Part shown: piece after piece, positions 1 to 64,000 of the stretch
Position numbering within the stretch: the first letter of the stretch is position 1
How the letters are laid out: each line of letters starts with the position of its first letter
Source of the DNA: a virus
DNA: 64,000 bases
Direction: 5' to 3' (one strand)
Virus record (IMG/VR): IMGVR_UViG_3300045988_160394
Coordinates: 160,001 to 224,000 of that record
The notes under the pieces: generated by a model
The model's database searches: none
What the model was told of the DNA's origin: nothing
The model's input: only the letters and a program-made list of their open reading frames with translations
Program-made: the position numbers and the translations under genes

Positions 1-878
1 TGGTTATATACTTGAACCGTATCAGAATATAAATTATATCTTACTGGACCACCACTTGTATTTGATCCTCCAGTAAAGTTAACAGTTATACTATTAGTTC
101 CATAATATATATTATCAGATACACTAGTAATTCATCCTGCTGTTAAAGTGTTTTTAGTAATTCTAGCAGAATAAACTCCTGATGCAGCTTGTGCTCCATT
201 GTTATCTCTAGCAGTAACCCAAAAGATTCTCGTTTCTCCTTCGTTACCAGCACCTATATCAAAGGCATGTGCCCTATCTGTTCCTGTATCAATAGTAGTC
301 CAACCACCATTATTAACTTGTTGTTGAAGTATATATGTTATATCTCCACCTTCATTATCTGAAGCATAACCCCAGTCTAACCATAGTTTAGATACGTTTT
401 CTGCTATATATCCATTTAGAACGCTGTCTAAATTATTACCATCTCTAATTCTTAACCATTGTTCTCCACTAGTAAAATATGGAGCAGTATTTCATGTAGA
501 TACTGAAAAAGTACCACTAACTGAATAGTTTGGAGACGTAGCATAAGCACTACAATTCCATTCAACTGATGCAGCTAAGGTTCCTCCACCAGCTCCTGCA
601 TTACCAGTTATATTAATGTTTACTGTTTTATGAGAACCTCTTCCTCACGTATTGCTGCTAGTAAAACTATATCAACCACTAGTAACTCCACCTACAGTTA
701 CTCTAGCTCTAACATAAGATCCATAACCAAAAGAACCTTCTGTTAATTGAAGACCAACTGTAACTGAATAAGTAGCTGAAGTCCCTGTTCTACCAGTTTG
801 ACTATAACTTATAGTATGTCTCCAGTCTGGACTATTACCTAATACCCTGTTATAACTATAACCTTGTAAATCAGCCAA
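1..878 (-). CDS. Fibre/receptor-binding-like structural protein, 3' end beyond the window edge (table 4 model)
   Basis: TTG start at 876-878 with AAGGAGG 7 nt upstream. The frame stays open to position 3 when the four in-frame TGA (672, 645, 492, 132) are read as Trp. Gly/Ser/Thr/Asn-rich beta-type composition like the neighbouring fibre genes. No family recognised. Confidence 0.6.
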
Positions 879-924
879 TATTATTCCTCCTTTTTTCTTT
901 CTTGTTTTATTATATTAAGGCAAG

Positions 925-948
925 AAGAGTACATATTTCAGTACTCTT
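925..948 (-). terminator. Hairpin after fibre gene 955-4158 (weak U-tract)
   Basis: Perfect 8 bp inverted repeat aagagtac (925-932) / gtactctt (941-948) with an 8 nt loop. It is followed by CUUGCCUUAAUAU and then the SD/TTG of the next gene. Confidence 0.45.
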
Positions 949-954
949 TATTGC

Positions 955-3900
955 TTATTGTATTGCAAAGAATCCTCAACCTTCGTTAGCAACACTTCTT
1001 ATTTCTATATTATTTGTATTTGACTTAACAGCCCTTCTTACAATTACATTACCATTAACTTTTAAATTTATATCTTCACTAAAATCTTCTCTAAGGAATT
1101 CTATATCTGATTCTATTCCCTTATTACCTGAATGAGTTATCATTACAGTATTATTAGATTCTCCATATAAATATCCTATAGATAATGATGTGTTCATATC
1201 ATTAATTGGATTTATTATTTTAAAACTGTTAAGGAAATCTCCATCTGGATTAAATTCAAAAGATGCACCAGATTTAGTAGTTGGTTTATGTCTACCTATT
1301 AACTTAGCAGAATTAAAAGTAAATGTTTTTTGGTTATTTAAATATTCTACATTTTTATCCCCTAAAACAAAATCTGTTTTAAAGAAAGTTTGCTGAGATC
1401 TTAATCCAATAACTTCATTTTCTGTTCCAGGAGCATGTATAGTTAAAGCATTATTATATACTTGAACATCTCCACTATCTAATGTTCCTCTAAGTAATCC
1501 TTCATAAGTACCGTTTCTAGCATATACATCTCCATTTTGTAAAACTCTAAAAGGAGCACTTTCTCTATTTTCATAACTAGAACCAGCCCAAAATCTTACA
1601 TGATTAGCTTGTTCATTTTCAGCTGGACATCACGGAGTTCTGCTTTTGGTTTCAACTTTTAACTTTTTCATTACAAAACTACCGCTAGAAATTCAGTCAA
1701 AACGAAACATTATTTCTCAATAATTATTTTTCATTTGATCACTAGTCAAAGTAAACTCATATTCTCTATGAACTATACCATTTTTTCCTTTTCCAAACTG
1801 CATATACTGATTTATTGAATCTCCGTGTCAACTTCCGCTATTCCATTGGGTTATATCTCCAGATCCTTGGAAACATATCCAAGGTCTTTTCCCTTGACCA
1901 GGGATCATATCAGAGTATTCAAAATCATATGTTACATAAATAGTATCTCCTACTTTTGCATTTTTTGGAACATTAATTCTATCATGCATTACACATCAAT
2001 TTTCTCTATTGCTAGCTTCACTAAAATCAGAATATGTTTTAATATAGCTATTTAAAGCTAAGTTTTCATTACCTATTCTTGCACCGAAGTTAGTAATACC
2101 TGCATTAGGTAATTCTACATCACCACGTATTTTTGCTTGGTTTAATATAGCTGTTCCATCTGGACTAATTTTATATCCTGTATTTAATGTTTCACTAAAG
2201 TTACCACTTCTAAGTAAACCATTTATCTCTACAGTACCTTTGTCGTTAGTTCCTTCTATTCTACTTATTGCAAAGACAGGAGTATTATCTGCACCCATTA
2301 CAGTAAGACCACTAAGTAAGTCTATACTATCTGCTTTTATAGATTTAGTATCAATAAATCCTCCGTTAATAGTTGTAGAATTATTACTATGATTAAATAT
2401 TTTCTTTAATCCTGTTTCATTATCAGCTGATAAATCATTAAAAGTAACACGGCCTTGAAGATCAATTTTATCTCCTCTTATCTTTACTCCTGATGTTGTA
2501 TTACCAGAACCATCTTGTTGAGCATATATATTAATAGCTGCTACTACTCCATCTTTATCTACTTTCATATTAATGTTATCTTCTATAACTTCTATTTGGC
2601 TAAGAGATGATGATAATGACATAGTAGTTGCTTGCTTATAGTTAAGAGCTCCTTTAAACATTTGAGCCATTAAGATTTCATAATCTTCTCCGCTTTTTTC
2701 TTTCTTATCACTAATAATAAAGTAACCAACTACTATATGATTAGCTTCGCTCCATACTAAATTACTAGGAGTCTTATTCGAATCATGAACAACAGCATCT
2801 AAACACTTTCATGTTCTAGTTCCTGTATCTGATTTTTCTTCCCAACACATTAACCACTTTCTAGAGTTTTTATCAAACACCATAAATATAACATGTTTTA
2901 AAGGTGCAAATCCATTTGGATTATACATTACTTTAGGAAGAGTTACATCTTGATCCATCCATCTACATACTCCATCTACATCGGCTGGAGTTTTATTAGA
3001 GGTTAATCCATGTAAATAAATTTCTCCATAATCTTCTGTATTAAAAGCACTATAATTAACTTTACATCTAAGAGTCATAGGATTATCAGACTTATCAGTT
3101 ATGCTTTTAATAGTTCTTACAGAAGCATTAATTCCATTAACATCTGTTTCTAATTTAACTGTTTTATTTTTAACTTCGGCAGTTTCAAATTCAGCTGTAG
3201 CATCTTCTAATACAAGACAATCTACTTCTGCTATACCGTCAGTATTATCGCTATAATTAACAATAAACATAGGAAAGAATTTTGTTGTGCCTTGAGGCAA
3301 TGCCCTAACAGAAGGGAACTTAATAGCTCCATGTATATCAGTTATAGCTGGCCTAGCTTCTTTTGCAAAATAGTGTACTTGTTCTACTCAATTACTAGAT
3401 AAAACATCATTTCACAAATAAACGTTCCCTGCTCCATCTGTTCCTATAGATTGATTAGAACTATTTCATGGTGTTAATCCCATGTAAGCTCTTTTAGTTC
3501 CTTTGGAAGGATCTTTTGTTTGTCTTGCTCTAAACTTTAATCTATATATTTTATTGTCTTCTAATTTTACTGGTTGTCTAGAGAATACTCAATGATTACC
3601 TACTATTTCTAATAAGTTGTTGCCATATATAGCGTTATTAGTTTTTATTGCTTTAACCTTACTGTCTAATTGACTACCACTATTAATATCAGCACATCAT
3701 TGGTTTTTACCATATATAAATTTACCGTCTATACCAAAATTAATATCAGGATTAATAACTTTTATAAAAGTCATCTCTTGTCTAACTGTTTTTGTTCCTT
3801 CTATATTAACATCTATAACTACTTTACCAGTGGGATCTACTCCAACCGTATTTATATAAAATGAATCTGGAGTTGGAGCTACAACTTCACAATTTTCACA

Positions 3901-4158
3901 AAGTTCTCTACGTATATAATAAGCATACTGTCCTTTAGAAGGACGATCTGGTGTTGCGGTTAAAGTTTTAGTTCCATGAACTTTTATAACGCATTTAGCT
4001 TTACCATTAGGCCCTAATTCACCAACCATTGGTTCTCCATTACTATCACAAAGTATAGTATGAGTAGGATTACTTAATGTAATAGTAAATCCATCTGAGC
4101 CGTCATATACTTTTTGTAATGTAATATGTGATGAAGCAATTATTTTGGTTTTACTCAT
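955..4158 (-). CDS. Long tail-fibre-like protein, 1067 aa under table 4
   Basis: ATG 4156-4158 with AAGGAGG upstream. Track fragments 3697-4158, 2809-3300, 1996-2670 and 976-1197 share one frame. I translated all gaps and found only TGA, 12 in-frame: 3697, 3589, 3466, 3412, 3388, 2809, 1996, 1828, 1717, 1693, 1630, 976. First TAA at 955-957, followed by hairpin 925-948. The N-terminal ~150 aa (FTITLSNPTHTILCDSNG...MTFIKVIN) is a paralogue of a module in 4240-8799. Confidence 0.75.
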
Positions 4159-4194
4159 ATTCTTTATTCCTCCTTATTAATATAATATTACCTA

Positions 4195-4230
4195 ATAAAA
4201 AAAGCATAAGAACTTTACATTCCTATGCTT
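4195..4230 (-). terminator. Rho-independent terminator after fibre gene 4240-8799
   Basis: On the transcript: AAGCAUAGGAA-UGUAAAG-UUCUUAUGCUU, an 11 bp stem with one G-U pair (4202-4212 pairs with 4220-4230), followed by U6-7. Confidence 0.8.
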
Positions 4231-4239
4231 TTTATATAT

Positions 4240-7200
4240 TTATCCTTCAACATCAACCATAAAAATCGCCTTTTCATCGATGTCTTCTGAACTTACGTAA
4301 ATAACTTTACCAGTTCTAGACCATCCAGATATTAAGTTACCACTAGCATCTGCTTTTGTCCATTTGTAAGTATATGTTGAATTATCTCCTGCACTAGGAA
4401 TAGTCTCTAATTCTTCTCATGCACTATTATTATATTTATAATACTTAGACTTTGATTTAACATATACTACTTCACCTTGTACTCCAGCTTCGGAAGGAAT
4501 GTTTTGAACTAATCTCATAGAGTCCATATCGACACCATTACGTTTTGTTTTAGCTACTAAATAAGTTTCTCCTACTCCATTTTTAAATGTTTGACCAGCT
4601 GTTGAGAATATTATTGCTTGTACTGGATCGTTTCTATCTTCTAATACAATAGAATCTGTTTGAATTACTGTTCCTTTTTTCATAGTACATCTAACTACTA
4701 ACATTCCTGGTATTTCTTCTTGAGTTACTGTAATCTTATTACCATTGTTATTTCCTGTTATAGGTGCTGAACTTGTTCCTTTTAAATCAGCCCAATGGTC
4801 TCCAACTTTCTTTTCCCAATGATAAGATACATCTGAAGAAGTTGATATATTAGATGAACCACTCATAATAACTGCTTCTACATCTAATGATTTCATATTA
4901 CTATTATTTATTAAAGTACCATTTGGTCCCCATATATAACTTGTTATAGCATCTGTTCCGTCTGTTACTTTACTTATAGTATGAATATCATATACAGAAG
5001 CATCTGTACTTAATTGAGCTCTTATAGTAACTGTTTTTCTGTTATTAAATGAACTTACTGGAACAGTATAAGAATCTCCAGTTGTACTAGCAGGTACTCC
5101 ATCTCCAGTCCATTGTATAGTACCAGAAGTAATGTTCTTTTTAAGAGCTGTTAAAACTATACCATTAGATGGTTCATATGCACCATCTTTCTTTTGTATA
5201 ATAGAACTTCCTCCAGTAATTTGTATTACTTTAGCATGACTACCTGCTGCTCCAGCTTTAGACTTAGAGAATGAGAAGATTTTACTAACAGTGTTAGAAT
5301 CTTTTTCTATTCTTATTGTTAATGGAACTTGTCCTGAATCTTTAGATTGATTAAATCCTGTTAAAACTATACCAACGTTAGCATCTGTATCTGCTTTATC
5401 TCCAGATTCTTTTTTAATATAAGAACATGTTCCTGATCCATCTGCTAAACTTCCTGCTGTAGTTATAGTAAATTTTCCAGCTGCTAAAGAAGTTCCAGCT
5501 GTTAATTCATCCATTCCTTTAAATACTCTTACTTTAGTTTTAGCTTTACTAAGTTCTGAACTTGAAACAACTCCATTACTATCAGCAGCTAATGTTTGAG
5601 ATTCATTTGTTAAAATTACTGAATAAGTATCTGAACCATCATATAATTTAGATACAGTCATTTCATCATATATTCCATCTGCTTCATATTTAAAAACTAT
5701 AAATGTCTTGTTGCCCCAATAGCTATCTGTATGATTAATAACTAGATTTGTTCCTGTTTGTCCTTGAATAACGGTTCCATCAGCATATCATTTTCTATTA
5801 GATCCTGTAAAATTACTTTCTACAGCTGTTAATGTTATAGTAGCTCCTCCTTCTGGAGTTGTAGCTCCTTTTGGGTATTTAAATATTTGATTACCACTTA
5901 TAAATACTGTTTTAGCAGAAGATCCTGGCGTACCTTGTTTAGCTTTAGTCACACTAAATGTTTGTTTTATTGTTTGTCCTTCTACAACAATGTTTACTGT
6001 ACATGTAGCTGCGTCAGCATTGTTAGGGAAATTAGTCATAGTAATTTTAGCAGGTGATGATCCTGTTGCTTGTGTAATAGAAAATTTTGCATCACTTGGA
6101 ACTTTAGATACTTCAGTAACACTAGTTGGTGCTATAGTATTTGTCCCTTTATATACTATTATATCAGTTGTTGCAGAATTTAAGTTACTAACAACACCTT
6201 GATAATTTGCATGAACTGTATGTGATGGGTTACTTAATATTACAGTAAATGCATCTGTTCCACTTTGTCCATCTGCTAATTTAACTATAGACATTTCATC
6301 ATACATATTATTGTTTATAATATATCTTATTCTCATTACTTTATTAGAACTAGTAGCAAAGTGACCTATTGTAGGAGTAACTTCTAATGTCGCTCCTGTT
6401 TGTGCAGGTACAAAATCAACCCAAGCAGATCCATTATTATATTGCCATTTACCACCTGTTGTGTTATATAAAGTTCTAGAAACTGTTATTGAACTAGGTG
6501 TAGGTATTCCTATAAAGTTTGGACCATACTTAAATGTTTGTTCCCCAGAGATTTTAACATAAGCCGCATCTGTTCCGTCTATTCCGTCTCGTCCATCGCT
6601 AACTACACTTATTGTTTGTGTATCTACTAATGTAGTTCCATCAGTTAAATATAACTCACATTTAATAGCTCTAGCATCGCTTGGAACAGCAAACTCTTTT
6701 CTAGATTCATTAGAGCCAGATGTATATACTGCTGCACCAAAATTAGTTCCGTCTGTTGATTTGTATATTTTAAATCTACCAGAATAAGCAACTAATGCTT
6801 GAGCACCTGTTTGGCTCTTTGCTTCATACACTACAGATGAAGGATTTAATTGACCATTATTATTCTTACTAATAGATGTAGCACTAGGTATTAGCCAATA
6901 ACTAGTAGAATCTACCCCGTTAACCCCTTGCTTATTTTTAGCTATACTAAATACTTTTGAATAAGTAACGCCATTGTATTGAGCTTTTAAGGTAACATTT
7001 CCAGTATCTTGAGTTAATCCTGAAACAGTAAAAGTATTACCTGACATATTTCCTACTACACCTGAACTTGGTAGTGCAGAATATGTTACTCCTTCTGTTA
7101 TTAATTCATGTCCTTTATATAATTCTATAGATGTTGAACATCCTGCATAACTAGTTATAGTTCCTGTAGCTGTTGCTGGTAATGAATGATATTCATTTGT

Positions 7201-8799
7201 TAATACAGCTATATAACTATCTTTACCTTGTTTACCATCTTTAGCTTTAGATAAAGACATTACTTTTTTATAAACTACTCCTTCGCAATTTACATTAATA
7301 ACTAAAGCAGCTGCATCTGCTGTCATTCCTGTAATTTTAATAACATTGTTACTTAATTGATAAGTAACATCTGAATTATTATCTATTGTTATCTTATATT
7401 GTCCAGTTGATGGAGCACCAGTTGTTATAGTAAGTTTGTTTAATCCTCTGTAAGCTGTTATTTCATTAATAGCCCTATCAGATTCTCCTTCTTTAAAGCT
7501 TCCATCATGATTACATGCTATTACGTGAGATTCATTTGATTGTTGAACAACTATAGAATCATGTCCATCCATTAATTTAGTAATAGTTATTTCATCTGAT
7601 AAAGTATCTTTTACAGTACATCTAAATGTAATAGAGTTGGCTGCATTAAAATAACTATCTGTTGCATTTACTGTTAAGGATTTAGATGTTTGTCCACTAA
7701 TTAAATTTCATGAACCATTAGCATAATATGACCACTTATAAGTAGGATCATTCACATTGAAAGTAGAAGCTTCTAATACTGCTTTTGAGACATTAGGATT
7801 AGCTGAGTTTTTATCATATTTAAATACAGTAGAACCCTCTTTTAATGTTAAAGTAATATACTTAGCTGATTCTCCATCTGCTCCATCATTACCGTCTGCT
7901 CCATTAGTTCCGTTATATACTTTAGAGAAAGTCATTAATTGTTCTACTTCACTTTGTCCTTCAAAATTAAATATAACTTTTACTTTACCGCCATTAGATA
8001 AGTTTTTAGCAGAATTTAAAACTTCTGATTCTAATTCCCCACTAGCCGCAACATTTGCAACTGGATTAACTAAAGTATCTATATAAAAAGTATCGTTATC
8101 TTTTTTTACAGCTGTACAATTTTCAGGTTCTATTTTTATAGAATATTGACCTTTAGAAGGATTGTCATTAACAGCTGTTAAAAGATCTGTTCCTTTGTAT
8201 GCTATTGTATCTGAATAAGCTCTACCATTTAAGCCTATTTCTCCTATATCAGCAGTTCCGTCATGATTACATATTATTGTATGAGTTGGATTTGTTAGTA
8301 TTGCAGTATAAGCATCTGATCCATCGTTACCTTGTATAGTTAAAGTTAAATCTATTTCTGTTATTTGTGTATGAACTTCAGGCATCCAATTTTCTTTAAA
8401 GTCTACTTCTGTTTTGAATGTAACTCCTGGATGATTGTTGTTCATTATATTACTTTTTATTTTCAATCCTGAGAAGAATGGTGATGTACCAATTAATTCA
8501 TATTCACTCATGGAAGGTGTTATTTTTACATATTCCTGACTAGGAGCTAATTTTACATACCAATCAACTCTACTTACAACAGTTCCTGGATGTAATACTA
8601 AGTTTGTATTATCTCCTATTTTACTTAAGTCAGCTGATAATATAACATTGTCTCCTGTATGACTATAGTCTGGCACATACGTACCATTATTATTTAAATA
8701 TTGAACTCTTGGATGTGAACACCCTATATAACTTCTTAAAGATACAGCATCATTTAAATCTACAATTGTTATTTGAGATGACGCTAAAAGTTTTGCCAT
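4240..8799 (-). CDS. Long tail fibre with tandem beta-sandwich modules and short Gly-X-Y linkers, 1519 aa under table 4
   Basis: ATG 8797-8799 with AAGGAGG upstream. Fragments 7708-8799, 5788-7572 and 4417-5661 are in one frame, joined by TGA at 7708, 5788 and 4417. The gaps have no TAA/TAG. TAA at 4240-4242 is followed by a strong terminator. Repeated (S/T)(I/V)LTNExH...G modules. Confidence 0.8.
4417..8330 (-). repeat. Tandem ~90-110 aa beta-sandwich-type modules separated by short Gly-X-Y runs in fibre gene 4240-8799
   Basis: Recurrent module starts: GSDAYTAILTNPTHTIICNHDG, GHDSIVVQQSNESHVIACNHDG, GKDSYIAVLTNEYHSLPA, GTDAFTVILSNPSHTVHANYQG, GSDTYSVILTNESQTLAADSNG. Linkers include GTNGADGNDGADGES (about 7880-7925), GRDGIDGTD and GKQGKD. 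Confidence 0.65.
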
Positions 8800-8813
8800 A
8801 AAAATTCCTCCTT

Positions 8814-10436
8814 TTAAATATCATTTATTTCGCAAGTAAACGTAGCTTTTTGATAAACATCATTTGTAGTTATGTTAATAAATTTTACACCCTTACCTTT
8901 TGTATTGTTCCATAGTTCATCTTCTTCTGTATTTTCACTTTTTCTTTTCCATACAAATTGAGAAGCATTCAATTGATCAGTAACATTGTTTTTACCTTTA
9001 AACACAATAGCTTTTAATTGAGTATCTACTATGCTATTTTTAAAAACAATTCCGTTAGAAGAAATTATATCTATTTTTCATGCTATATCAGAAACGCCTG
9101 CTACATCTTCATATTCATCTTCATTATTGATTAATATCTTAAGTTTTTTTGCTGATATGCTTACATTACCATCAGCATCTATATGAAATGTTTTATCTCC
9201 ATATTTATTATTAACTAATAGGTTTCTACCTTCAATATATTCTCCTAATAGCTTACCAGTTTTAATATATGACGCATTAAAATAAAAGTTCTTATTACCA
9301 TGCTCATCTATATCAACATACATACCTTGCATTTTGCCATTATCAGTTAATGATCCAAACACTTCTTCATGTGTATTTCCTACTTTATGATCTAATGCAT
9401 CTTGTATATCTTCTATAGCTATTTCTCATTCTGTTGGTATTATATAGTTTTCTAATTTTGTATTAGTAACTAAAAAGTCAAATGTACTATTTTCTTCTCC
9501 AGAAATAATTGTTTCTATTTTGTTAGTATCTTGTAAAGAAGTAAATGTTATTGTTCAAACTTTTTTATAATTTGTTATATCGAATGTTTCTTCTTTTATT
9601 AATGTTTTTATATTATTTTCATTAATAGAATAAAAAGCTACAGTCATATTACCATTTGGAGCTGTTGATTGTAAATATACTTGTGACAATATTTGAAAAG
9701 AATAATTACTTTTTGGTAATGCATTGCATATTTGAGATAATCCGCAGTAATCAGAACTAGCTATATTTGACCTTATTCTTGCTCACTTTTTACCTGATAA
9801 ACTTTCAAACTCTATTGTAGGTCTTCCTGCTTTTGTCCAATAATCCAATGTCTTTTTATAGAAGTTAGAGTTTCTAAGCAGATTTCTTCTGTCTTTACCA
9901 GCTACCGTAACTTCTACCCACATCTTTAATGAATTGTCCCACATCATTAATCTAGGAGGAATAACTGAATTATCTAATCATAAATCTCCATCTTGAGGAT
10001 TACTAGGAGGAGTAGGACTACCTTGTAAATCATTTACGTCAATAAAACTTACATAATCAGTTGCAACTAATTGTCTTTTACCATCTACTAATCCATATAC
10101 TTCTACTTGTATTTTAGCTTGCTTATTTATTTCTTCTTTTGTTAAGGTAAAGCTTTTTTGATTTAAATGTTTATTTCCTCATTCTAAATCTTCTTCATAT
10201 TGTTCACTTGATACAGTAAATCTTTTTCAAACAATATCTGAGAATTTAGCTGTTATATCTGTTAGTCCTTTTCATACAACTAAATGTATATCAGAAGTTT
10301 TATCAGTTGTTCCAAATATATTACCATTAGAACTAAATATTTGTGCTTTGTAAATAGCAACATCTTCTATAATTTGAATTGTAATGGACGCTCTAGATAG
10401 AACGCCCCTATGTGAATAACTTTTTCCAAAAAACAT
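8814..10436 (-). CDS. Structural protein of the fibre cluster, 540 aa under table 4
   Basis: ATG 10434-10436 preceded by AGAGGTG, which overlaps the upstream TAG. Only 94 aa and 63 aa pieces appear in the track. I translated the whole span: 8 in-frame TGA (10272, 10227, 10179, 9978, 9783, 9555, 9426, 9078) and no TAA/TAG until 8814-8816. Function not recognised. Confidence 0.7.
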
Positions 10437-10447
10437 GGTTTACACCT

Positions 10448-12052
10448 CTATTCTTTTTTTGGAGTAGATTTTAATATTTTATCTTCTTGAGCTATAGTAA
10501 ATGCTCTCATTTCAGATGCTGTATTCATAACTTCATGATAATCATATTTACTTATACCTGCATTTTTTAATGCTACAGAAGCGTCTCTTATTTCATCTTC
10601 TAAAGGCATACTTCTTAATAATGCTGACCTATTCATTATTGCTTCTGCTGCTGTTTTGTTTAATAAGTCTACAGAGAATGTAGCTTTATTATCTATATGT
10701 TTAGGTTCTATTTTTATAGTTCTAGTAGACTTTCTAGGGAAGTTATTATTAGATGTATATTGAGGATCTTTTACATCTATGAATTTTAATACTTCATGTT
10801 CAAAATACATATTTTCTATCTTCTCTCCTAAAGCATCTATTCTATACCAATAATAATCAAACATTGTATTATATCTATCATCATTATTTTCAAATAGTTC
10901 TCCTTTATAAGTAACTACTGCTGATAATACAGTACCTGGAGCATCCATGCCTTTATATAGTTTATCTCCATTAGAACTATGAACATAACATTGAGTAGGG
11001 TCACTATAATCGTAAATAGTTTCTAATGCACTTTGTTGAGAATCAGATATAGTATCATCTGTTATTGTTAATTTAAATATTTCAGAACCAGCTACTAATC
11101 CTGGTCTTACAAATAGAACTGTTCCACCTTTAGCGTTTTTTGTTTTTTCTGTTCTTGAAATATTACCTTGAGGGTCTCTTTCTACTATTCTATGAATTTC
11201 ATAGAATTCATTCCATTGGTTTTCATCTTGAGTAATTGGGTCTAAAACAGTTCAACCTTTTTCTGTTTTCATAAACCATTCTACTTTTAAGTTAGAAGAA
11301 CCTGAAGATAATAATTTGTCTAAATCTACCTTAGTTCCTTCACTAAAATATTGAGCTTCTAATCTTAATGTTTGTTTATCATCAGCATTATAAAAACTAT
11401 TACCATCAATAGAATTTATAAACGCTTTAGATGTTCCCATACCAGTAGATAAGTTATTTATTTGCATATCATATGCAACTGGTATTCTTATATCTGCAAA
11501 AGGATCATGGAATGAGAATTTAACCAATATAGATTTCATTTGGTCTTTTTCTAAAATGTTGTCTTTAATTACTAAAGTTCTCATATCTGAAACAACTATT
11601 TCATGTTCTTCAGCATTTCTATAATTCCAAGTATGTGAGAATTGTTTTTTATGTTCTTCATTACCTTCTATATCTATAAGAGTTTGATTATTGGCACTAT
11701 CTACTAAATACCATTTTATATCTTCTATATAAGCCTTATTTATTCCTACATCACCAGGTGCATTTAAATTAGGATATTCTTTTGGGTCAAAAAGGTCTGG
11801 ATTATATTTATTACTTTGAGGACCTCTGTATATATTAGTAGCTATCATATATGGTCTAATAACTAAATTGCTTATTTTTCAGTCAGGGTTATATGGTTGA
11901 TTGCTTCCTGTTATATAAGCTTGAGATTTAGAACCATTAACTATTGTTAAGTTACCAGCTAAATTGGAAGCGTCTGTTTGGTCAGTTACTGTTATTTGAG
12001 CAGTAGCCAAAACTTTATAGTTTGGATCTGCTGATAATGGATTAAAAAACAT
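10448..12052 (-). CDS. Structural protein of the fibre cluster, 534 aa under table 4
   Basis: ATG 12050-12052 with AAGGAGG upstream. Fragments 11252-11848 and 10448-10948 are in one frame. In-frame TGA at 11881 and 11252. TAG stop at 10448-10450. Function not recognised. Confidence 0.7.
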
Positions 12053-12066
12053 ATATTATTTCCTCC

Positions 12067-12672
12067 TTATTTCTTTATCATATTCATATAAGTTTTATAA
12101 GCTTCATTAACTCATAGGTCAGCTTCTTTTTCTGTTACAAATTGAACTTGAAACATAGCGTTTCTATTTACATCATCTGCTGTTATAGGAATTTCTTTTG
12201 CTCCATCAGCTCATTTTAAATTTCATTTAGCATCTTCTATTTGATCATTTTCAGAAGAACCACTAAATCTAGCTCATTTAAAATAACGCTTATCTTTTAT
12301 TTCTGTCACATCTTCATTATCCTCGTATAAAACAGCTTTTAAAGTGGTTGTAAAGTTCTTATTTTTTATTATATTACCTTGAGTACTTACCATTTCTATT
12401 CTATATTGTTTAGGAATTTTGTTTCCACCTTGTCCTCCTACTCATTCAGGTAAAGGAATTAAGTCTCCATTTTTATCTGGTAATCATACATTATTACCAC
12501 TTAATTTATATTTAGAATCATTTATTCCATTAATAACATCTTTAAGAGATACACTATAATCTTTATCACTATCGCTATAAGATGGTTTAACTATTTCTGT
12601 AGTAGAATCTTTTTCTCAATCATTTTCTTTATTTTCCTTAATCATATTATTTATATAATCTTTATAAGACAT
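12067..12672 (-). CDS. Hypothetical protein, 201 aa, absent from the standard-code track
   Basis: ATG 12670-12672 with AAAGAGGTGA upstream, directly after terminator 12701-12736. Seven in-frame TGA (12616, 12484, 12442, 12274, 12223, 12211, 12112) and no TGG. TAA at 12067-12069 lies beside the SD of the next gene. Confidence 0.7.
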
Positions 12673-12700
12673 AAAATTAATCACCTCTTTTATTTATTAT

Positions 12701-12736
12701 ATAAGAAAGAAAGCCGAGCATATATACCCGACTTTC
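12701..12736 (-). terminator. Rho-independent terminator after the 66 aa gene
   Basis: On the transcript: GAAAGUCGGG-UAUAUAUG-CUCGGCUUUC, a 10 bp stem with two G-U pairs (12709-12718 pairs with 12727-12736), followed by UUUCUUAUAU. Confidence 0.65.
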
Positions 12737-12744
12737 TGTTTAGA

Positions 12745-12945
12745 TTATTCAGTTTCTTTTACAAGTTCTTGAACTGATTCGTCTACTTTCTTTTCCATCA
12801 GTTTAACAAGATAATTGTATTCCTCTACTTTTAATCTTTTTCTTTTCTTGTAGAAATCTAATTTAGATTTTAGTTCTACTGGATCGAACTTTGTTCTAGT
12901 AATTATTAATTCTAAATCTGAGCCTAATTTTGTTGAAAATTCCAT
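12745..12945 (-). CDS. Small hypothetical protein, 66 aa (XkdX-like size and position, not established)
   Basis: Intact ORF with a TAA stop followed by terminator hairpin 12709-12736. The ...LDFYKKRKRLKVEEYNYLVKL pattern and its location after a fibre gene recall small XkdX-type proteins. This is a weak by-eye resemblance only. Confidence 0.5.
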   Translation of the reverse strand: MEFSTKLGSDLELIITRTKFDPVELKSKLDFYKKRKRLKVEEYNYLVKLMEKKVDESVQELVKETE

Positions 12946-12973
12946 TATGGATTCCCCCTTGAATATAATTAAT

Positions 12974-13531
12974 TTATTTTTCTAAACTGTCTTCTTGACC
13001 TTTAGTTTTAGTAGCCTCTTTTCCCTTTTTAGTAGACTCTAATTCTTCTGTATCTTCAGGCAGTTTAGCTGGTAGCACTGTTGGAAAATCTGTAACAACT
13101 TCTTTATGCTGTTCATCTATAATATTTAATAGTTCTTCATATCTTTCTAGACTTAATATGTTAACCATATTATAGAAGTCTAAAAGCTGTTCCATTTTTT
13201 CTTTATCATAATTGTCTTTTCCTATATTTATTACCGCCTTAATTAGGTTATATCTATCCTCAATTAAAATATTTTTTGGATCGATATTTATTGTAGCAGG
13301 TAATTCTCCTGTAGGTGATTTAACCATTTCTACACCGAAGTTAGCATTATCAGCTAGATAGGTTGCATTTAATTGCATCCTATCATATAAAATGTTAGTT
13401 TGTCTTATTTTATCATCTAACATTTGATTTTTTTCATTTAAATCTTTTACTCCTTGTAGCATAGGATCAAACATATCGCATTGATCAGCGAAGTAAGATA
13501 AGACTTGAATCATGTTATTAAAATTACTCAT
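12974..13531 (-). CDS. Hypothetical protein, 185 aa, possible fibre accessory/assembly factor
   Basis: ATG 13529-13531 with AAGGAGAG upstream that contains the TAA of the preceding fibre gene. TAA stop at 12974. Acidic, Lys-rich C-terminus. The function is inferred only from its position downstream of the 1769 aa fibre. Confidence 0.6.
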   Translation of the reverse strand: MSNFNNMIQVLSYFADQCDMFDPMLQGVKDLNEKNQMLDDKIRQTNILYDRMQLNATYLADNANFGVEMVKSPTGELPATINIDPKNILIEDRYNLIKAVINIGKDNYDKEKMEQLLDFYNMVNILSLERYEELLNIIDEQHKEVVTDFPTVLPAKLPEDTEELESTKKGKEATKTKGQEDSLEK

Positions 13532-13534
13532 GTT

Positions 13535-16500
13535 TTACTCTCCTTTTATATTTAGTATATTATTTAAAGAATTAAATATCTTGCTTATACATCTATTTAC
13601 ATTCTTCATAATAGCTCCAAAATTGTTTTGTGTTTTAAATTCTAATTCTCCTTGAATTTTATTATCTGTAGTTATATAGGTCTTGTCTTTATAAGTATTT
13701 ACATTTATATCTATACAATCTATATTTTCTGTAATTGGTGTAGCTAATTCGTAAATTACTGTTGTTGGATTAGCTTTTAATCATTTTTTAAAGCCATCTA
13801 TATCTTGAGTTGATAATTTTGATTTTAAAATTGAAATTTTTATATAAGATGGAGATTGTGGTCCTGATCTCCCTTTTATAAAAATTAATTCATCATCTAC
13901 TGTAATACTTCCTGGAAAAACATCTTCGTCACTTACTTTGAAAGAGTTACAAATAAATTTACCATCTAATTTAGCATCGTCTTTTGTATTGATATCTAAA
14001 TAAAACCCTATACATGAAAAATCGCTTTTATCTGTATACTGATTCCAGCTTTCATTTCCTGTAATATTATATTCTTTGAAATTTCTACAAACTTTAATTT
14101 GCTTATTCCTTTCATAAATATAATCTCCTTCTCTAAGCGGTTGAGTTAACAAAATATCTCTTTTATCTTCTTGGTAAGGCTCGTAAGATAAATTTTGACT
14201 ACCCTCGACTATTTGAATATGAGTATATTTGTTTTTGTATACCCCAGTTGTTATATTGCCTTGTAAATAAAAAGTTACAAAGACCTCCTTATCAGTATCT
14301 AAAGTAAAGGTTTTAGGAATGTTTGGTTTTACATCTCCACTATATGAAGTGTCGTCTACAGTACTTCTTACGGCAATGTTGACAAAACCCGTACCTTCTC
14401 CACTATATGAAAATGTGTAAGTTCCCTTTTTTAAAAACATACGCTTTTTTATATTTGCATAAGGATAAGGAAAGTCTGCTGTATTATAAATTTCAAAGCC
14501 GTCTTTTATTTCTTTGTAGTTAAAATTTTTTCCTATTCCATCCAAGTCAAATAAATTTTTACCATGTGATAAAATACTAATTTTATTGCCTTCTGCTTCT
14601 CCAAAAGATTTTATTCCTTCAAAGTAAGAAGGTATAAAATCAATTTCCCCTTCTACAATCAACACATCTGAAAAGAATTTGACTGTACTTCTGTCAATGT
14701 GATATAAACTTACATTTTTATGTGTTACGCTTGGCATAGTGCTTAAGGTGAATGTTTGTTTATGAGTTCCAACTAAATTACTTGAATTAAGTATAATGTC
14801 TGGAGCACTCATACCACCACTAAAATTTAAAGTTGTTTTACCAGTACCACTTTCTATTGAGTTAATGGTATAAATAATAGTATAAGTAGTATTAATTTTA
14901 AACATTTCATTTGTACATAAAGTTGCACTTAATGAAGGATTACCCACTTTTTGATTATTAAGTCTGTATTTAACTAAATTAACTAAAGTCCTACCACCAA
15001 TCCTCATATTTTCTGTTCTACTATCTAATGTATTATCACATTCTATATAAGTACCAATATAATTTCTGTATTCACTGATCTCTCCATTATCTAACATGGA
15101 AGTATGTTTTTGTAACTCTAAAACATTTAAAGCTGTTGATAATTGAGCGGCTTCTAAATTGGAAGCTTTATCGTTAAGTAAATTTAACGAATTAGAACTC
15201 TTATTTATATGATTAATGTTTTCTTTTATTTGTGTAGATAAATTATTTGGTATAACAAAATTTAATTCACTTGATATATTATTTAAACACTTTATATGAG
15301 TTTTATTTTTATAAATATTAAAATTTATATCTAAACAATCTCCAACTATTTCTGTTACTGGATTTATTAAATCACATACTATATTTATTGGATTATTTTT
15401 TAATCAAGTTTTAAATTGATCTATAGTACTAGCTGTTGTTTTTCTTATTCTTATATAAATACCATTTCCTTCAGAAACGTGGAATCCTTCTCCTGTTGTT
15501 TCTGCTATTACTGTACTTTGTTGAATAAGTTTATCACATAAAGCATTTCTACCTTTAACATTATTTAATGGCATTCTAAAGTTTGCTATTTCATGATCAT
15601 TAATGGATTGTAATTGCCATTCAGTTTCGTTTCCTTTAAAGTTAAAGTTTGCAATATTTCTATTAATTTTAATTGTCATGTTCTGTTGATACATTACATC
15701 ACATATATTATTAATTCCTCTTAAAGGTTCTTTTACTAAAATACTTTTTAAGTTTGATAAATATGGTTCATATTCTGTATTTGTGCCTTGTTGTTCTTCA
15801 AGTTGAATACAGATTTTAAAGTTATTGAATACTGTATTTTCTGGAACAAAAAATCTTATTCTTTCTAATTTTTTACTAATGCTGTTTGTAATAGTTGCTA
15901 CGTTTTTATTATTAGCAGGAGATATTATTCAATTACTTCCGTTTTTACAAGCTAGTCTTATATCATCATTATTTGTTGAACCACTTATTTTTTTGTAACT
16001 TATTTTATATCTTTTATCTATATCTATGTTTATATAATTATCAAAAGATATTAACTCTACATCACTTACTTTAGTTTTCCCATTCAATATTATACAATCA
16101 TTGTCAACTACATAAGTTACACCATTTCTTTCTCCTGTTATAAATTCTTTAGGATTAAATAAATTTTTTCCACAACTTAAAATTTTAATATTGTTATCTT
16201 CTAATTCTCCTGAACTTTTTATTCCTTCAAAATAATTTGGTATATTTTCTTCAGTCAAATCTCCTTCTAATATTGTTACTTTAAATTTTAATTGTCCACC
16301 ACTATAAGTATTTGTTAAAAATATTCTAGCACCTTGATTTCTACTAAGAGAATCAAAACTTTTTTGTGTAGTTAATACTTTTTTATAAGTTCCTTTTACA
16401 TTATTATCTACATTTATTAATAATAATTGTAATGAATCAAAAACACTTTCATCTGATTCGTTACCAACTATTAAAGAACCTGCTGCTGAATTTTCAGTTT

Positions 16501-18380
16501 TAACTAAAGTATTTTCTATTATATCAATAATAACAGTGTATTTTGTATTAGTTTTTCATAATGAATTGTTTGGATCAAAAGCATTAGATCATGATCCAGC
16601 TATTGGATTCATTATTATAGTAGAACCTTCTATACTAGCATATCTTAGTCCTAACTTTTGAGGATCTGTAGGAAATATATTTTGAAGAGTTTGTCCTTTT
16701 ATAATCATATTAGAAGTTCTACTATCTTTAGATAAATTATTTATAGTAATATTAGTACCTTCGTAATGAGTATAGTCATTATCATTTTTTATATCTTTTT
16801 GAAGATCGATAATATTTAATGAAGATGTAACTACTCCTTCTTCTAATTTAGATATCTTATCTATATTGTTTTTATTATTATCTACATAGTCTTCTATAGT
16901 ATTTAATCTAGTAGTATTATTTTCTAAATTAGCAGCTGTATTCATTGGCACAGTAAAACTTAAATCACCTTTAATTATATTATCAGAAGTTATATAAGTT
17001 CTTTCATTAAATGTTTTTAGGTTTATATTTTCACTTAAAGGTGTTTCAACTGGTTCTGCTAATTTATAGTAAACTGTTGTTGGATTATCTCTTAACCATT
17101 GCTTAAACTCTTCTAAAGTAGTAGATTTAGGTTTTAGTATTGCTAATAAATTTGTATTACAGTATATATAGTTTACTAAATTGGTTCTATCATTATATTT
17201 ACAACTTGGTAATGTGCTTGAAATACAGTTTATTGCATCTCTGTCATTAACTGCGAGTGTTTCTAATGGTTGTATATAAAATTGTCTAATATCTTCTGTT
17301 AAATCGTATATATACCAGTTCAATTCAGCGGTTAGTGTATACTTATGAATCTTCTTAATAGCAACATTTCTTATAAAATTAAGTTCATCTCTTATACTAT
17401 TTACTCCTCTAAGGCCTTCATCAAACCCTAAATTTTGCAATAAAATATCTTTTTTATCTTGTTTATAGGGTTCATAAGTGGTTGATTGTTGCACTTCTTC
17501 TAATTGAATACTTGAAATAGTTCCTCTTATATTTACAATGTGAAAAGTATAAATACCATTATCATGGTTGAATACAAAACTATCATTTATATTATAAATG
17601 TCTTGTATTTTTGTTTCTGCTACATACCCTTTTTGTTTGCCTAACATTATAGAACCAGTATTGCCTATATTGCCTTTACATGAAAACTTATATGTTTTTC
17701 CTTTTCTTAAATATACATAAAATTGAACATCATTGTATGCTTCGTTAGTTGCTGTTATTGTTTTATCACTTCTGTTAACGGAAACATATGAAAGCTTAGA
17801 AAAAATTTCATTAAAATTAATTAAGTTTTTGCCACTACTTAAAATACTAATTTTATCTTCTTGTTGTCCAAATGATTTTATACTCTCAAAATATTCATCT
17901 ATATAAGTTAAATCAGTTCCTTCTTCAAACAACATAAAATCTGAAAAAGATGCTTTTCCTCCATTATTGAAATCAATATTTTCTACATATAAACCAATAT
18001 TATCAAAAAAACGCATACCATTATTATTAGTAGGAGTTCATGTAAAATTTATAATTCCTAAACTATTGCTTAAACTTGAATTACCATAAGCTGCCTCAGT
18101 AGTTCCATATCCATATATAGAAAGTCTTTTTGTATTTTCTATGTTATTCATTATTAAATATCCTTTATAAGTTTTTCCAACTTCTAAAGGATATACAGTT
18201 TTAAATATTTTGATTCTACTATTTTCATCAGCACTTTTGTCTATAACAAAAGTTCCATTACCTTGTTTTATAAGATTATGCAAAGTTTTACCTTTGATAA
18301 TCATATCAGTAGTTTTACTAACTATACTATTATTTATAGTAATATTTTCTCCATTGAAATACTGATATTCTTTATTAATC
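13535..18380 (-). repeat. Three tandem ~1.6 kb protein-coding modules within fibre gene 13535-18844
   Basis: Each module carries the same motif series: Y.G.NI.I.N...S.T..M.I.G.TL.N; (I/V)P.YFE.IKS.G....I.ILS.GKNL; YEPY...K.IL; F(K).WL..NP..V.Y.L..P; IN..TY...T.I...N.I.G.L.F. Approximate module limits are 16780-18380, 15090-16780 and 13535-15090. The modules are diverged at the DNA level. Confidence 0.7.
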
Positions 18381-18844
18381 ATTTCATCATTTCATGATTT
18401 TATATCTTCAGTATTCTTAGTTATTTTATCATCTCTAGTTTTAAACTCATCATTTAAACCATCTATTCTTTGTTTATCAGAAGCACTCATTAAACCAGCA
18501 TTTGTTTTGCTAGCCATGGTAGTATCTGCTTTATTATCTCACTTTGTTTTTTCTGCGTCTGTAACAAATCTATGAGTTGCGTCTTCTGTGATCATTGTTG
18601 CAGCATGAGTAGAAGGATGTGTATAGTTATTAACGCCATCTAATTTAGCCTTATCTTCTTTAGACATAAAACCGTCTTTAGCAGGAGTAGCTAATCCATG
18701 TTCATGATTGCCATCCATATTATTTAATTTATCATTCAATGTTTTACCATCTGAAAATTCTACAAATTCAGATTTAGTAACAGGATAAACATTAACGTTT
18801 TGACCATCAACATTAGTTGATAGTTGTATTCTTTTATTTGTCAT
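13535..18844 (-). CDS. Modular tail fibre, 1769 aa under table 4
   Basis: ATG 18842-18844 downstream of terminator 18893-18921. Fragments 18539-18844, 18038-18382, 16589-18016, 15929-16258, 15404-15694 and 13781-15097 share one frame. Eight in-frame TGA: 18539, 18392, 18038, 16589, 16556, 15929, 15404, 13781. I translated all gaps; the first TAA is at 13535-13537. The N-terminal G(F/L)MSxxDKxK(L/I)DG repeats are typical of Firmicutes-phage fibres. Confidence 0.8.
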
Positions 18845-18892
18845 TGCTTATTTTTACCCCTTTCTTTAAATTATTTCACTTATTAATATATT

Positions 18893-18921
18893 AAAAAAAG
18901 GAAGACAATTCCTCATCTTCC
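18893..18921 (-). terminator. Rho-independent terminator after gene 18933-19379
   Basis: Stem GGAAGA/UCUUCC (18900-18905 pairs with 18916-18921) with a 10 nt loop, followed on the transcript by U7 (plus-strand A-run 18893-18899). Confidence 0.65.
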
Positions 18922-18932
18922 CTTCTTTTTAT

Positions 18933-19379
18933 CTATTGTTCACATTCAACATCTAAAAGCAAACCTTTTAATTCGCTTTTTAAGTTAGATGGTAATGGTC
19001 CAATAATCAATTCAAATTCTACATAGTTATCTGCATTTAAATCAGAACCGTTGTTAGCACTTCCTGATAAATTACCAATATCTATATATCCTCTATCCAT
19101 ATCTATTGTTAAAGGTTTTGGTTCTGAATTATCAAATTTCACTCTACATAATTTAAGCATATAGTTATCTTCATAGTTTTTAAAATAAATATTTAGCTTT
19201 GCATTATTTGCATCTTGAACATCTTCTGAGCCTAATCTATTATTCCATAATTGTATCTTAACTCTTATTGTATCATTAGGCTCATAAGAACCTTCCATAT
19301 CATGAGTCTTTTTAGGAGAATATTCATAAGTTCCATCTATATTTTCTAATACATATCATGTAAATTTTGGTCCTATCAT
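18933..19379 (-). CDS. Hypothetical structural protein, 148 aa under table 4
   Basis: ATG 19377-19379 lies one base after the upstream TAA (TAAAATG). One in-frame TGA at 19356 hides the true N-terminus in the track. TAG stop 18933-18935 is followed by a terminator. Confidence 0.65.
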
Positions 19380-19380
19380 T

Positions 19381-21906
19381 TTATCTACCTACCTTGCCTA
19401 TTTTTATTCCTGTTAATATTATTATATCACCTGTACTCATTAAAGGAGATAAACTTTCTGTTATAGTAAAGATTGTATCTTCATAAGCATTAGATTGATT
19501 ATTAAAAGTGTTATAAATTCTATAATCCACGTCTCTTATTAATAGCTTATCTAATTGATTGCTAACATTCCTTTTTATAGCCACAATAAAGTCTTGTTCT
19601 CTACATTGATTTTTGATAGAGTAATTTAAATTTCCTTCGTTAAAGCTTATTGATGTCATTATATGATTTAATGATTGTATAGAATTATTAACCATAGTAG
19701 GTGGCATTTGTGATTCGGATAATACAGAATCTTTTTTCAAAAAGTCATTATTCATTGTCTCTGAGATTTCTTTAACTTCTTGTATTTCTGTTTTTAGTTC
19801 CTCTAAATTAGATGTAACTTCTTCTTGTATTTTTATTGTCTTGTCATATAACTTATTAACCTGTTTAACAGCAGTTTTTGCATCATAATCTAATTCGTCT
19901 ATTAAATCAGTAATATGCTCATAAGTATATATGTTAGTTTCTATTCTATAAGTTAATTTACTTCCTGGTTTGCTATTAACAAGAGTAAATTGTTTTGTCT
20001 TAGCTCCTCTTCTTCTAGGGGCTAATGCTGTTATATTGCCTGCTTCATCTGTAGAAGGCTTATCTGATAGATCTGTTCCTTCTATAAAATCAACATCTTT
20101 AATAAGCTTAATACCATCTATGAATATTTCTAATTGATTTTCTCCATATCTATAATAACTATTTTCTATGTCTATAACTTTATTATCTGTTAATGTAATA
20201 GTTACTTCATCACTAAAAGTAGCTGTTCTTTGAAGTTTTCTTTTTAATGGACCATCGTTAACCCTTCTTTGTACAGTAGCTTCCACACATAGATCTGTTG
20301 CTCCATTATCTTCTTCATTTAAATCTACATCTAATGGTTGTTTTATTTTAAAACCTATACCTGTATTTTCATAATCACCACTTATAGTCTCTAAAGTTTG
20401 TTCATCCCAACCAAAATGATTTTTTGCTCCACTTATAATCTTTTCTGGTAATACCCCTGAATATAAATCATAAACAGTTATTTCTTCAAATTGATCATCA
20501 TGTAAAGGTATTTGGTTAATTAATAAAGTAAGTTCATGTTTGCCAGGAGTATATAACATATTAATTTCTTTCTTCTTATCGAATATGAAATATTGATATT
20601 TGTATGGATATTGATTTTCATCTTTACCTAGCCCTATAGCTTTTTCAGTAGCAAAGTAATTACGGCCACCTTCTTCTGAATCATTACTATATATTCTTAT
20701 TTCTTTTGCATTAATATAAGCAGAGTTATTAACAGGGACCCACATTTCATGAGCATCAAAATTAGTTATCTTATACTTTATTTTATCTCCTACTTTTAAT
20801 TCAGTTAATATTCTAAAAGTATTAGACATTACTCCTCTTTTTACATCCTGTATATCTGCTGGTATTCCATTTATTAATTCAGCAAATTGAGTCTTATCTA
20901 AAAGTATGTCATTTATATATATACTTAATTGATCTTTACCTACATAATAATACATATCTGTTGGATAATCTTTTAAAGCATTTGCATTGTTAGCATAATC
21001 TGTAGTAACAGTATATTCATTCATAAATACTAGCTTATCTGTAGTTTTCCATACTTTTAATTGATTAGTAAAACTATCGTATCACATAGTATTTTCTTTA
21101 GGGTCTTTTGGTTCTACTAAATGTATAACTTGTAAATCTTTAAAAGGAGTACCACATAGCCATAGTTCTCCATACTTATCAGTATAAATATTTCTAATAC
21201 TTCTTAAATCTTTTCTTACTGTTATGTTAGCATATCTTGTACCATTGTCTCCTAAGAACATACCATCTATTTCAATAAATGCTATTAAATATTTATAATC
21301 ATTTGGTAACATTAATGAAGGAGTAGGAGAAGTAGTAGAAGACATCACTTTTATTTGATTGTTTTTATCTACGTATACTGTATCTATTCGTTTATCAGTA
21401 AAGTAATAAGTTATAACTATATCTCTTCTTGTTATACCAGTTAATGATAATACTTTATCGTTAATTGCTCTAACTCTTATATAATCATCTTGAGCTATAC
21501 TATCTCTATATTTTATATCTATTCCAGACATTGCTGGGACAAAAATATTTTGTGTTTCAACAGTTGCTTTTCTATTTAATGAATAAGGAACATGTTTTAC
21601 CTTTACTTGGTTACTTGAGTTACAAGTTAGATATTCTATTTCTTTTGCTAACTTAGGTCTATCTATATTTATTTTTGTTTCAGGTATATGAATCTCTTCT
21701 CCATTATTACCTATAATAGAAGCTTCAGATATTTTTATAGCAAATTCATTATCTGAAACAATAGGAGTAATTTCTAATCCAGAAGCTATTCCTGATCCTC
21801 CAACGTTTCTTCTTTCTCTATTAATTTGATCTTGTAACACTTTCAAATTATAGTTAATTTCTTCGGCTTTTATACCTTCTGAAAAATCTATTAGTTTTAT
21901 ATCCAT
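19381..21906 (-). CDS. Baseplate/fibre-associated structural protein, 841 aa under table 4
   Basis: ATG 21904-21906 with AGAGGTGAT upstream. Fragments 21082-21906 and 19381-21024 are in one frame, joined by a single TGA at 21082. There is no SD before the internal ATG at 21024. TAA at 19381. Confidence 0.7.
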
Positions 21907-21922
21907 TTATCAAATCACCTCT

Positions 21923-23773
21923 TTATTGTTTTTCATCTTCAAATATAATTACAGGGACATCAGTAGAGCTTATATATCTATTAATAGCTTTTAAAATATT
22001 ATCTTCATATACTTTATATTTTGTAGGTAAAGTAAACACAATAGTACCAGTTGGTCTATATGGTCGTCCATTTATATGTCCTATATCCATTAAATTAAAG
22101 TTATCTATAGCGTCTTCTACTAATCCTCCGCCTAATTGTCTCATATCTATTATATTTACAGCATCAGGTGTTTGATAAACTTTAATAGTAAACAGTGCTA
22201 TACCTAAATCTTCTTTATAATCTTCTTTAAAAGTAAAATCTATATTTTGATTACTAAGATTGATATAAAACAAATATTCTGCTTCTCTTATTCTTTCAAT
22301 TTTATTTACTTCTGTTTTTACAAAAGGTATAACTTTATCTATAGGCATTTGAGTATCTATACCTAAAGATGTGCTTTTAAAAGCTAATATCTTAACATCT
22401 AAATCATATTCATTTGTAACTGTAAACACTTTATCTTCTAAATTCGTTTCTATCTTATAATGTAATTCACTTAGATATATTATCTTACTTCCATCATAAA
22501 TAGAAATTCACCCCATTGGTTTTTCTGGTTCATTAAAATATGGAGAATCTTCTTTCACATCTTGAGTAAACATCAGCTTTCCTCCACTCATCCCAATAAA
22601 GTGAACAGTAGAATTTGGTTCAAATAAGTCTTGTGAAGGATCTACAGGCCCATTGCTTTTATATATGTTAACTGAATAAATATCGAATTCAGAAGCTTTT
22701 AATCCAAAGTAATTAAATAAATCAATGTTTGACATAAAGTATTGCTTTTTAACAAGCTTACCTGATTCTATTTGAAAATCTGGAACATTACTACATATTC
22801 ATTGAGATAATGATTCTGTTTTCTTATAAGAATTCAAGAAACAATAAAATATAGCTTCATACATTAACTGTATATATTTAGGTATGTCTTTTATAATTTC
22901 TGTAGTAGATATTATTTCATATCCTCTACCTATATGTTCTATTATTACTATTGGAGCCTTTTCTGTATTAAATATATTATGATATATTACATTAGGGTTA
23001 TAAGGTAAAGCATTAGTATCAAAACAAGATACACAATTGACTACTATCTTAGAATTTAAAATAGGATCTTTTATCTGATAATCATAACCTCCTGATATAT
23101 TTTCATGAGGGTATTCTAAATTAAAATCAGACGCTAATCATATTGCTATATTATTATTTAAAAAGCTTTCCTTATCTATTTTTATAGGTTTAATACTATT
23201 GTCATAATATTTACCATCAGGAGACTCTATGAATAGAACATCACAATCAGTAGCACTCATATCACTAAATGCATGAGAATCTATTCTATTATTGTTTATA
23301 GATATATTTGGTGGAACTATATTTCTAGTACTAGGATTAGAAAATCCAGAGGCTATTCTCTTAGATAAATCTAAACTATCTGGATCATCTACGCAAGCGA
23401 CATTAACATTGTATGAGTTACCTATTTTATAAGATAATTTTCTTTTTATAGTAACTTCATAATCGAATACATGAGGTTCAAAAGTTATGATATCTTTAGG
23501 TCTATAATAATATTTATCACCAACTCTAGTTAATAAGTTATCCATATTAATAGCTTCATTGAACTTATTAAATAATTTAACTTTTGGAGAATCAAAAGCT
23601 TCGTTTAATAGAACTGGTTCTTTTATATCTTTAGACATTAAAGGCTCTATTTTTGTTTCTATACTGTATTTAGTATAATCTACTTCTATCCTCGCTAAAG
23701 GAACATTTAAATCTAAATCTATATGTCTATCCGTAATAGATTTTATTTTATGATTAGAAGGGAATATCTTCAT
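21923..23773 (-). CDS. Baseplate-region structural protein, 616 aa under table 4
   Basis: ATG 23771-23773 with GGGAGGT upstream. Fragments 23138-23773, 22508-22735 and 21923-22429 are in one frame. In-frame TGA at 23138, 22799 and 22508. I translated the gaps. TAA at 21923. Confidence 0.7.
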
Positions 23774-23780
23774 CTTTTAT

Positions 23781-25625
23781 TTACCTCCCTATTGCTATAT
23801 AACAATCTTCAGAAGGAATCGTTTTTGTATTAACATATTTATATTCATTAATATAAGTAATGCCTTCTAAATTCTCAGAGATGTTGTTATATAATAGTTT
23901 TGTTTTTTTATCTTCTTCAATAGATATATCTACTTCATAGCTATTAAATTCATGTCTATAATTAATAGCATAGGAATCTTCTTTTAAGTAATCTACTATG
24001 ATTAATTTATAATCTTTTAAATCACTTATTCTAATTTCTCTATATTGTTTATTAACGTATCTTAAATCTTTTTCAAATAAGATGTCATAATAGTTAGCAC
24101 AAGCGTCTATAGTATCTAATCCTTCTTTTGGTATTCTTAATAAATTATCCATATCTAATTTAGAATTAGCTCTTATACCATATACAATAATTGTTCCATT
24201 TTTAGAACTAGGATTGTTTGTTAATCTAATAAGATTAGCAGGTTTAAAATATTCTCTTTCTACATTAGTAAACCAATAATAGTCTTTATCGTTCTTTTTA
24301 TATATTCTATAACTAGAAGACAAATCTAACGGCTGATCATTTTCATCCACAACTATTATTGGAGAATATATAGTTCCAGGAACAGATTTTTTAATTGTAT
24401 TCTCTACTACTACGTTTGTTGTATTACCATTTAGATCTTCTACAACTAAATCAGTTATTACTGAGTTTATATTCTTATTAATAATTAAAGAATTAGATTT
24501 TAACGTTACTTCTTTAACTATATAATCATTTAGATTAGTTATAGTGATTTTATTATCTTTGTATTCGTAATTGTATTTAACATTAGTAGCTAAATTTAAA
24601 TCAAACAATCCATAACTAAAATCGCCTGTTTTTATTATGCTATAATCTAATGGATTAGTATGGTCATATCCAGGAGTATGATGTATATTACAGCTTCATT
24701 TTATACTTTTTATTTTATTAAGCATAAATCTTATCTCACTACCTTTTATATCAACCTTATCACCTTTATCTGGAGATGTTCTATAATAACTGTTGTTTTT
24801 ATCTGTTGTAATACAAATATTTTTTATTTTACCTTTAGTACCTTCAAATTTTAAAGATATTTTTTGTGAATAATCTAAAGTAAAACTTTTATCGACAGCT
24901 AATATATTTTTTCTTTGATCAATTAATCTAGTATCTTCTGATTGAAAAACATAAGGAACTATATCACAATCACCTTCTGTTTCATATTTAAGATAATACT
25001 TACCATAGTTTAAATAAATATCTGGTTGTTCTATTTCTGCTTCTCCATTACAATATTTAAATTCGAAAGCATCTCTATAAAATCATATATAACCTCCATT
25101 AGTATTTTGCATATTAGTAACCCATCCATAAGGAATTGAAGAGGCTATATTTATATTTTTTATAGTATTATCTTTATTGGAATAATAGATTACATTGTAT
25201 GTTTCAAACTCTATAGGAGATTTAAAAGTACATACTTTTTCAGAAACAAGTTCACCATCTTTTTCTCCATTTAGAATCAGAGTAAATGTAGCATTTCTTT
25301 TTTGTAAGCAATATGTTAAATCTTTAAACATATTTGCTGTTGCAAAGCTACTAGGAAATGTAGCTAAAGTCTTTTGAGAATCTTTATTTGAAAATATAAT
25401 TTCAACATAGCCTTGTCCTAATTTAAAAAGAATTATTTCTTCTTTGTCTTGTAATCTAGAACCTTCACTATTGGTTAATCCTATAGCGAATCCAGGAAAG
25501 CTATATTGTAAATTAAGGGCGATATCAAAATCGCCCGTATATATATAATCATCAAATAAGATATCTTGCTCATAAAATTTTATACCTTTATCCGTTAAAC
25601 TTACACGGCTATTAGGTTGTAACAT
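23781..25625 (-). CDS. Baseplate-region structural protein, 614 aa under table 4
   Basis: ATG 25623-25625 overlaps the upstream TAA (TAATG), with AGAGGTGAT upstream. Fragments 25083-25625 and 23781-24608 are in one frame. In-frame TGA at 25083 and 24696. TAA at 23781. Confidence 0.7.
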
Positions 25626-28600
25626 TATATCACCTCTATATCTATGTTATTTATTTTTATAGCAGAATTACTTGTTTTTAATAAAACTTTAAATCTAAAA
25701 AATCTAGTATCGTTAAACACTAACTGTTTGGATATTCTTAAGTCTTGTGTTAACTCTATCTTTTTTCATGAATGCCATATATCTGCACTATAACTATCTT
25801 TTGAACATTGAACAAATAAATCTACGTCGCCAAGACTACTTATATCAGATATATCTATATCTCTTATTTTATAATTATTAGAATATTGAGTATCTATTAT
25901 TTTAGTTATTAACTCTCCTGAACTAGGAGTTAATAATTTAGGATAATTATCTTTAGTAGAACAATACTCTGCGTATATTCCAAAATTATTTATATATTTC
26001 TTTTCTGGCATTACTATTCTAAGTTTAATATATTTAAGTAATGAGTCTCCATAGACATATCCTATATCATTAAAGCTATTAACAGGTATATATTCTCCAT
26101 TCCTGCTATTACATGATAAGATTTGAATTTTTATTCCCCTCATGTTTTCAAATCCTATTTCATTTATTTTAAATATTAATCTCTTTATAGTTTTAGGATT
26201 GTCTAAACATATAGGAGGTGTTTCTATATGTCCTTCTGTTTTATCTGTATATATATAATTATTTTCTATATTTACATTTAAAGAACTACATTTATTAAAA
26301 TCTTCTCTTGTGTCATATAAGTATAAAGGAGATACTCCCCAATACATATTAGAAGCTATTTTTACATATTTGTCTTTAGTTAATAAAGCTCCTTTATTGA
26401 TTACTTTATCATTATCATCAAAACTAACTCTTATTTTTTGTCCTGATTTACAATGTTCAGTTATTTTAAGATTTAATAAATCTATGTTCTTTTTATGAGC
26501 AGCTATTAAGTTACTATCATTTGAAATTATAATATCATCAATAGTTCCACTGCCTTTTACTATTAAATAATATTTTTTATTCTCTTTAGGAACAATTACA
26601 CTAGATCTTATATTATCTGTTTCATGACTTATTTCATTTAGTATCTTTATATCTATAGAATGAGGGAAATCCATATTTAAATATTTCTTTTCTTCACCAA
26701 TATAAATAGATAAAGATTTCTCAGACCATAAACTTATATAATTCATCTCATTTTGTTTTAATACATGAGTTATATCTATATAAGCATATCCATTAGGAAT
26801 TTCAGGAGAGAAGTTTATTCCTAATCCATTTAGCCCATTCTTTAAAAACATTTTTGTTCCAAAAGTATTTCATGAATTAAAGCTATCACATGCTGTTAAT
26901 GATTCCATAAATGAGACTCCATGTACATTTGATTTACTAGCATCAAAATTATATAATTCATTAATTCCTCTAAATATCATTTCTGAATTTCTTACAAAGT
27001 TATTAGTAGCTTTAAAGGTAGTTATTTCTTCTCCACTTATATCAACGTTATTCATTTGTATATGTTTTTCATTCTTTATATAAACTTCATCTTGTGAAGG
27101 AAATAAATAATATTCTCTGCCATTGATATAATAATAGCCTGTTTGAACCAATAAAGTATCTTTTTCAACAACCTTATTAAATATTAATACGTTATTAACT
27201 CCTTCTGAGTTAAAACTAGGAGAACTACATTTTGTATATATCATATCTACTTCATTAAATCTATCTAACTGCCTTAAATCAAATCTATAACCATCAGTAA
27301 CTCCAGCTATAGAAAATCTATCTATTTCTTCATAAGCATCTATATCATATCCTATAGCTTTATACAAAGCATCTTCACTTAATAAAATGCTTATAGGATT
27401 TTTTATAGTATATCTTAAATATACTTTTTTAGCTTGATCTATTAAACTTTTATCTGTCCATAACATAATACCTTCATCTTTTAACAATTCAAACTCTGAA
27501 ATAGTTATTTCGTTTCTGCCATCGTAAGCAGAATATCCAATATAAAGTAATTCATCTATATTAGAATAAGCTAGCTTTGTAAAACCATCCTCTTCCATAA
27601 GCAATTCTTCTTGAATAATTAAGTTTTCATTTTGCTTATCGGAATATCTTTCATAGATAACTTCACAACCTGGCTCTGGTATTACTATATATTTATTAGT
27701 GAATATCTCATTATTCTCACTTAATTTATAACTTCTTTTTAAATCAACATATCTACTTAATAAAACTTCATCTTTCATATCTATAGTAGTAATCTTATAG
27801 CTTTTAGAGTTAGAAAGATCTATTGGAGTTTTAATAGCCAAATCTTTTAATCCTAAGCACCAGTTGTTTAATATATCGAAACTATGATTCTTTTCAGCTA
27901 CAGAACAAAACTTTACATCAAAATCATAAGTAGTTCCAAAAGGAGTAACTTCATAATACATTAGTGTCTTTGTACTAAGTATGGGACTAAAGTTATTTAA
28001 TACTTTAATATTTCTTACTTCACCTGTAAACATATTAGTTTCATTTATAGCTTGATATATTTTAGTTCCAGCTGGAATAAAACTAATAGAATCAAAAGGA
28101 TGTTCTGTTTCAATATTATTTATTTGAGAATCTATGCTATTAAAAGATATAGTTAAACTATCTGGTAGTTTTGTAAACTTATATTTTTTAGCATCTATTC
28201 CTTCGAATATATCATTCTTTATTTTTATAATTAACACTTTAGGGTTATCAGGATTATTGTTTTCTATTATTAATCCCTTACAAAGTTTATTAGCATAAAC
28301 TTTATCTCTACTAGAATCATATTCTGGGAAATATCTTTTTATCATGTTTTCTAGTGTTATAGTTTTTAATGCGGTATTTCTTATTCCATCTATAGTAACA
28401 AAATTAACACTTTGTCCAGCTTTCATGGTTATATTATAGTAAACCTTGCCGCTTTCTTCTATTAAGTAAGTAGAAGCATTGTCACAAACAACGTTCTTTA
28501 TGTTTTCATATTCTTCTAAATTTAATCTTATTCAAGCATTATCTTTTAAAGCTTTATACGAAGTAGCAGGAGTATATTTTTTATTTCTATTTAAAATTGA

Positions 28601-30694
28601 ACCTACAGTATTAACTGTTAGTAAATCCACTAATCCATTTGTAGATATTTCTATTATCCTATTACAATTATCTTTATTAGGAATAATATCAGTAAGATAT
28701 TTTAAAGATTGCATATCCCCACCAACATATATAGCTTTTAGAATTGGAGAAGAACTTGTTTTACTAGACATTTCTATTATTAGATTATTAATAGCTATAT
28801 TAGGCAATCTATATCCATGATTATCTTTAATTAAATTTCCGTATTGTAATTTTAAATCAATATTGTGGCAAGCATATTTAAAGTTAGAAAATCTAACAGG
28901 GCCATCATGATTACTTATTACAGTAAGCTTTATTCTTTTAGAATTGTCATATGTTTTAGAAGTCCATTTTTTAGGTTCACTTAATTTTTCATATGAAGTA
29001 TTACCATCTATCTCTATAAATAAATCAGCATCTCCTTCTATTAGTTCAAAGCTAATTTCATTAGCTTCTGTATCTATAACGAACTTTCTTTCTTGATTAA
29101 TATCATATCTAAATACTAATTCATTTTCTTTTCAAAAACTATATTTATCGTTTTTTATTAAGCTATATGGCATATCTACTAGTTGATGTTCTATATCTAC
29201 TATTACATTACTTAATCCTAATCCTGATACATTTAATACACCTCTTCCTGTATTAATGCCGTATCCTAATTCAATACCCTCTTTGTTATCTATTAACCCT
29301 TCATAGCTATTAAAATGTTTAATTGATTTTACAGATTTCTTAATAGAAGTGTTTACTAATGAACCTTGAGCATTAAGAGTAAAACCAGGAGCTGGTTTTA
29401 ATAAGTCTTTTACTTCTACTATTTCATTAGTGACTTTATGTTTATAAATTACTTTAGCTTTAGATATAGACATTGAATTATAATTATCAGGATAGAACTC
29501 TAATCTATATAATTGATTATCAGTTATTTTTGAATTATCAACTGCAACAACATCTTTACCTAATTTATATATCTCTTCTATCTTTCTTTTTTCTTCTTTT
29601 TGACTGTACTCGAATACTGATAGCTCTATGTTATCATTTGTTATTTCTATTGCTTCAGAAGCTTTTATATTATATTTAGCATTTATAGGAGTTAATATAT
29701 CCTCATATTTCTTTAATTGAAAACTAATCTCTTTTTTTATATTTTTGTCTTGTACATATTTTTCTAATTTAACTAATGATTTATTATACATTATAATATC
29801 TGCATCTGTAGTAGTTTCTTGATCAGCCATTATTACTTTTAAATCTGTATCTGAACCTATACCATTTTGATATTCTGATATTATTTCATCTCAAACATTA
29901 TCTAAAAATTCTATAGATTTAAAACTATAACTCCATTTATCTAAATCTCATTGTTTATCTTTTAAACAGTCTCTATTAATTTTATCTAGCATTTCTAATA
30001 ATGTTTTATATTCTTTATATGGTTTAACAAGATTTTCTGGAGTAACTTTTGATATTACAATATCATCTTCTGTTATATCAACTAAAGACATTAATTCACT
30101 TATTATTGCATTCCTCAATCCTTTCTCTGAAGAATTACCTAAGTTCTTTGTAGTATAGATTATTCTATCTAATAGTTGTTTGTTAGTTTCTTCAATATGC
30201 CTTTCTATACCAACAAATACAGCATATTCATCGAATATATTTCAAACATGTTTTTTCTCTAATTGGTATTCATAATTATAATCGTTTATGTTAATAGAAA
30301 AGCTTAACACTTCTGGATCTATTATTTCTAATCTTAAATAAACATTTCCATTTTCATAGTAAACAATATTTATGTTATTATAAAACTCATCTATATCATT
30401 AGTTAACTCATATTTCTTATTGTTATATTCTACATAAGAAATATAATCGGTATCTTTTATTTGACCTATATTTGAACCATATACAAAGGCAATAATTGTA
30501 TCTTCTTTTCCCTTATATTTATCTAAGAAGTAAAAATCTTTATATTTCTTTATAGCTGAATCAAGCTCTAAAGTTTCTTTTAGAGCTGTATCAACTAATT
30601 GTCCTCCTATAGATTTATCACTTCTTTTTCTAATGTCTGACCATAATGGAAAATATTCTAAAGCTCTTTTAAGCATATTTGAATAATTAAACAT
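25625..30694 (-). CDS. Giant baseplate/fibre-network protein, 1689 aa under table 4
   Basis: ATG 30692-30694 overlaps the TAA of the Baseplate-J-like gene (TAATG), with GGGAGGT upstream. Fragments 30242-30694, 29132-29830, 28532-28807, 26870-28426 and 25766-26851 are all in one frame. Seven in-frame TGA: 30242, 29948, 29891, 29132, 28532, 26870, 25766. The gaps contain no TAA/TAG. TAA at 25625-25627. Confidence 0.7.
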
Positions 30695-31494
30695 TATTTA
30701 TCTACCTCCCACCAAATCATTTCCTCATATAACATTTTGCTACTAACTGTTTGTAATATTTCATAGGCTGTAGATTCTTTATCATCTAAATAAACTTGTA
30801 TTATATTGAAATATTCTACGCCTTCTACATTTAATCCCATGTTGTTTATTTTACCTAGCATAAGTTTAGATCCTGGTGCTAAATTATTTATATAGTCTTT
30901 AATCTTTAAACTTATTTCTCTTTTTATATAATTAATATCTTTACCGTCTTCTACATCTATATAAGCAACTAATTTTACTTTACATGGTGTTGGTACTGTA
31001 TAATTAATTATACTAGAAGGAGAAACGACCGCTCCTATTATTTTTTCAGCTTCTGCAATAGTATTTTTTATATAATCTTCCTCATATTTATAAGGAATTA
31101 AATAAACTGTACCTGTTCCTATTCCATCTGTATAAGGAACATAAGTAGCTGAAGAAGCAAAGCTTAATGTTTTAATAGCTTCATTAATAGCTGTTAAGTT
31201 ATTAGAAGCATTTCTTCTTGTTCAATTCATTAATCTAAATTTATAGTTTTCATCTGTTTCATCTAATTGTCTAGGACATTGCAAGAAATAACCTGTACTG
31301 TCTAATTCTTCACCAGTCTGTTTTGTAAATAAATATGGTTTTTTATTATTATCTATTTCTTTATATGCTATTGATAACATAGATGAAAAAGACTTAAATA
31401 TCATATCAATAACAGAACCTTTAGCAGTATCTATTTTTGTATTTTTCCTAAATGAATCTTTTAATCCGATATAAATTTCTTCAAATGATTTCAT
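30694..31494 (-). CDS. Baseplate wedge protein, Baseplate_J / gp6 / XkdT-like, 266 aa under table 4
   Basis: ATG 31492-31494 with AAAGGAGGT upstream. The N-terminus (...KGSVIDMIFKSFSSMLSIAYKEID...TGEELDSTGYFLQCPR) has the Baseplate_J pattern as I recall it. The gene lies directly after the gp25-like gene, as in P2 W-J and PBSX XkdS-XkdT. One in-frame TGA at 31222 truncates it to 90 aa in the track. Confidence 0.6.
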
Positions 31495-31509
31495 TTCATA
31501 TACCTCCTT

Positions 31510-32031
31510 TTAAAAGTCTATATTATAAGTTTTATTTTCACTTATAATAGTTACTGATAATGTATTGCTATAATCAAGATATTTTGAATTAGCTACTCTT
31601 ATTGTAACTATAGGATTATCTATTAAATCAGAAATAGCTTGTCTTATGCATTTCTCTAACTCTTTTACAGTAGAATCTTTGTCTATTAAACTATGAATAA
31701 CTGTTTCTATTTTCGAGCCAATATCTCTATTTCCTCTTAAGGAACCTAAGGCTGTTAATAATCTTATTTTAATTGCTTGCTCCATAGCTAAGTCTCCACT
31801 AATTATTCTTAACTCTTTATCTTCTTTAGGCTTATTAATTTCGAAGTTTATTGCTAAAGAATTTTTAGGAATTCTTTTTATATTTGTATTCTCTACAAAG
31901 AAATTAATTCTTAATGCATTTGATTTAGATGTGAAAAAATTTATTTCTAATCTTTGTTTGCTATCTGATATGTTTTCTATAGATAGATCACCACGAGGTG
32001 TTAAAAATAAGTCTTTCATATTATTTGTCAT
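31510..32031 (-). CDS. Baseplate wedge protein, GPW/gp25-like
   Basis: AIKIRLLTALGSLRGNRDIGSKIETVIH resembles the gp25/GPW signature (L.T..GE....P.FG..L). It sits upstream of the Baseplate_J-like gene. AAGGAGG abuts the first ATG (32029-32031), so the second ATG (32017-32019) may be the real start. TAA stop at 31510. Confidence 0.6.
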   Translation of the reverse strand: MTNNMKDLFLTPRGDLSIENISDSKQRLEINFFTSKSNALRINFFVENTNIKRIPKNSLAINFEINKPKEDKELRIISGDLAMEQAIKIRLLTALGSLRGNRDIGSKIETVIHSLIDKDSTVKELEKCIRQAISDLIDNPIVTIRVANSKYLDYSNTLSVTIISENKTYNIDF

Positions 32032-32554
32032 CCTCCTTATCTCTATCTATATAGTATTTCTTTATATCCTCTAAAACATTTAAATCCAATCCTAATTGCT
32101 CAGGAGTATTAGGAACATTTAATCTATTAGAGAATATAGCTGTTGAAATAGGTCTTCTTATTAGAACTCATTTCTCTAAAGTAGGTTCTCAGCTTTTAAC
32201 TAATACTGTACCATTCATTAATAGATTACCTATTATGTTTTGATTCACCATTCTATAATCAGATAATTCTATTAATTGATTATTGAATTTATGTTTATTC
32301 ATAACTAAGTCATTAAAGTTATGATCTTCTATTACAGCACTTGAAGTATGAGATAAAGAACTTTGTGTTATATTAGACATATTCTTATCCATTTTAAATT
32401 GAGTATATTCATCTATACATAAATTAATATTTCCATCATCTCTAACAATTACAGATGATTTAGATTTAGGATTAACTATACCTGTATCTCCTGAAATATC
32501 TACTTTTCCTGTTTTATTTTTTACATCATTGAATAAGTTACTTTTATTACTCAT
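32021..32554 (-). CDS. Small baseplate-region protein, 177 aa under table 4
   Basis: ATG 32552-32554 with AGGAGGAG upstream, which contains the upstream TAG. In-frame TGA at 32189 and 32168 extend the 121 aa track ORF to TAA 32021-32023. Function not recognised. Confidence 0.65.
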
Positions 32555-32563
32555 ATTCTCCTC

Positions 32564-32926
32564 CTAAAAACCTAAATTACCTGAAAAAGTAGCAGGACCA
32601 GAATGAGTATCATTGTTACTACTTTTTTCAGCAGTCAATCTACTTTTATCAACCAATCCTGTTATTCTTATTACTTTACCTACTTCTTCTATTTCTACAT
32701 AGTCTCCAGTTTTAGGGAAGCCCCCTAAGATTCCTCTTAGAGAGCTTTTCTTAACTGGAACATCTTCTTTTATTGTTAATATTCCATCTATATTTTTATA
32801 TGATATAGTACAAACATTTCTATCTTCATTAGTATCTAACACTTCTGCTAATTTTTCTTGAGATATATTATATTTGTTATATGGTGCAACAATATTGTCT
32901 TTAAAAATGTTTTTCAAATTACTCAC
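32564..32926 (-). CDS. Small baseplate protein, possible OB-fold spike/XkdR- or gpV-like
   Basis: GTG start 32924-32926 with AGAGGTGA 6 nt upstream. ...GGFPKTGDYVEIEEVGKVIRITGLV resembles the GD.V...... beta-strand pattern of small spike/OB-fold baseplate proteins. It follows the hub-containing ORF. TAG stop at 32564. Confidence 0.45.
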   Translation of the reverse strand: MSNLKNIFKDNIVAPYNKYNISQEKLAEVLDTNEDRNVCTISYKNIDGILTIKEDVPVKKSSLRGILGGFPKTGDYVEIEEVGKVIRITGLVDKSRLTAEKSSNNDTHSGPATFSGNLGF

Positions 32927-32938
32927 AATATTTCACCT

Positions 32939-35900
32939 CTATTTTATATTATTTGACTTTAATGGAGCTAACGCCATTATGTTAAATTTTTTTCCGTTCT
33001 TGTTATAACTGAATACACCATCACTATCTTTTATTATATTTGTATCACCAACATATTTATCTAAAACCTCTTTAAATTCATCTGAATTCTTTTTAACTTC
33101 TAATACCATTGAATAACCTGTAGATCTTCATTTACCCTTAGTATCATTTGCTCTTGCTCCACTTTTAAAAAGTATTTTACTATCTTTAATTTCTTCTTCT
33201 GCTAGCATTTTACTTAATAGCCATACTAACTCTTCAGAAACTAAAGGCATATCTATAATATTGTTTTCTATTTTTATAGGTACTGCTTCTGTTCCACTTT
33301 CAAAAGGTATGTTAATAGTTGCTGATGGTTTATCACTATGAGCTATAGAGAATCTTTTAGCCACAATAGCTGCTTTTATATTTGGATCGTTAACTAAGCT
33401 ATTAAGTTTTAATACTTTTGGATTTGTAGCTAATGTCATTGTACTAACATCAAGGATTTCATATTGCTTTAATATATCTTCTGAATAATCGTCGCTTCTT
33501 GGAGTTTTGATTCTAGGCTTAACCATCATTGCATATGATTCTTGGTTATTAGCAGAATATGAAGAAGAAACATTATTATAAATCTCTTGTAGTAATTCTT
33601 CTTCAGTTTTTTCATCTCCAACATCTACTCCTAAATCTTTTCTTCATTCTTGAGATAAATTATCTAATACTCCTTTATCGACGAATTGATCTAATATCCA
33701 ATCCATTACAGGTAAGTCTCCATCTAAGTCTTTTATACTTTTAACAAATTGTAAGACCATTCCTTGTATAGAATCATAACCATCTTTTACTGGCCAGCCA
33801 TATACAGAACCTTTGTGTCCGTTCATTCCAGCTATTAAAGGTTTATTATTTTTCTTCAATGGATAAACATCTATTGCTTGTATTCCTTCTAAAAATCTAG
33901 TAAAGACTTCTTGAGCATTATTAATCATAACATACATAACTGTTTCAATAGCTAAATCTATTAACAGCGTTGCAGGATTTAATTTTATTACTCCTTCAGC
34001 TACAGCTTTTAATGATTTTAATAAAGTTCCACCTCTTAGTTTATCAGCAACTTTAGCAAATTTGGTTACCTTAGCTGCATCATCTAATTCGAATATAGAT
34101 TTAAAGCTTTTAAGAAAGTCTCCTATAGAATCTATTTTTAATGTTTTATTATTAATAGCTTTTAATAGTTCTTCTTCATTTAATATTTTAGCAAGATCTT
34201 TATTTATCTTTTGAGCTTCTCCAAACTCTTTAGCACTCCATTTATCTAATATTGCTCTAGACTCTCTAGATAAAGACTTATATAGATTATTTTCTTTGCT
34301 AGATATTTTTTTAATATCTTCTGCAAATTCATGTAAGTTTAATTTACTATAATCTAAGTGTTTATCTAAATCTATTTTAGTTGATTTAATTTCTTTCAAT
34401 ATTTCTTCTAATTTCTCAGGAGTTATATCACTAGAAACATTACCTACTTTATCTTTTCCAAAAGCTTTCTTAAGAGCTTCTGCATATTCGTCTGCGTCTA
34501 TTCTAGAATAATGTAACAATGCTTCAGCAACATCATCTATCTTATCTAATGATCCTGGTTTAATTTTTGATAAATTGTTTATAGCATTATCTACTCCATT
34601 AAGATTTAAGGATTCTTTATTAGTAAATATGTTTAAACTTTCGAACAATGATTTAGCTGCTGGTCTATCTTTCAAGAATTCTTTCATACCTGTAGCATGA
34701 GATAAGTCTTCTGCTATATCTACTAGTTTTTCTGTTTTACCGTACATATCTTTACTTTTAGCAATTACTCTAGTAAGTTTACCATTAACCATATAAGCGT
34801 TAACTTTGTCGGCTATTGCTAAACCAACTCCAAATCCTAATAGTCCTCCAGCTGTAGATAATAAGTTTTGAGCTGCTACTTCGTATTGGTCCTTATGTCT
34901 TGCAATAACATCAGGCATTATAGAAGTAGTAAATCCTGTATCTATACTCATAGTATGAATAACTGCTTCAACTTCAAATTGTCCCATCATATCTTCATAA
35001 GTATCATGGATATAGATTCTGTCATGTGGTTTTATAGAAGGATCACCAAGTACAGCAACATCTCCTAAATACATATCTTTTACAGCATTCTTTAATGAGT
35101 TAGCAGTAACTCTTAAAGCAGTTGCTTTATTTACTTTATCATCATTAGGATCTGTAGCCCATTCTTCTGATAAATGGTTTGTAACTCCTAAATCAATCCA
35201 TCCATTACCTGCTGCTAATAATCCTGTATCAACAGTCATTGTTTTTTGATATTCAGGATATATATTCATATCTACATATATAGGTCCTACAGTAGATTGT
35301 TCTCTACCTCACCATGGAGATGATGATTGCCACATTCCTATTGCATTAGTTTTTAATTGAGCTTCTGATGCCTTTATAGAGTTATAAACTATATCAGTAT
35401 AAGAATCTATATAATGAAATTGTTGGAATGGCTTTCTTTTTTCTACTACTTTATTATCTACTAGTACGTAGTCATAAGCATAATAATGATTTGGTTTTCC
35501 TAAGAAGATAGTACTTCTAAAGCCGAAATCTCTTATAGCTCCTATATAGTTGATTCCTGCATTAGCAGATAAATGTAATAGATCCCAGAATGTTTTATCT
35601 TGTAATGAAGTATTTAATATTGGTGTTATCTTTTTTAAACTAGGACCATTAGTTACTTCATTAACTCCTTTTAATAAACTTTTATCTGAAACTTCATATA
35701 AGTTTTGCACTACTTCACCTTGTTCAAAAATACTTGTATATTTAGGATCTCCAAAATGAGTAATACCAAATATATTGTCATTAAACCATCTACCATCAGA
35801 GAAATAGTCAACTGCTTTTCTCCATCCTCCACATTTAGCTGTTAATAGTTTGGCTAATAAATCTCTAGGACTTTCTCCTCCTTTAGACCAGTTACCTCTA

Positions 35901-38900
35901 AAATCTTTAAACCATGTTACAGCTGATTGTGCAGCATCTATAGATACAGCTTCTATTTCACCAAAACCACTTAAAGGATTTGTAAGCTCATGTCCATCTC
36001 CTTGAGCAACTATTTGAGCTACTTCTGCTACTTCAACTTCAGCTACTTTTCCATTAAACACTACAGGTAATTTAGAACCGTCTCCTGAGTATCCCATTCT
36101 AACATGTATTCTTATACCTGGTTGTAACATAACTGTATCAGGTAGATTCTTTCTAGCTCTTATTCTTTTTTCTTTATCGAAATAAGCTTTAGGAGAGAAT
36201 ATAGAATCGAACACATCTCTTAATCCATATATATCAGCGTATTGTTGTGTAGTTGTTGAATCAGGTTCCATAGTATATGAATTAAATGTATTATTCATAA
36301 CTAATGTACATGTATCAGCTGCTATCTTTCTAGATTTAACAACGTTAATACTAGATATAGAGTTCATGTTATAGAAGTTGTCATGTAACTTCCAAGAACC
36401 AAATTTTCTACCTTCATCTACAAATACAACATAATAAGTAGGGAATGCTCTTGCCAATCTACCTCTTTTATCATTAACAAGCATATCATAGAATGAATGT
36501 AATATATATGCTCTAGGATCTTCAGCTGATTCTATGAATACATCTTTCATTAATGAGTTCATAACCTTCTGACTAGTAGATGTATAAGCTATAGTCTTTC
36601 CATCATTACTTAATGTCATATTTATTCCACCCATAGCAGATAGGAATTTTACAGCTGATATTTTTGAATCAGATAATCCTTCTCCAGATTCAATATAACC
36701 TGTTAAATTATTTAATGATTCATAATCTCTATATTTAAATAATGTATATAAGTCATTTGCATTTCTAGTTGTAGCTGCTATAAAAGGATATATTAATCTA
36801 GCACAAAAAGCTTGCTGAGATGCTCTGTGTACAGAATTCATTAATTCCTTCATTTCTTTTTGGTCAAAACCTAAAGCTTTTAATCCTCCTGTTACAGTCT
36901 TTACATCACTAAGATTAGGTTTTTTATCAGCATCTTTTCCTTTAAGTTCAGCATTTGAAAAAATCAATAAAGGATTACCCATATATAAAGGGTTTAACAT
37001 TCTACCTAATAAACCACCATCTTCTGGCATATCTGAGAATCCAAAACTTTCATAATAGATATCATTCCAGTCATTTGCTATTATATCTATTTCAGATATT
37101 AAAAGCCCATCTACTATCATCTTTCTTAAATGAAGTAATACATTTCTTAAGAAAGCTTCTGCATTATTTTCTATGCTTGTTAAAATAGCTGTTTTATATT
37201 TCTTTATTTCATCACTATTAGAATCTAACTTATTATAATATGGGTCTAAAAATCCTGCCTGTATCTTTTCATAAGGAGAATCTTTTTCTGATACATATGT
37301 TATATTTGATTCTTTCTGCATCATGTCAGAAATCAATTTAGGATCAGAATATTGTACTATTCTTCACGCTCCAAAAACTGTTCCTGTATCGATTCCTTCT
37401 TTTATACTTAAAGCATAACTAGATTTACCTTCTATTTTATCTGTAATACAATAAGGTAAAAATGATCCTTTATATTCCGAATCTGTTTGATCTTTATTAG
37501 GATATTCAGCTAATGTCATATAATGATTTGGATACCAATCTTCTTCTTCTTTTATTCCACTAGCATATTCTCTATTTCCTGATAAAGCACATCCTGAGGC
37601 AAATAAGAATCCTATCATATATTGAATTGGATTTGCTAACTCAAAAGAACTTTTACCGAAAGAATCAGTTATTGGATGCATTTTAATTGATGTAGCTGTT
37701 GGACATAGTATTTCAATTAATTCTTTACCTTCTCCTTTTGTAAATAAATTGTTTACTGCGTCGCTACAAACTTTTTTATAGTTATTTTTTCTAGTTAAGT
37801 CTTTACTGTTCTTTTCATAATCTATAGGCTTAGATAATATTTTATCTATTAAGTTTATACATTTAGTTCTTCTAGCTTTTATTTCTTCTGCGAAAGCATC
37901 TTTGTTGTCTTCTTTTATTTTTCTAATAGCTTCATCAACACATTTATCAGCTAAAGGAGCTTTCCATCCAGGTATGATTTCTCATCCATCAGTTACGTCA
38001 GTCATAACTAATTTTTTAATAGCCATAGAAAGTCCTAATCTTTCTTCTATTGTTTCTTTCTTATCCTTAGATAAGTTTTTCATGTTTTTCAGTTTAGAAG
38101 AAATTTCTCCTTCGATGTTTTTAATTACATCATAGTAAGAGCTACCTTTTGCATTATCTGCACTTTCTAAAGTTATTCCTGTATAAGCTTCTATTTTTCC
38201 TGTTAGTTCAGCTCCATATACGTCTTTAAATTTAAACATATGAGATGGATCATCTTCTGTTTTGAATAAGTTTTTAGCTAAACCTTCTTTAACCATTTTC
38301 TTTATTACTAAAGATGTATATGGATAAGCATAAACAATATAGAAATCTGGATCTGGATAACTTCTATTTTGACCAGCGTATTTAACATATCTAAATCCTA
38401 ATTTACCTAACTCTTCTAATGAAGGTAAATCTAAATCTGGATATAGTTCTACTTTTGATAAAGCATAATTTAAGTTAAAGTAATTTTTAATAGATAAGCT
38501 AGAACTTCCATTAAAGTCAACTCTTCCACCTTCTGCTTTTACATCCAATCTTCTTAAAGCTTCTCTTTGTCTTTGAGTTCTATCTACAGAAGTTAATCTC
38601 ATAAATATAGAATATACTCCAGGGAAACCTTCCATAGTATCTACTTCTATCATATCTATTAATACTTCAGATACTCCTAACATTGTAGTTAAATCAGATT
38701 TGATTTTAATAGGCCATGCAGGTAAAACTTTTCTATATGTTTTTGCAGTAGCAGATGCTAGATTAGGAAGAGAGTTTAATGCTGAAACTATAGTTATATC
38801 GTCAGTAACTAATTGAAATTCTAATTGTATATCTTGTCCACCTATATATTGAGGACCTTTACCTTCTATAGCTTTTAATGAAACTTCTGTAAAACTGTTA

Positions 38901-41893
38901 GCCATATTAGCCATAACATTAGTACATAGAATATTTGTTACATAAGGTACAAAAGGCATATTAGCTGGATTTTTGTAATCCTTAATATAGAAGTCTATTT
39001 CTTTATTGTATTTGTTTAATGGATCATCATCAGGTAAATCTTGAGGATTATCTTCTTGATTTATTCCATTAATTAAATTCTTTAATGCTGTAACGTCATT
39101 ACTTTTTCTTAATATAAAAGTATTTTTATAATGATCAGATTTTTCATCATCTGAAATATTTAATGTAGCTAATTTAAATATACTATCTTTATTAAATGTC
39201 ATTTCAAATGACACTCTCATACAATCATCTATAAATATTTCATTAGGTTTTAAAGGATTGTTTTTATCGTTCTTACCTAATACTTCTTTTATGTTAGACC
39301 AGTCTTCATTATTTATAGATTCTAAATTTAACTTTAAGCTAAATTCCCATATAAGATGATATATATCATTAGCATCTTTAGTTATTATTTCATTCATTGT
39401 TAAGTCTTTTAAATACTTAGGATTATTAAAGTCCCCTAATAAAGCATTTTGTAAAGGTAATATATAGTTCTTAGTTACACTTGATAAAGCTTTGTCGTTT
39501 GTATCATAAATAAATATTCTAGACTTATCTGTATTACAAATATTCTCTTCTCTTGATCCATCTCCTACAAATAGAGGAGGATTCATCTTTATAAAATGCT
39601 TCTTCTTAACAGCATTACCTATTAAGTTTTCTATTGCTATATTAAACTTTTCATTCTTATAGTTCTCAACTGAATCTAAAGCTAATGCTAATTCACTTAA
39701 TGATTTAACGAATGTTTTAGCATCATCACTTAAATCTATTGAAGAAGTTGGTGTTAATAAGTTTTCATCTCTATCTTTTTTTATTTGAAGAGCATTCGCT
39801 AACCAGTTTTCATCTGGTATATAAAAACTTATTTCTCCTTTATTTACTTTAGGACCGCACTCATACCACCATGGACCAACAGTATTTTTATGAGTATAAT
39901 ATTGTAGATTATACTCATAGCTATTAAATTCCATAAGACTTAAGTTCGTTCCAGCTATTATAGATCTTTGATAGTAATATCTGAATATCTCCCAGTTAAA
40001 ACTTTTTGCGAACATAGGAGGCATTTCTGCTAGTTTTTCATTATCTTCTTTACCTGTATCTTTATCTATAGGTATATCTGGCATATAAACTTTATAGTTA
40101 AATTCTTTTAAAGTTAATATTACTTTTAATAGTCTAGGGAAACCTTCTACGTTTTGAATACTCATATTTGATAAAGCAACAGCTTCTATTCCTAATACAT
40201 CATTTATATAACCGTTCTCTATAGGCAAGAAAGGAGCTATTTTGAATTGGGCTATTAAACTTCTTAAGCCATCCATTTTATATTCAAAAGATGTTCCATT
40301 AGGACTTGTATAAACATAGTCTATTCCATTTATACCAACGTCTTCGTAAAAGTATAATGTTAGTTCTAACATTTGCTCATTATGTCCTTTATGTTTAGCT
40401 TGAGTACCTTTACTTCTCATATTAGGTATTCTTTCATAAGTACATTGAGTAATGTTTCTTATACTTTCTGGCGGTATAAGCATTAAAGTATCTCCTATGA
40501 ATAATGCACAATTTCTAACTTTAGTAAAATCTATTCCTGTTAATTCTTTATGAAGTTTTAATCTATCTTCATAAGATTTTTCTGATATCTTATTGAAACT
40601 ATCTAACCATTCTATATTATTTCTATCATATGACCATAAATTAAATGAATCAGATATTCCTGAACCAATAGCTTGTAATTCTGGAGAGCTATTAAATTTA
40701 GGATTAGCTATAGTTGATTCTGTATTACATAAAACATATTTATTTAAGTTTATCCATTTACCTTCATATTTTACATAAACAACTCCTAGAGATCTTTTAT
40801 AGTTATCCATTCCATATGGTATATAATTATAATTTGTTATAGGAAGGTCTCCATAATACATATCCCATTCTTTAATCATAAAATCGACAGTATCTTTTAA
40901 ATAATAAATGCTGTTAAAAGTTCTATCATCATTATCTGAATTAGTTTTACTTGCTTTAATTCCGTTTGCATTTAAAACTAGAACTATCTCTTCAGATTTT
41001 TCTAAAACTTTTCTAGCAGCTTCTTGAGCTTTATAAGCATCTTTAATAGTGTTAGAAGTAGATTCGTCTTTTTGCCCCATAACAATAAAGTACTTATATC
41101 CATCTTTTTTATTTATATATGGATTAGCACTCATTCTAGTTATTATTTCAGTGTATAAAGTTTTATCTCCACTTTCTCCTACTTTTCATAAAGTTACTTT
41201 GTCGTCATTTTTTCTTTCTGTAACTTTACCACTTTTTCTATCGTAATTTAAGTTTTCATAAGTTATAAGAGTTTTACCATTAATCATCTCTTTCATTTTA
41301 CCGAAGGTTGTTTCTGTTACTCTTTTATCATAGTCTTCTTCTCTGCATAGTTGTACTTCATAGTGAGGTATTTCCATAGAGTCTATACCTAATGCTCTGA
41401 CTTGTATTGATTGTCCTCCACCCATCTTTTTAAAGAAGTCTCTAAAGTTATTGTACTTTACACTTTCAGAACCATTAGTAAACATTATAGGTTGATTACC
41501 ATCATTTATATCTTCTAATCTAAAAGACCATGTATCTCCGTCAAACTTATTTAAATCTCAAGTAGACCCATTTTTATCTATATCAGCTTTATTAGCTTTT
41601 AATACGAAAGCTCCTTCTTCTGAATAATGTCCTGGATTAGTAGAGAACGGTGCTTCTACATAAAAGTATGAATCTAATATTTCTTTATCAGAATATTCAC
41701 CATCTGTATTTTTATCTACGTATTGTTGATAAATTTCTGACATTAAATCTTCTTGCATCATTTCATCCATATCAGGAGTTAAAAACTTTTTAGGATTTAC
41801 AGTATTAAAGTCGCTTCTATTATTAGCCATACTAATATATTTTTCTTTATTCTCTTTTAGTTTTTTTAGTATGTCTTTATTATCTTGACCCAT
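32939..41893 (-). CDS. Giant 2984 aa protein: N-terminal SNase-like nuclease motif, large unknown region, gp27/XkdQ-like baseplate hub region (table 4)
   Basis: ATG 41891-41893 with AAAGGAGA 5 nt upstream. Seven track fragments (41558-41893, 41186-41485, 37982-41134, 37364-37681, 35309-37336, 33644-35269, 33128-33529) all have a start coordinate = 2 mod 3. I translated every gap and the only interruptions are the boundary TGAs (41558, 41186, 37982, 37364, 35309, 33644, 33128). No SD precedes the internal ATG/TTG at 41485, 41134, 37681, 37336, 35269 or 33529. The first true stop, TAG 32939-32941, lies inside the next gene's SD. Confidence 0.7.
34900..36450 (-). other. gp27 / gpD / XkdQ-like baseplate hub region inside ORF 32939-41893
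   Basis: ...INVVKSRKIAADTCTLVMNN..., LQPGIRIHVRMGYSGDGSKLPVVFNGKVAEVEV and, after TGA 35309, LGDPSIKPHDRIYIHDTYEDMMGQFEVEAVIHTMSIDTGFTTSI match the three conserved blocks I associate with phage hub / late control D proteins. Boundaries are approximate. Confidence 0.5.
41372..41542 (-). other. Staphylococcal-nuclease (SNase/thermonuclease)-like motif pair near the N-terminus of ORF 32939-41893
   Basis: KFDGDTWSF (41522-41542) is followed ~46 aa later by VRALGIDSMEIP (R 41396-41398, D, S, E 41372-41374). SNase has DGDT then R-x4-D-T-x-E (FRLLLVDTPE). The R-x4-D-[ST]-x-E spacing is identical, but the DGDT-to-Arg spacer is ~30 aa longer. Confidence 0.45.
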
Positions 41894-41915
41894 AGTAGTC
41901 TCCTTTCTATTTATA

Positions 41916-41939
41916 ATAGGTGCAACTTAATGCACCTAT
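41916..41939 (-). terminator. Hairpin after the 2946 aa ORF (no clear U-tract)
   Basis: Perfect 9 bp inverted repeat: ataggtgca (41916-41924) pairs with tgcacctat (41931-41939), with a 6 nt loop. It starts 2 nt after the TAA and is followed by UAUAAAUAG and the next SD. It could be a processing or attenuation element rather than a full terminator. Confidence 0.4.
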
Positions 41940-41941
41940 CA

Positions 41942-44900
41942 TTAAAAATTCCTATTTATATAATTCTCGATATCTCTATCTGTTACTGGCTGATCTTTTT
42001 TATTTTTTATATTCATGTTTATATTAACAGCTCCACCTACTGTAGCTTCTGCTGCTTTTGCCATGATCTTCTCCATATACTTTCTACCTTTTTTAGTATC
42101 CGCCTTTATATTTATTATATAACCTTGTTGAGTATTCCCTGTCACATAACCGCTATCTTTTTCCATGAATTCAGGAATGCTCATAATTTGTTGTGATTTA
42201 TTTTCTTTGCTAACTTCACTAGCTTGTTTATCATTTAAAGGATTACCAGAAGCATAGCCTCCAATCATTAATCCAGCTGCTAAACCTAATACTGCTTTAC
42301 CCATTCCTCCTACTCTTACATTTTTAACTCCATCAGCTAAAGATTCTGTCATACTTTCAGATAAACGTTTTATTTCTGCGTCATATTGTCCAGAGTTCAT
42401 TAGTTTGTTTTTTGCAATATTACTTTCTTGTTGAGCCATGCTTCTTTGAGCTATTTCATCTAAAGCATTTTGTAAGAAAGCAGGATCTCCATATCCCATT
42501 AAAGCTTGGTGTCTAGTTGCAAAAGTACTAGCTTCTTCAGCAGCTGCTCCAATAGAACCATTATACCAAAGTTTTTCAGTTCTTGCTCCATTTCTTCCAG
42601 TAGCTTCTATAGATGCTTTATAAGATAATGCTAGTTTGTCATGAGACATTTCTTTCATTCTTCCTAAGAATTTTTGTTTCATTGCATTAGCTCCACTTAT
42701 CATAGGGTCAGCTTGTTTTTCTATATTAGCTCTTTCTTCTTTGCTTAATATAAGATGTCCCATATGTTCATATGATTTCTTAAATATATCATCACCATAA
42801 TCATCTAACCAACTGCCTAATTCATTTAATGATTCTGTAGATGCTACTGTTCCTTTATTATTAAAAATATCATTCATTGCTTTTTTGAAGTTTTTAATTC
42901 TATTATCATCATATACTCCACCAGCTAATTTTTTAGAAGAGATTACTCCTTGTTCAGCTGTATCTAAAGCATTCCAAACATAGTTATTAAAAGCTATTTC
43001 TTCAGGAGAAGTATTTCTAAATACATCAGCTAACTTAACAGCATTTAAAGCTTGGTTAACTGAACCTGTTGCAGCTAGTCCTGTTTTAGCCATCATTTCT
43101 TGTGCATACTTATCTACAGACATTCTTTTAATAGCTGTAGCTTCTAATTTACTAAACGTATCATCATCAACATTACCTTTTATAACAGTTAAAGCTTCGT
43201 CTAGTATTTTGCCAGGCTCTGATGCTTTATTTAAATCTATATCAAATTTTTCATCTTTAGTTATGTCTTTAGCCAAACTTAATAAATTAGTTGTATCTTC
43301 ACTTAGCTTATTAAACTCTTTTACAGTAGGCATATGAGCAACAGTTGTAAAAGTCTTTTTACCTAGAATAGATTCTCCGCCTGGAACTAAAACCATGTTA
43401 TCTGGATTAGATAAGTTTTGATTTTTTATAAAATCTTCTTTAATAGTTTTAGCTGCTTTATCTTGCCAATATTTATTATCTGTAACAGCAACACTATACA
43501 TAGCTCTTTCTTGTGCAGCAAAATAATCATATACTTCACCTGACATTAAATTGTTTTCTATTGCATAGTTTCTACCACCATTTTTATTAGCTAATTCATA
43601 TAAAGCTCCATCTACTACTTTCCCATCTTTATCTCTATATTCAATTCTGAATGAAGATAAAGAGTCACCGTCTTGGTCGGCATTAGCTTTTAACATTGTA
43701 GATACAGATATCTTAGTTTGATTACCTTGTAATCTTTTATCTAAGAATACTCTAGTTTGGTTTATAGAATTATTCCTTGTATTTGGATAACGGTCAGTTA
43801 TATCAAAAGTACCATATTCTAATAAGAAATCATCCATTTCACTTTCTGTTTTAAATCCAAACTTCTTTAATGTTTCTGGTTTATAATATCCCATCTTTTC
43901 CATCTGTTCTTTTGATACGTATTTATAATCAAAATAAGCTTCACCATTAGCTTCTCATTCAGCTATTGTTTTACCCATTATTTTAGATTTTTTAGTAAGA
44001 TCATCTCCAACAGTTACATCTATACCTGCCTCTTTAGCTGCCTCTACTAACTCTTTAGTCGTAGTATCAGTTATTAATCCAGATGATTTAAGTCTATAAG
44101 CAGTTGCATTTATTTCTATTTTACTAGCATTATGATGCATACCATTCTTACCAAATATAGAATCTCTTATACCTTCTATAGCTTCTGTTCTATTTCCTAA
44201 AACTCTTTGGAATAGTCTTTCATATTCATCATCTTGTTTCCCAGATAAAGATTCTAATTCTTCTATACTATGTTTAAGCTTATTTAATTTTTGATGTCCT
44301 ACATCTCTAACTTCCTCATCTGCTATTTTCATACCAGTACCAGGGACAGCTAGATATCTATTCTCCTGACCAAACTTTTCACCTAAATCTACAACTATGT
44401 TTCTTTCTACTAAATCATCAACTTTAAAGTTAACATCTTTGATATCAATAACTTCAAAGCCTTTTTGTTTCATATCTTCTAAACTTAAGTTATATCCTCT
44501 ATTAAAGCTATTAGCTTTCATAGCCATTTGTATTTTATATTCTTTTTCTGCACCTTCTACACCTAATTTAATCTTATATTTTTTAGCGTATTCATGAATG
44601 TCTTTTAAATGAGCGTATCTTTCTGTTTTAACCATATTATCTGTTAGTAGTTCATCAGTGTATGGATTAAAGAATTGATCATCTTTAAATTGGTCTAATA
44701 AACCTTTTAATGATTTCTCTCCTATAATATCTTTAGAAAAAGTAACAGTACCATCAGCATTTTCTGTTAAATGATCTTTGAAGGCATGTGAGCTTAACAA
44801 TGTTTTAGTATCTAGTTCTCCATTATTAATCATTTTTTCAATTTGTTCTGCATGAGCTTCTGTCAAGGATACCCTTTCTAATATAGATAATTCTTGGTCT

Positions 44901-47900
44901 CCAAACCTCATAGTTTTCATAGTGCCAGCTTTAGAATCTATATCTTCTAACATAGAATCTATTTTCATTATTTGTTGTTGAATAGCACTTTTCTCACTAG
45001 GGTCGGTAGACTTAATCATTTGCTTTTCTAGTCCTATTCTTTCTTTTTTTAATTCTTTTTTTGTTTTTAACATTTCAAAGTATTCTGCTGTTACACCTGT
45101 TTGTGTTTCTGCATCTCTAACATATTTTACGTTCTCTCTAGTATTAGTACCTATAGCAACTTTAGCATCTTTTATAAACTTACCATCAACAGTTATATCT
45201 TTTTGTATAGTAGCATATGAACCAATAGCTTCTTTTTTGTATTCATATTTACCATCTTTATTCATAATATAAATATCTTTAGCTACTAATCTATCATTTT
45301 CATCCATATCTTCTAATTCTTCATCTAAAGATTTTATTAATGCTGTAAACTTATCTTTATCTAATGATGTAGTTTTATTAACAGAATAAAATTTATCATC
45401 TATAAAGAATCTACCTTTCTTTTGTTTAACGCCTATAGATTCATAGCTTTTAGTGTCTTTATTTAAATCATATTGTTCTATAAATTGAAATGCTTTATTA
45501 GAATTTATTTTATCTACAATAAAATCTACAGCATCTTTCTCTGAACCATATTTCTTACCTAAGCTGTTAATAGCTTTAGATAATAATCCTTCATACATTT
45601 GTCCTATATTACCGTGCTTAGCTACGGCATCATTAGCTAATAAATGAGTTTTATTTTTTAGTATCTTATCGAATAATAATGCAGAATGCATATTTCTTTC
45701 TACAGTTATAGCTTTCTTTAAATCATCTAAAGATTCAAAACCTATTTTCTTAAGTGTACTTTCAGATAAATCTTTGTTTTTAAAGAATATAGCATCTACA
45801 GTTTCATTAGTAATTACTTTGTCTTTTACTATGTCCCAAGAATCTGTTTCTTTAAAAAATTGTTTTATCTTATTGTTGTATGATCCAGTAGAAGCATAAA
45901 CTATATCTGTCATACCTTTTTCTGCACCAGATGTCATTGTTTTAACATACCCCATAGCAGATATATCTTCTATAGCATATTGTCCAGTAATACCTTCTTT
46001 AGATAGTATCTTCTCTAACTTAGCAGCCATTTCTGCTTGAGTAAGAGGTTGATTGTTTTTATCTAAAAATTTAGATAAGTTCTTTCTTATTATTTTATTT
46101 ATATCTTCGTCTCTTAATTTAGTTCCATCACTTTCATAGAAGTTAAAATTGAAAACTCCATAATGCATTTTAGAAGCAAAGTCTACATTTCTTTCAGCAA
46201 AGCCTTTCCATTTAACAGCTGATTCACCTCTGCTTACTAATTTACCAGGAGAAGAATTGAATACTAATTCTCCATTTTTAAATTCAAAATTACCTCTATA
46301 GTTTAGTAATGCTTCTTGTTGTTTCTTTAAATCATTTCCTACTAATTCATTTAATAAAGCACTAACGTCATAATTTTTACTAAGCTTCTGAGTACTAGCT
46401 GTTCTTAATCCATAAGCAGCTTCATGCACTCTTGAATCTATAATTCTCTCTTGCTCAAAAGTAGATATTGAATTTCTTATATAGTTATAAGCTTTTTTCT
46501 CTATATCTTTTGTTTTTTCATCTACATTAGAATCTTTCATTACCTTAGCAAAGTTATTATCTATTAAAACTTGTAAAGCGTTGCTACTAACATATGTTGT
46601 ATCCATCATTACATCCGTAGTTGTTTTACCTAATCCAAAATAATTTCTCATAGTTCTTTTATCCATAATATCAGAACTTAAAGTATTACCAGCAGTAATT
46701 CCTAGTTTGGATTTCTTTATATCATCTACTCTTAATTGTAGAGCATTACCAGACTGAGTTATAGGTGGTCTTTGAGAATTATCAAAGATAGAGAATGTAG
46801 AGTTTCCTGGTCTATATCCTCTTATTCCTATAAGTGCAGATGTTTTATTTTCTTGACCAGTAAAACCTAATTCTTTAGTTAAAAAAGCAAATTCATTAGA
46901 TACGTTTTTGTCTTCTTTAATTTTATCTAATACAAAGTTAATATTCTTAATCAAATCTCTAGTCATTTCTGGATTAATATCTTCTAATGCTTTCTCTTCT
47001 TTTACATAATATTTAAGATGTTGTTTCATATTATCTAAGAATTCTTTATCAGCAAAATCTATTCCATCTACTATATGATTTAATTTTTGATTTTCTCCAA
47101 ACAAATCTACTAATACATTTTTTATATCTGATATATCTACTCCATAGTTTGAATCTATATCGTTACCTCCAAAACCATTTATGGTAGATCTACTTCTTAA
47201 TGAAGCATTATTTAAAGATACTAATCCTACTAATCTATCAAAACCTTCATCTTGGCCTTTCTTCTCTACTACTCTTTGTACGTTATTACTTATACTATAT
47301 CTATTAAGATTATCTAAAGATGAAGCAGAACCTCCTTTTACTTTTCTACCGTCAGCTTTGAAAGTTAACTTATTATTTACTTGTATTTTCATAGAACCTA
47401 ATTCTAAATACATAGTCTCAGAAGGATCATTGTATTTTATTTTAGGCATAATTAATTCCTCTGATCTACCATTTTTAAATAATAATAAAGAACCATCTTC
47501 TTGTACAGATATAGATGCTCCAAGTTTATCGGCAGTATGAACTACATCTTTTACATAAGTATTTAAATCTTTATATAAGTTGTCATACAATATCTGTTTA
47601 GTCCTATCACCTTTTTTTATTACATTTCTATTAGGTATATAATACTTTTCAACTAAACTTTTAGCATATCTTTCAGCAGATTTCTTAGTACCATCTAGAA
47701 CATTTATATTTGTTCTTTCAACTATATTATTTGCTATTTGTTGAATTATTGGTTTCATATTTTCACTATTTAAGTATCTAACAAATTCAGTATTACCTTC
47801 TAATGCTTTCATAAATGTTCTGCTACCATTTAATATTCCATTTGTAACATTAGACTCTTTAGCTTCTCTCATTCCTTCAATTATAGCTTCTGCTATTTGA

Positions 47901-50782
47901 TACGGATGATAATCTTTATCTTTAAAGCTATTTTTTGAACTAAACTTAAATTGTTTCTTTATATTTTTAAAAGCCTTTGTATCTTTTAAAACCTCATCTT
48001 CTTGTAACATAGCAAATAGTTTTTCAACTGCATCTTTTTCGTAAATTAAATTACCTTTTTTATCTTTACCATGAACAGCCTCTGTAGCTGTTTTTATTAT
48101 TGAGTAAGGGCTATTAACATCATTAAGATTAATCTTTAATATGTTTGCTGTATCTAATGATTTAGCAGTATCTATATAATTAATTCTTTTTCCTCTAATT
48201 ATCTTATCGTATTTTATTTCATATAGATTTTTAAAAGTATTAAAATCTGTTTGTAAATTAACGTCGCCTAATTTAATCATATCGGCAATATCATCATTAC
48301 CGCCTCTAAATTTGTTATTAAATATTCATTCAGCAGTCGTTCCTTTTACTTCTTTAACTGTTCTATTAAATAATTCTTGTTTAACACTTTCAGCCGTTTT
48401 AGGATCTTTAAATACTTCAGTAGCTTCTAAAGCTTCTATTATATTTTTAAACATATTACCATAGCTATTAACCATTTCTAATCCTGTAGCATTATTATCA
48501 ACAGTTGATTGTAATAATCTCATTACATCATTTTTACTATGTCCTAAAGTAGCTATAATCATTTCTTGTGATTTTATTAATTGAGCATTACTAAGTTCCA
48601 TAGCCATTTGCCCTTTAGAAACTCTTTCTGCCATGATAAGAGATATATCTCTACCTGTAATATCCATGTTCAATTCTTTAGATAAGTTTTCTTGTAGATC
48701 AAGTACATTCTTTATTTTCTTATAAGAATTATCTCTAAACATAGAGTTGTCTGCTCTAGAAATTAATTTCTTTTCATTATCAGCTAATACAACTCTATTA
48801 AATAACTCAGTATCAGAAAGACCTTCTTCATTAACTGGTTTAAAGACAACTTTATTAGTTTCTTTATTTTTGTTAATTTCTCTAATATCAAATCTGTCTT
48901 TCATTCCTTTTTTGATTTGAATTCCATTATCTGTTCTTTCTGCAACAATATCAAAGTTACCGCTTAAAAAAGCATTCATCTCTTTTTCTGATTTAAATAT
49001 TAGATTTTGTGTTAAATCTCCTAGTCTTGTTGTAGTTGCGTAATCATCATGTACTGCCATGTTTAATTGAACTTGATAAAGTTTTTTACCAGAATATTCA
49101 GGGGCTATATCTCCCATCATTGTTCTCAATTCATCTGTTAGTTCTATTTCTCTTATATTAGATATATCGTAAAAAGAACCTTTATTAATTCCGAAACCTG
49201 CACTAAAGTTTTCATGCATAGCTCCACCAGCTGCTTGTAAGGCTTCATCTCCTTTACCTAGTAAATGATTATCAGCTGTATATATAGTTCCTGTACTTTT
49301 ACTTTGTGCAAAGTTGAAATAATTTCTTCCACCATAACTAGTACTAACTCCTTTTTTAGCTTGAAGTATTTGCTTACCAGGAGTTAATACTGTATCTTCT
49401 GTTTTTATATTTTCTATTAAATTGTTTATGTGCTCTATAACAGATACATTCCCTGGAAGACTTTCTGATTTCTTTGTAAAAAACCATGATAATCCAGTAA
49501 CGTCATCTTCAGCCATATGAGGTTTTAGTCCTTCACTATTAAACAAACCTCCATAATGTTTTTGTAATAAGTATTCCTGTCCTCTTACTTTATCTATATC
49601 TCCTATTTTTGCATTTCCATATACAGAAGATAATGAATTATAATCTGTTGCTAATTTAACTCCACCTAAAACATCTAGATCTGCATAAGATGGAATATTA
49701 AAGCCAACTCTTTTACTTTCGAAATAATTATTTAATTTTCCATTATAATCGTTATTCCATTTTAATAACATATTATTTAAAATAAGTTCGTCAAACGCAT
49801 TACTGTTAAAACCAGAAATCATTGCTTTTTTATTATTAACAGCTGTTTGAGCTTTACTTATAGTTTGTGTAACTTTTAATATATCTGCTTTTATTCCATC
49901 AATTTCTCCTGTTTGATGATAAACATTATTTAAAACTTCTGCTCCTTTTTCTATAACTGAAATATCTTTATAGTTATTTCTATCTACATTAGGGAAATTA
50001 GTTGCTTTAAAATATTTTTCTCCTTTAACTTTTTCATATTTAAAATCTTTATCTGCATATTTAGCTAAACGCATAGCTGTTACTTTTAATTCTTCGTCAC
50101 TATCTATAGTTCCATTTTCTATAGCCTTTCTTATTTTATTTACAGTTTCTTCTTTTTCTTTATCTGACATTCCTATAAGTACACTTACATTATCTATTAC
50201 CTTACCTGTTTTAACGTCATATTCTTGCATAGCAAATTCTGTAATAGCATTAGGTCTTCATATATTATTTTTATCTTTTCCTCCAAGAGTTTCTAAGTCC
50301 CAAACAAAAAGACTTCCTCCATTACTTTTTAGAGAGTTAAAATATTTATAAGATTCTTTTCATGAATTGATAGATTCATTAGCAGAACCTCTTTGTTTAC
50401 TATGAACAACATTACCTAAATTCTTTATTGTTAATCCTAACATATTCTCTGATGAATTAGATTTATCACCTATTATTTCAAAGAAGTTTAATCCTTTATC
50501 TCCGATGTTGGTTAATTGTCTAAGCTTTTCTGTTATTACATCTATATCGCCAGTAGCAACTTTTTTATTTCATGTATACTTATGCTTATTAATAAACATA
50601 TGGTCAGAATCTTTTATTAAATACTTACCACTATGTAATAATTCTATTGTTCTATTTATTTCTTCTATAGCCGCATTTTCTTTATTTATATCTACTTTTT
50701 TTGAAGCTTCAATGTTACGTTGAGCTATACGGATTCTATCCATAGTAGTTCCAACTATATTAGTTGATTTATTATTAGCCAT
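41942..50782 (-). CDS. Giant 2946 aa protein with DEDDh exonuclease signature and beta-prime-type DPBB (YonO / crAss gp66-like RNA polymerase) signature (table 4)
   Basis: ATG 50780-50782 with AAAGAGGTGG upstream, after terminator 50835-50865. Fragments 50570-50782, 48326-50230, 43955-48280 and 41942-43903 all have a start coordinate = 2 mod 3. The gaps 50231-50569, 48281-48325 and 43904-43954 were translated and contain only TGA. In-frame TGA at 50570, 50360, 50258, 48326 and 43955. TAA at 41942. See the motif features below. Confidence 0.7.
43664..43792 (-). other. Beta-prime-type double-psi beta-barrel catalytic signature (NADQDGD) inside ORF 41942-50782
   Basis: DRYPNTRNNSINQTRVFLDKRLQGNQTKISVSTMLKANADQDGDS was compared with E. 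coli RpoC (as I recall it) [42 protein letters not shown]. Both have R-x-P, then 34-37 residues, then NAD-x-DGD. NADQDGD is encoded at 43664-43684 (plus strand gtcaccgtcttggtcggcatt). Confidence 0.6.
46202..46249 (-). other. Candidate beta-type DPBB lysine motif (weak)
   Basis: PGKLVSRGESAVKWKG loosely resembles the RpoB PGDKMAGRHGNKG motif, with the same K-x3-R spacing and then a longer spacer to KG. It lies ~850 aa upstream of NADQDGD, similar to the beta-to-beta-prime motif distance in a beta/beta-prime fusion. It is suggestive only. Confidence 0.25.
49500..50300 (-). other. DEDDh (DnaQ/RNase T-like) 3'-5' exonuclease signature inside ORF 41942-50782
   Basis: Exo I is FVWDLETLGG (D 50297-50299, E 50291-50293). 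Exo II is GFNSNAFDELIL (D 49790-49792). Exo III is KPHMAEDDV (H 49517-49519, D 49502-49504). The motif order and the H-x4-D spacing match the DEDDh family. The Exo I to Exo II spacing (~150 aa) is longer than usual. Confidence 0.55.
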
Positions 50783-50834
50783 TATTCCACCTCTTTAAAT
50801 ACACTTATTTCATTATTAATTATTATATTATATA

Positions 50835-50865
50835 AAAATAAGACCGCCTTGTATAAGACGATCTT
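50835..50865 (-). terminator. Rho-independent terminator after the 104 aa gene
   Basis: On the transcript: AAGAUCGUC-UUAUACAA-GGCGGUCUU, a 9 bp stem with two G-U pairs, followed by AUUUUUAUA. Confidence 0.6.
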
Positions 50866-50873
50866 AAAAATAA

Positions 50874-51188
50874 TTATAATACAATACCTAGTTTAATCAG
50901 GATACTGTTCATTCTATTAACTTCTTTTCTAAGTTCAGAATTTTCTTTTGTCAAAGTTTCTATCTTTTCTTCTAGAATCTTTGTTTGTTTAGCATATTCT
51001 TCTTTAACTTTTGAGTTTTCTATTGAAAGCTTTTCTATCATCAACATAAGTTGTTCGTTAGCTGTTAAAATAAGATCTTGCTTTTTATTATTTTTGTTAA
51101 TTCATAAACCATACATAGTTCCGATTAAAGTTATTAATGCAACAATAATAGTAGCATCAATTGAATTTAAACTAGTTAGAATATCCAT
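50874..51188 (-). CDS. Small membrane-anchored coiled-coil protein, 104 aa, absent from the standard-code track
   Basis: ATG 51186-51188 with AAGGGGTG 5 nt upstream. The sequence is MDILTSLNSIDATIIVALITLIGTMYGL-W(TGA 51102)-INKNNKK..., then a heptad-like Leu/Ile/Glu/Lys-rich segment. TAA 50874-50876 is followed by a terminator hairpin. Confidence 0.6.
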
Positions 51189-51209
51189 AAAAACACCCCT
51201 TAGTTAATA

Positions 51210-54200
51210 TTAAAATAACATTGAAACCAATCCTTGAATACCTGATTGGACACCGTATTCGCCTATTTTTTTAACATCACTAGCAGTTTGACTTATGTCT
51301 CCAACTATTCATAGTCCTGGTGCACTAGTAGGACTCATAGATATATTTTGTAAAGAAACTCCTAATCCAGACATTGCTGTTACCATATTAGAAGCATATT
51401 TGATACCACCTGTACCTTTATCAAATTTATGAATGTCTGGTGCATCTTGATATTGAGCTTTTCCTTTCTCTGATTCGTAATATCCGAAATCAGATAATAA
51501 CATACCTTCGTTCTGAATAGTTTTCATTTTAACATGTTTCAAATTAACGTTAGGTTTCCAACCTCTTCAGTTCATACCAGGTAGTTTATGCTTTTTGAAA
51601 AACTTCCTGTTACTATCTACTTTTTTTACTTTCTCTCTTCAAGCTATTTGTAGAGGTTTCCTTAAATATTCTGGTAAAGATTTAAGGATTTTTTTTCTTT
51701 CGTTCTTATCAGTTTCATTCATAAAGTTTATAAAATAATCTTTATATTGATCTGGTATTGACGCTAAGATTTCATCTTGTGTAGCTCCTTCTGATAATCC
51801 ATAAATAGTAGATTCCATTGCTTTCTTGTAAGCAACTGCTGCCTTAGTATACTTACCACCTTTAAGCATGGTTTGTTGTGATTGTAAAGCCTGTATCTTA
51901 TTGTTAATCTTCATCATTTGTTGATCATATTCATATCCACCAGCTGTATATTTATTACTCAACTTTTCGGCCTTTTTAATCAATTTAGCAACTTTTTCTT
52001 TATTTTTATCTATTTTTCTAAAAGCTTTCTTTATATTTACGCTTCCTTCGAAAACAAAAGCTCTTAAAGCAGCTTGATTATATAAGCCTTTATATTTCAC
52101 ATATTCTAATCTATCAAAATATTCATCTAGTTCAAATTTCTTTTCAACTTTCTTAGGTATTCATTTTCTTCTAAACATGTCTTTATCAAAATCAGGATTC
52201 TTAATAGCTGATACACCTAATCCAACTAAAGCACCTATAGCTGCACCTTTACCATGTCCTAATTCATCTAATTTTAAATATCTAGATAATGTTTCTCCAG
52301 CAAAAGCAAATGATGCTGTTGCTTTCAATGGATTTTCAGCATTATTTCATCCTCATGCTAAAGACCCTAAAACTGCTCCAACTTCTGCTCCTACTTCTAT
52401 ATTAGTTTTCTTTCTTATATTAGTAGTTCTAACTCCTAAGTTCCATAAAGCAGCAGTACCCATTCCAAGTAAAGCTGTAGGGTTAGTTGCAGCCATTAAT
52501 GCTCCTGCTCCATATTTTAAATAAGATTCACTAGTTAGTTTCCCTATATTCATAAATAAAGCAGCGGAAGCTACTGCACCTGCATGTTGTAACATAGACT
52601 GTCCTGATATTCTATTAAACGCAGGTTTTACGAATCCTTCAATAGGATGATCCCAAGTAGTTAATGAGTTACCATAAATTTGTTCATTCATGAAAGATTC
52701 TCTAGCTGTTTCTATTTTTAAATACTTATTATGAAGGAATGGAATATTAGCATGACCAATAACTTCTTGAATAGCTCCTAATGTTTCTTGCATAGCTGAA
52801 ACATTTGCTAAATAACCTATGGCACTTGTATCTTCTTTATCTTTAGTTGCCATTCCTCTTTCTATTAATGTCTTGTTAATATTAGTTCCTAATCCATCTG
52901 TATCATATATAACAGCATTAGTAATTAATCCATCTTCTAATCTTTTTATAGCATTAGCTGATGTTCTATAGTTAATATGTTGACCTACATCTAATACATC
53001 ATGGACATCAGCATCTTTATCTAAAACAATACCTCCAAGATTAAGTTTTTCTCCTGAAGCTAATTCTACAATAGAACCATTGATGCTTTTAACTACACCT
53101 TTTTTCATTTTTACATTATTACGTATATATCTGTAATTAAAGAATTCATGGTTCCCTGACATTTTATTAGCCCTTTGTTGAATCTCTTTCATCTCTTCTA
53201 TTAACTCAGGGTCTTTTACAGTATTTCTAGCAATGTTTCTCCATATCTTATATTCTTGTGATGATGGTGCTATGTCTGCTAATATTTTAAATCTATCAAA
53301 TGCACCATATTCACCAAACTCATCTGAATGAAGTTTATTAAGAGTTTCGTATCCTTTACCAGGTAATCTCATTTCTCCTTTAGGTAATGAAGTAAATGGG
53401 TCCCCTGTTAAGAATCTTTCAGGTAATCATTCAGGCATATTATTTCTTAATGGATTATATCTAATAATAGACTTATCTTCTGATGGAAAGAAACGTCTAG
53501 CTATCTCCATTAATTCTCCACCAAAACCACCTATTTGAGAATCTCAGAATCCTCTAGAGAAACTTGTCATTGCTCCTGCATCAGCATATCTCATTTTATA
53601 GCTATCTTCTCCAAAAGCAAAGTCTCCTAAGAATCCATATATACCAGATAGCTGTTTAGCAGAATATATTCCATCTTGCATAAAATTAGTTACAAGACTT
53701 TTATTAACCAAACCAGGGTCATATATATCACTATAATATTCTGAATTTCTAACATTCATTTGATTAACAAGATTAGTGTATACATAAGTACCTTTAGTCT
53801 TATCAGGTAATACACCTTTATTGTATGCTGGGTTAGATTCATAACCAGTTAAATAATTCGCTGCTTTTTTAATATACTTATTTAATCCAGAAACTATTTG
53901 TCTAGCTATTACTCCTGTTTCTTGAGATTGGCTAGATATTGTTTGTACAATAGGGCTATTAGGATCTATTGCTTGTGTTTTATCGAATGCTGGATTAACA
54001 TCTCCATTAGGAACATTTAAATGATTAAAAGATTCAACATCATTTTCTACAAAACCTACTCCAGGAGAAGAAACTTCTCCATGAGAAATGTTTATATTCA
54101 TATGGCCGTCTCCTGGATTACCATATGGAACATACTTAGCATTTCTTACATCAGTACCTTCAAAAATTAAAACATCATCATTTTTATTTCCTCTAGCTTT

Positions 54201-57200
54201 AATTTTTTCGTTAATGTGTTTTAGTACCGTTCTTATATCTCTTCCATCACTACCTAATCTTTTCTTTACTTCAGGAAGCATTCTTACTGGTTTTATCATT
54301 TCTCCTAAAGTTGGATTAAGTATAGCTCCTCAAGGAGTACCTTCAGTAAATAGTTTTCCTGTTAAAGGATAAGGTCTATCATCCATATGTTTTTTCTCTA
54401 ACCAATATGGATCTAAGAATGCTCTTATAGGACTTAGAGGATGTCTAATTGTTGGTATTCAACTATGTTTCCATTTTTCATTTTCTGAACCATATATACT
54501 AACGTCTTTATAATTACTATGAGCTCTTCTTAAATAGTTAGGTTGATAGTATTGAACTGATCCTCCTCTAAATTCATTAGCTGAACCAAAGCCCCAGAAA
54601 CGTCCTCTTCTAACAACTGATACTCCATTTTCATATCATTCTTTTCTTTCATCAGCATCTTGAAATTCATTTGTTCCTGTCCAATACTCTCCTATTATAG
54701 ATGATTCTTTAGCTCAGTTAATAGCTTGACCTATACCAGTAGCATAAGCTAATTTTCTTGCTGCTATATCTACATTGGAAACTGCATTAGCTGCTGCTCC
54801 AGTAATAGAAACTCCAGTAAAGTTTTCTGATTCAAAATTAAGATAATCATATAGCTTATAAGCAGCCATTACTGGCAATACTCTTTTAAGACCTATATTT
54901 TTAATTAATTCTAAAGTAGAACCTGTATTTTCTGATGATAGATTTAATCCTACTCCTTCTAATCCTCACATTAATCTTGCAACCATAAATTGAGGTATTT
55001 GAGTAAGGGATGTGTAGTTGCTTAAATCACCATTTCTACTAGCTAGTATTTCCTTACCTGCTTGGCCTGCTAATTTAATAGCATCGTTTATTGATTTGAT
55101 TTGTCCTAATCTTGATAAAGCAGATTCTCTATTAAAAGTATAGTTGTCATACTCATTTATATAAGTTTCATTTAAACTACCAAAAGTCTTATCATAAATA
55201 TTAGTTCTAGATCCTAAATCGTCTATCATATTTATGTATTCTTGTTTAAACGTAGGACTAGTAGTTAATAAGTCATCTAGTTTTTTTAATGGAGAACCTT
55301 CTCCTATTAATTGATTAAGATGCAAATCCTGGTCAAAGTCATTATAGATTTCTAAGTTCTTTTGCATAATAGACCAGTTAGCAAGATATCTTAAATTCTT
55401 TTGTTGTTCTAAAGTTAAGTTAGAGTTTTGTAGAACCTTTTCTAAATTAACTATTCCAGATTTAACTCCACCATTAGATTCTCTTAACATAACTTCTTTA
55501 AGAGCTTCTCTTCTAATAACGTTTTCTGCATCTAATACATTAGTAGACGAAACAGAATATCCAAATATACTTTTACTATCTACTTGAGATATGTTTTGCA
55601 TATTCATTAAATGGTCTATATTAGATAAACCTTTATTAAATATATTGTTTAAATCCTGATTAAAGAAATTACTTTCTCCTGAATTATTTATTAAATGTAA
55701 TAATTCTTCAGCATTTTCATACTCTTTATTATTTAAAATATTAAGTATTCTTAACGATTCTTTATCTGTTATTGCTCCAGAATGTATCAATGAAGATATA
55801 GAAGAATCAGTCACTTGTTGAGAAGCAGTTATATCATTTAATATAGATGATAATTTTTTATTATCTTCTAATACCATATTTGCTATATTTGCAGAAGCTT
55901 CTAATAAACTTTCTTCTGAAAAATCCATTCCTTTTGCTTCAGCATAAACGTAAGATAGTTGATCTATTTTTTCTTCTGTACTTAAATCACTACCTATAAA
56001 TCTTTTTACTCTTAATAGCTTGTCTTTAACTCTATCTTGGTCTTTCTTACTATTGCCAGTAAAAATGTCTTTTATTTTATTAAACATAGTATAGGAACCA
56101 GTTTGATCAATGTCTAATTTTTTAGCAAGCTCATTATCACTTGCTGTTAATATGTCTTTATTAGTACCTAAGAACTCTTTTGTTAATCTAGCCCCTTTAC
56201 CATGCATATTATTATTTATAATACCATCTGCTATCTTATCTGAAAGAACTAAATTGCCTTGTTCATCTAAAACAGTTTCAAACAACTTTGCTTTTTTAGT
56301 ACTAGCGTTACCTATAGCTATTTTAGAAGTGAAAGCAGTTGTACTAGTATTTCCTTCTTCATAAGCTCCTAATAATGAAGTATTTAAAGCTTTAAAGTTA
56401 ACGAATATAGGATTACTCTTTTTTAATTTTATAGCATCTGTTAATCCAAATATTCTACCTAGAGTACTTACTGAAAAGTCATCTATAGCTTTATTAGCCA
56501 TATCTCTTACTTCGGCCGTACTATATATTTCACCATTTCTATTTATTCTAATAGCTTTATCAAAGATAGTATTGTCATCTAATTCAGGCATTTTATCAAT
56601 AAAGTCTTTTAAATTCTTTTTGACTAATCTACCATTTTCATCTTTAGTTACATAATCAAACATTCTAGGATTATAGTCTTTAGACTCAGTAAACTTTTTA
56701 AAGTCTCCAAGAGTCATTGCTTTATCTCCAGAAAATAATAGTTCACTATCTATTTCTAAACCTAAAACATTCTTTGCGAATTTATCTACTTTACCAAAGA
56801 TAGTATCACTTGTTTTCTTATTATCTAATAAGCTATTTCTTAATTCTTTATCTACTTGTTCTCTTATCTTTCTAGTCTTAGAAAAGTTATTTCTTACTTT
56901 TTCAGATATATCTTTTTTAGAATTATATATATATTCTAAGAATTCTTGTTTCTCTTCATTAGAGAAATTCATCTTATTGAAATGCTTATCTAAGAAATTA
57001 GAAAAAGCTATCTTATTATCTTTAGATACTACTGCATTTTCATTTATTTTTTCATAAGCCTCTAAAGCAGTATTTTTAATCGTAACTGGATTTCTTTCGA
57101 TGTTTTCTTTTTTTGTATATTTAGCAATAAGCTTAAATACTTCTTGTTTCTTTAATTCAGTTTCATAGTTAGCTTTAATACCTCTAATAGCATCTGAAGC

Positions 57201-57575
57201 TCTTACTTGATCTATGTTTTTTATTTGACCAAATAAATTATTTTTTCTAGTACTGTTAAATTTAAAAGAATCTTTTCTAAGTTTTCTTTCTTCTTCAAAA
57301 GTCTTTTTGCCTAATCGGAAAGCATCTCTTAAATCTTCACCAATAGTTCTTTTATCTAATCCTGTTCTAGTTGCTTTTAAATCTCTAAGCTCTTTATTAG
57401 CTTTTTTAATAGCCGTTTTAGCAGAAGGAATAAATTCACTTGATAAAGTTCTTTTTAAAGATGTATTATTAAAAACAGCTGCACCGCCTCCTATGGCTAA
57501 TGCAGCTGCTCCAACTTTGGCGACTTTACTAACTGTAGAAGAATCTCTTTCTTTATCTCTTCTTTTTTTAGCCAA
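51210..57575 (-). CDS. 2121 aa protein in the tape-measure position (putative tape measure / tail-lumen protein) (table 4)
   Basis: TTG start 57573-57575 with AAAGAGGTGA 5 nt upstream. Fragments 54966-57575, 53544-54299, 52353-53372, 51639-52100 and 51309-51542 all have a start coordinate = 0 mod 3. I translated all gaps. Thirteen in-frame TGA: 54966, 54714, 54636, 54459, 54330, 53544, 53427, 52353, 52347, 52161, 51639, 51567, 51309. TAA at 51210. Hydrophobic Gly/Ala-rich segments near the N-terminus (VAKVGAAALAIGGGAAVF) and the C-terminal third (GAEVGAVLGSLAWGW, GKGAAIGALVGLGVSAI). It lies after the chaperone-like genes, as in sheath-tube-chaperone-tape measure modules. Confidence 0.55.
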
Positions 57576-57597
57576 GTATTATCACCTCTTTATTGTT

Positions 57598-58392
57598 TTA
57601 TCTCAAAGCCACTGGTACTGTACTAGCAGATTGACTTTCATATCCAGTAAACATAGCATCGGCATCCCAATCTATATCTGGATACATTTTTCTAAAATCT
57701 AAGTATTGTTTATACTCACTTTCAGTCATTTCTCTTGATCCAACTTTTATTTTAGCAGAGCCATCTGAATAATGTTGAGATGCTTTTTGTTCTACATGCT
57801 CTTCATCATTTTCATCATGGTCTTCATAATATTCTTCTTCATCATCTGTTTCTATATTAGCTCTTAAGAAATCTGCTAAATCATTTTGTAATTCAAGATT
57901 TCTAAATGTAGTTAAGTTATATTCTGCTTTTACAAACATCTTGCAGAATTTAATCATATCTCATTCTTCTATTTCTTCTATTCTATAATTAGGGAAAGCT
58001 TCTGCTATTATACAAGTCATTTGTGAATCCATCTCTTGTAATTCTTCCCTAAAAGAATTTAATAACTGTAGTATCTGATCTGCTCTTAAAAATGAGTTAT
58101 CTAATATTTGTTCGTAAAGTAAGCTAGGAATGCCTGCTTCTATTTCATCCAAATCAATTTCAGTAGGATATAAAAGGGTAGCTTCAATTATTTCATCTTC
58201 TTTCTCTATTTGTTCAAGCTGATTATTTAATATAATGCTTTTATATTCTTTTCTATTAAGAGGTCTATATATGAAGTTATATCCTCCTATATCAGCAAAA
58301 AAAATAACTTCATGTTTAGACATTAAATCTTTAACTACTGCATCGAAATCAGCTTCTTGTTGTCTATTTTTAGAAGCGTTTGATATTTTCAT
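57598..58392 (-). CDS. Tail assembly chaperone-like protein with acidic C-terminal extension, 264 aa if TGA 57961 is decoded
   Basis: ATG 58390-58392 with AAAGGCGGT upstream. The 143 aa N-terminal part is a paralogue of 58396-58812 (VIFFADIGGYNFIYRPLNRKEYKSII vs VFITEISGTDLQIIWKRLKRSEYKEIL). In-frame TGA at 57961 joins it to fragment 57598-57957. It occupies the position between the tube genes and the tape-measure-position gene. TAA at 57598. Confidence 0.5.
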
Positions 58393-58395
58393 ATT

Positions 58396-58812
58396 TTATA
58401 CCGCCTTTGTGCTTGTTATACCAAATCCAGTCTTTATCATTGTTTCGGATGCTATATAGTCAGATATACCTGCAAAGTCTTCTATTAATTCGTCTACATT
58501 CTCAGGATAAAGTATTACCTTCTTTGCAAAAGCTTCTTGTTTTTCATAAAAAGCTAAATCTGGATCTTCAGAATAAGTATCAGTTAATATCTCTTTATAT
58601 TCACTTCTCTTTAATCTTTTCCATATGATTTGTAAATCTGTACCAGATATTTCAGTTATGAATACTTCTTTTAATTTATATTTTTCTTTTAATTCCTCAG
58701 CTATCATTTCTATTGGTTTTGTTTTCTCAACCTTAACTTCTTCAGAAGTTACTTGATCTTTTATAACTTCTTCTTTTTTTGTATTATTTTTTTTCATTCT
58801 TAAATCCTCCAT
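58396..58812 (-). CDS. Tail assembly chaperone-like protein (paralogue of 57598-58392)
   Basis: Intact ORF. GGAGGA sits 7 nt before the second ATG (58795-58797), which is therefore the likelier start. TAA at 58396. The call rests on its position and its similarity to the next gene. Confidence 0.5.
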   Translation of the reverse strand: MEDLRMKKNNTKKEEVIKDQVTSEEVKVEKTKPIEMIAEELKEKYKLKEVFITEISGTDLQIIWKRLKRSEYKEILTDTYSEDPDLAFYEKQEAFAKKVILYPENVDELIEDFAGISDYIASETMIKTGFGITSTKAV

Positions 58813-58840
58813 TTTTATTTATTTTCTAATAATTAGTATA

Positions 58841-59905
58841 TTAAGATTTGCTTATATACATAGTACAACTTTTATTAACTTTAAATACTGTATCTATTTC
58901 TGTTCTATATAAGCTGAATTCTAGAGAACAATTTATACCTTTTCCAGAATTAATTTTAGAATTTAGTTTTTCTATGTCACTTTTATCAGTTATTCTGCAT
59001 ACTCATCCTTGATCACAATAAGTTAGCGTATATGTTTTAGATAAGTTTATTTTACTATCAGAAATAGTTAATTTAATATTATTAATCTTATCTCCGCTTT
59101 TCTTATTTATTATTTCAGGAAATGCTACAGAAATTAAACAATTATCTTTGTCTAATTTTCTTAATGCAATATTAGTAACGATAGCTAAATAATTTTGATT
59201 ACCTAACGCTTTACTCTTTGCAGTATCAACATCACTTTTATTTTTCTCTTCTACAACAACATAATCATATTTATTATTTGCTGATTTTAAATTAGGATTA
59301 GGAGTTGGAGTATTATCTTTAACATTGCCATCTTCTTCAGTCTTTTTATAAGATAAGTTTCTTGCTATAAAACTATATACTTCTGCTATAGGTTCTCCAC
59401 TAGTGTCAAGAACTTGTTGATACCCTGTTATATAAACTCCTTCTATAACTTGGAATGTTGCATTATATGATGTTTCATTACTTACGTTATATCCACCATA
59501 TCCTATCACTATATCAAAACACTTTCTAAATAAAGCTGCATTTAATGGATCACATGAAACTCCAACTTTGTCATAAGGATTCGCTATAGATGATTCTGGT
59601 ATACGTTCTAATAAATTAGCTATATAACCTACTTCTGTAAAGTTAATTATAAAAGTACCTTCTACTAATTTCTGTCCAATAATTATTCTAGATGGAAGAA
59701 AGCTATTAAAACCATATATGGGTTTTTTCTGTTCAGTATAAGTAAAATCAATTCTAGCTATATCTATTATTCTTTCTCCACCAATAAACATTTCTGCATC
59801 TATTGAAGAGAAATACCTTTTATGTGTTCCAGCATATTTAGTTGTACTAGTAATTAAGTCTCTATCACTAGCTTGTACTCCATACGTAAAATAAGGCTTA
59901 GCCAT
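58841..59905 (-). CDS. Tail tube-fold paralogue 3, 354 aa under table 4
   Basis: ATG 59903-59905 overlaps the upstream TAA (TAATG). SSIDAEMFIGGERIIDIARIDFTYTEQKKPIYGFNS...GQKLVEGTFIINF aligns with the tube GGSDIVATFNGKTIGELQAITYSITREKVPVYTMGS...GKRGIAGNLVFITF. FDIVIGYGGYN... aligns with FDITITFANEYG. In-frame TGA at 59003 adds 53 aa. TAA at 58841. Confidence 0.6.
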
Positions 59906-62460
59906 TAAATCACCTCCAAATCTATTGAATAAGCTTTTGTATTTAGATTATCCATTATTACAAATCCTGATTTTATTACAGGATTACTATCTATCATATA
60001 AAAAATATTTATATCATAATTGTCATTTATAATTGCTGAGTTAGAATCATAATGATACACATTATAACTATCTTTTTTAATGCATATTTGAATAAGTTGA
60101 GAATCGTTTGCTTTATCAAAAATGATTGTTTTATTTTTAGAATCATATATTGCTTTTTTATACTTTTCTTTATTTATACATTTTTCATTAAAGATAGTCT
60201 TATATAATTCATAAAGCAAATCAAAACTATCACTTTTTAATGATAAGATATTTTGAGCATAAGATGGCTCAACATTTTTTACAAATGTATTCTCACTATT
60301 TACTATAGATGATACATCTGATAAATATCCTTTTTTATTTATATTGCTTTCTATTTTTTTTGTAATCATATTACAATCGTTATTCTTTAAATAATTATTA
60401 ACATCATTACTATCTTCTAATAAAGATACAAAACCTACATCTGAAATAATACTGTACTGTTCGTTTTCTATTCATAATGCAAATATATCATCTTTATTAA
60501 TAGCTGTTAAATACTTATTTAATACTAAAGTTTTATCTTTATCTGTAAATTTTATTTTTCTAAAAGTTGTAGTATCTAAACATTCACTTAATTTAGATAT
60601 GCATAAATAATATATATTATCTTTGTTTCCTAAGTTTTCTATATAATCAACATCGGCTATTAAATCTAAAGATTCATTTATATATCCACCAGGAGCTTTT
60701 AATAAATATATATCTTTATCTTTGTTTTCTTTAGCTGTTAAACATTTTAAAGATAAATTAGATAATTTAGAATTACTTAAAGACGGTGTATCGTATTTTT
60801 CTAATGTATTAACACTATTATATATATTTTTTAAGAAACCTTTGTCATTGTCTGAAAAAGAATAAAAACAATATCTTGGTGATTTAATATTGTTATTATT
60901 TATACCTATTACATTATACAATGTATTACTTTTTCCAGTGTATGTTACTTCAGTAGGATAAGAAAGTGTAGATTCATAATAATTTTTATTATTTCTATCT
61001 ATAAAAACATTTGCTTTTATAACACCATTATTAAATTTAAATGTATTGCCAAATACATTATCTATTTTTTTTGTTGGCATGTAATCATAATTATCACTAT
61101 TAATAGAAGATATAAATTCGTTATTATATTTTACTGCCATTAACATTAGTTCTTTTGATTTTATATCTTTCTTACTACTAAGAGTATTTATAAAGTTTTC
61201 ATCTTTTAATTCATCTAAAATAGGAATATATGAATTGAAATCACTTGCTAATAACATTTTATTGTTCTTTACATATTCTTTGTATTGATTAACAAAACTA
61301 TCTTTAACTTCTAAAGTTCTTACTTTAACACTTTTACTAAAGTTATTATCTAGTTTTGTATATATAAGATAATCTTGATTACTTTCTAAATTATTAAAAG
61401 TACATCTTCTAGATATTAACTCTTGTTCTATCTTTTTATTAGTAGCAATATCAATACAAACACATGTATCATGGCTACTATTGTTAGACATAACTTTTAT
61501 AGAACTATTAGTAACTAATTCTATAATAGGAGCATCATCTGATATTGTATTAAACACAATAACTTTATTAACAGCAAAAGTAGCTGTATTTGATAATGTT
61601 TGACCTTTATTATGATATCAAGCGGAATACTCTCCAGGTTTCATATAAGCATAATGTGTTTTACTTTTTTCATTTATTTGTACTTCTTTAACTATATTAT
61701 TAGTTTTTCTATCAGATATAGATATAGTACCTACTACTTGATTTGGCGAAAGATAAAACTTAACCAAACCTTCATCTTCATTTGAAGAAGGTTGTTCAAC
61801 TATTGCTGATAAGTATATCTTTTTAAAATTGTTTGAATTAGTTATATTATTTATATCATGAATAGACTCTCCTAGATTGTTAGGCTTAGATATATTTCTA
61901 TTTGGATGAGTAGAAATAACTTTATTATTTTTATTAGATTGATTACTTCCTACTTCTATTCCTTTTCTTAATGGTTCCATAGCTGTAGCTACAAATTGAT
62001 AAGTATTTTCTGTATATAAATCGTTGATTGACATAACTTGTCCTTCATTAATTATTCTTAATCCATATATAGCCATTCTAGAAGTTCTTCCGTATTCGTT
62101 AGCAAATGTTATAGTAATATCTAAAGCAGGTAATTCATCAGGAAGAAAGAATTCTTTACCTGTAGCGGTTTTTAAATCATCAAACATCTCTGTTGCAAAA
62201 TGCTGATCGAAAACAGCAAATACTAAAGATCCAGCAATTGTTCTTTGACCTAATGTATAATCTAGAGCATTAGCACTTCCAATAACTCTAACTGGTTTTT
62301 TATCTTGGTGAGTAGAAACAGATAAAGTTTGAATAGAGCCTAATGTATAAACTTTTTCAGCAACGTTACCATTAGCTCCAGTTACAACATTTAATCTAGC
62401 AGTAACAACTATATCACAACCAGAATAACTGTCATATCCTTTTATTTCGAATTTAGCCAT
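59905..62460 (-). CDS. Tail tube-fold paralogue 2 with ~650 aa C-terminal extension, 851 aa under table 4
   Basis: ATG 62458-62460 with AAGGAGGA upstream. The N-terminal ~190 aa is paralogous to the tube (LDITITFANEYGRTSRMAIYGLRIINEG vs FDITITFANEYGNKASTVLYGVELLNEG). Fragments 61618-62460, 60472-61557 and 59905-60369 are in one frame, joined by TGA at 61618 and 60472. I translated both gaps. No SD precedes the internal GTG 61557 or ATG 60369. TAA at 59905. Confidence 0.65.
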
Positions 62461-62508
62461 TATATATCCTCCTTTTTTATTTTAGATATAGCTTTAATAT
62501 ATGTTTAC

Positions 62509-62540
62509 AAAAAAAAGAGGAAGTACTGAGACTTCCTCTT
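62509..62540 (-). terminator. Rho-independent terminator after the tube gene
   Basis: Perfect 10 bp stem: aagaggaagt (62515-62524) pairs with acttcctctt (62531-62540), with a 6 nt loop. On the minus-strand transcript it is followed by U6 (plus-strand A-run 62509-62514). Confidence 0.8.
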
Positions 62541-62546
62541 AAAAAA

Positions 62547-63212
62547 CTACCAAGTAGTACTTATGAAACCTTTGTTATTATCATCAATAGGCTTCATTGA
62601 ATCTACTGATCTACAAACGAAAGTATAAGCTTTTTCAGATGTAGGAGCATCAATAGAGAAACCTGTTCCTTCATTCAATAACTCTACTCCATATAAAACA
62701 GTAGAAGCTTTATTACCATATTCATTAGCAAAAGTGATTGTAATATCGAATGGTAATAGTTCATCAGCGTATCTTGGTTTAACATTTTCTGCAACTAGGT
62801 CAGAAGGAGTTTTACCTGTAACACCAGCTCCAGTATTAGTACCAGAAGATAGACTAGTCATGTGCTTATCCCATTCTTCAACTGAAGTAAATTGTAAAGC
62901 ACCATTATCATCTGAAGTTTTGAATACATTTGCATGGTATTTACTGATTCCTGGACCATCTGATAATTCAACCATTAATGCGTCTCTATTGAAAGTAATG
63001 AATACTAAGTTACCAGCTATACCTCTTTTACCTCTTGAGAAAGATCTAGGCTCTGCACTACCCATAGTGTAAACAGGAACCTTTTCTCTAGTAATTGAGT
63101 ATGTTATGGCCTGTAACTCACCAATTGTTTTACCATTGAATGTAGCAACAATATCGCTACCTCCAAAAGTAGTATAAGTCTTCTTATATTGTTCTGTGGA
63201 CATGTTAGCCAT
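62547..63212 (-). CDS. Major tail tube protein (XkdM-like pattern)
   Basis: ATG 63210-63212 with AAGGAGG upstream, immediately downstream of the sheath gene. It has the GGSDI.A.FNG..IGELQAI.YS..REK.PVYT.GS motif I associate with contractile-tail tube proteins. TAG stop 62547-62549 is followed by a perfect 10 bp hairpin plus a U-run. Confidence 0.7.
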   Translation of the reverse strand: MANMSTEQYKKTYTTFGGSDIVATFNGKTIGELQAITYSITREKVPVYTMGSAEPRSFSRGKRGIAGNLVFITFNRDALMVELSDGPGISKYHANVFKTSDDNGALQFTSVEEWDKHMTSLSSGTNTGAGVTGKTPSDLVAENVKPRYADELLPFDITITFANEYGNKASTVLYGVELLNEGTGFSIDAPTSEKAYTFVCRSVDSMKPIDDNNKGFISTTW

Positions 63213-63259
63213 TAGAACATTCCTCCTTTATTATATTCATAAACAATATATTTAATTAT

Positions 63260-63281
63260 AAGAGGGGATATACCCCTCTTA
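63260..63281 (-). terminator. Hairpin between the sheath and tube genes (possible attenuator/weak terminator)
   Basis: An 8 bp GC-rich stem, aagagggg / cccctctt, with a 5 nt loop. The downstream tract UAUAAUUAAAU is only moderately U-rich. Confidence 0.45.
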
Positions 63282-63285
63282 CATA

Positions 63286-64000
63286 TTAGTTGCTTTCTTG
63301 TACAGAAACAGTGTTTCTAACTTCTTTGATTTCGTTATAAGGGATAACAACGTATTGTATCTTGATTATACCTAATCTAGCAGAAGCAGCATCTGTTACT
63401 ATATTGAATTTGTAGTAGCTGATTAATGATTCTTTTAACTTATTTAACATAGATGTTATAGCTGTAGTCATAGAGTTTCTGTTAGCTAAGTTATCTTGTA
63501 ATCCAATAAATGGTTGAATTACTTCTCTTAAACTAGCATCAACTATATTTATAACCTTAGCTGTAGATAATCTTCTGTAAGCAGAATCAACTGGTGCCAT
63601 TGTTATACCATCTGTTATAACAGTACCATTAGTTGTATTCTTAACAGTAACTATACCTTTACCTGTTAATTGGCTTAATTGATAGTTTGATAATTCAAAC
63701 GCTAAAGTTGGTAAGCTTATAGGTTGGTTAGTTGAAGATCTATCAGCTGCTAAAGTAGAAACCATACCAGCGTATCCAGCTGCACCATTAGATACATAGT
63801 TATATCCGTTACCAGTTGTAACTACATATTGCATGAATGGAACTGAGATTCTCATTCCTATTGGATGAGGCATGTTATTGTTGTTTAACATGTTATTACC
63901 GTTAGGTCTCTTAGCATATAAGTCTAAGTCTAAAGATAATACTTCATTAACTCTTGCTGCTACTGTTGATAAGTTAACACCATTTAACTTAGCACATCCT
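63286..64000 (-). CDS. Tail sheath protein, C-terminal part (5' end beyond the window edge)
   Basis: The frame is open from 64000 down to TAA 63286-63288, so the track ATG at 63891 is internal. ...YRRLSTAKVINIVDASLREVIQPFIGLQDNLANRNSMTTAITSMLNKLKE... resembles the conserved sheath C-terminal domain. A tube gene follows. Confidence 0.65.
   Translation of the reverse strand, partial: GCAKLNGVNLSTVAARVNEVLSLDLDLYAKRPNGNNMLNNNNMPHPIGMRISVPFMQYVVTTGNGYNYVSNGAAGYAGMVSTLAADRSSTNQPISLPTLAFELSNYQLSQLTGKGIVTVKNTTNGTVITDGITMAPVDSAYRRLSTAKVINIVDASLREVIQPFIGLQDNLANRNSMTTAITSMLNKLKESLISYYKFNIVTDAASARLGIIKIQYVVIPYNEIKEVRNTVSVQESN

Follow-up and report, generated by a model that had tools for sequence, protein, structure and literature searches.

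Tail, baseplate and fibre genes of a probable ~263-kb gut-type jumbo myophage in which TGA is read in frame, as predicted tryptophan

The window, i.e., the whole 64,000-nucleotide stretch of DNA that was analysed, carries 28 back-to-back open reading frames (ORFs) if TAA and TAG are taken as the sole stop codons. All are found on the minus strand, together they occupy 98.6% of the window, and two of them, g01 and g28, are truncated at the window ends. The gene content is one of structural genes only, described below in minus-strand order along with the in-frame TGA codons which each gene contains.

The first of these genes, g01 (63286..63999), matches phrog_16991 (tail sheath, E=6e-37) and is the C-terminal part of a sheath gene truncated at the window end. 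It has no TGA, and its full-length counterpart in loci L016 and L003 is 976 aa in length. The tube-like g02 (62547..63212; 221 aa; phrog_9206, E=1e-48) has no TGA and two TGG, and 127 blocks from the public collection contain its exact sequence. It is followed by g03 (59905..62460; 851 aa), a tube-domain paralogue with a long extension, both of whose TGA codons (61620, 60474) are Trp in standard-code orthologues, and then by a third tube-like paralogue, g04 (58841..59905; 354 aa), whose start overlaps the g03 stop as TAATG and whose single TGA (59005) stands opposite Thr, Ile or Ala in a variable region. At the chaperone position, upstream of the tape measure, are the small protein of g05 (58396..58812; no TGA; called by ORF and synteny) and g06 (57598..58392; 264 aa), with one TGA (57963) that is Trp in the nearest standard-code relatives. 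The tape-measure-like g07 (51210..57575; 2121 aa) has 13 TGA and 9 TGG along with full-length homologues of 2100-2170 aa, and all 13 of its TGA columns are Trp in standard-code orthologues, six of them as invariant Trp. A small membrane or coiled-coil protein, g08 (50874..51188; 104 aa), contains one TGA (51104) and displays a weak spanin-like PHROG match (E=6e-4).

Next is a giant virion-associated protein, g09 (41942..50782; 2946 aa; 5 TGA, 9 TGG), with orthologues of 2,916-3,028 aa in all relatives examined, the one from the distant L010 being longer at 3,119 aa. Two of its five TGA are opposite Trp while the other three lie in variable regions. The similarly giant g10 (32939..41893; 2984 aa; 7 TGA, 29 TGG), from the baseplate or hub region, has orthologues of ~3,000 aa and a faint DUF6046 match; only its two N-terminal TGA are covered by alignment, opposite Trp and Leu. 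Smaller genes then follow, i.e., g11 (32564..32926; 120 aa; no TGA; an ORF with a GAGGTG Shine-Dalgarno, or SD, motif), g12 (32021..32554; 177 aa; AGGAGG motif), whose two TGA (32191, 32170) are outside of standard-code orthologue coverage, and g13 (31510..32031; 173 aa; no TGA), which has an L030 orthologue. The J-like baseplate wedge gene, g14 (30694..31494; 266 aa), has an orthologue matching phrog_6 (baseplate wedge), and its one TGA (31224) corresponds to Trp. For the virion structural protein g15 (25625..30694; 1689 aa; 7 TGA, 8 TGG), with an orthologue matching phrog_21059, all seven TGA are opposite Trp in L030 and L028. Both TGA of g16 (23781..25625; 614 aa) are Trp in the nearest standard-code relative, and all three of g17 (21923..23773; 616 aa; no TGG) are Trp in three standard-code loci. 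A conserved baseplate-region protein, g18 (19381..21906; 841 aa), has 416 homologues and one TGA (21084), the column of which is an invariant Trp (W275) in alignment A2. The public database also holds a 547-aa table-11 fragment of g18, P0130.

The remaining genes begin with g19 (18933..19379; 148 aa), with one TGA (19358) corresponding to Trp. The fibre-like g20 (13535..18844; 1769 aa; 8 TGA, 4 TGG) consists of three repeated ~540-aa modules, and no orthologue of it was found in the standard-code relative L030. Two ORFs without TGA, g21 (12974..13531; 185 aa; AAGGAG motif) and g22 (12745..12945; 66 aa), precede the tail-fibre-related g23 (12067..12672; 201 aa; 7 TGA, no TGG), whose orthologue matches tail fibre PHROGs and for which all seven TGA are opposite Trp in L030 and L028. 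The tail protein g24 (10448..12052; 534 aa; phrog_3267 on the orthologue) has two TGA, one opposite Tyr or Trp and the other opposite Trp, and the eight TGA of g25 (8814..10436; 540 aa; 5 TGG) are opposite Trp at six, Tyr at one and Phe at one. Sharing an N-terminal domain are the repeat-rich fibre protein g26 (4240..8799; 1519 aa; 3 TGA, 13 TGG) and the fibre or receptor-binding-type g27 (955..4158; 1067 aa; 12 TGA, 7 TGG). Trp is opposite 4 of the 10 covered TGA of g27, with the rest in a weakly aligned region (~27% identity). Lastly g28 (1..878) is the N-terminal part of an ORF of ~1,136 codons that leaves the window and that has 16 TGA in all, four of them inside the window; L022 extends the window beyond g28 at 100% identity. 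A table-11 fragment of g28 (672-878) is found in public assemblies.

There are thus 91 sites, spread over 21 of the 28 genes, at which TGA is passed in frame. That is, frame 0 holds 92 TGA among its 21,029 codons along with neither TAA nor TAG, versus 2,238 and 2,367 TAA plus TAG in the two off-frames, and one of these 92 TGA, at 8823, is upstream of the SD-supported ATG (8799) of g26 and so is outside of that gene. Homology indeed runs in frame across the TGA codons, with full-length orthologues spanning them. Under table 11 there are 62 ORFs that reach 60 aa or more, averaging 274 aa and covering 80% of the window, versus 28 ORFs averaging 743 aa and covering 97% under table 4. The preliminary description of this DNA, which had proposed 28 genes instead of fragments, about 91 interruptions by TGA but never by TAA or TAG, and the comparison of tables 4 and 11, is in these respects upheld; its fragment counts per gene, by contrast, fall below the true TGA counts, as with the 13 of g07.

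SD motifs at gene starts are strong (AGGAGG, GAGGTG), with matches of at least 6 nt at 18 of 27 gene starts (67%) and of at least 4 nt at 24 of 27, whereas the first start codon following a TGA has a match of at least 5 nt in only 6% of cases, versus an internal-ATG background of 3%. Ten positions that had previously been listed for such post-TGA starts all are exact. The contrast drawn from them also stands, though not the assertion that every gene end is followed by an SD motif, which is slightly overstated because the start of g05 (58812) is without an SD match. Two start assignments were rejected in the course of this analysis, those of g26 at 8835, in favor of ATG 8799 with its AAGGAGG motif, and of g23 at GTG 12684, in favor of ATG 12672 with GAGGTG. 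The 27 terminal stops consist of 22 TAA and 5 TAG, so that TGA is never a terminator, and among stop/start overlaps there are three TAATG and no ATGA.

As to which amino acid TGA would specify, window TGA columns were compared with syntenic relatives lacking in-frame TGA, with 70 of the 92 candidate sites covered. At 51 of those 70 sites the majority of aligned residues are TGG-encoded Trp, the remainder of the sites being mainly Tyr, Phe or Leu. Among the 283 residues opposite window TGA in standard-code orthologues, 182 are Trp, 18 Tyr, 14 Leu, 10 Phe, and one each Gly, Cys and Arg, which is to be compared with a Trp background of 1.1%. Standard-code orthologues of the tape-measure gene have no in-frame TGA but instead 19-28 TGG, with Trp where the window has TGA. 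Members of the recoded clade swap TGA and TGG at the same conserved columns, and the g20 repeats supply an internal control, i.e., one position that is TGG in copy 1 but TGA in copies 2 and 3. Overall Trp content is 0.96% with TGA taken as Trp versus 0.52% otherwise. The amino acid to be expected at TGA, as based on homology, is Trp, which agrees with the earlier proposal of TGA as a Trp sense codon across the window. With TGA read in this way, standard-code gene calls in the region are wrong. Published phage proteomics concerns TAG as Gln only.

Table 25 phages, in which TGA is Gly, do exist (as of Absconditabacteria and Gracilibacteria), a recent jumbo-phage survey assigns TGA recoding to Gly by default, and in L026 one TGA column is Gly in all other sequences. 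A Gly reading of the present TGA codons, or one of Cys, Arg or selenocysteine, nevertheless is scarcely credible with Trp at 182 to one over each of Gly, Cys and Arg. In standard-code tape-measure orthologues 7.4% of residues are Gly, which is therefore strongly depleted at TGA sites; at 1 of 283 aligned residues, assignment of the window to table 25 was rejected.

From a different perspective, TGA might still be a stop codon that is subject to low-level natural read-through, with the long ORFs as rare products and the fragments as main products. In some Firmicutes a near-cognate tRNA-Trp reads UGA, Trp is the residue that natural UGA read-through inserts, and a dedicated tRNA was not found in ~105 kb of this lineage. 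TGA codons are numerous, however, in essential virion proteins (the tape measure has 13, g27 has 12, and g20 and g25 have 8 apiece), such that hardly any full-length protein would result even with 10% read-through at each site. The fragments moreover are without SD or start signals, none of 27 genes terminates at TGA, and TGA occupies invariant Trp columns, all of which makes read-through of this sort very improbable.

The preferred reading remains one of TGA as Trp, with the window probably representing the block of tail, baseplate and fibre genes in a gut-type jumbo myophage of ~263 kb, using table 4 with TAA and TAG as only terminators, and kin to 0305phi8-36 and MTATph1. A public metagenome contig of 263,172 bp includes the window sequence at 100% identity, several samples have contigs of 262-264 kb, and GC content is 28%. 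That the element is a phage, as had been suggested earlier, is corroborated by PHROG matches to sheath, tube, baseplate and fibre families, by the tape-measure gene that the region also encodes, and by a capsid gene upstream of the window. Nearest to the capsid protein are those of Moorella phage MTATph1 and Bacillus phage 0305phi8-36, with identities of 52% to MTATph1 and of 37-41% to Bacillus jumbo phages, over 83-97% of capsid length. As with 0305phi8-36-like jumbo myophages, there thus are a homologous major capsid protein, sheath, tube and tape-measure genes, and a contig in excess of 200 kb. Three cultured jumbo myophages, i.e., Bacillus phages 0305phi8-36 and vB_BauM_KLEB27-3 and Moorella phage MTATph1, resemble the window phage in capsid (37-52% identity) and in possessing a module of sheath, tube and giant tape measure, with genomes of 177-234 kb. 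They are, however, presumed to be standard-code.

The window lineage is derived from standard-code ancestors. Its recoded clade neighbours standard-code sister lineages that are entirely without TGA, the standard-code clade has another recoded lineage as its sister, and three successive outgroups are standard-code. Over ~22 genes the sister clade has neither in-frame TGA nor TGA stops, more distant relatives have one TGA stop in 10, and sense TGA is wholly missing from syntenic relatives of ~55% protein identity. Replacement of TGG by TGA also is still incomplete: TGA/(TGA+TGG) is 0.46, whereas NNA/(NNA+NNG) is 0.82-0.98 for the twelve other A/G codon pairs. In the close relative L033, a primase homologue beside a DnaB-like helicase gene has one in-frame TGA, within the matched domain, while the DnaB-like gene itself has none. 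Because of that primase TGA, recoding is not strictly limited to late structural genes, and the ‘late-gene timer’ part of the published model, in which TGA-bearing late proteins would be made only after the code switch is in place, is weakened for this lineage.

Decoding machinery must be inferred, as no tRNA or other Rfam family was found by ARAGORN and Rfam searches in the window, its 10-kb flanks and a relative's downstream region (~105 kb of the lineage), as relatives' loci also yielded no tRNA, and as the window and reachable flanks showed neither a tRNA(UCA) nor a gene for a release factor or TrpRS. The host itself could be a table-4 organism, either of Mollicutes type or some other recoded gut bacterium, with the phage following its host's code rather than bringing any means of its own to switch it. 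This would fit with the missing suppressor tRNA, with a 28% GC content that is typical of table-4 bacteria, with at least one TGA in 21 of the 28 genes, and with TGA extending beyond late genes as in the primase just described. In a native table-4 host of such low GC, though, TGA should be the dominant Trp codon rather than 46% of Trp codons, a value suggesting a recent, incomplete takeover and not a long stay in a table-4 cell. Also against it are the syntenic relatives that are without sense TGA, the Bacillus and Moorella hosts of the nearest cultured relatives, and a related contig that was binned with a Clostridium sp. MAG. Together these make a table-4 host unlikely.

The host is instead probably a standard-code Firmicute, to which strong SD motifs, Bacillus- and Moorella-infecting kin, the Clostridium MAG contig and TGA under-use point indirectly. 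The phage then would switch the infected cell to TGA as Trp, most likely by means of a suppressor tRNA-Trp (anticodon UCA) of its own. Contributions may also come from other factors such as RF1 or TrpRS (Trp-tRNA synthetase), as reported for TGA-recoded ‘Jade’ phages, and such elements would be located in the remaining ~160-180 kb of the genome.

The window phage matches published stop-codon-recoded gut phages, and the phenomenon is already well documented. The earlier characterization of it as known but uncommon is in keeping with Borges et al. (bioRxiv 10.1101/2021.08.26.457843), who describe the TGA-recoded gut phage clades Jade, Sapphire and Agate, with mean sizes of 154-210 kb for large clades (the mapping of sizes to clade names being ambiguous). 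The likeness to these clades, and especially to Jade, is one of features rather than of terminase phylogeny, i.e., TGA versus Trp, a large genome, low GC and recoded structural genes. Shared too are close relatives that are standard-code, the shedding of TGA stops, recoding that arose more than once among close relatives and, for Jade, predicted Firmicutes hosts. The journal version of that work reportedly appeared in Nat Microbiol in 2022. Differences consist of a ~263-kb genome versus a largest listed clade mean of 210 +/- 35 kb, of the recoded primase gene in a close relative, and of Jade's ‘code change module’ (suppressor tRNA, TrpRS, RF1), which was not seen in the ~105 kb. Recoding in the Mycoplasmatales and Entomoplasmatales extends to the entire cell, with loss of RF2 and with TGA dominant among Trp codons. 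These bacteria and their phages (table 4) resemble the window phage in TGA-to-Trp reassignment and AT-richness but not in TGA being 46% of Trp codons nor in having sister phages without any. CrAss-like phages, in whose late-gene blocks TGA (opal) or TAG (amber) is reassigned (Yutin et al. 2021, PMC7886860; Mgcod preprint 10.1101/2022.06.29.495998), are likewise gut phages in which reassignment fragments standard-code gene calls. They are, however, podovirus-like with Bacteroidetes hosts, unlike the contractile-tailed jumbo window phage with its strong SD sites and Firmicute-infecting relatives.

A more far-reaching reading, offered tentatively and on balance doubtful, is that within one family of ~260-kb jumbo phages TGA has been captured for Trp at least twice, or instead gained once and then fully reverted, that a replication gene has already been reached, and that ~40% of the genome is without a conventional suppressor tRNA. 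Were this true, and were the complete genome also without a tRNA(UCA), then decoding would be either via an undescribed mechanism or by a host, a gut Firmicute, whose own code has TGA as Trp.

Taking only TAA and TAG as stops, the window (28% GC) resolves into 28 consecutive ORFs, g01 through g28 as numbered from its high-coordinate end, which together cover 98.6% of its length, with the first and last (g01 and g28) truncated at the window ends. All of the long ORFs are on the minus strand. The two strands are strongly unlike in composition, the plus strand (1-64000) consisting of 41% T, 31% A, 17% C, and 11% G; the coding strand, that is, is purine-rich. Over the 21,029 codons of frame 0, TGA occurs 92 times and TAA or TAG not even once, with TAA plus TAG found 2,238 and 2,367 times in the off-frames. 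One of these TGAs, at 8823, sits 5' of the Shine-Dalgarno (SD)-supported ATG of g26 (8799) and therefore is not counted as sense, leaving 91 in-frame TGAs spread over 21 of the 28 genes. The preliminary description, in which TGA was read as tryptophan across the window, thus was correct in its 91 TGAs, in its 28 genes, and in asserting that interruptions are never TAA or TAG. The comparison of gene calls points the same way: under table 4 (TGA as Trp), ORFs of at least 60 aa number 28, with a mean of 743 aa and 97% coverage, versus 62 ORFs, a mean of 274 aa, and 80% coverage under table 11 (TGA as stop).

Among the 27 terminal stops, 22 are TAA and five are TAG. SD matches of at least 6 nt (AAGGAGG, GAGGTG, and similar) are found at 18 of 27 gene starts, and of at least 4 nt at 24 of 27, versus matches of at least 5 nt for only 6% of the first starts that follow a TGA, where the internal-ATG background is 3%. 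The sole strong post-TGA SD is that of the genuine start of g26. The claimed contrast, i.e., of SD sequences preceding genes but not following TGAs, consequently is real, and all ten coordinates which had been supplied for first starts after a TGA are exact. Three gene junctions (59905, 30694, and 25625) display TAATG overlaps and none display ATGA overlaps, which fits with TGA not acting as a terminator.

The decisive test of which amino acid is inserted comes from relatives which do not employ TGA as a sense codon. For the tape-measure gene (g07; 51210..57575, 2121 aa, 13 TGAs), the protein of which has full-length homologues, DNA was compared across 19 orthologous loci, of which 14 possess no in-frame TGA and 19-28 TGGs, and five possess 12-20 TGAs. 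Standard-code orthologues have W almost throughout at the 13 TGA columns of g07, indeed invariantly so, in all of those orthologues, at six of the 13, with non-W residues (Y, F, L, H, S, R, and Q) being found in more distant sequences. Inside the recoded group, TGA and TGG swap with each other at the same conserved columns.

For comparison across all genes, standard-code loci were added for the baseplate and fibre region; with the g18 protein as query against IMG/VR, a single-protein scan returned no matches and an alignment-based scan did return them. A standard-code orthologue then covers 70 of the 92 candidate TGA sites, those without one being in g10, g12, g20, and g28. W is in the majority at 51 of these 70 sites, and Y, F, or L at eight. 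Counted instead as individual residues opposite TGA (n = 283), 182 are W and one is G, where the background of Trp in standard-code orthologue proteins is 1.1% of residues. The reading of TGA as Trp is thereby borne out. The same aligned residues exclude Gly (table 25), Cys, Arg, and selenocysteine as the general meaning of TGA. An internal control exists as well in the fibre-region gene g20, within which the equivalent position reads TGG in the first of three repeat copies (FKQWLRDNP) and TGA in the remaining copies. Trp content for the window is 0.96% with TGA as W and 0.52% otherwise.

Efficient decoding of TGA is shown by necessity: leaky read-through cannot supply essential virion proteins whose genes contain as many as 13 TGAs, and as the main mechanism is thus rejected. 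As to what does the decoding, ARAGORN found no tRNA in the window or in 35 loci, and no Rfam RNA family, tRNA included, was found over 127 kb. For the window's lineage this coverage comes to about 105 kb, i.e., the window, its 10-kb flanks, and a relative's downstream region, and no release-factor or TrpRS gene was seen in the regions examined for that lineage. Among gut phages in which TGA is Trp, suppressor tRNAs were detected in 35% of genomes, and in two Firmicute-infecting Jade phages a 'code change module' of tRNA, TrpRS, and RF1, itself written in standard code, precedes the lysis genes (Borges et al., bioRxiv 10.1101/2021.08.26.457843). The best-supported model, as taken from that literature, is that TGA would be decoded here as it is in those phages, that is, by way of a suppressor tRNA or code change module.

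The 264-kb genome of a close relative (L033) carries, downstream of the region equivalent to the window, a primase homologue (19533-20543) and an adjoining DnaB-like helicase (20560-21675). The former matches phrog_16345 over 43-335, and its residue 285, inside that matched domain, is an in-frame TGA, so that recoding extends to at least one replication gene; the latter has no TGA and four TGGs. The primase TGA is a caveat on the idea of late-gene timing.

The ENA contig ERZ1756024 NODE_19_length_263172 contains the whole window at 100% identity, and contigs of 262-264 kb are found repeatedly, in several samples, pointing to a complete genome near 263 kb. By PHROG matches, g01 is the C-terminal end of a tail sheath, g02-g04 form a tandem set of three tube-like paralogues, g14 is a baseplate wedge, g15 a virion structural protein, and g23 and g24 tail and fibre proteins. 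By position, g07, with its 2,121 aa and 13 TGAs, is tape-measure-like, and the giant g09 and g10, each near 3,000 aa, are kept in all relatives. The tube-like N-terminal domain common to g02-g04 (58841-63212) is phrog_9206, a family named 'major head protein' in PHROGs; g03 is extended at its C-terminus by about 670 aa more. The protein of a capsid gene immediately upstream of the window shares 52% identity with its counterpart in Moorella phage MTATph1 and 37-41% with those of the Bacillus jumbo myophages 0305phi8-36, KLEB27-3, and WH1. GenBank holds no near-identical phage, the only match being 107 nt to a Bacillus jumbo phage. A GTDB scan yielded a single related contig, assigned to a Clostridium sp. 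MAG, which is a weak host clue. Strong SD motifs, the Moorella and Bacillus relatives, and this contig indirectly point to a Firmicute host.

The fibre genes merit separate description. In g20 (13535-18844) a motif search for YFExIKSxG, which occurs at residues 318, 871, and 1407, reveals three modules of about 540 aa each; BLAST self-comparison found no internal match. No match to g20 was found in the standard-code relative L030, in which the orthologues of g19 and g23 are adjacent, and g20-g22 (g21 and g22 at 12745-13531) therefore appear to be absent there. On sequence grounds the g20 region looks like a lineage-specific fibre insertion, though still one with eight TGAs. Elsewhere in this region, g26 (4240-8799) and g27 (955-4158) have in common a domain of about 150 aa at 41% identity, g26 has short DGxDGxD junction motifs separating repeated units, and the C-terminal parts of g23 and g25 have a segment of about 88 aa in common.

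Every tested member of the window's clade, at 59-97% tape-measure identity, is recoded, TGA accounting for 50-77% of the Trp codons of the tape-measure gene. In the nearest other clade, at an identity of about 55%, in-frame TGA is missing from about 22 structural genes, both as sense and as stop; TGA-free standard-code relatives consist of L001, L004-L009, and L028-L031. More distant relatives use TGA as the stop of one of 10 genes. The tape measure of L036, with 20 TGAs, represents a second recoded lineage: all 200 of 200 neighbour-joining bootstraps placed it as the sister of the standard-code clade, and none placed it with the window's clade, as based on one gene (tape measure), a distance method, and comparison with L001, L004, L008, L035, and the window's clade. 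That grouping implies either two gains or instead one gain followed by full reversal. In the window, TGA/(TGA+TGG) is 0.46 versus 82-98% A in twelve other A/G-ending codon pairs, so AT pressure has not yet fully converted TGG to TGA. A recent takeover fits this better than would a long stay in a cell that natively uses table 4.

Any table 11 annotation of this abundant phage, whose exact tube protein (g02) is found in 127 public-collection blocks, is wrong, virion proteins of 2,000-3,000 aa being split into dozens of fragments; the finding thus is important for annotation. Several public assemblies of the same phage (L017-L021) store such fragments, for example with the tape measure broken into 869, 51, 251, and 339+ aa, and the public entry P0130 is g18 stored as a 547-aa fragment. 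Other public versions (L016 and L003) already have W at TGA.

Recoding of TGA to Trp in large, AT-rich gut phages has been described, as too have TGA-depleted standard-code close relatives and repeated recoding among close relatives (Borges et al., bioRxiv 10.1101/2021.08.26.457843). Jumbo-phage surveys as well include stop-codon recoding, and proteomic validation of recoding in phages is of TAG as Gln only. What is seen here is a further case of a documented phenomenon rather than a new principle. Its most useful addition is a graded series of code states inside one phage family, from standard-code members that have some TGA stops, through standard-code members without any TGA, to those with TGA as Trp at 46-77% of Trp codons. 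That series, along with two separately placed recoded lineages, makes this family a good system for the study of stop-codon capture in phages.

Follow-up and report, generated by a model that had tools for sequence, protein, structure and literature searches.

A 2984-codon reading frame with TGA as tryptophan, the probable gene of a giant baseplate hub in a contractile-tailed jumbo phage

The minus-strand interval 41893..32939 of the viral DNA analyzed here is one real gene and not a chance frame, and we are confident that it encodes, as a single chain with TGA read as tryptophan, the central baseplate hub of a contractile-tailed jumbo phage of the 0305phi8-36 type. The DNA, hereafter the window, is a stretch of 64,000 nt of the record IMGVR_UViG_3300045988_160394 (positions 160,001 to 224,000), and it is AT-rich, with a GC content of about 28%.

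Regarding the gene itself, the frame has 2984 sense codons and a terminal TAG at 32939-41, and its only in-frame stops are seven TGA; an in-frame TAA lies 12 codons 5' of the ATG, and a Shine-Dalgarno-like AAAGGAG is found at 41900..41906, on the same strand and 7 nt 5' of the ATG. AGGAGG- or GAGGTG-like sites occur at most of the 26 window gene starts examined, that of the hub gene included. An earlier note on this DNA had reported a single open reading frame made of seven fragments with no Shine-Dalgarno sequence between them. The single frame is confirmed, with full-length homologues aligning to it end to end, and for none of the seven TGAs does such a motif stand before the in-frame ATG that comes next; as for the fragments, seven is the number of those of at least 60 aa in the open reading frame list, whereas seven TGAs make eight segments. 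Within the gene, promoter-like and terminator-like sites are no more numerous than expected from shuffling.

For the full-length product, 85 homologues were retrieved from the database, mostly of about 3000 aa, which align end to end with 35-75% identity and 98-100% coverage; about 1230 representative clusters match, mostly of 2500-3600 aa, and the order of the domains is strictly kept across hundreds of them. Metagenomes are the source of these relatives, in at least one case a gut metagenome. The profile of PHROG 20474 matches the protein in five stretches (E=4.8e-168). The hub region had no blastn match among GenBank phages, its relatives being found only at the protein level, and the full-length profile retrieved nothing meaningful from the PDB sequences, only coiled-coil designs at E>0.1.

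Among cultured phages, tblastn and BLASTP revealed collinear blocks with two proteins. One is gp147 of Bacillus phage 0305phi8-36, a single open reading frame of 1903 aa annotated as 'endolysin' and belonging to PHROG 20474; residues 455-647, 989-1200 and 1802-2335 of the window protein correspond to gp147 249-424, 505-737 and 838-1415, respectively. Hardies et al. (2007) described gp147, which also has BtI1/BwK1 homologues, as a hub of the gp27/gpD type to which enzymatic domains have been added, placed it among the most divergent members, and reported that its BtI1 homologue carries a staphylococcal-nuclease domain (PMC2147016). The window protein shares with gp147 a hub domain that is a mere fraction of a very large chain, the position of its gene after the tape-measure gene, and enzymatic domains at the N-terminus, apparently with a nuclease domain like that of the BtI1 version. 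It is, however, about 1080 aa longer, it has a conserved middle region of ~570 aa missing in gp147, its gene has the seven TGA tryptophan codons, and it is without the SLT, NlpC/P60 and M23 peptidoglycan hydrolase domains: gp147 itself gave NLPC_P60, Peptidase_M23 and weak SLT matches, while a Pfam scan of the window protein detected no peptidoglycan-degrading domain. The other protein, CDS0032 of Moorella phage MTATph1 (2225 aa, 'endolysin'), is the best cultured-phage match, with 34% identity over the hub (E=2e-94) and further blocks at residues 359-645, 993-1186 and 2551-2699 of the window protein; it is a shorter, single open reading frame with no TGA recoding, and has weak VanY/M15-like signals at its C-terminus.

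In the records of both cultured phages the standard code gives a translation free of stops, and the arrangement that the earlier note had looked for in such relatives, with a stop, a Shine-Dalgarno sequence and a start at the junctions, is absent, the Bacillus and Moorella genes being uninterrupted across the aligned blocks. The loci L003-L005 were also considered as standard-code relatives and set aside: in L004 and L005, neighboring small genes call for one TGA read-through, and L003 is entirely free of TGA. For this reason, the standard-code argument rests on the two cultured phages. As for the size of the chain, called exceptional in that note, about 3000 aa is the norm in this large family, and a hub of this kind, giant and multi-domain, has been on record since 2007 (PMC2147016). 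The window protein is one more of a known lineage of such hubs, and is therefore large, not exceptional.

The genomic context is that of a tail module. The place expected of a hub gene, with the tape-measure gene on one side and the spike, sheath-initiator and J-like baseplate genes on the other, is the one occupied here, and the gene order of the window matches that of gp145-gp151 in 0305phi8-36; the shared order consists of a gp145-like gene, a gene in the tape-measure position, the hub, small baseplate genes, the sheath initiator and the J-like gene. Both gp147 and MTATph1 CDS0032 adjoin a tape-measure gene. Downstream, a 169-173-aa protein matches Sheath_initiator and baseplate wedge PHROGs, and a neighboring 266-aa protein has its match in a Moorella gene with the annotation baseplate wedge subunit, its orthologues having faint or weak Pfam Baseplate_J_C matches. 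In L005, the public gene calls split the J-like gene at a TGA.

The reading of TGA can be judged from the window and from the orthologues. When TGA counts as sense, long open frames on the two strands cover 0.980 of the window, as against 0.886 otherwise; of the 25 largest minus-strand frames, 24 are then closed by TAA or TAG and none by TGA, and together the 25 hold 87 in-frame TGA against 102 TGG, with at least one TGA in most frames. In the hub gene, tryptophan occupies five of the seven TGA columns in 50-84 of 87 homologues, the remaining two being aromatic or hydrophobic, and the orthologue P0004 has TGG at five of the seven. Along the minus strand, codon 112 (41558..41560) is a tryptophan column with TGG in P0071 and P0063 and TGA in P0001, and codon 236 (41186..41188), which is TGA also in P0001 and P0002, faces mostly Leu, Tyr or Ile. 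Tryptophan is present in 84 of the 87 homologues at codon 1304 (37982..37984; TGG in P0004, P0063, P0071 and gp147), and codon 1510 (37364..37366; TGG in P0004) falls in a column of Phe, Trp or Tyr. Then follow codon 2195 (35309..35311), located within the hub fold, with tryptophan in 69 of 87 and TGG in P0004 and P0071; codon 2750 (33644..33646), with 61 of 87 and TGG in the same two orthologues; and codon 2922 (33128..33130), with 74 of 87 and TGG in P0004, P0063 and P0071. Six orthologous hub genes contain 0, 0, 0, 18, 20 and 28 TGAs, the majority in columns that hold tryptophan in the window gene, and TGA and TGG swap at the same columns. Judged by these codon patterns, the phage genome reads TGA as tryptophan.

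A similar situation has been documented by Borges et al. (preprint 10.1101/2021.08.26.457843), who reported TGA recoding of structural genes and proposed a model of late-gene recoding; the Jade, Sapphire and Agate clades of code 4 gut phages in that work likewise combine a large genome, TGA to tryptophan recoding and recoded structural genes, and near relatives differ sharply in their number of TGAs. The window, which covers 64 kb only, has no visible suppressor tRNA, release factor or TrpRS. No tRNA of any type and no Rfam match occur within it, so that the agent that decodes TGA is not seen in this stretch.

Proceeding from the N-terminus, the protein appears to carry a staphylococcal-nuclease-like (SNase-like) domain split by two insertions (aa ~95-402; 40688..41611, minus strand), with largely conserved catalytic residues, and is a putative nuclease; this is the nuclease-like motif that the earlier note had perceived upstream of the hub. 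Conserved motifs and profile matches define it. The motif residues are DGDT 118-121, R166, D171, E174, H177, D363, Y365 and R367, and among them D120, R166, D171, E174 and R367 align in order to D21, R35, D40, E43 and R87 of SNase. In the homologue alignment (A5), R166 and E174 do not vary, and D120 and R367 hardly do; D171 is not conserved, being replaced by Asn in several orthologues, P0001 among them. The match needed the two insertions to be cut out by hand, at splice points chosen by the analyst: in this spliced form, hhalign gave 91.5% (E=8.7e-7), and the sole PDB sequence matches of the profile below E=0.1 were to staphylococcal nuclease (E 0.015-0.08). Unspliced, SNase PF00565 scored 13.9 bits over a 29-residue stretch (E=0.079), short of the gathering cut-off of 21, and Foldseek with the whole 1143-residue model gave for the SNase fold only a weak match to SND1 (4qmg_C, E=0.72).

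Two tube-like domains follow. Domain A (Dit-like; aa 455-605; 40079..40531, minus strand) is conserved in gp147, whose counterpart has a weak Dit_like match, and in the Moorella homologue. Domain B (DUF6046-like; aa 975-1112; 38558..38971, minus strand) is paralogous to A, with an hhalign probability of 95.8% (E=6.9e-9); its DUF6046 match at aa 1061-1105 scored 22.1 bits, below the gathering value of 27.4, and precomputed PF19512 matches exist in several orthologues. Between the two lies a variable 'cargo slot' (aa ~650-974; 38972..39946, minus strand) with no recognizable domain in the window protein. In some orthologues this slot carries Endonuclease_NS_2; a nuclease of this type was considered for the window protein and rejected, the slot being filled here by unrelated sequence.

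Profiles of domains A and B alone found nothing among PDB sequences. The structures were modeled on P0001, a 74%-identical orthologue, and not on the window protein, and have moderate confidence; the AF2 model of P0001 residues 88-1230 (pLDDT 72.7) matched tube-initiator chains of more than 10 baseplate structures with a Foldseek probability of ~1.0, among them Cis7/Afp7-type chains, 9gtp_M, 8kea_R/P, 6rao_G, 6j0n_b and 9euf_M, and in BFVD it matched stand-alone DUF6046, Dit-like and CIS-tube proteins. The Foldseek output does not report the matched query residues, and the tube folds are placed by the order of secondary structure, Pfam hints and hhalign; from this we infer that the predicted tube-like beta-sandwich folds upstream of the hub correspond to domains A and B. 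With tube-initiator, Dit-like and DUF6046 domains joined to a hub, the chain is a fusion of normally separate tail proteins, as had been proposed from the open reading frames. The region that follows (aa ~1215-1785; 36539..38251, minus strand) is conserved in the metagenomic family of ~3000 aa and missing from gp147 and the Moorella protein.

As for the hub, homology, fold and the published assignment of gp147 (PMC2147016) identify a domain of the gp27, P2 gpD and Mu gp44 type at aa ~1802-2335 (34889..36490, minus strand), preceded by roughly 1800 aa rather than the ~1500 first estimated. No Pfam hub family matched the window protein at E<=0.1. In keeping with the four-domain hub fold and its two tube-like beta-barrel domains, residues 1801-3000 of P0001, as modeled by AF2 (mean pLDDT 69.9), matched PDB hubs with E of 1.4e-10 to 1e-6 and TMt of 0.5-0.65, namely Mu gp44 (1wru), MuSo2 (3cdd), the pyocin R2 hub (6u5h_A), T4 gp27 (1k28_D), VgrG and phi812 gp110. 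The two sequence motifs by which the hub had been recognized in the earlier note are both present within the hub-folding region, one on each side of the TGA at 35309, and the model confirms that the predicted gp27/Mu gp44 fold spans this codon; with codon 2195 inside it, the hub does need TGA decoding, as that note had maintained.

The predicted fold is therefore shared with T4 gp27, P2 gpD, Mu gp44, T6SS VgrG and phi812 gp110. T4 gp27-type hubs, however, have 300-800 aa and work with a separate hexameric tube-initiator protein, as in phi812, where a hexameric tube initiator is combined with the trimeric hub gp110 and its CHAP 'cleaver' enzymatic domain (PMC13433997), whereas the window chain has its two paralogous tube-initiator/Dit-like domains upstream of the hub. 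A neighboring 174-aa protein showed no similarity to domains A and B by hhalign, a result by which a separate initiator is neither proven nor excluded.

Directly after the hub comes a Gly/Ala-rich hydrophobic segment (aa 2343-2362; 34808..34867, minus strand), the only place where a 19-residue window has a Kyte-Doolittle mean >1.5; many homologues have a moderately hydrophobic window at this position. The chain continues with a long, mostly alpha-helical and poorly conserved extension (aa ~2363-2790; 33524..34807, minus strand), which holds a conserved YPLKKN..PLIAGMNGHKGSVYG motif, and ends with a conserved alpha/beta domain (aa ~2848-2974; 32972..33352, minus strand) in which no peptidoglycan-hydrolase signature was found. 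The C-terminal 'WRSTGY' was considered as a degenerate M23 motif, having been placed by MAFFT opposite 'GESTG' of gp147; the idea was dropped when hhalign against the M23 region of gp147 gave no match. The Tal proteins of Gram-positive siphophages are laid out likewise, their gp27-like domain being continued on the C-terminal side by a long helical extension, and those of 80alpha and NF5 are among the Foldseek matches of the hub-region model of P0001; in contrast to Tal, the window protein has no detected C-terminal lytic domain, ~1800 aa extra at the N-terminus, and a contractile-tail context.

Other readings of the locus concern either the codon or the fate of the chain. That the interval holds eight distinct standard-code genes or gene fragments, or else a pseudogene in decay, whose pieces share a frame, agrees with the fragments into which standard-code calling breaks it, yet can be practically dismissed: no TGA is followed by a Shine-Dalgarno sequence or a plausible start, the homologues align end to end at 35-75% identity and those of cultured phages are one frame, and the in-frame stops are all TGA and never TAA or TAG, a pattern that recurs window-wide. 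Lineages using code 25, and their phages, are likewise AT-rich. The composition of the genome (about 28% GC) would thus suit TGA as glycine, as in Gracilibacteria and Absconditabacteria; nevertheless, glycine is found in at most seven of the 87 homologues at any TGA site, and the same columns are filled by TGG in orthologues and by tryptophan, aromatic or hydrophobic residues, which makes this code barely credible here.

With TGA as tryptophan, the chain could still be shortened or cut. The earlier note had envisaged that partial termination at TGA yields a nested set of products; if this were deliberate, N-terminal products, such as the nuclease by itself or joined to the tube-like domains, would be made beside some full-length hub. 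Some truncated chains are indeed expected, as tRNA suppression is rarely complete, and several TGAs lie near or between the assigned boundaries (1304 follows domain B, 1510 falls within the middle region and 2750 precedes the C-terminal domain). However, codon 2195 falls within the hub fold and codons 112 and 236 within the SNase-like domain, TGA is present in most large frames of the window, and orthologues have from 0 to 28 TGAs, three of them none. Since neither number nor position is conserved, there is no conserved termination site, and the TGA-free relatives make only the full-length chain; because TGA alternates with TGG at tryptophan columns, any truncated products would be incidental, and we regard a deliberate nested set as very improbable. 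Less remote, albeit unlikely, is a polyprotein that would be cut, through autoproteolysis or a protease of the phage, into nuclease, tube-adaptor, hub and C-terminal piece, the other product that had been contemplated. Some lactococcal Tal proteins with gp27-like N-termini autoproteolyse, AF2 gives low-confidence linkers between the domains, and the 0305phi8-36 record notes virion detection by MS for the neighbors of gp147 and not for gp147 itself. Conversely, Pfam and PHROG scans found no protease domain or recognizable cleavage motif in the window protein, the sequence data require no cleavage, and the strictly conserved domain order suits a single chain equally well.

Returning to the single uncleaved chain, the use of TGA for tryptophan in this genome implies that ribosomes supplied with a TGA-reading tRNA-Trp would translate all 2984 codons as one product, and the in-frame TGAs may tie its synthesis to the phase of infection with TGA decoding, according to the model of Borges et al. 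By analogy with every solved gp27-type hub, the protein probably trimerizes at the tail tube's tip. Given two paralogous tube-like domains per chain and trimeric hubs, we infer a six-fold ring: two domains in each of three chains would give six units forming a pseudo-hexameric adaptor ring, for which other phages employ a distinct hexameric tube-initiator protein. The putative nuclease at the N-terminus, the variable slot in the middle and the helical/hydrophobic extension at the C-terminus may act as tail-tip 'tool' domains, serving to penetrate the envelope or being delivered together with the tape measure, in analogy with the lytic domains of gp147, phi812 gp110 and Tal proteins. A further step, which we offer tentatively as a possibility short of a probable one, is that the hub chain has absorbed the tube-initiator ring and acts as a modular carrier with enzyme slots at the N-terminus and between domains. 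The adaptor would then be pseudo-hexameric and covalently linked to the gp27-like ring, the slots would receive exchangeable enzymes (SNase-like here, Amidase_2 or Endonuclease_NS_2 in relatives), and a virion-borne putative nuclease would be located at, or ejected from, the tail tip.

In conclusion, the hub is hidden when genes are called in the standard code, which breaks its gene into about eight pieces, and recognition of code 4 restores a clean tail module. Current understanding is not overturned, as giant hubs with added enzymes and TGA-recoded structural genes are already published (PMC2147016; 10.1101/2021.08.26.457843). Rather, the locus is a well-resolved additional example of the 0305phi8-36-type giant hubs, and it suggests how they are built, from a nuclease, two tube-like domains, a family-specific region, the hub and a helical tail; its orthologues, with 0 to 28 TGAs, provide a natural series for the spread of recoding through late genes.

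The hub gene lies on the minus strand, where its frame (41893..32939) starts 12 codons downstream of an in-frame TAA, translates through 2984 sense codons, and terminates with a TAG at 32939-32941. All seven internal stops are TGA (codons 112, 236, 1304, 1510, 2195, 2750, and 2922); standard-code ORF calling cut the frame into seven fragments of 60 aa or more and one short piece, hence eight segments and not the seven counted in the earlier note. As for translation signals, ribosome-binding sites of the AGGAGG or GAGGTG type were located 5-10 nt upstream of most of 26 gene starts in the window, that of the hub gene included, and none occurred at the first in-frame ATG downstream of each hub gene TGA (0/7). 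Promoter-like and terminator-like matches within the gene were at or below the shuffle expectation.

The code-4 translation, used as query, returned 85 clusters, most of them 2900-3100 aa long and 35-75% identical to the hub protein over 98-100% of its length. In the alignment of 87 homologues, Trp occupied five of the TGA columns in 50, 84, 69, 61, and 74 sequences, the remaining two being aromatic or hydrophobic (F/W/Y and L/Y/I), and Gly was found at any of the seven in at most 7 sequences. Codons were compared in the DNA of six orthologues: P0004, P0063, and P0071 had no in-frame TGA and carried TGG opposite the window TGAs (at 5/7 in P0004, 59% identical to the hub protein); P0001, P0002, and P0008 had 28, 18, and 20, most of which fell on Trp columns of the window gene, where the codon is usually TGG. 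Because they swap at shared Trp columns, TGA and TGG are synonymous in this clade and stand in for each other as Trp codons. Judged from the hub gene TGA counts of seven related phages (28, 20, 18, 7 in the window, 0, 0, and 0), recoding follows a graded series inside one clade.

In the orthologous loci L004 and L005, one TGA read-through each is needed in small baseplate genes near the hub gene; public gene calls cut a J-like gene (L005:20360-21160) and a 170-aa gene (L004:20016-20528) at a single TGA, so these seemingly TGA-free relatives still need read-through. In L003 (29 kb), TGA is absent both in frame and as a stop. All three loci are sparsely recoded or ambiguous, and not clean standard-code genomes.

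Regarding cultured phages, gp147 of Bacillus phage 0305phi8-36 (1903 aa) and CDS0032 of Moorella phage MTATph1 (2225 aa) are single uninterrupted ORFs, collinear with the hub protein in three to four blocks; the profile of the gp147 family, PHROG 20474 (label "endolysin"), matches it with E=4.8e-168. Neither of these standard-code homologues is broken within the aligned blocks, and their hub block continues through the site of TGA 35309. The TGA-only stops, the end-to-end homologues, and the lack of ribosome-binding sites after the TGAs exclude separate genes or a pseudogene, and the single ORF of the earlier note stands. Code 25, in which TGA is read as Gly, is excluded by Trp or TGG at the aligned columns. 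Programmed partial termination at the TGAs, which would yield the nested products that the note had considered, is disfavoured, none of the TGA sites being conserved and three orthologues lacking TGA altogether; post-translational cleavage of the chain into separate proteins is possible, with a low probability. The hub gene is one gene in which TGA encodes Trp. Its size, previously deemed exceptional, is ordinary among its homologues: besides the 85 clusters, a query with aa 1511-2194 matched 1230 representative clusters (50% identity) at E<=1e-3, 373 of them at E<=1e-30, and the best 150 of the 1230 were mostly 2500-3600 aa. The label gut metagenome appears on at least one of the orthologue contigs.

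Every substantial gene in the window is on the minus strand, and reading TGA as sense raised the share of the window covered by long open frames on either strand from 0.886 to 0.980. On the minus strand, the 25 largest frames contain 87 in-frame TGA versus 102 TGG, with TAA or TAG as terminators under this reading. The intensity of recoding differs from gene to gene: the hub gene favours TGG (29 versus 7 TGA), while 955-4158 and 12067-12672 favour TGA (12 versus 7 TGG, and 7 versus 0). ARAGORN found no tRNA in the 64-kb window, a TGA-decoding one included, despite the 87 in-frame TGAs; therefore, such a tRNA must be supplied by the host or encoded elsewhere in the genome. No Rfam family reached its gathering score in the window. 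The sole sizeable stretches devoid of a minus-strand gene, 56973-57597 and 12673-12973, may be regulatory or intergenic.

Structures were predicted in two pieces for P0001, the orthologue with 74% identity, from alignments that comprised 37 and 45 members of the family. In the model of residues 1801-3000 (mean pLDDT 69.9), the first ~550 residues matched hub structures (E down to 1.4e-10, TMt up to 0.65), namely Mu gp44, the MuSo2 43-kDa protein, the pyocin R2 hub, T4 gp27, VgrG, phi812 gp110, and CIS spike-hub proteins; on this model, the hub protein has a gp27-type hub fold at aa ~1802-2335. The predicted fold includes codon 2195, so the two motif blocks seen on either side of TGA 35309 belong to one hub, as the earlier note held; the sequence upstream of it is ~1800 aa, and not ~1500 aa. 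The hub is followed by the only strongly hydrophobic segment of the protein (aa 2343-2362, Gly/Ala-rich), a position where many homologues, among them gp147, also have a moderately hydrophobic window, then by ~430 aa of long helices and a conserved alpha/beta domain (aa 2848-2974), both from the model. No peptidoglycan hydrolase was detected in the hub protein, whereas gp147 has NlpC/P60 and M23 domains. A middle region (aa ~1215-1785), conserved across the ~3000-aa family, is missing from gp147 and the Moorella protein.

The model of P0001 residues 88-1230 (pLDDT 72.7) matched tube-initiator chains of more than 10 solved baseplates with a Foldseek probability of ~1.0, including those of Streptomyces, AFP, PVC, and Algoriphagus CIS, and of phages A-1(L), phi812, E217, Pa193, Milano, and Mu. 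In a viral predicted-structure library, it matched split entries of ~950-1460 residues (one named baseplate hub protein), stand-alone DUF6046 proteins of ~170-250 aa, Dit-like N-terminal domain proteins, and CIS tube proteins. These matches came without query coordinates, and the tube-like fold was placed by secondary structure, Pfam hints, and hhalign. Secondary-structure elements come in the same order in two beta-rich blocks, aa 455-605 and 975-1112, which are homologous to each other (hhalign 95.8%, E=6.9e-9, 62 columns); the first corresponds to a weak Dit_like Pfam match in gp147, and the sole Pfam match of the hub protein, a sub-threshold DUF6046 (aa 1061-1105), maps to the second. Both are conserved in gp147 and the Moorella protein. 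The hub protein thus contains tube-like folds with an internal duplication, and normally separate modules are indeed fused with the hub in one chain. Between the two tube-like domains, aa ~650-974 form a variable slot, occupied by Endonuclease_NS_2 in some orthologues and by unrelated, unassigned sequence in the window protein; cargo differs among P0071 (L003:10001-19786), P0073, and P0048, with N-terminal Amidase_2 and/or Endonuclease_NS_2 between the tube-like domains (both in P0071), which suggests a conserved scaffold with exchangeable enzyme slots.

The N-terminus has the signature residues of staphylococcal nuclease (SNase): DGDT (118-121), R166..GID.xE174..H177, and D363-x-Y-x-R367. In the catalytic/Ca-binding set, R166 and E174 are invariant in the family and D120 and R367 nearly so; D171, equivalent to SNase D40, is Asn in several orthologues. 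Unspliced, this region gave weak signals, a Pfam SNase match at E=0.079 and an hhalign match of 20 columns; after removal of two model-indicated insertions (aa 95-180, 278-312, and 355-402 kept), the PDB sequence matches at E<0.1 were solely staphylococcal nucleases or thermonucleases (E 0.015-0.08), and hhalign with the S. aureus nuclease reached 91.5% (E=8.7e-7). A split SNase-like domain is therefore rated as probable, and not proven, since the splice points were chosen by hand; the nuclease-like motif noticed earlier is in keeping with it, as is the staphylococcal-nuclease domain of the BtI1 hub homologue (Hardies et al., PMC2147016).

The gene order of the window matches that of 0305phi8-36, which runs gp145 (virion protein, 1930 aa), gp146 (tape measure, 2537 aa), gp147, gp148 (gpV-like) ... 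gp151 (gpJ-like). All on the minus strand, 51210-56972 encodes a gp145 homologue (1920 aa, E=5e-40), and 41942-50782 (2946 aa) takes the tape-measure position by synteny only, its sequence having no match to gp146; both of these upstream neighbours are giant genes as well. The hub gene is followed by small genes of 120, 177, and 173 aa, and by one for a 266-aa protein whose match in Moorella is a gene with the annotation baseplate wedge subunit; an orthologue of the 173-aa gene matches sheath-initiator and baseplate-wedge families, and those of the 266-aa protein have faint or weak Pfam Baseplate_J_C matches. Further genes of 1067-1769 aa lie downstream at 955-4158, 4240-8799, 13535-18844, and 25625-30694. 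The 0305phi8-36 record (NC_009760.1) carries a virion MS-detection note on gp145, gp146, and gp151-160, and none on gp147.

To our knowledge, all gp27-type hubs solved so far are trimers, in which domains I and III offer a separate hexameric tube initiator a pseudo-six-fold face. With two paralogous tube-like domains on each chain, a trimer of the hub protein would have six, which could build an adaptor ring inside the hub polypeptide; phi812 gp110 and gp113 exemplify a trimeric hub facing a separate hexameric tube initiator (PMC13433997). The proposed role of the nuclease, the cargo slot, and the C-terminal helical/hydrophobic part is that of accessory modules at the tail tip; their analogues would be the "cleaver" (lytic) and the "clamp" (membrane-binding) of phi812 gp110, or the lytic domains of gp147. 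Finally, the TGA codons would tie synthesis of the hub protein to a TGA-decoding tRNA, a dependence proposed to time late-gene expression (Borges et al., 10.1101/2021.08.26.457843).

In conclusion, giant hubs with added enzymatic domains and TGA-recoded structural genes are already known. Hardies et al. (2007) described gp147 as far bigger and more complex than T4 gp27, with a hub domain that makes up roughly a quarter of its length, and enzymatic domains, exchangeable and in one version a nuclease, on hubs of this type (PMC2147016); Borges et al. found that TGA recoding in large gut phages concentrates in structural genes and that close relatives differ in code use (10.1101/2021.08.26.457843). 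What may be new in detail are the two paralogous tube-initiator/Dit-like domains within the hub chain, the split SNase-like domain, and the family-specific insert of ~570 aa.

Follow-up and report, generated by a model that had tools for sequence, protein, structure and literature searches.

We propose that a 2,946-aa protein, whose gene lies in a phage's tail module, is a giant multidomain virion protein of the 0305phi8-36-related jumbo-myovirus lineage, and that it carries a diverged single-chain, two-barrel RNA polymerase (RNAP) that is injected to carry out transcription. We put the probability of this explanation at about 65%. As the putative RNAP core lies in a protein that is encoded beside the baseplate hub, the phage probably brings along a transcription enzyme of its own when it delivers its DNA. 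The gene lies in a window of 64,000 nucleotides, which is the whole stretch of viral DNA that we analysed (Table 1).

Genetic code and homologues of the giant protein

Positions 41942-50782 (minus strand) translate as one open reading frame of 2,946 codons, followed by a TAA stop, when TGA is read as tryptophan. The five internal stops (codons 71, 141, 175, 819, and 2276) are all TGA. An earlier sequence-only reading of this DNA had described a single ORF of 2,946 aa, and this is borne out under TGA = Trp, as nothing but TGA interrupts the frame. With table 11, the gene is split into ORFs of 653, 1441, and 634 aa. In the window, the 26 main genes contain 88 in-frame TGA codons versus 102 TGG codons, and the stop codons are TAA (21 genes) or TAG (5 genes) and never TGA. 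Also, in the family alignment, homologues often have tryptophan or another hydrophobic residue at the TGA columns (tryptophan in 43 of 120 homologues at codon 175 and in 28 of 120 at codon 2276). The use of code 4 (TGA = Trp) by the genes in the window is well supported.

At 50% identity, the family of the giant protein falls into 183 clusters; it is not annotated and occurs commonly in metagenomes. Nearly all of the clusters have 2,700-3,300 aa, and the core occupies an equivalent position. There are 12 close homologues, and full-length homologues are 2,900-3,400 aa long. At least three cultured Bacillus jumbo phages have members, which are labelled only as structural or hypothetical proteins (gp034 of KLEB27-3 is deposited as "structural protein" and gp095 of WH1 as "virion structural protein"). 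Our literature search found no paper on KLEB27-3 or WH1. The conservation counts given below are from 121 full-length members with mutual identity of 50% or less, which have diverged to 18-25% identity. Across these members, the near-invariant positions are R-x-P...S...DxDGD, K-x7-K, E1695, H1723, and K2617.

Table 1. Positions in the window of the giant gene's features and of its neighbours in the tail module.
Feature	Position	Strand	Basis
In-frame TGA codons of the giant gene	50570-50572, 50360-50362, 50258-50260, 48326-48328, 43955-43957	-	Translation
Predicted 3'-5' exonuclease domain of DEDDh type (DnaQ/ExoI-like), near N terminus, residues ~150-440	49463..50335	-	Motifs and hhalign
Putative RNA polymerase module (single chain, two barrels), residues ~1300-2640	42863..46885	-	AlphaFold2 model and Foldseek
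PGK...KWKG block, PGKLVSRGESAVKWKG, residues 1512-1527	46202..46249	-	Inside predicted beta strands; basic residues not conserved
K1614-x7-K1622-G (VKTMTSGAEKG), candidate basic pair of beta-like barrel	45914..45943	-	Conservation and RpoB spacing
K1722-HGNIGQ-1728, resembles RpoB motif at 1104-1114	45599..45619	-	Motif likeness
Beta-prime-type catalytic segment, R2331-Y-P2333...S2339...N-A-D2369-Q-D2371-G-D2373	43664..43792	-	Invariance in family alignment
Long helix, residues ~2540-2587, with K2566, G2573, N2576 (KTGLAATGSVNQAL), candidate bridge helix	43022..43165	-	Model helix
Helix and loop, residues ~2593-2620, E2610-Q-x-V-I-S-x-K2617, candidate trigger-loop region	42923..43006	-	Conservation and model helix
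Glycine-rich hydrophobic membrane-type helix, residues 2826-2846 (GMGKAVLGLAAGLMIGGYASG)	42245..42307	-	Read from sequence; conserved family-wide
Conserved C-terminal domain, residues 2880-2946 (GYIINIKADTKKG...GGAVNINMNI)	41945..42145	-	Family alignment
Baseplate hub, 2,984 aa, downstream neighbour	32939..41893	-	phrog_20474, E=4.8e-168
104-aa protein, N-terminal membrane helix and coiled coil, between two giant genes	50874..51188	-	Sequence
Upstream neighbour, 2,121 aa, 0305phi8-36 ORF145 homologue, candidate tape measure	51210..57575	-	blastp
Two chaperone-position genes	57598-58392, 58396-58812	-	Position
Three tube paralogues	58841-59905, 59905-62460, 62547-63212	-	phrog_9206 matches all three
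Tail sheath, C-terminal end, cut by window end	63286-63891	-	phrog_16991, E=5.9e-37

The putative catalytic segment

At 43664-43792, the segment reads (D)RYPNTRNNS...KANADQDGD(S), from R2331 to D2373, so the NADQDGD motif is encoded as the sequence-only reading had described it. When we checked for the motif among homologues, we found D2369, D2371, D2373, and P2333 each in all 121 members (R2331 in 120, S2339 in 118, and G2372 in 112). This invariance, together with a predicted structure that matches RNAP largest subunits (see below), supports the idea that the DxDGD segment is a beta-prime-type site. The distance from the arginine to the first aspartate is 38 residues, as in both RNAPs of P23-45, gp96 and gp64 (35 in RpoC and 39 in gp66 of phi14:2). 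In shuffles of the giant protein, D.DGD alone appeared in 8%, and R.P-(30-42)-D.DGD in 0.06% (12/20,000). The conservation and rarity of R-x-P...DxDGD are far more than expected by chance. Furthermore, the best local hhalign matches on RpoC, gp96, and gp64 are all at their catalytic sites (P from 0.01 to 0.03), and the D-x-D-G-D loop is paired with residues 456-467 of RpoC.

In cellular RNAPs, the asparagine two residues before the first aspartate senses the ribose 2'-OH. This residue is asparagine in 59 of the 121 members and lysine in 32; gp66, gp96, and gp64 have glycine at the equivalent position. We take the arginine of R-x-P to be R425 of beta-prime, which contacts the NTP ribose.

Predicted fold of the putative polymerase module

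We built an AlphaFold2 model of residues ~1440-2640 on homologue P0001 (72% identical to the window protein), using no templates, and obtained a pLDDT of 84.8 and a pTM of 0.81. (An earlier, shallow model of the region gave only noise.) The sequence-only reading had suggested structure prediction and Foldseek as a check, and the outcome favours an RNAP fold, with reservations. When the model was compared to the PDB, the best 50 matches were all (50/50) to RNAP largest subunits, whether beta-prime, Rpb1-type, or phage RNAP. The probabilities were 1.00 for AR9 (7s01_d), 0.99 for phiKZ (8que_A), and 0.99 for cyanobacterial gamma (8syi_D). On the other hand, the E-values were borderline (1e-3 to 8e-3), and no beta subunit was among these best 50 matches. 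Because the TM-scores were low (0.08-0.27) and the rmsd was large, the match is local and not global. Against BFVD, the matches were giant-virus RNAP subunits, LEF-9, and crAss-like giant proteins (the latter at E~1e-2). A second check, a significant profile match to RNAP DPBB families, came out negative with Pfam, PHROGs, phmmer and hmmsearch against the PDB, and hhalign. Overall, the model suggests that the giant protein contains a putative, very diverged two-barrel RNAP core. We infer that there is a second barrel and that the enzyme is catalytic and uses rNTPs.

Within the module, the first half would be beta-like and would contribute K1614 and K1622. The sequence-only reading had instead pointed to a weak RpoB-like block with the pattern PGK...R...KWKG. 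This block is encoded where it was described, yet its basic residues are not conserved: K1514 is present in 26 of 121 members, R1518 in 52, K1524 in 22, and K1526 in 25, and the only conserved residues are G1513 (115/121) and G1527 (81/121). We therefore rejected PGKLVSRGESAVKWKG as an RpoB-like block and consider it a chance resemblance. More likely beta-type residues, as judged from the sequences, are K1614-x7-K1622 and KHGNIGQ (1722-1728), which start about 100 residues downstream of the rejected block. K1614 (119/121), E1621 (117/121), and K1622 (120/121) are highly conserved, and the K1614-x7-K1622-G spacing is identical to that of K1065-x7-K1073-G in E. coli RpoB (we verified the RpoB pattern). 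In the model, the two lysines are on adjacent predicted strands (E169-174 and E178-184). Comparison to RpoB with hhalign did not recover the K1614/K1622 match. In KHGNIGQ, H1723 is present in 116 of 121 members and N1725 in 76. The best local hhalign match of the family's B region on RpoB (1094-1129) was not significant, either with a single RpoB sequence (P=0.27) or with a 121-sequence RpoB alignment (P=0.023).

The beta-prime-like half would come next, with R2331-x-P, then the Mg-binding D2369-x-D2371-G-D2373, and then the candidate bridge helix and trigger loop. The candidate bridge helix is a 48-residue helix (H1100-1147) in the confident model, and K1126, G1133, and N1136 (in model numbering) are nearly invariant. 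We judged its likeness to the beta-prime sequence RKGLADTALKTANSGYL by eye only. The candidate trigger-loop region includes a model helix (H1153-1176) and near-invariant E...S.K residues, among them K2617 (117/121). Comparisons to beta-prime with hhalign gave no support to the bridge-helix or trigger-loop match.

Predicted exonuclease domain and conserved C-terminal domain

Near its N terminus, the giant protein has the motifs of a DEDDh exonuclease in the expected order: Exo I (DxE) as D162-x-E164 (WDLETLGG), Exo II (NxxxFD) as N326...D331 (GFNSNAFD), and Exo III (HxxxxD) as H422...D427 (PHMAEDD). Each of these six residues is kept in 118 to 121 of the 121 members. The region has no match in Pfam, and the best match of the family profile in the PDB is E. 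coli exonuclease I (E=0.05). With hhalign, the ExoII and ExoIII motifs align with E. coli SbcB (P=5.6e-4, probability 30%) and the ExoI motif aligns with DnaQ (P=0.02); controls had P from 0.26 to 0.73. The extreme N terminus is poorly conserved, and about 850 residues lie between the exonuclease and the polymerase module.

After the polymerase module come a variable linker, the membrane-type helix, and the C-terminal domain, which is the best-conserved stretch of the giant protein (mean conservation 0.49-0.62). This domain aligns weakly with the extreme C terminus of ORF146 of 0305phi8-36 (i-E 0.006 in a 9-sequence search). Hardies et al. (PMC2147016) found that conservation between ORF146 and its counterparts is confined to the final 60 residues.

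The giant gene lies in a contractile-tail module

The tail sheath, the three tube paralogues, the baseplate wedge proteins, and the hub were all confirmed in the window, and the order of the tail-module genes is that of ORF141-147 of 0305phi8-36 (and is also found in L006). This supports the placement of the giant gene in a contractile-tail module of the 0305phi8-36-like type. With tblastn, the hub matched the hubs of Moorella MTATph1, Bacillus KLEB27-3, Edson, WH1, 0305phi8-36 (ORF147), and Acinetobacter ME3. The 2,121-aa upstream neighbour is similar by blastp to ORF145 (1e-40), which is a virion structural protein, and also to Moorella CDS0026, KLEB27-3 gp031 and gp033, and a 2,180-aa protein of L006. 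L006 also has a 117-aa gene at the place that matches the 104-aa gene. By the homology of the hub and ORF145, 0305phi8-36 shares a lineage with the phage in the window.

The sequence-only reading had placed the giant gene between a gene in tape-measure position and the hub of a contractile tail. The contractile-tail module and the adjoining hub stand, but calling the upstream neighbour the tape-measure position is doubtful, as in 0305phi8-36 it was ORF146 (2,537 aa; immediately upstream of the hub) that was assigned as tape measure (PMC2147016), and this is the giant gene's own position. This raises the possibility that the giant protein is itself the tape measure, with embedded enzymatic domains and an RNAP fused to it as in P23-45, and that the 2,121-aa neighbour has another role. 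ORF146, in the same slot, was seen in virions by mass spectrometry (according to a note in its record), and the giant protein's membrane-type helix and its conserved extreme C terminus, with the weak alignment to ORF146, also fit a tape measure. Nevertheless, we consider this possible rather than likely. The ORF145-like neighbour also has several hydrophobic Gly/Ala-rich segments, as a tape measure would, and a steadier length across relatives (about 1,900-2,200 aa), and at least ~1,500 of the giant protein's 2,946 residues are predicted to form globular enzyme domains. No Pfam tape-measure domain was found in either protein (the neighbour has no Pfam or PHROG match at all). If the giant protein is the tape measure, then this changes its structural role and not its enzymology.

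Similarity to known phage RNA polymerases

The sequence-only reading did not recognise a virion-packaged RNAP in a myovirus-type particle as described, but there are precedents: gp96 of P23-45 (PMC10770324) and the packaged multisubunit RNAPs of phiKZ-like myoviruses (PMC7824862). The closest precedent appears to be gp96 of the long-tailed Thermus phage P23-45, a tape-measure-fused two-barrel virion RNAP whose activity and presence in the virion have been proven (Chaban et al. 2024, PMC10770324). Like the giant protein, gp96 has a single-chain two-barrel RNAP within a giant protein of the tail module, the same 38-residue spacing of R-x-P...DxDGD, membrane segment(s) in the same chain, a sequence that standard profiles do not recognise, and presumed delivery by the tail. 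However, gp96 is a siphovirus protein and has its RNAP at the N-terminal end of a tape measure of 5,002 aa, which also includes a metallopeptidase domain, whereas the giant protein belongs to a contractile tail, has its RNAP at the centre (residues 1300-2640 of 2,946) with a DEDDh exonuclease upstream, and has no peptidase domain that Pfam could find. Aligning the family to gp96 with hhalign gave only 54 columns (P=0.01), and no homology to gp96 or gp64 was detectable beyond the catalytic loop.

Phage phi14:2, a crAss-like virus, also packages a giant single-chain two-barrel RNAP in its virion (gp66, 2,180 aa; Drobysheva et al., bioRxiv 10.1101/2020.03.07.982082; PDB 6VR4). It shares the R-x-P segment but differs in having DFDID instead of DxDGD, a podovirus-type particle, and a gene outside of any contractile-tail module, and no exonuclease domain has been reported for it. 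The best hhalign match to gp66 is outside its catalytic site (P=0.21-0.46), and the DFDID site was not matched. The jumbo myoviruses related to phiKZ or AR9 have contractile tails and package RNAPs of the same superfamily, and non-virion RNAP subunits of AR9 and phiKZ are among the most probable Foldseek matches of our model. Their RNAPs, however, consist of four or five polypeptides and are encoded outside of the tail module (PMC7824862). YonO or QDE-1-type enzymes (PF05183) are also single-chain two-barrel RNAPs of phages, and one of them is orf99 of 0305phi8-36. But they have about 800 aa, are not in the virion, and are encoded among early or replication genes, and PF05183 did not match any of 12 core sequences (at E<=10) or 8 full-length members (at E<=1).

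ORF146 of 0305phi8-36, labelled "hypothetical tape measure protein", resembles the giant protein in that it is a giant virion protein with an exonuclease-like DIETTG and a similar extreme C terminus, and it follows the ORF145 homologue and precedes the hub. A DxDxD motif is absent from ORF146, nothing in it matches the polymerase module, and the overall similarity is too weak for family membership. The virion RNAP of N4 has a T7-like right-hand fold rather than two barrels and is located in a podovirus capsid rather than encoded in a tail module. It is a functional analogue: a virion protein of ~3,500 aa that is injected with the DNA and transcribes early genes (cited in PMC7824862).

How the giant protein might act

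In our proposal, the giant protein would be made late, together with the tail genes, and would be ordered as N terminus, DEDDh exonuclease, ~850 residues, RNAP module, linker, membrane-type helix, and C-terminal domain. The C-terminal domain would anchor it in the tail beside the hub, where it could act as the tape measure or be an additional protein in the lumen of the tube. Contraction of the sheath would then expel it into the host, and it would transcribe the first DNA to enter, without the host's RNA polymerase, as has been shown for P23-45 gp96, crAss-like gp66, and N4 vRNAP. We infer its presence in virions, its location in the tail, its injection, and the role of the exonuclease. Because ORF146, which was detected by mass spectrometry, lacks any DxDxD, its presence in virions carries over to the giant protein only across a weak similarity. 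Also, a protein of ~330 kDa cannot pass the tail tube while folded and must unfold to do so, which counts against injection.

So far, the two-barrel RNAPs of phages have been found lineage by lineage (the crAss-like gp66 and then P23-45 gp96), as every standard annotation profile misses them. The family of the giant protein adds its 183 clusters to the putative members of this group. If these proteins are active and injected, then contractile-tailed phages too would use tail-delivered, host-independent early transcription. This would also explain how expression starts in a host that reads TGA-rich phage genes differently, and reconstructions of RNAP evolution would gain a new and very diverged branch. 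One would then have to ask why the polymerase is accompanied by a DEDDh exonuclease. As the hosts of cultured family members are Bacillus cereus and B. australimaris, the hypothesis is directly testable.

Alternative roles

Besides the tape-measure explanation, the module could have an RNAP fold without being an injected transcriptase: it might be a catalytically idle structural module, or an enzyme that works only inside the infected cell, such as a non-virion RNAP that is encoded in the tail operon by chance. Indeed, 0305phi8-36 uses a positional counterpart without the RNAP motif along with its separate YonO-like RNAP. Still, this seems unlikely. The strict invariance of the metal-binding and basic residues in 121 members at 18-25% identity argues for retained catalysis. 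The fused membrane helix, the hub-proximal C-terminal domain, and the fixed slot between the chaperone genes and the hub all suggest a location in the tail, and homologues have been deposited as virion or structural proteins.

It is quite improbable, but of interest, that the polymerase and the DEDDh exonuclease form a joint machine for nucleic acid synthesis, of a kind not yet seen, that is injected via the contractile tail. In one version, a two-barrel enzyme with a proofreading or processing exonuclease might make DNA or prime on the incoming genome; this would place a PolD-like two-barrel DNA polymerase outside of the Archaea. In another version, the polymerase would be an RNAP, and the exonuclease fused to it would degrade host nucleic acids or signalling oligonucleotides at entry.

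A related idea is that the two-barrel module makes DNA on the incoming genome, as a PolD-like DNA polymerase or a primase that is proofread by the DEDDh domain. DNA polymerases classically have a fused DEDDh exonuclease, archaeal PolD also has a two-barrel core (PMC10770324), and the asparagine before the first aspartate is only partly kept. We consider this very improbable, as the best 50 PDB matches are all RNA polymerases, with PolD absent among them, the arginine of R-x-P is invariant, and the exonuclease is more than 850 residues from the polymerase module. Moreover, gp66, gp96, and gp64 are single-chain phage RNAPs with proven RNA synthesis that also lack this asparagine.

Finally, that the RNAP resemblance is an artefact of a chance motif and a misleading model is hardly credible: no sequence-profile match is significant, Foldseek E-values are only about 1e-3 with low TM-scores, and the first, shallow model gave noise, but the combined motif is rare in shuffles and invariant in the family, the second model is confident and template-free, its RNAP matches are uniform in two independent libraries (PDB and BFVD), and hhalign independently lands on the catalytic site in each of three RNAPs.

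A single reading frame with TGA as tryptophan

The giant gene between the tape-measure-position gene and the hub gene had been called as a single ORF of 2,946 aa, and this is borne out if TGA is read as tryptophan. The gene has 2,946 codons and a TAA terminator. Its five internal stops are all TGA (codons 71, 141, 175, 819, and 2276), and under the standard bacterial code it would be split into separate ORFs of 653, 1,441, and 634 aa. Reading TGA as tryptophan in the window is justified because the 26 large minus-strand genes contain 88 in-frame TGA codons (vs. 102 TGG codons), because these genes end only in TAA (21 genes) or TAG (5 genes), and because homologues frequently have tryptophan or another hydrophobic residue at the columns where our protein has TGA. 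(TGA is a sense codon across the whole window, 1–64000. The G+C content is 22–32% throughout, and the minus strand carries every gene.) We found no tRNA genes within the window, and hence no suppressor tRNA-Trp(UCA) there. Relatives that also recode TGA include a 158-kb contig with the homologue P0176.

A large family without annotation

The protein has no significant match in Pfam, PHROGs, or the PDB sequences; Pfam also gave nothing for 12 core sequences and 8 full-length homologues. A word-indexed search found 12 homologues (2,085–3,397 aa, 23–72% identity), and a profile of the core detected 183 clusters with E ≤ 0.001 among 1.84 billion representatives, 106 of them at E ≤ 1e-30. Nearly all of these clusters are of 2,700–3,300 aa, with the core at a constant relative position, and no cluster is named. 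A profile of the family found no RNA polymerase (RNAP) among the PDB sequences, only a weak match to exonuclease I.

Neither megablast with the gene nor tblastn with P0001 (a homologue that is 72% identical) matched any of 50,697 GenBank phages, and members in cultured phages were reached only indirectly, via homology of the hub and the family HMM. These are KLEB27-3 gp034 (2,434 aa, “structural protein”) and WH1 gp095 (2,515 aa, “virion structural protein”), both matching that HMM with E ~ 4e-29 and both containing NRYPTIN...DYDGD or DHDGD, as well as one protein of Edson. We found no publication on the KLEB27-3 and WH1 members. A scan for related loci in IMG/VR found no relative; among GTDB genomes, a first scan found nothing and a second gave one relative, on a 104-kb phage-like contig binned as Clostridium sp. 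Given this contig and the members from Bacillus phages, a host range within the Firmicutes is likely.

A conserved motif resembling the catalytic site of beta-prime

The sequence-only reading had likened 43664–43792 to the active site of RpoC, and the protein indeed reads R2331-YPNTRNNS...KANA-D2369-Q-D-G-D2373 there. It had also staked the claim on conservation among homologues: in an alignment of 121 full-length members, R2331, P2333, S2339, D2369, D2371, and D2373 are each conserved in at least 116, and G2372 in 112. (The other residues that reach 116 of 121 are K1614, E1621, K1622, E1695, H1723, K2617, and those of the exonuclease discussed below; a glycine-rich hydrophobic helix at 2826–2846 and the C-terminal domain at 2880–2946 belong with them.) The pattern R.P-(30–42)-D.DGD arises in 0.06% of shuffles of the protein. 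Judged from the sequences, chance is ruled out because the motif is invariant across a family with just 18–25% overall identity.

For comparison, we took E. coli RpoB and RpoC, phi14:2 gp66, and P23-45 gp96 and gp64 from public records. R-x-P, 35–39 residues, and then DxDxD is the layout reported as common to this whole set, and the distance from R to D in our protein (38) is the same as in gp96 and gp64. Alignments of the family profile to these single sequences with hhalign gave only weak, site-specific matches. The profile comparison supports the assignment in part: the best local alignments to RpoC, gp96, and gp64 lie exactly at their catalytic sites, but with P of only 0.01–0.03, and no match to an RNAP is significant.

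A predicted structure that resembles RNAP largest subunits

P0001 was modelled as a proxy. A first AF2 run, with a 12-sequence alignment, was discarded (pLDDT of 58.8, an unreliable catalytic region, and noise from Foldseek). The second run, on residues 1440–2639 of P0001 (about 1443–2640 of the window protein) and with 36 diverse family members, gave a model with pLDDT of 84.8 and pTM of 0.81. When this model was compared to 350,542 PDB chains with Foldseek, the best 50 matches were all RNAP largest subunits, including beta-prime of many bacterial species, yeast Pol I A190, a subunit of the AR9 non-virion RNAP (7s01_d, probability 1.00), the phiKZ non-virion RNAP (8que_A, 0.99), and cyanobacterial gamma (8syi_D, 0.99). 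The proposed RNAP fold is favored by every one of the best 50 matches, but their E-values are just 1e-3 to 8e-3, and the similarity is local, as TM-scores were low and rmsd was large. In BFVD, the top two matches are apparent relatives (A0A7R7G2L5_2, E = 1e-9, and an Acinetobacter phage ME3 protein, E = 2e-5); lower named matches include giant-virus RNAP subunits, LEF-9 of baculoviruses and nudiviruses, and giant proteins of crAss-like phages.

Candidate features of the beta-like half

In such enzymes, the second barrel contributes two basic residues (PMC7824862). The sequence-only reading had placed a beta-type motif, PGK...KWKG, at 46202–46249. This block (PGKLVSRGESAVKWKG) is present, but neither the Lys nor the Arg residues in it are conserved across the 121 members, and we rejected it as the beta-type motif for that reason. 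Instead, K1614 and K1622 are invariant, are eight residues apart and followed by glycine, and lie on adjacent predicted strands of the model; E. coli RpoB has the pattern K1065-x7-K1073-G. When this region was aligned to RpoB with hhalign, the top local match was THLLAND-AVAKHGNIGQMYEGLL, which aligns to 1094–1118, shortly downstream of the lysines of RpoB (P = 0.27 with one RpoB sequence and P = 0.023 with an alignment of 121 RpoB sequences; controls gave 0.14–0.68). Together, the two lysines and THLLAND-AVAKHGNIGQMYEGLL are no more than suggestive of a beta-like half. No beta chain was among the 50 Foldseek matches listed. (An initial guess that KHGNIGQ corresponds to GRHGNKG of RpoB was dropped, as it aligns better with PSRMNIGQ of RpoB.)

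The helix at 2540–2587 is a candidate bridge helix and 2593–2620 is a candidate trigger-loop region, both from the secondary structure of the model and invariant residues. With hhalign, neither the bridge helix nor the K-x7-K motif could be confirmed.

A predicted exonuclease domain and a conserved C terminus

Near the N terminus, D162, E164, N326, D331, H422, and D427 are each conserved in 116 or more of the 121 members, which makes them as invariant as the polymerase residues, and jointly they form the DEDDh exonuclease signature. In hhalign alignments, the Exo II and Exo III motifs of this domain matched those of SbcB (P = 5.6e-4), and the Exo I motif matched that of DnaQ (P = 0.02); the weak match of the family profile in the PDB is to E. 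coli exonuclease I (E = 0.05). We know of no exonuclease fused to a virion RNAP. No fold could be assigned to residues ~440–1300. Across the protein, conservation is highest in the C-terminal ~65 residues.

A contractile-tail module

As had been proposed, the gene lies in a contractile-tail module: sheath, tube, hub, and baseplate wedge genes were found by PHROG matches and position (see table). The same gene order is found in 0305phi8-36 and on a 93-kb metagenomic contig with a distant family member (P0011). Homologues of the hub are found in 0305phi8-36 (ORF147), Moorella phage MTATph1, the Bacillus phages KLEB27-3, WH1, and Edson, and Acinetobacter phage ME3.

Features of the tail module and of the giant protein
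Feature	Coordinates	Strand	Size (aa)	Evidence or position
Sheath, C-terminal end	63286–63891	−		phrog_16991, E = 6e-37
Tube paralogue	62547–63212	−		phrog_9206
Tube paralogue (middle)	59905–62460	−	851	phrog_9206
Tube paralogue	58841–59905	−		phrog_9206
Two small chaperone-position genes		−		After the three consecutive tube paralogues
Giant protein		−	2,121	Between chaperone-position and 104-aa genes; homologue of 0305phi8-36 ORF145
Small protein	50874–51188	−	104	Between both giant genes; N-terminal membrane helix and coiled coil
Putative two-barrel RNAP protein	41942–50782	−	2,946	
DEDDh (DnaQ/ExoI-like) exonuclease domain	49463–50335	−		Residues ~150–440 of the 2,946-aa protein; three motifs in order
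Hub	32939–41893	−	2,984	After the 2,946-aa protein; phrog_20474, E = 5e-168
Baseplate wedge proteins		−		After the hub
Large gene	25625–30694	−	1,689	Downstream of baseplate wedge
Large gene	23781–25625	−	614	Downstream of baseplate wedge
Large gene	21923–23773	−	616	Downstream of baseplate wedge
Large gene	19381–21906	−	841	Downstream of baseplate wedge
Repeat protein	13535–18844	−	1,769	

Several of these proteins are unusual. PHROGs labels phrog_9206 as “major head protein”; we consider the three paralogues here to be tail-tube proteins by position and by the annotation of 0305phi8-36, and the middle one is enlarged. The hub far exceeds T4 gp27-type hubs in size and has a hydrophobic glycine-rich segment at residues 2343–2361, and its family is labelled “endolysin” in PHROGs. 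The 104-aa protein has only weak holin-like matches; the distant relative L006 has a 117-aa gene at the equivalent place (9562–9915). The four large genes downstream of the baseplate wedge have no PHROG match at all and presumably encode fibre proteins or proteins of the baseplate periphery that are specific to this lineage. The 1,769-aa protein also has no PHROG match. Within it lie at least three long repeats that open like YFEGIKSFGE..(N/D)KISILS.GKNLF, and it probably serves as a fibre or receptor-binding protein made up of repeated modules.

A proposed role in delivery, and comparison to known systems

We propose that the protein is expressed late, as a structural protein, and that its C-terminal domain docks it at the tail's hub end, where it could be the tape measure itself or a second protein in the lumen. 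Contraction would release it, the hydrophobic helix would then insert or anchor it, and the two-barrel polymerase would transcribe the DNA that enters first. Possible roles for the exonuclease are to trim nucleic acids at entry, to attack those of the host, or to aid the polymerase. (Catalysis, the rNTP or dNTP substrate, presence in the virion, and injection are points that we infer.) This is the delivery logic that was demonstrated for P23-45 gp96, crAss-like gp66, and N4 vRNAP.

The sequence-only reading did not recognise the arrangement as described, and this is true in part. The tape-measure-fused RNAP of P23-45 (PMC10770324) precedes it and is the closest described system, but our phage has a contractile tail, its RNAP is central rather than N-terminal as in gp96, and its companion domain is a DEDDh exonuclease, without the peptidase. 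There is no significant sequence similarity to the P23-45 RNAP, and the protein failed every test that we ran for membership in the gp96/gp64, gp66, or YonO/QDE-1 families. The packaged RNAPs known from myoviruses are the multisubunit enzymes of phiKZ-like phages. We found no paper that describes this family as an RNAP (subscription journals were outside our coverage). The protein should be of real interest to specialists in phages and in transcription, and the proposal is directly testable in the cultured Bacillus phages.

Relatives at the same position

In 0305phi8-36, the protein at this position, ORF146, was seen in virions by mass spectrometry. ORF146 (L007, 9800–17413) was published as a “hypothetical tape measure protein”; at residue 1223 it carries DIETTG, a DnaQ-like motif. 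It resembles the family in its extreme C terminus and in this exonuclease-like motif but, unlike the family, lacks DxDxD and the polymerase motif. These sequences therefore suggest a gain or loss of the polymerase module within the lineage related to 0305phi8-36. That phage has a separate YonO-like RNAP of its own (orf99).

At the equivalent position, Moorella phage MTATph1 (L008, 8892–16248) has an ORF of 1,309 aa and, after it, a transposase gene and two small ORFs. This arrangement resembles a giant gene that an insertion element has interrupted. The first part of the 1,309-aa ORF weakly matches the exonuclease region of the family.
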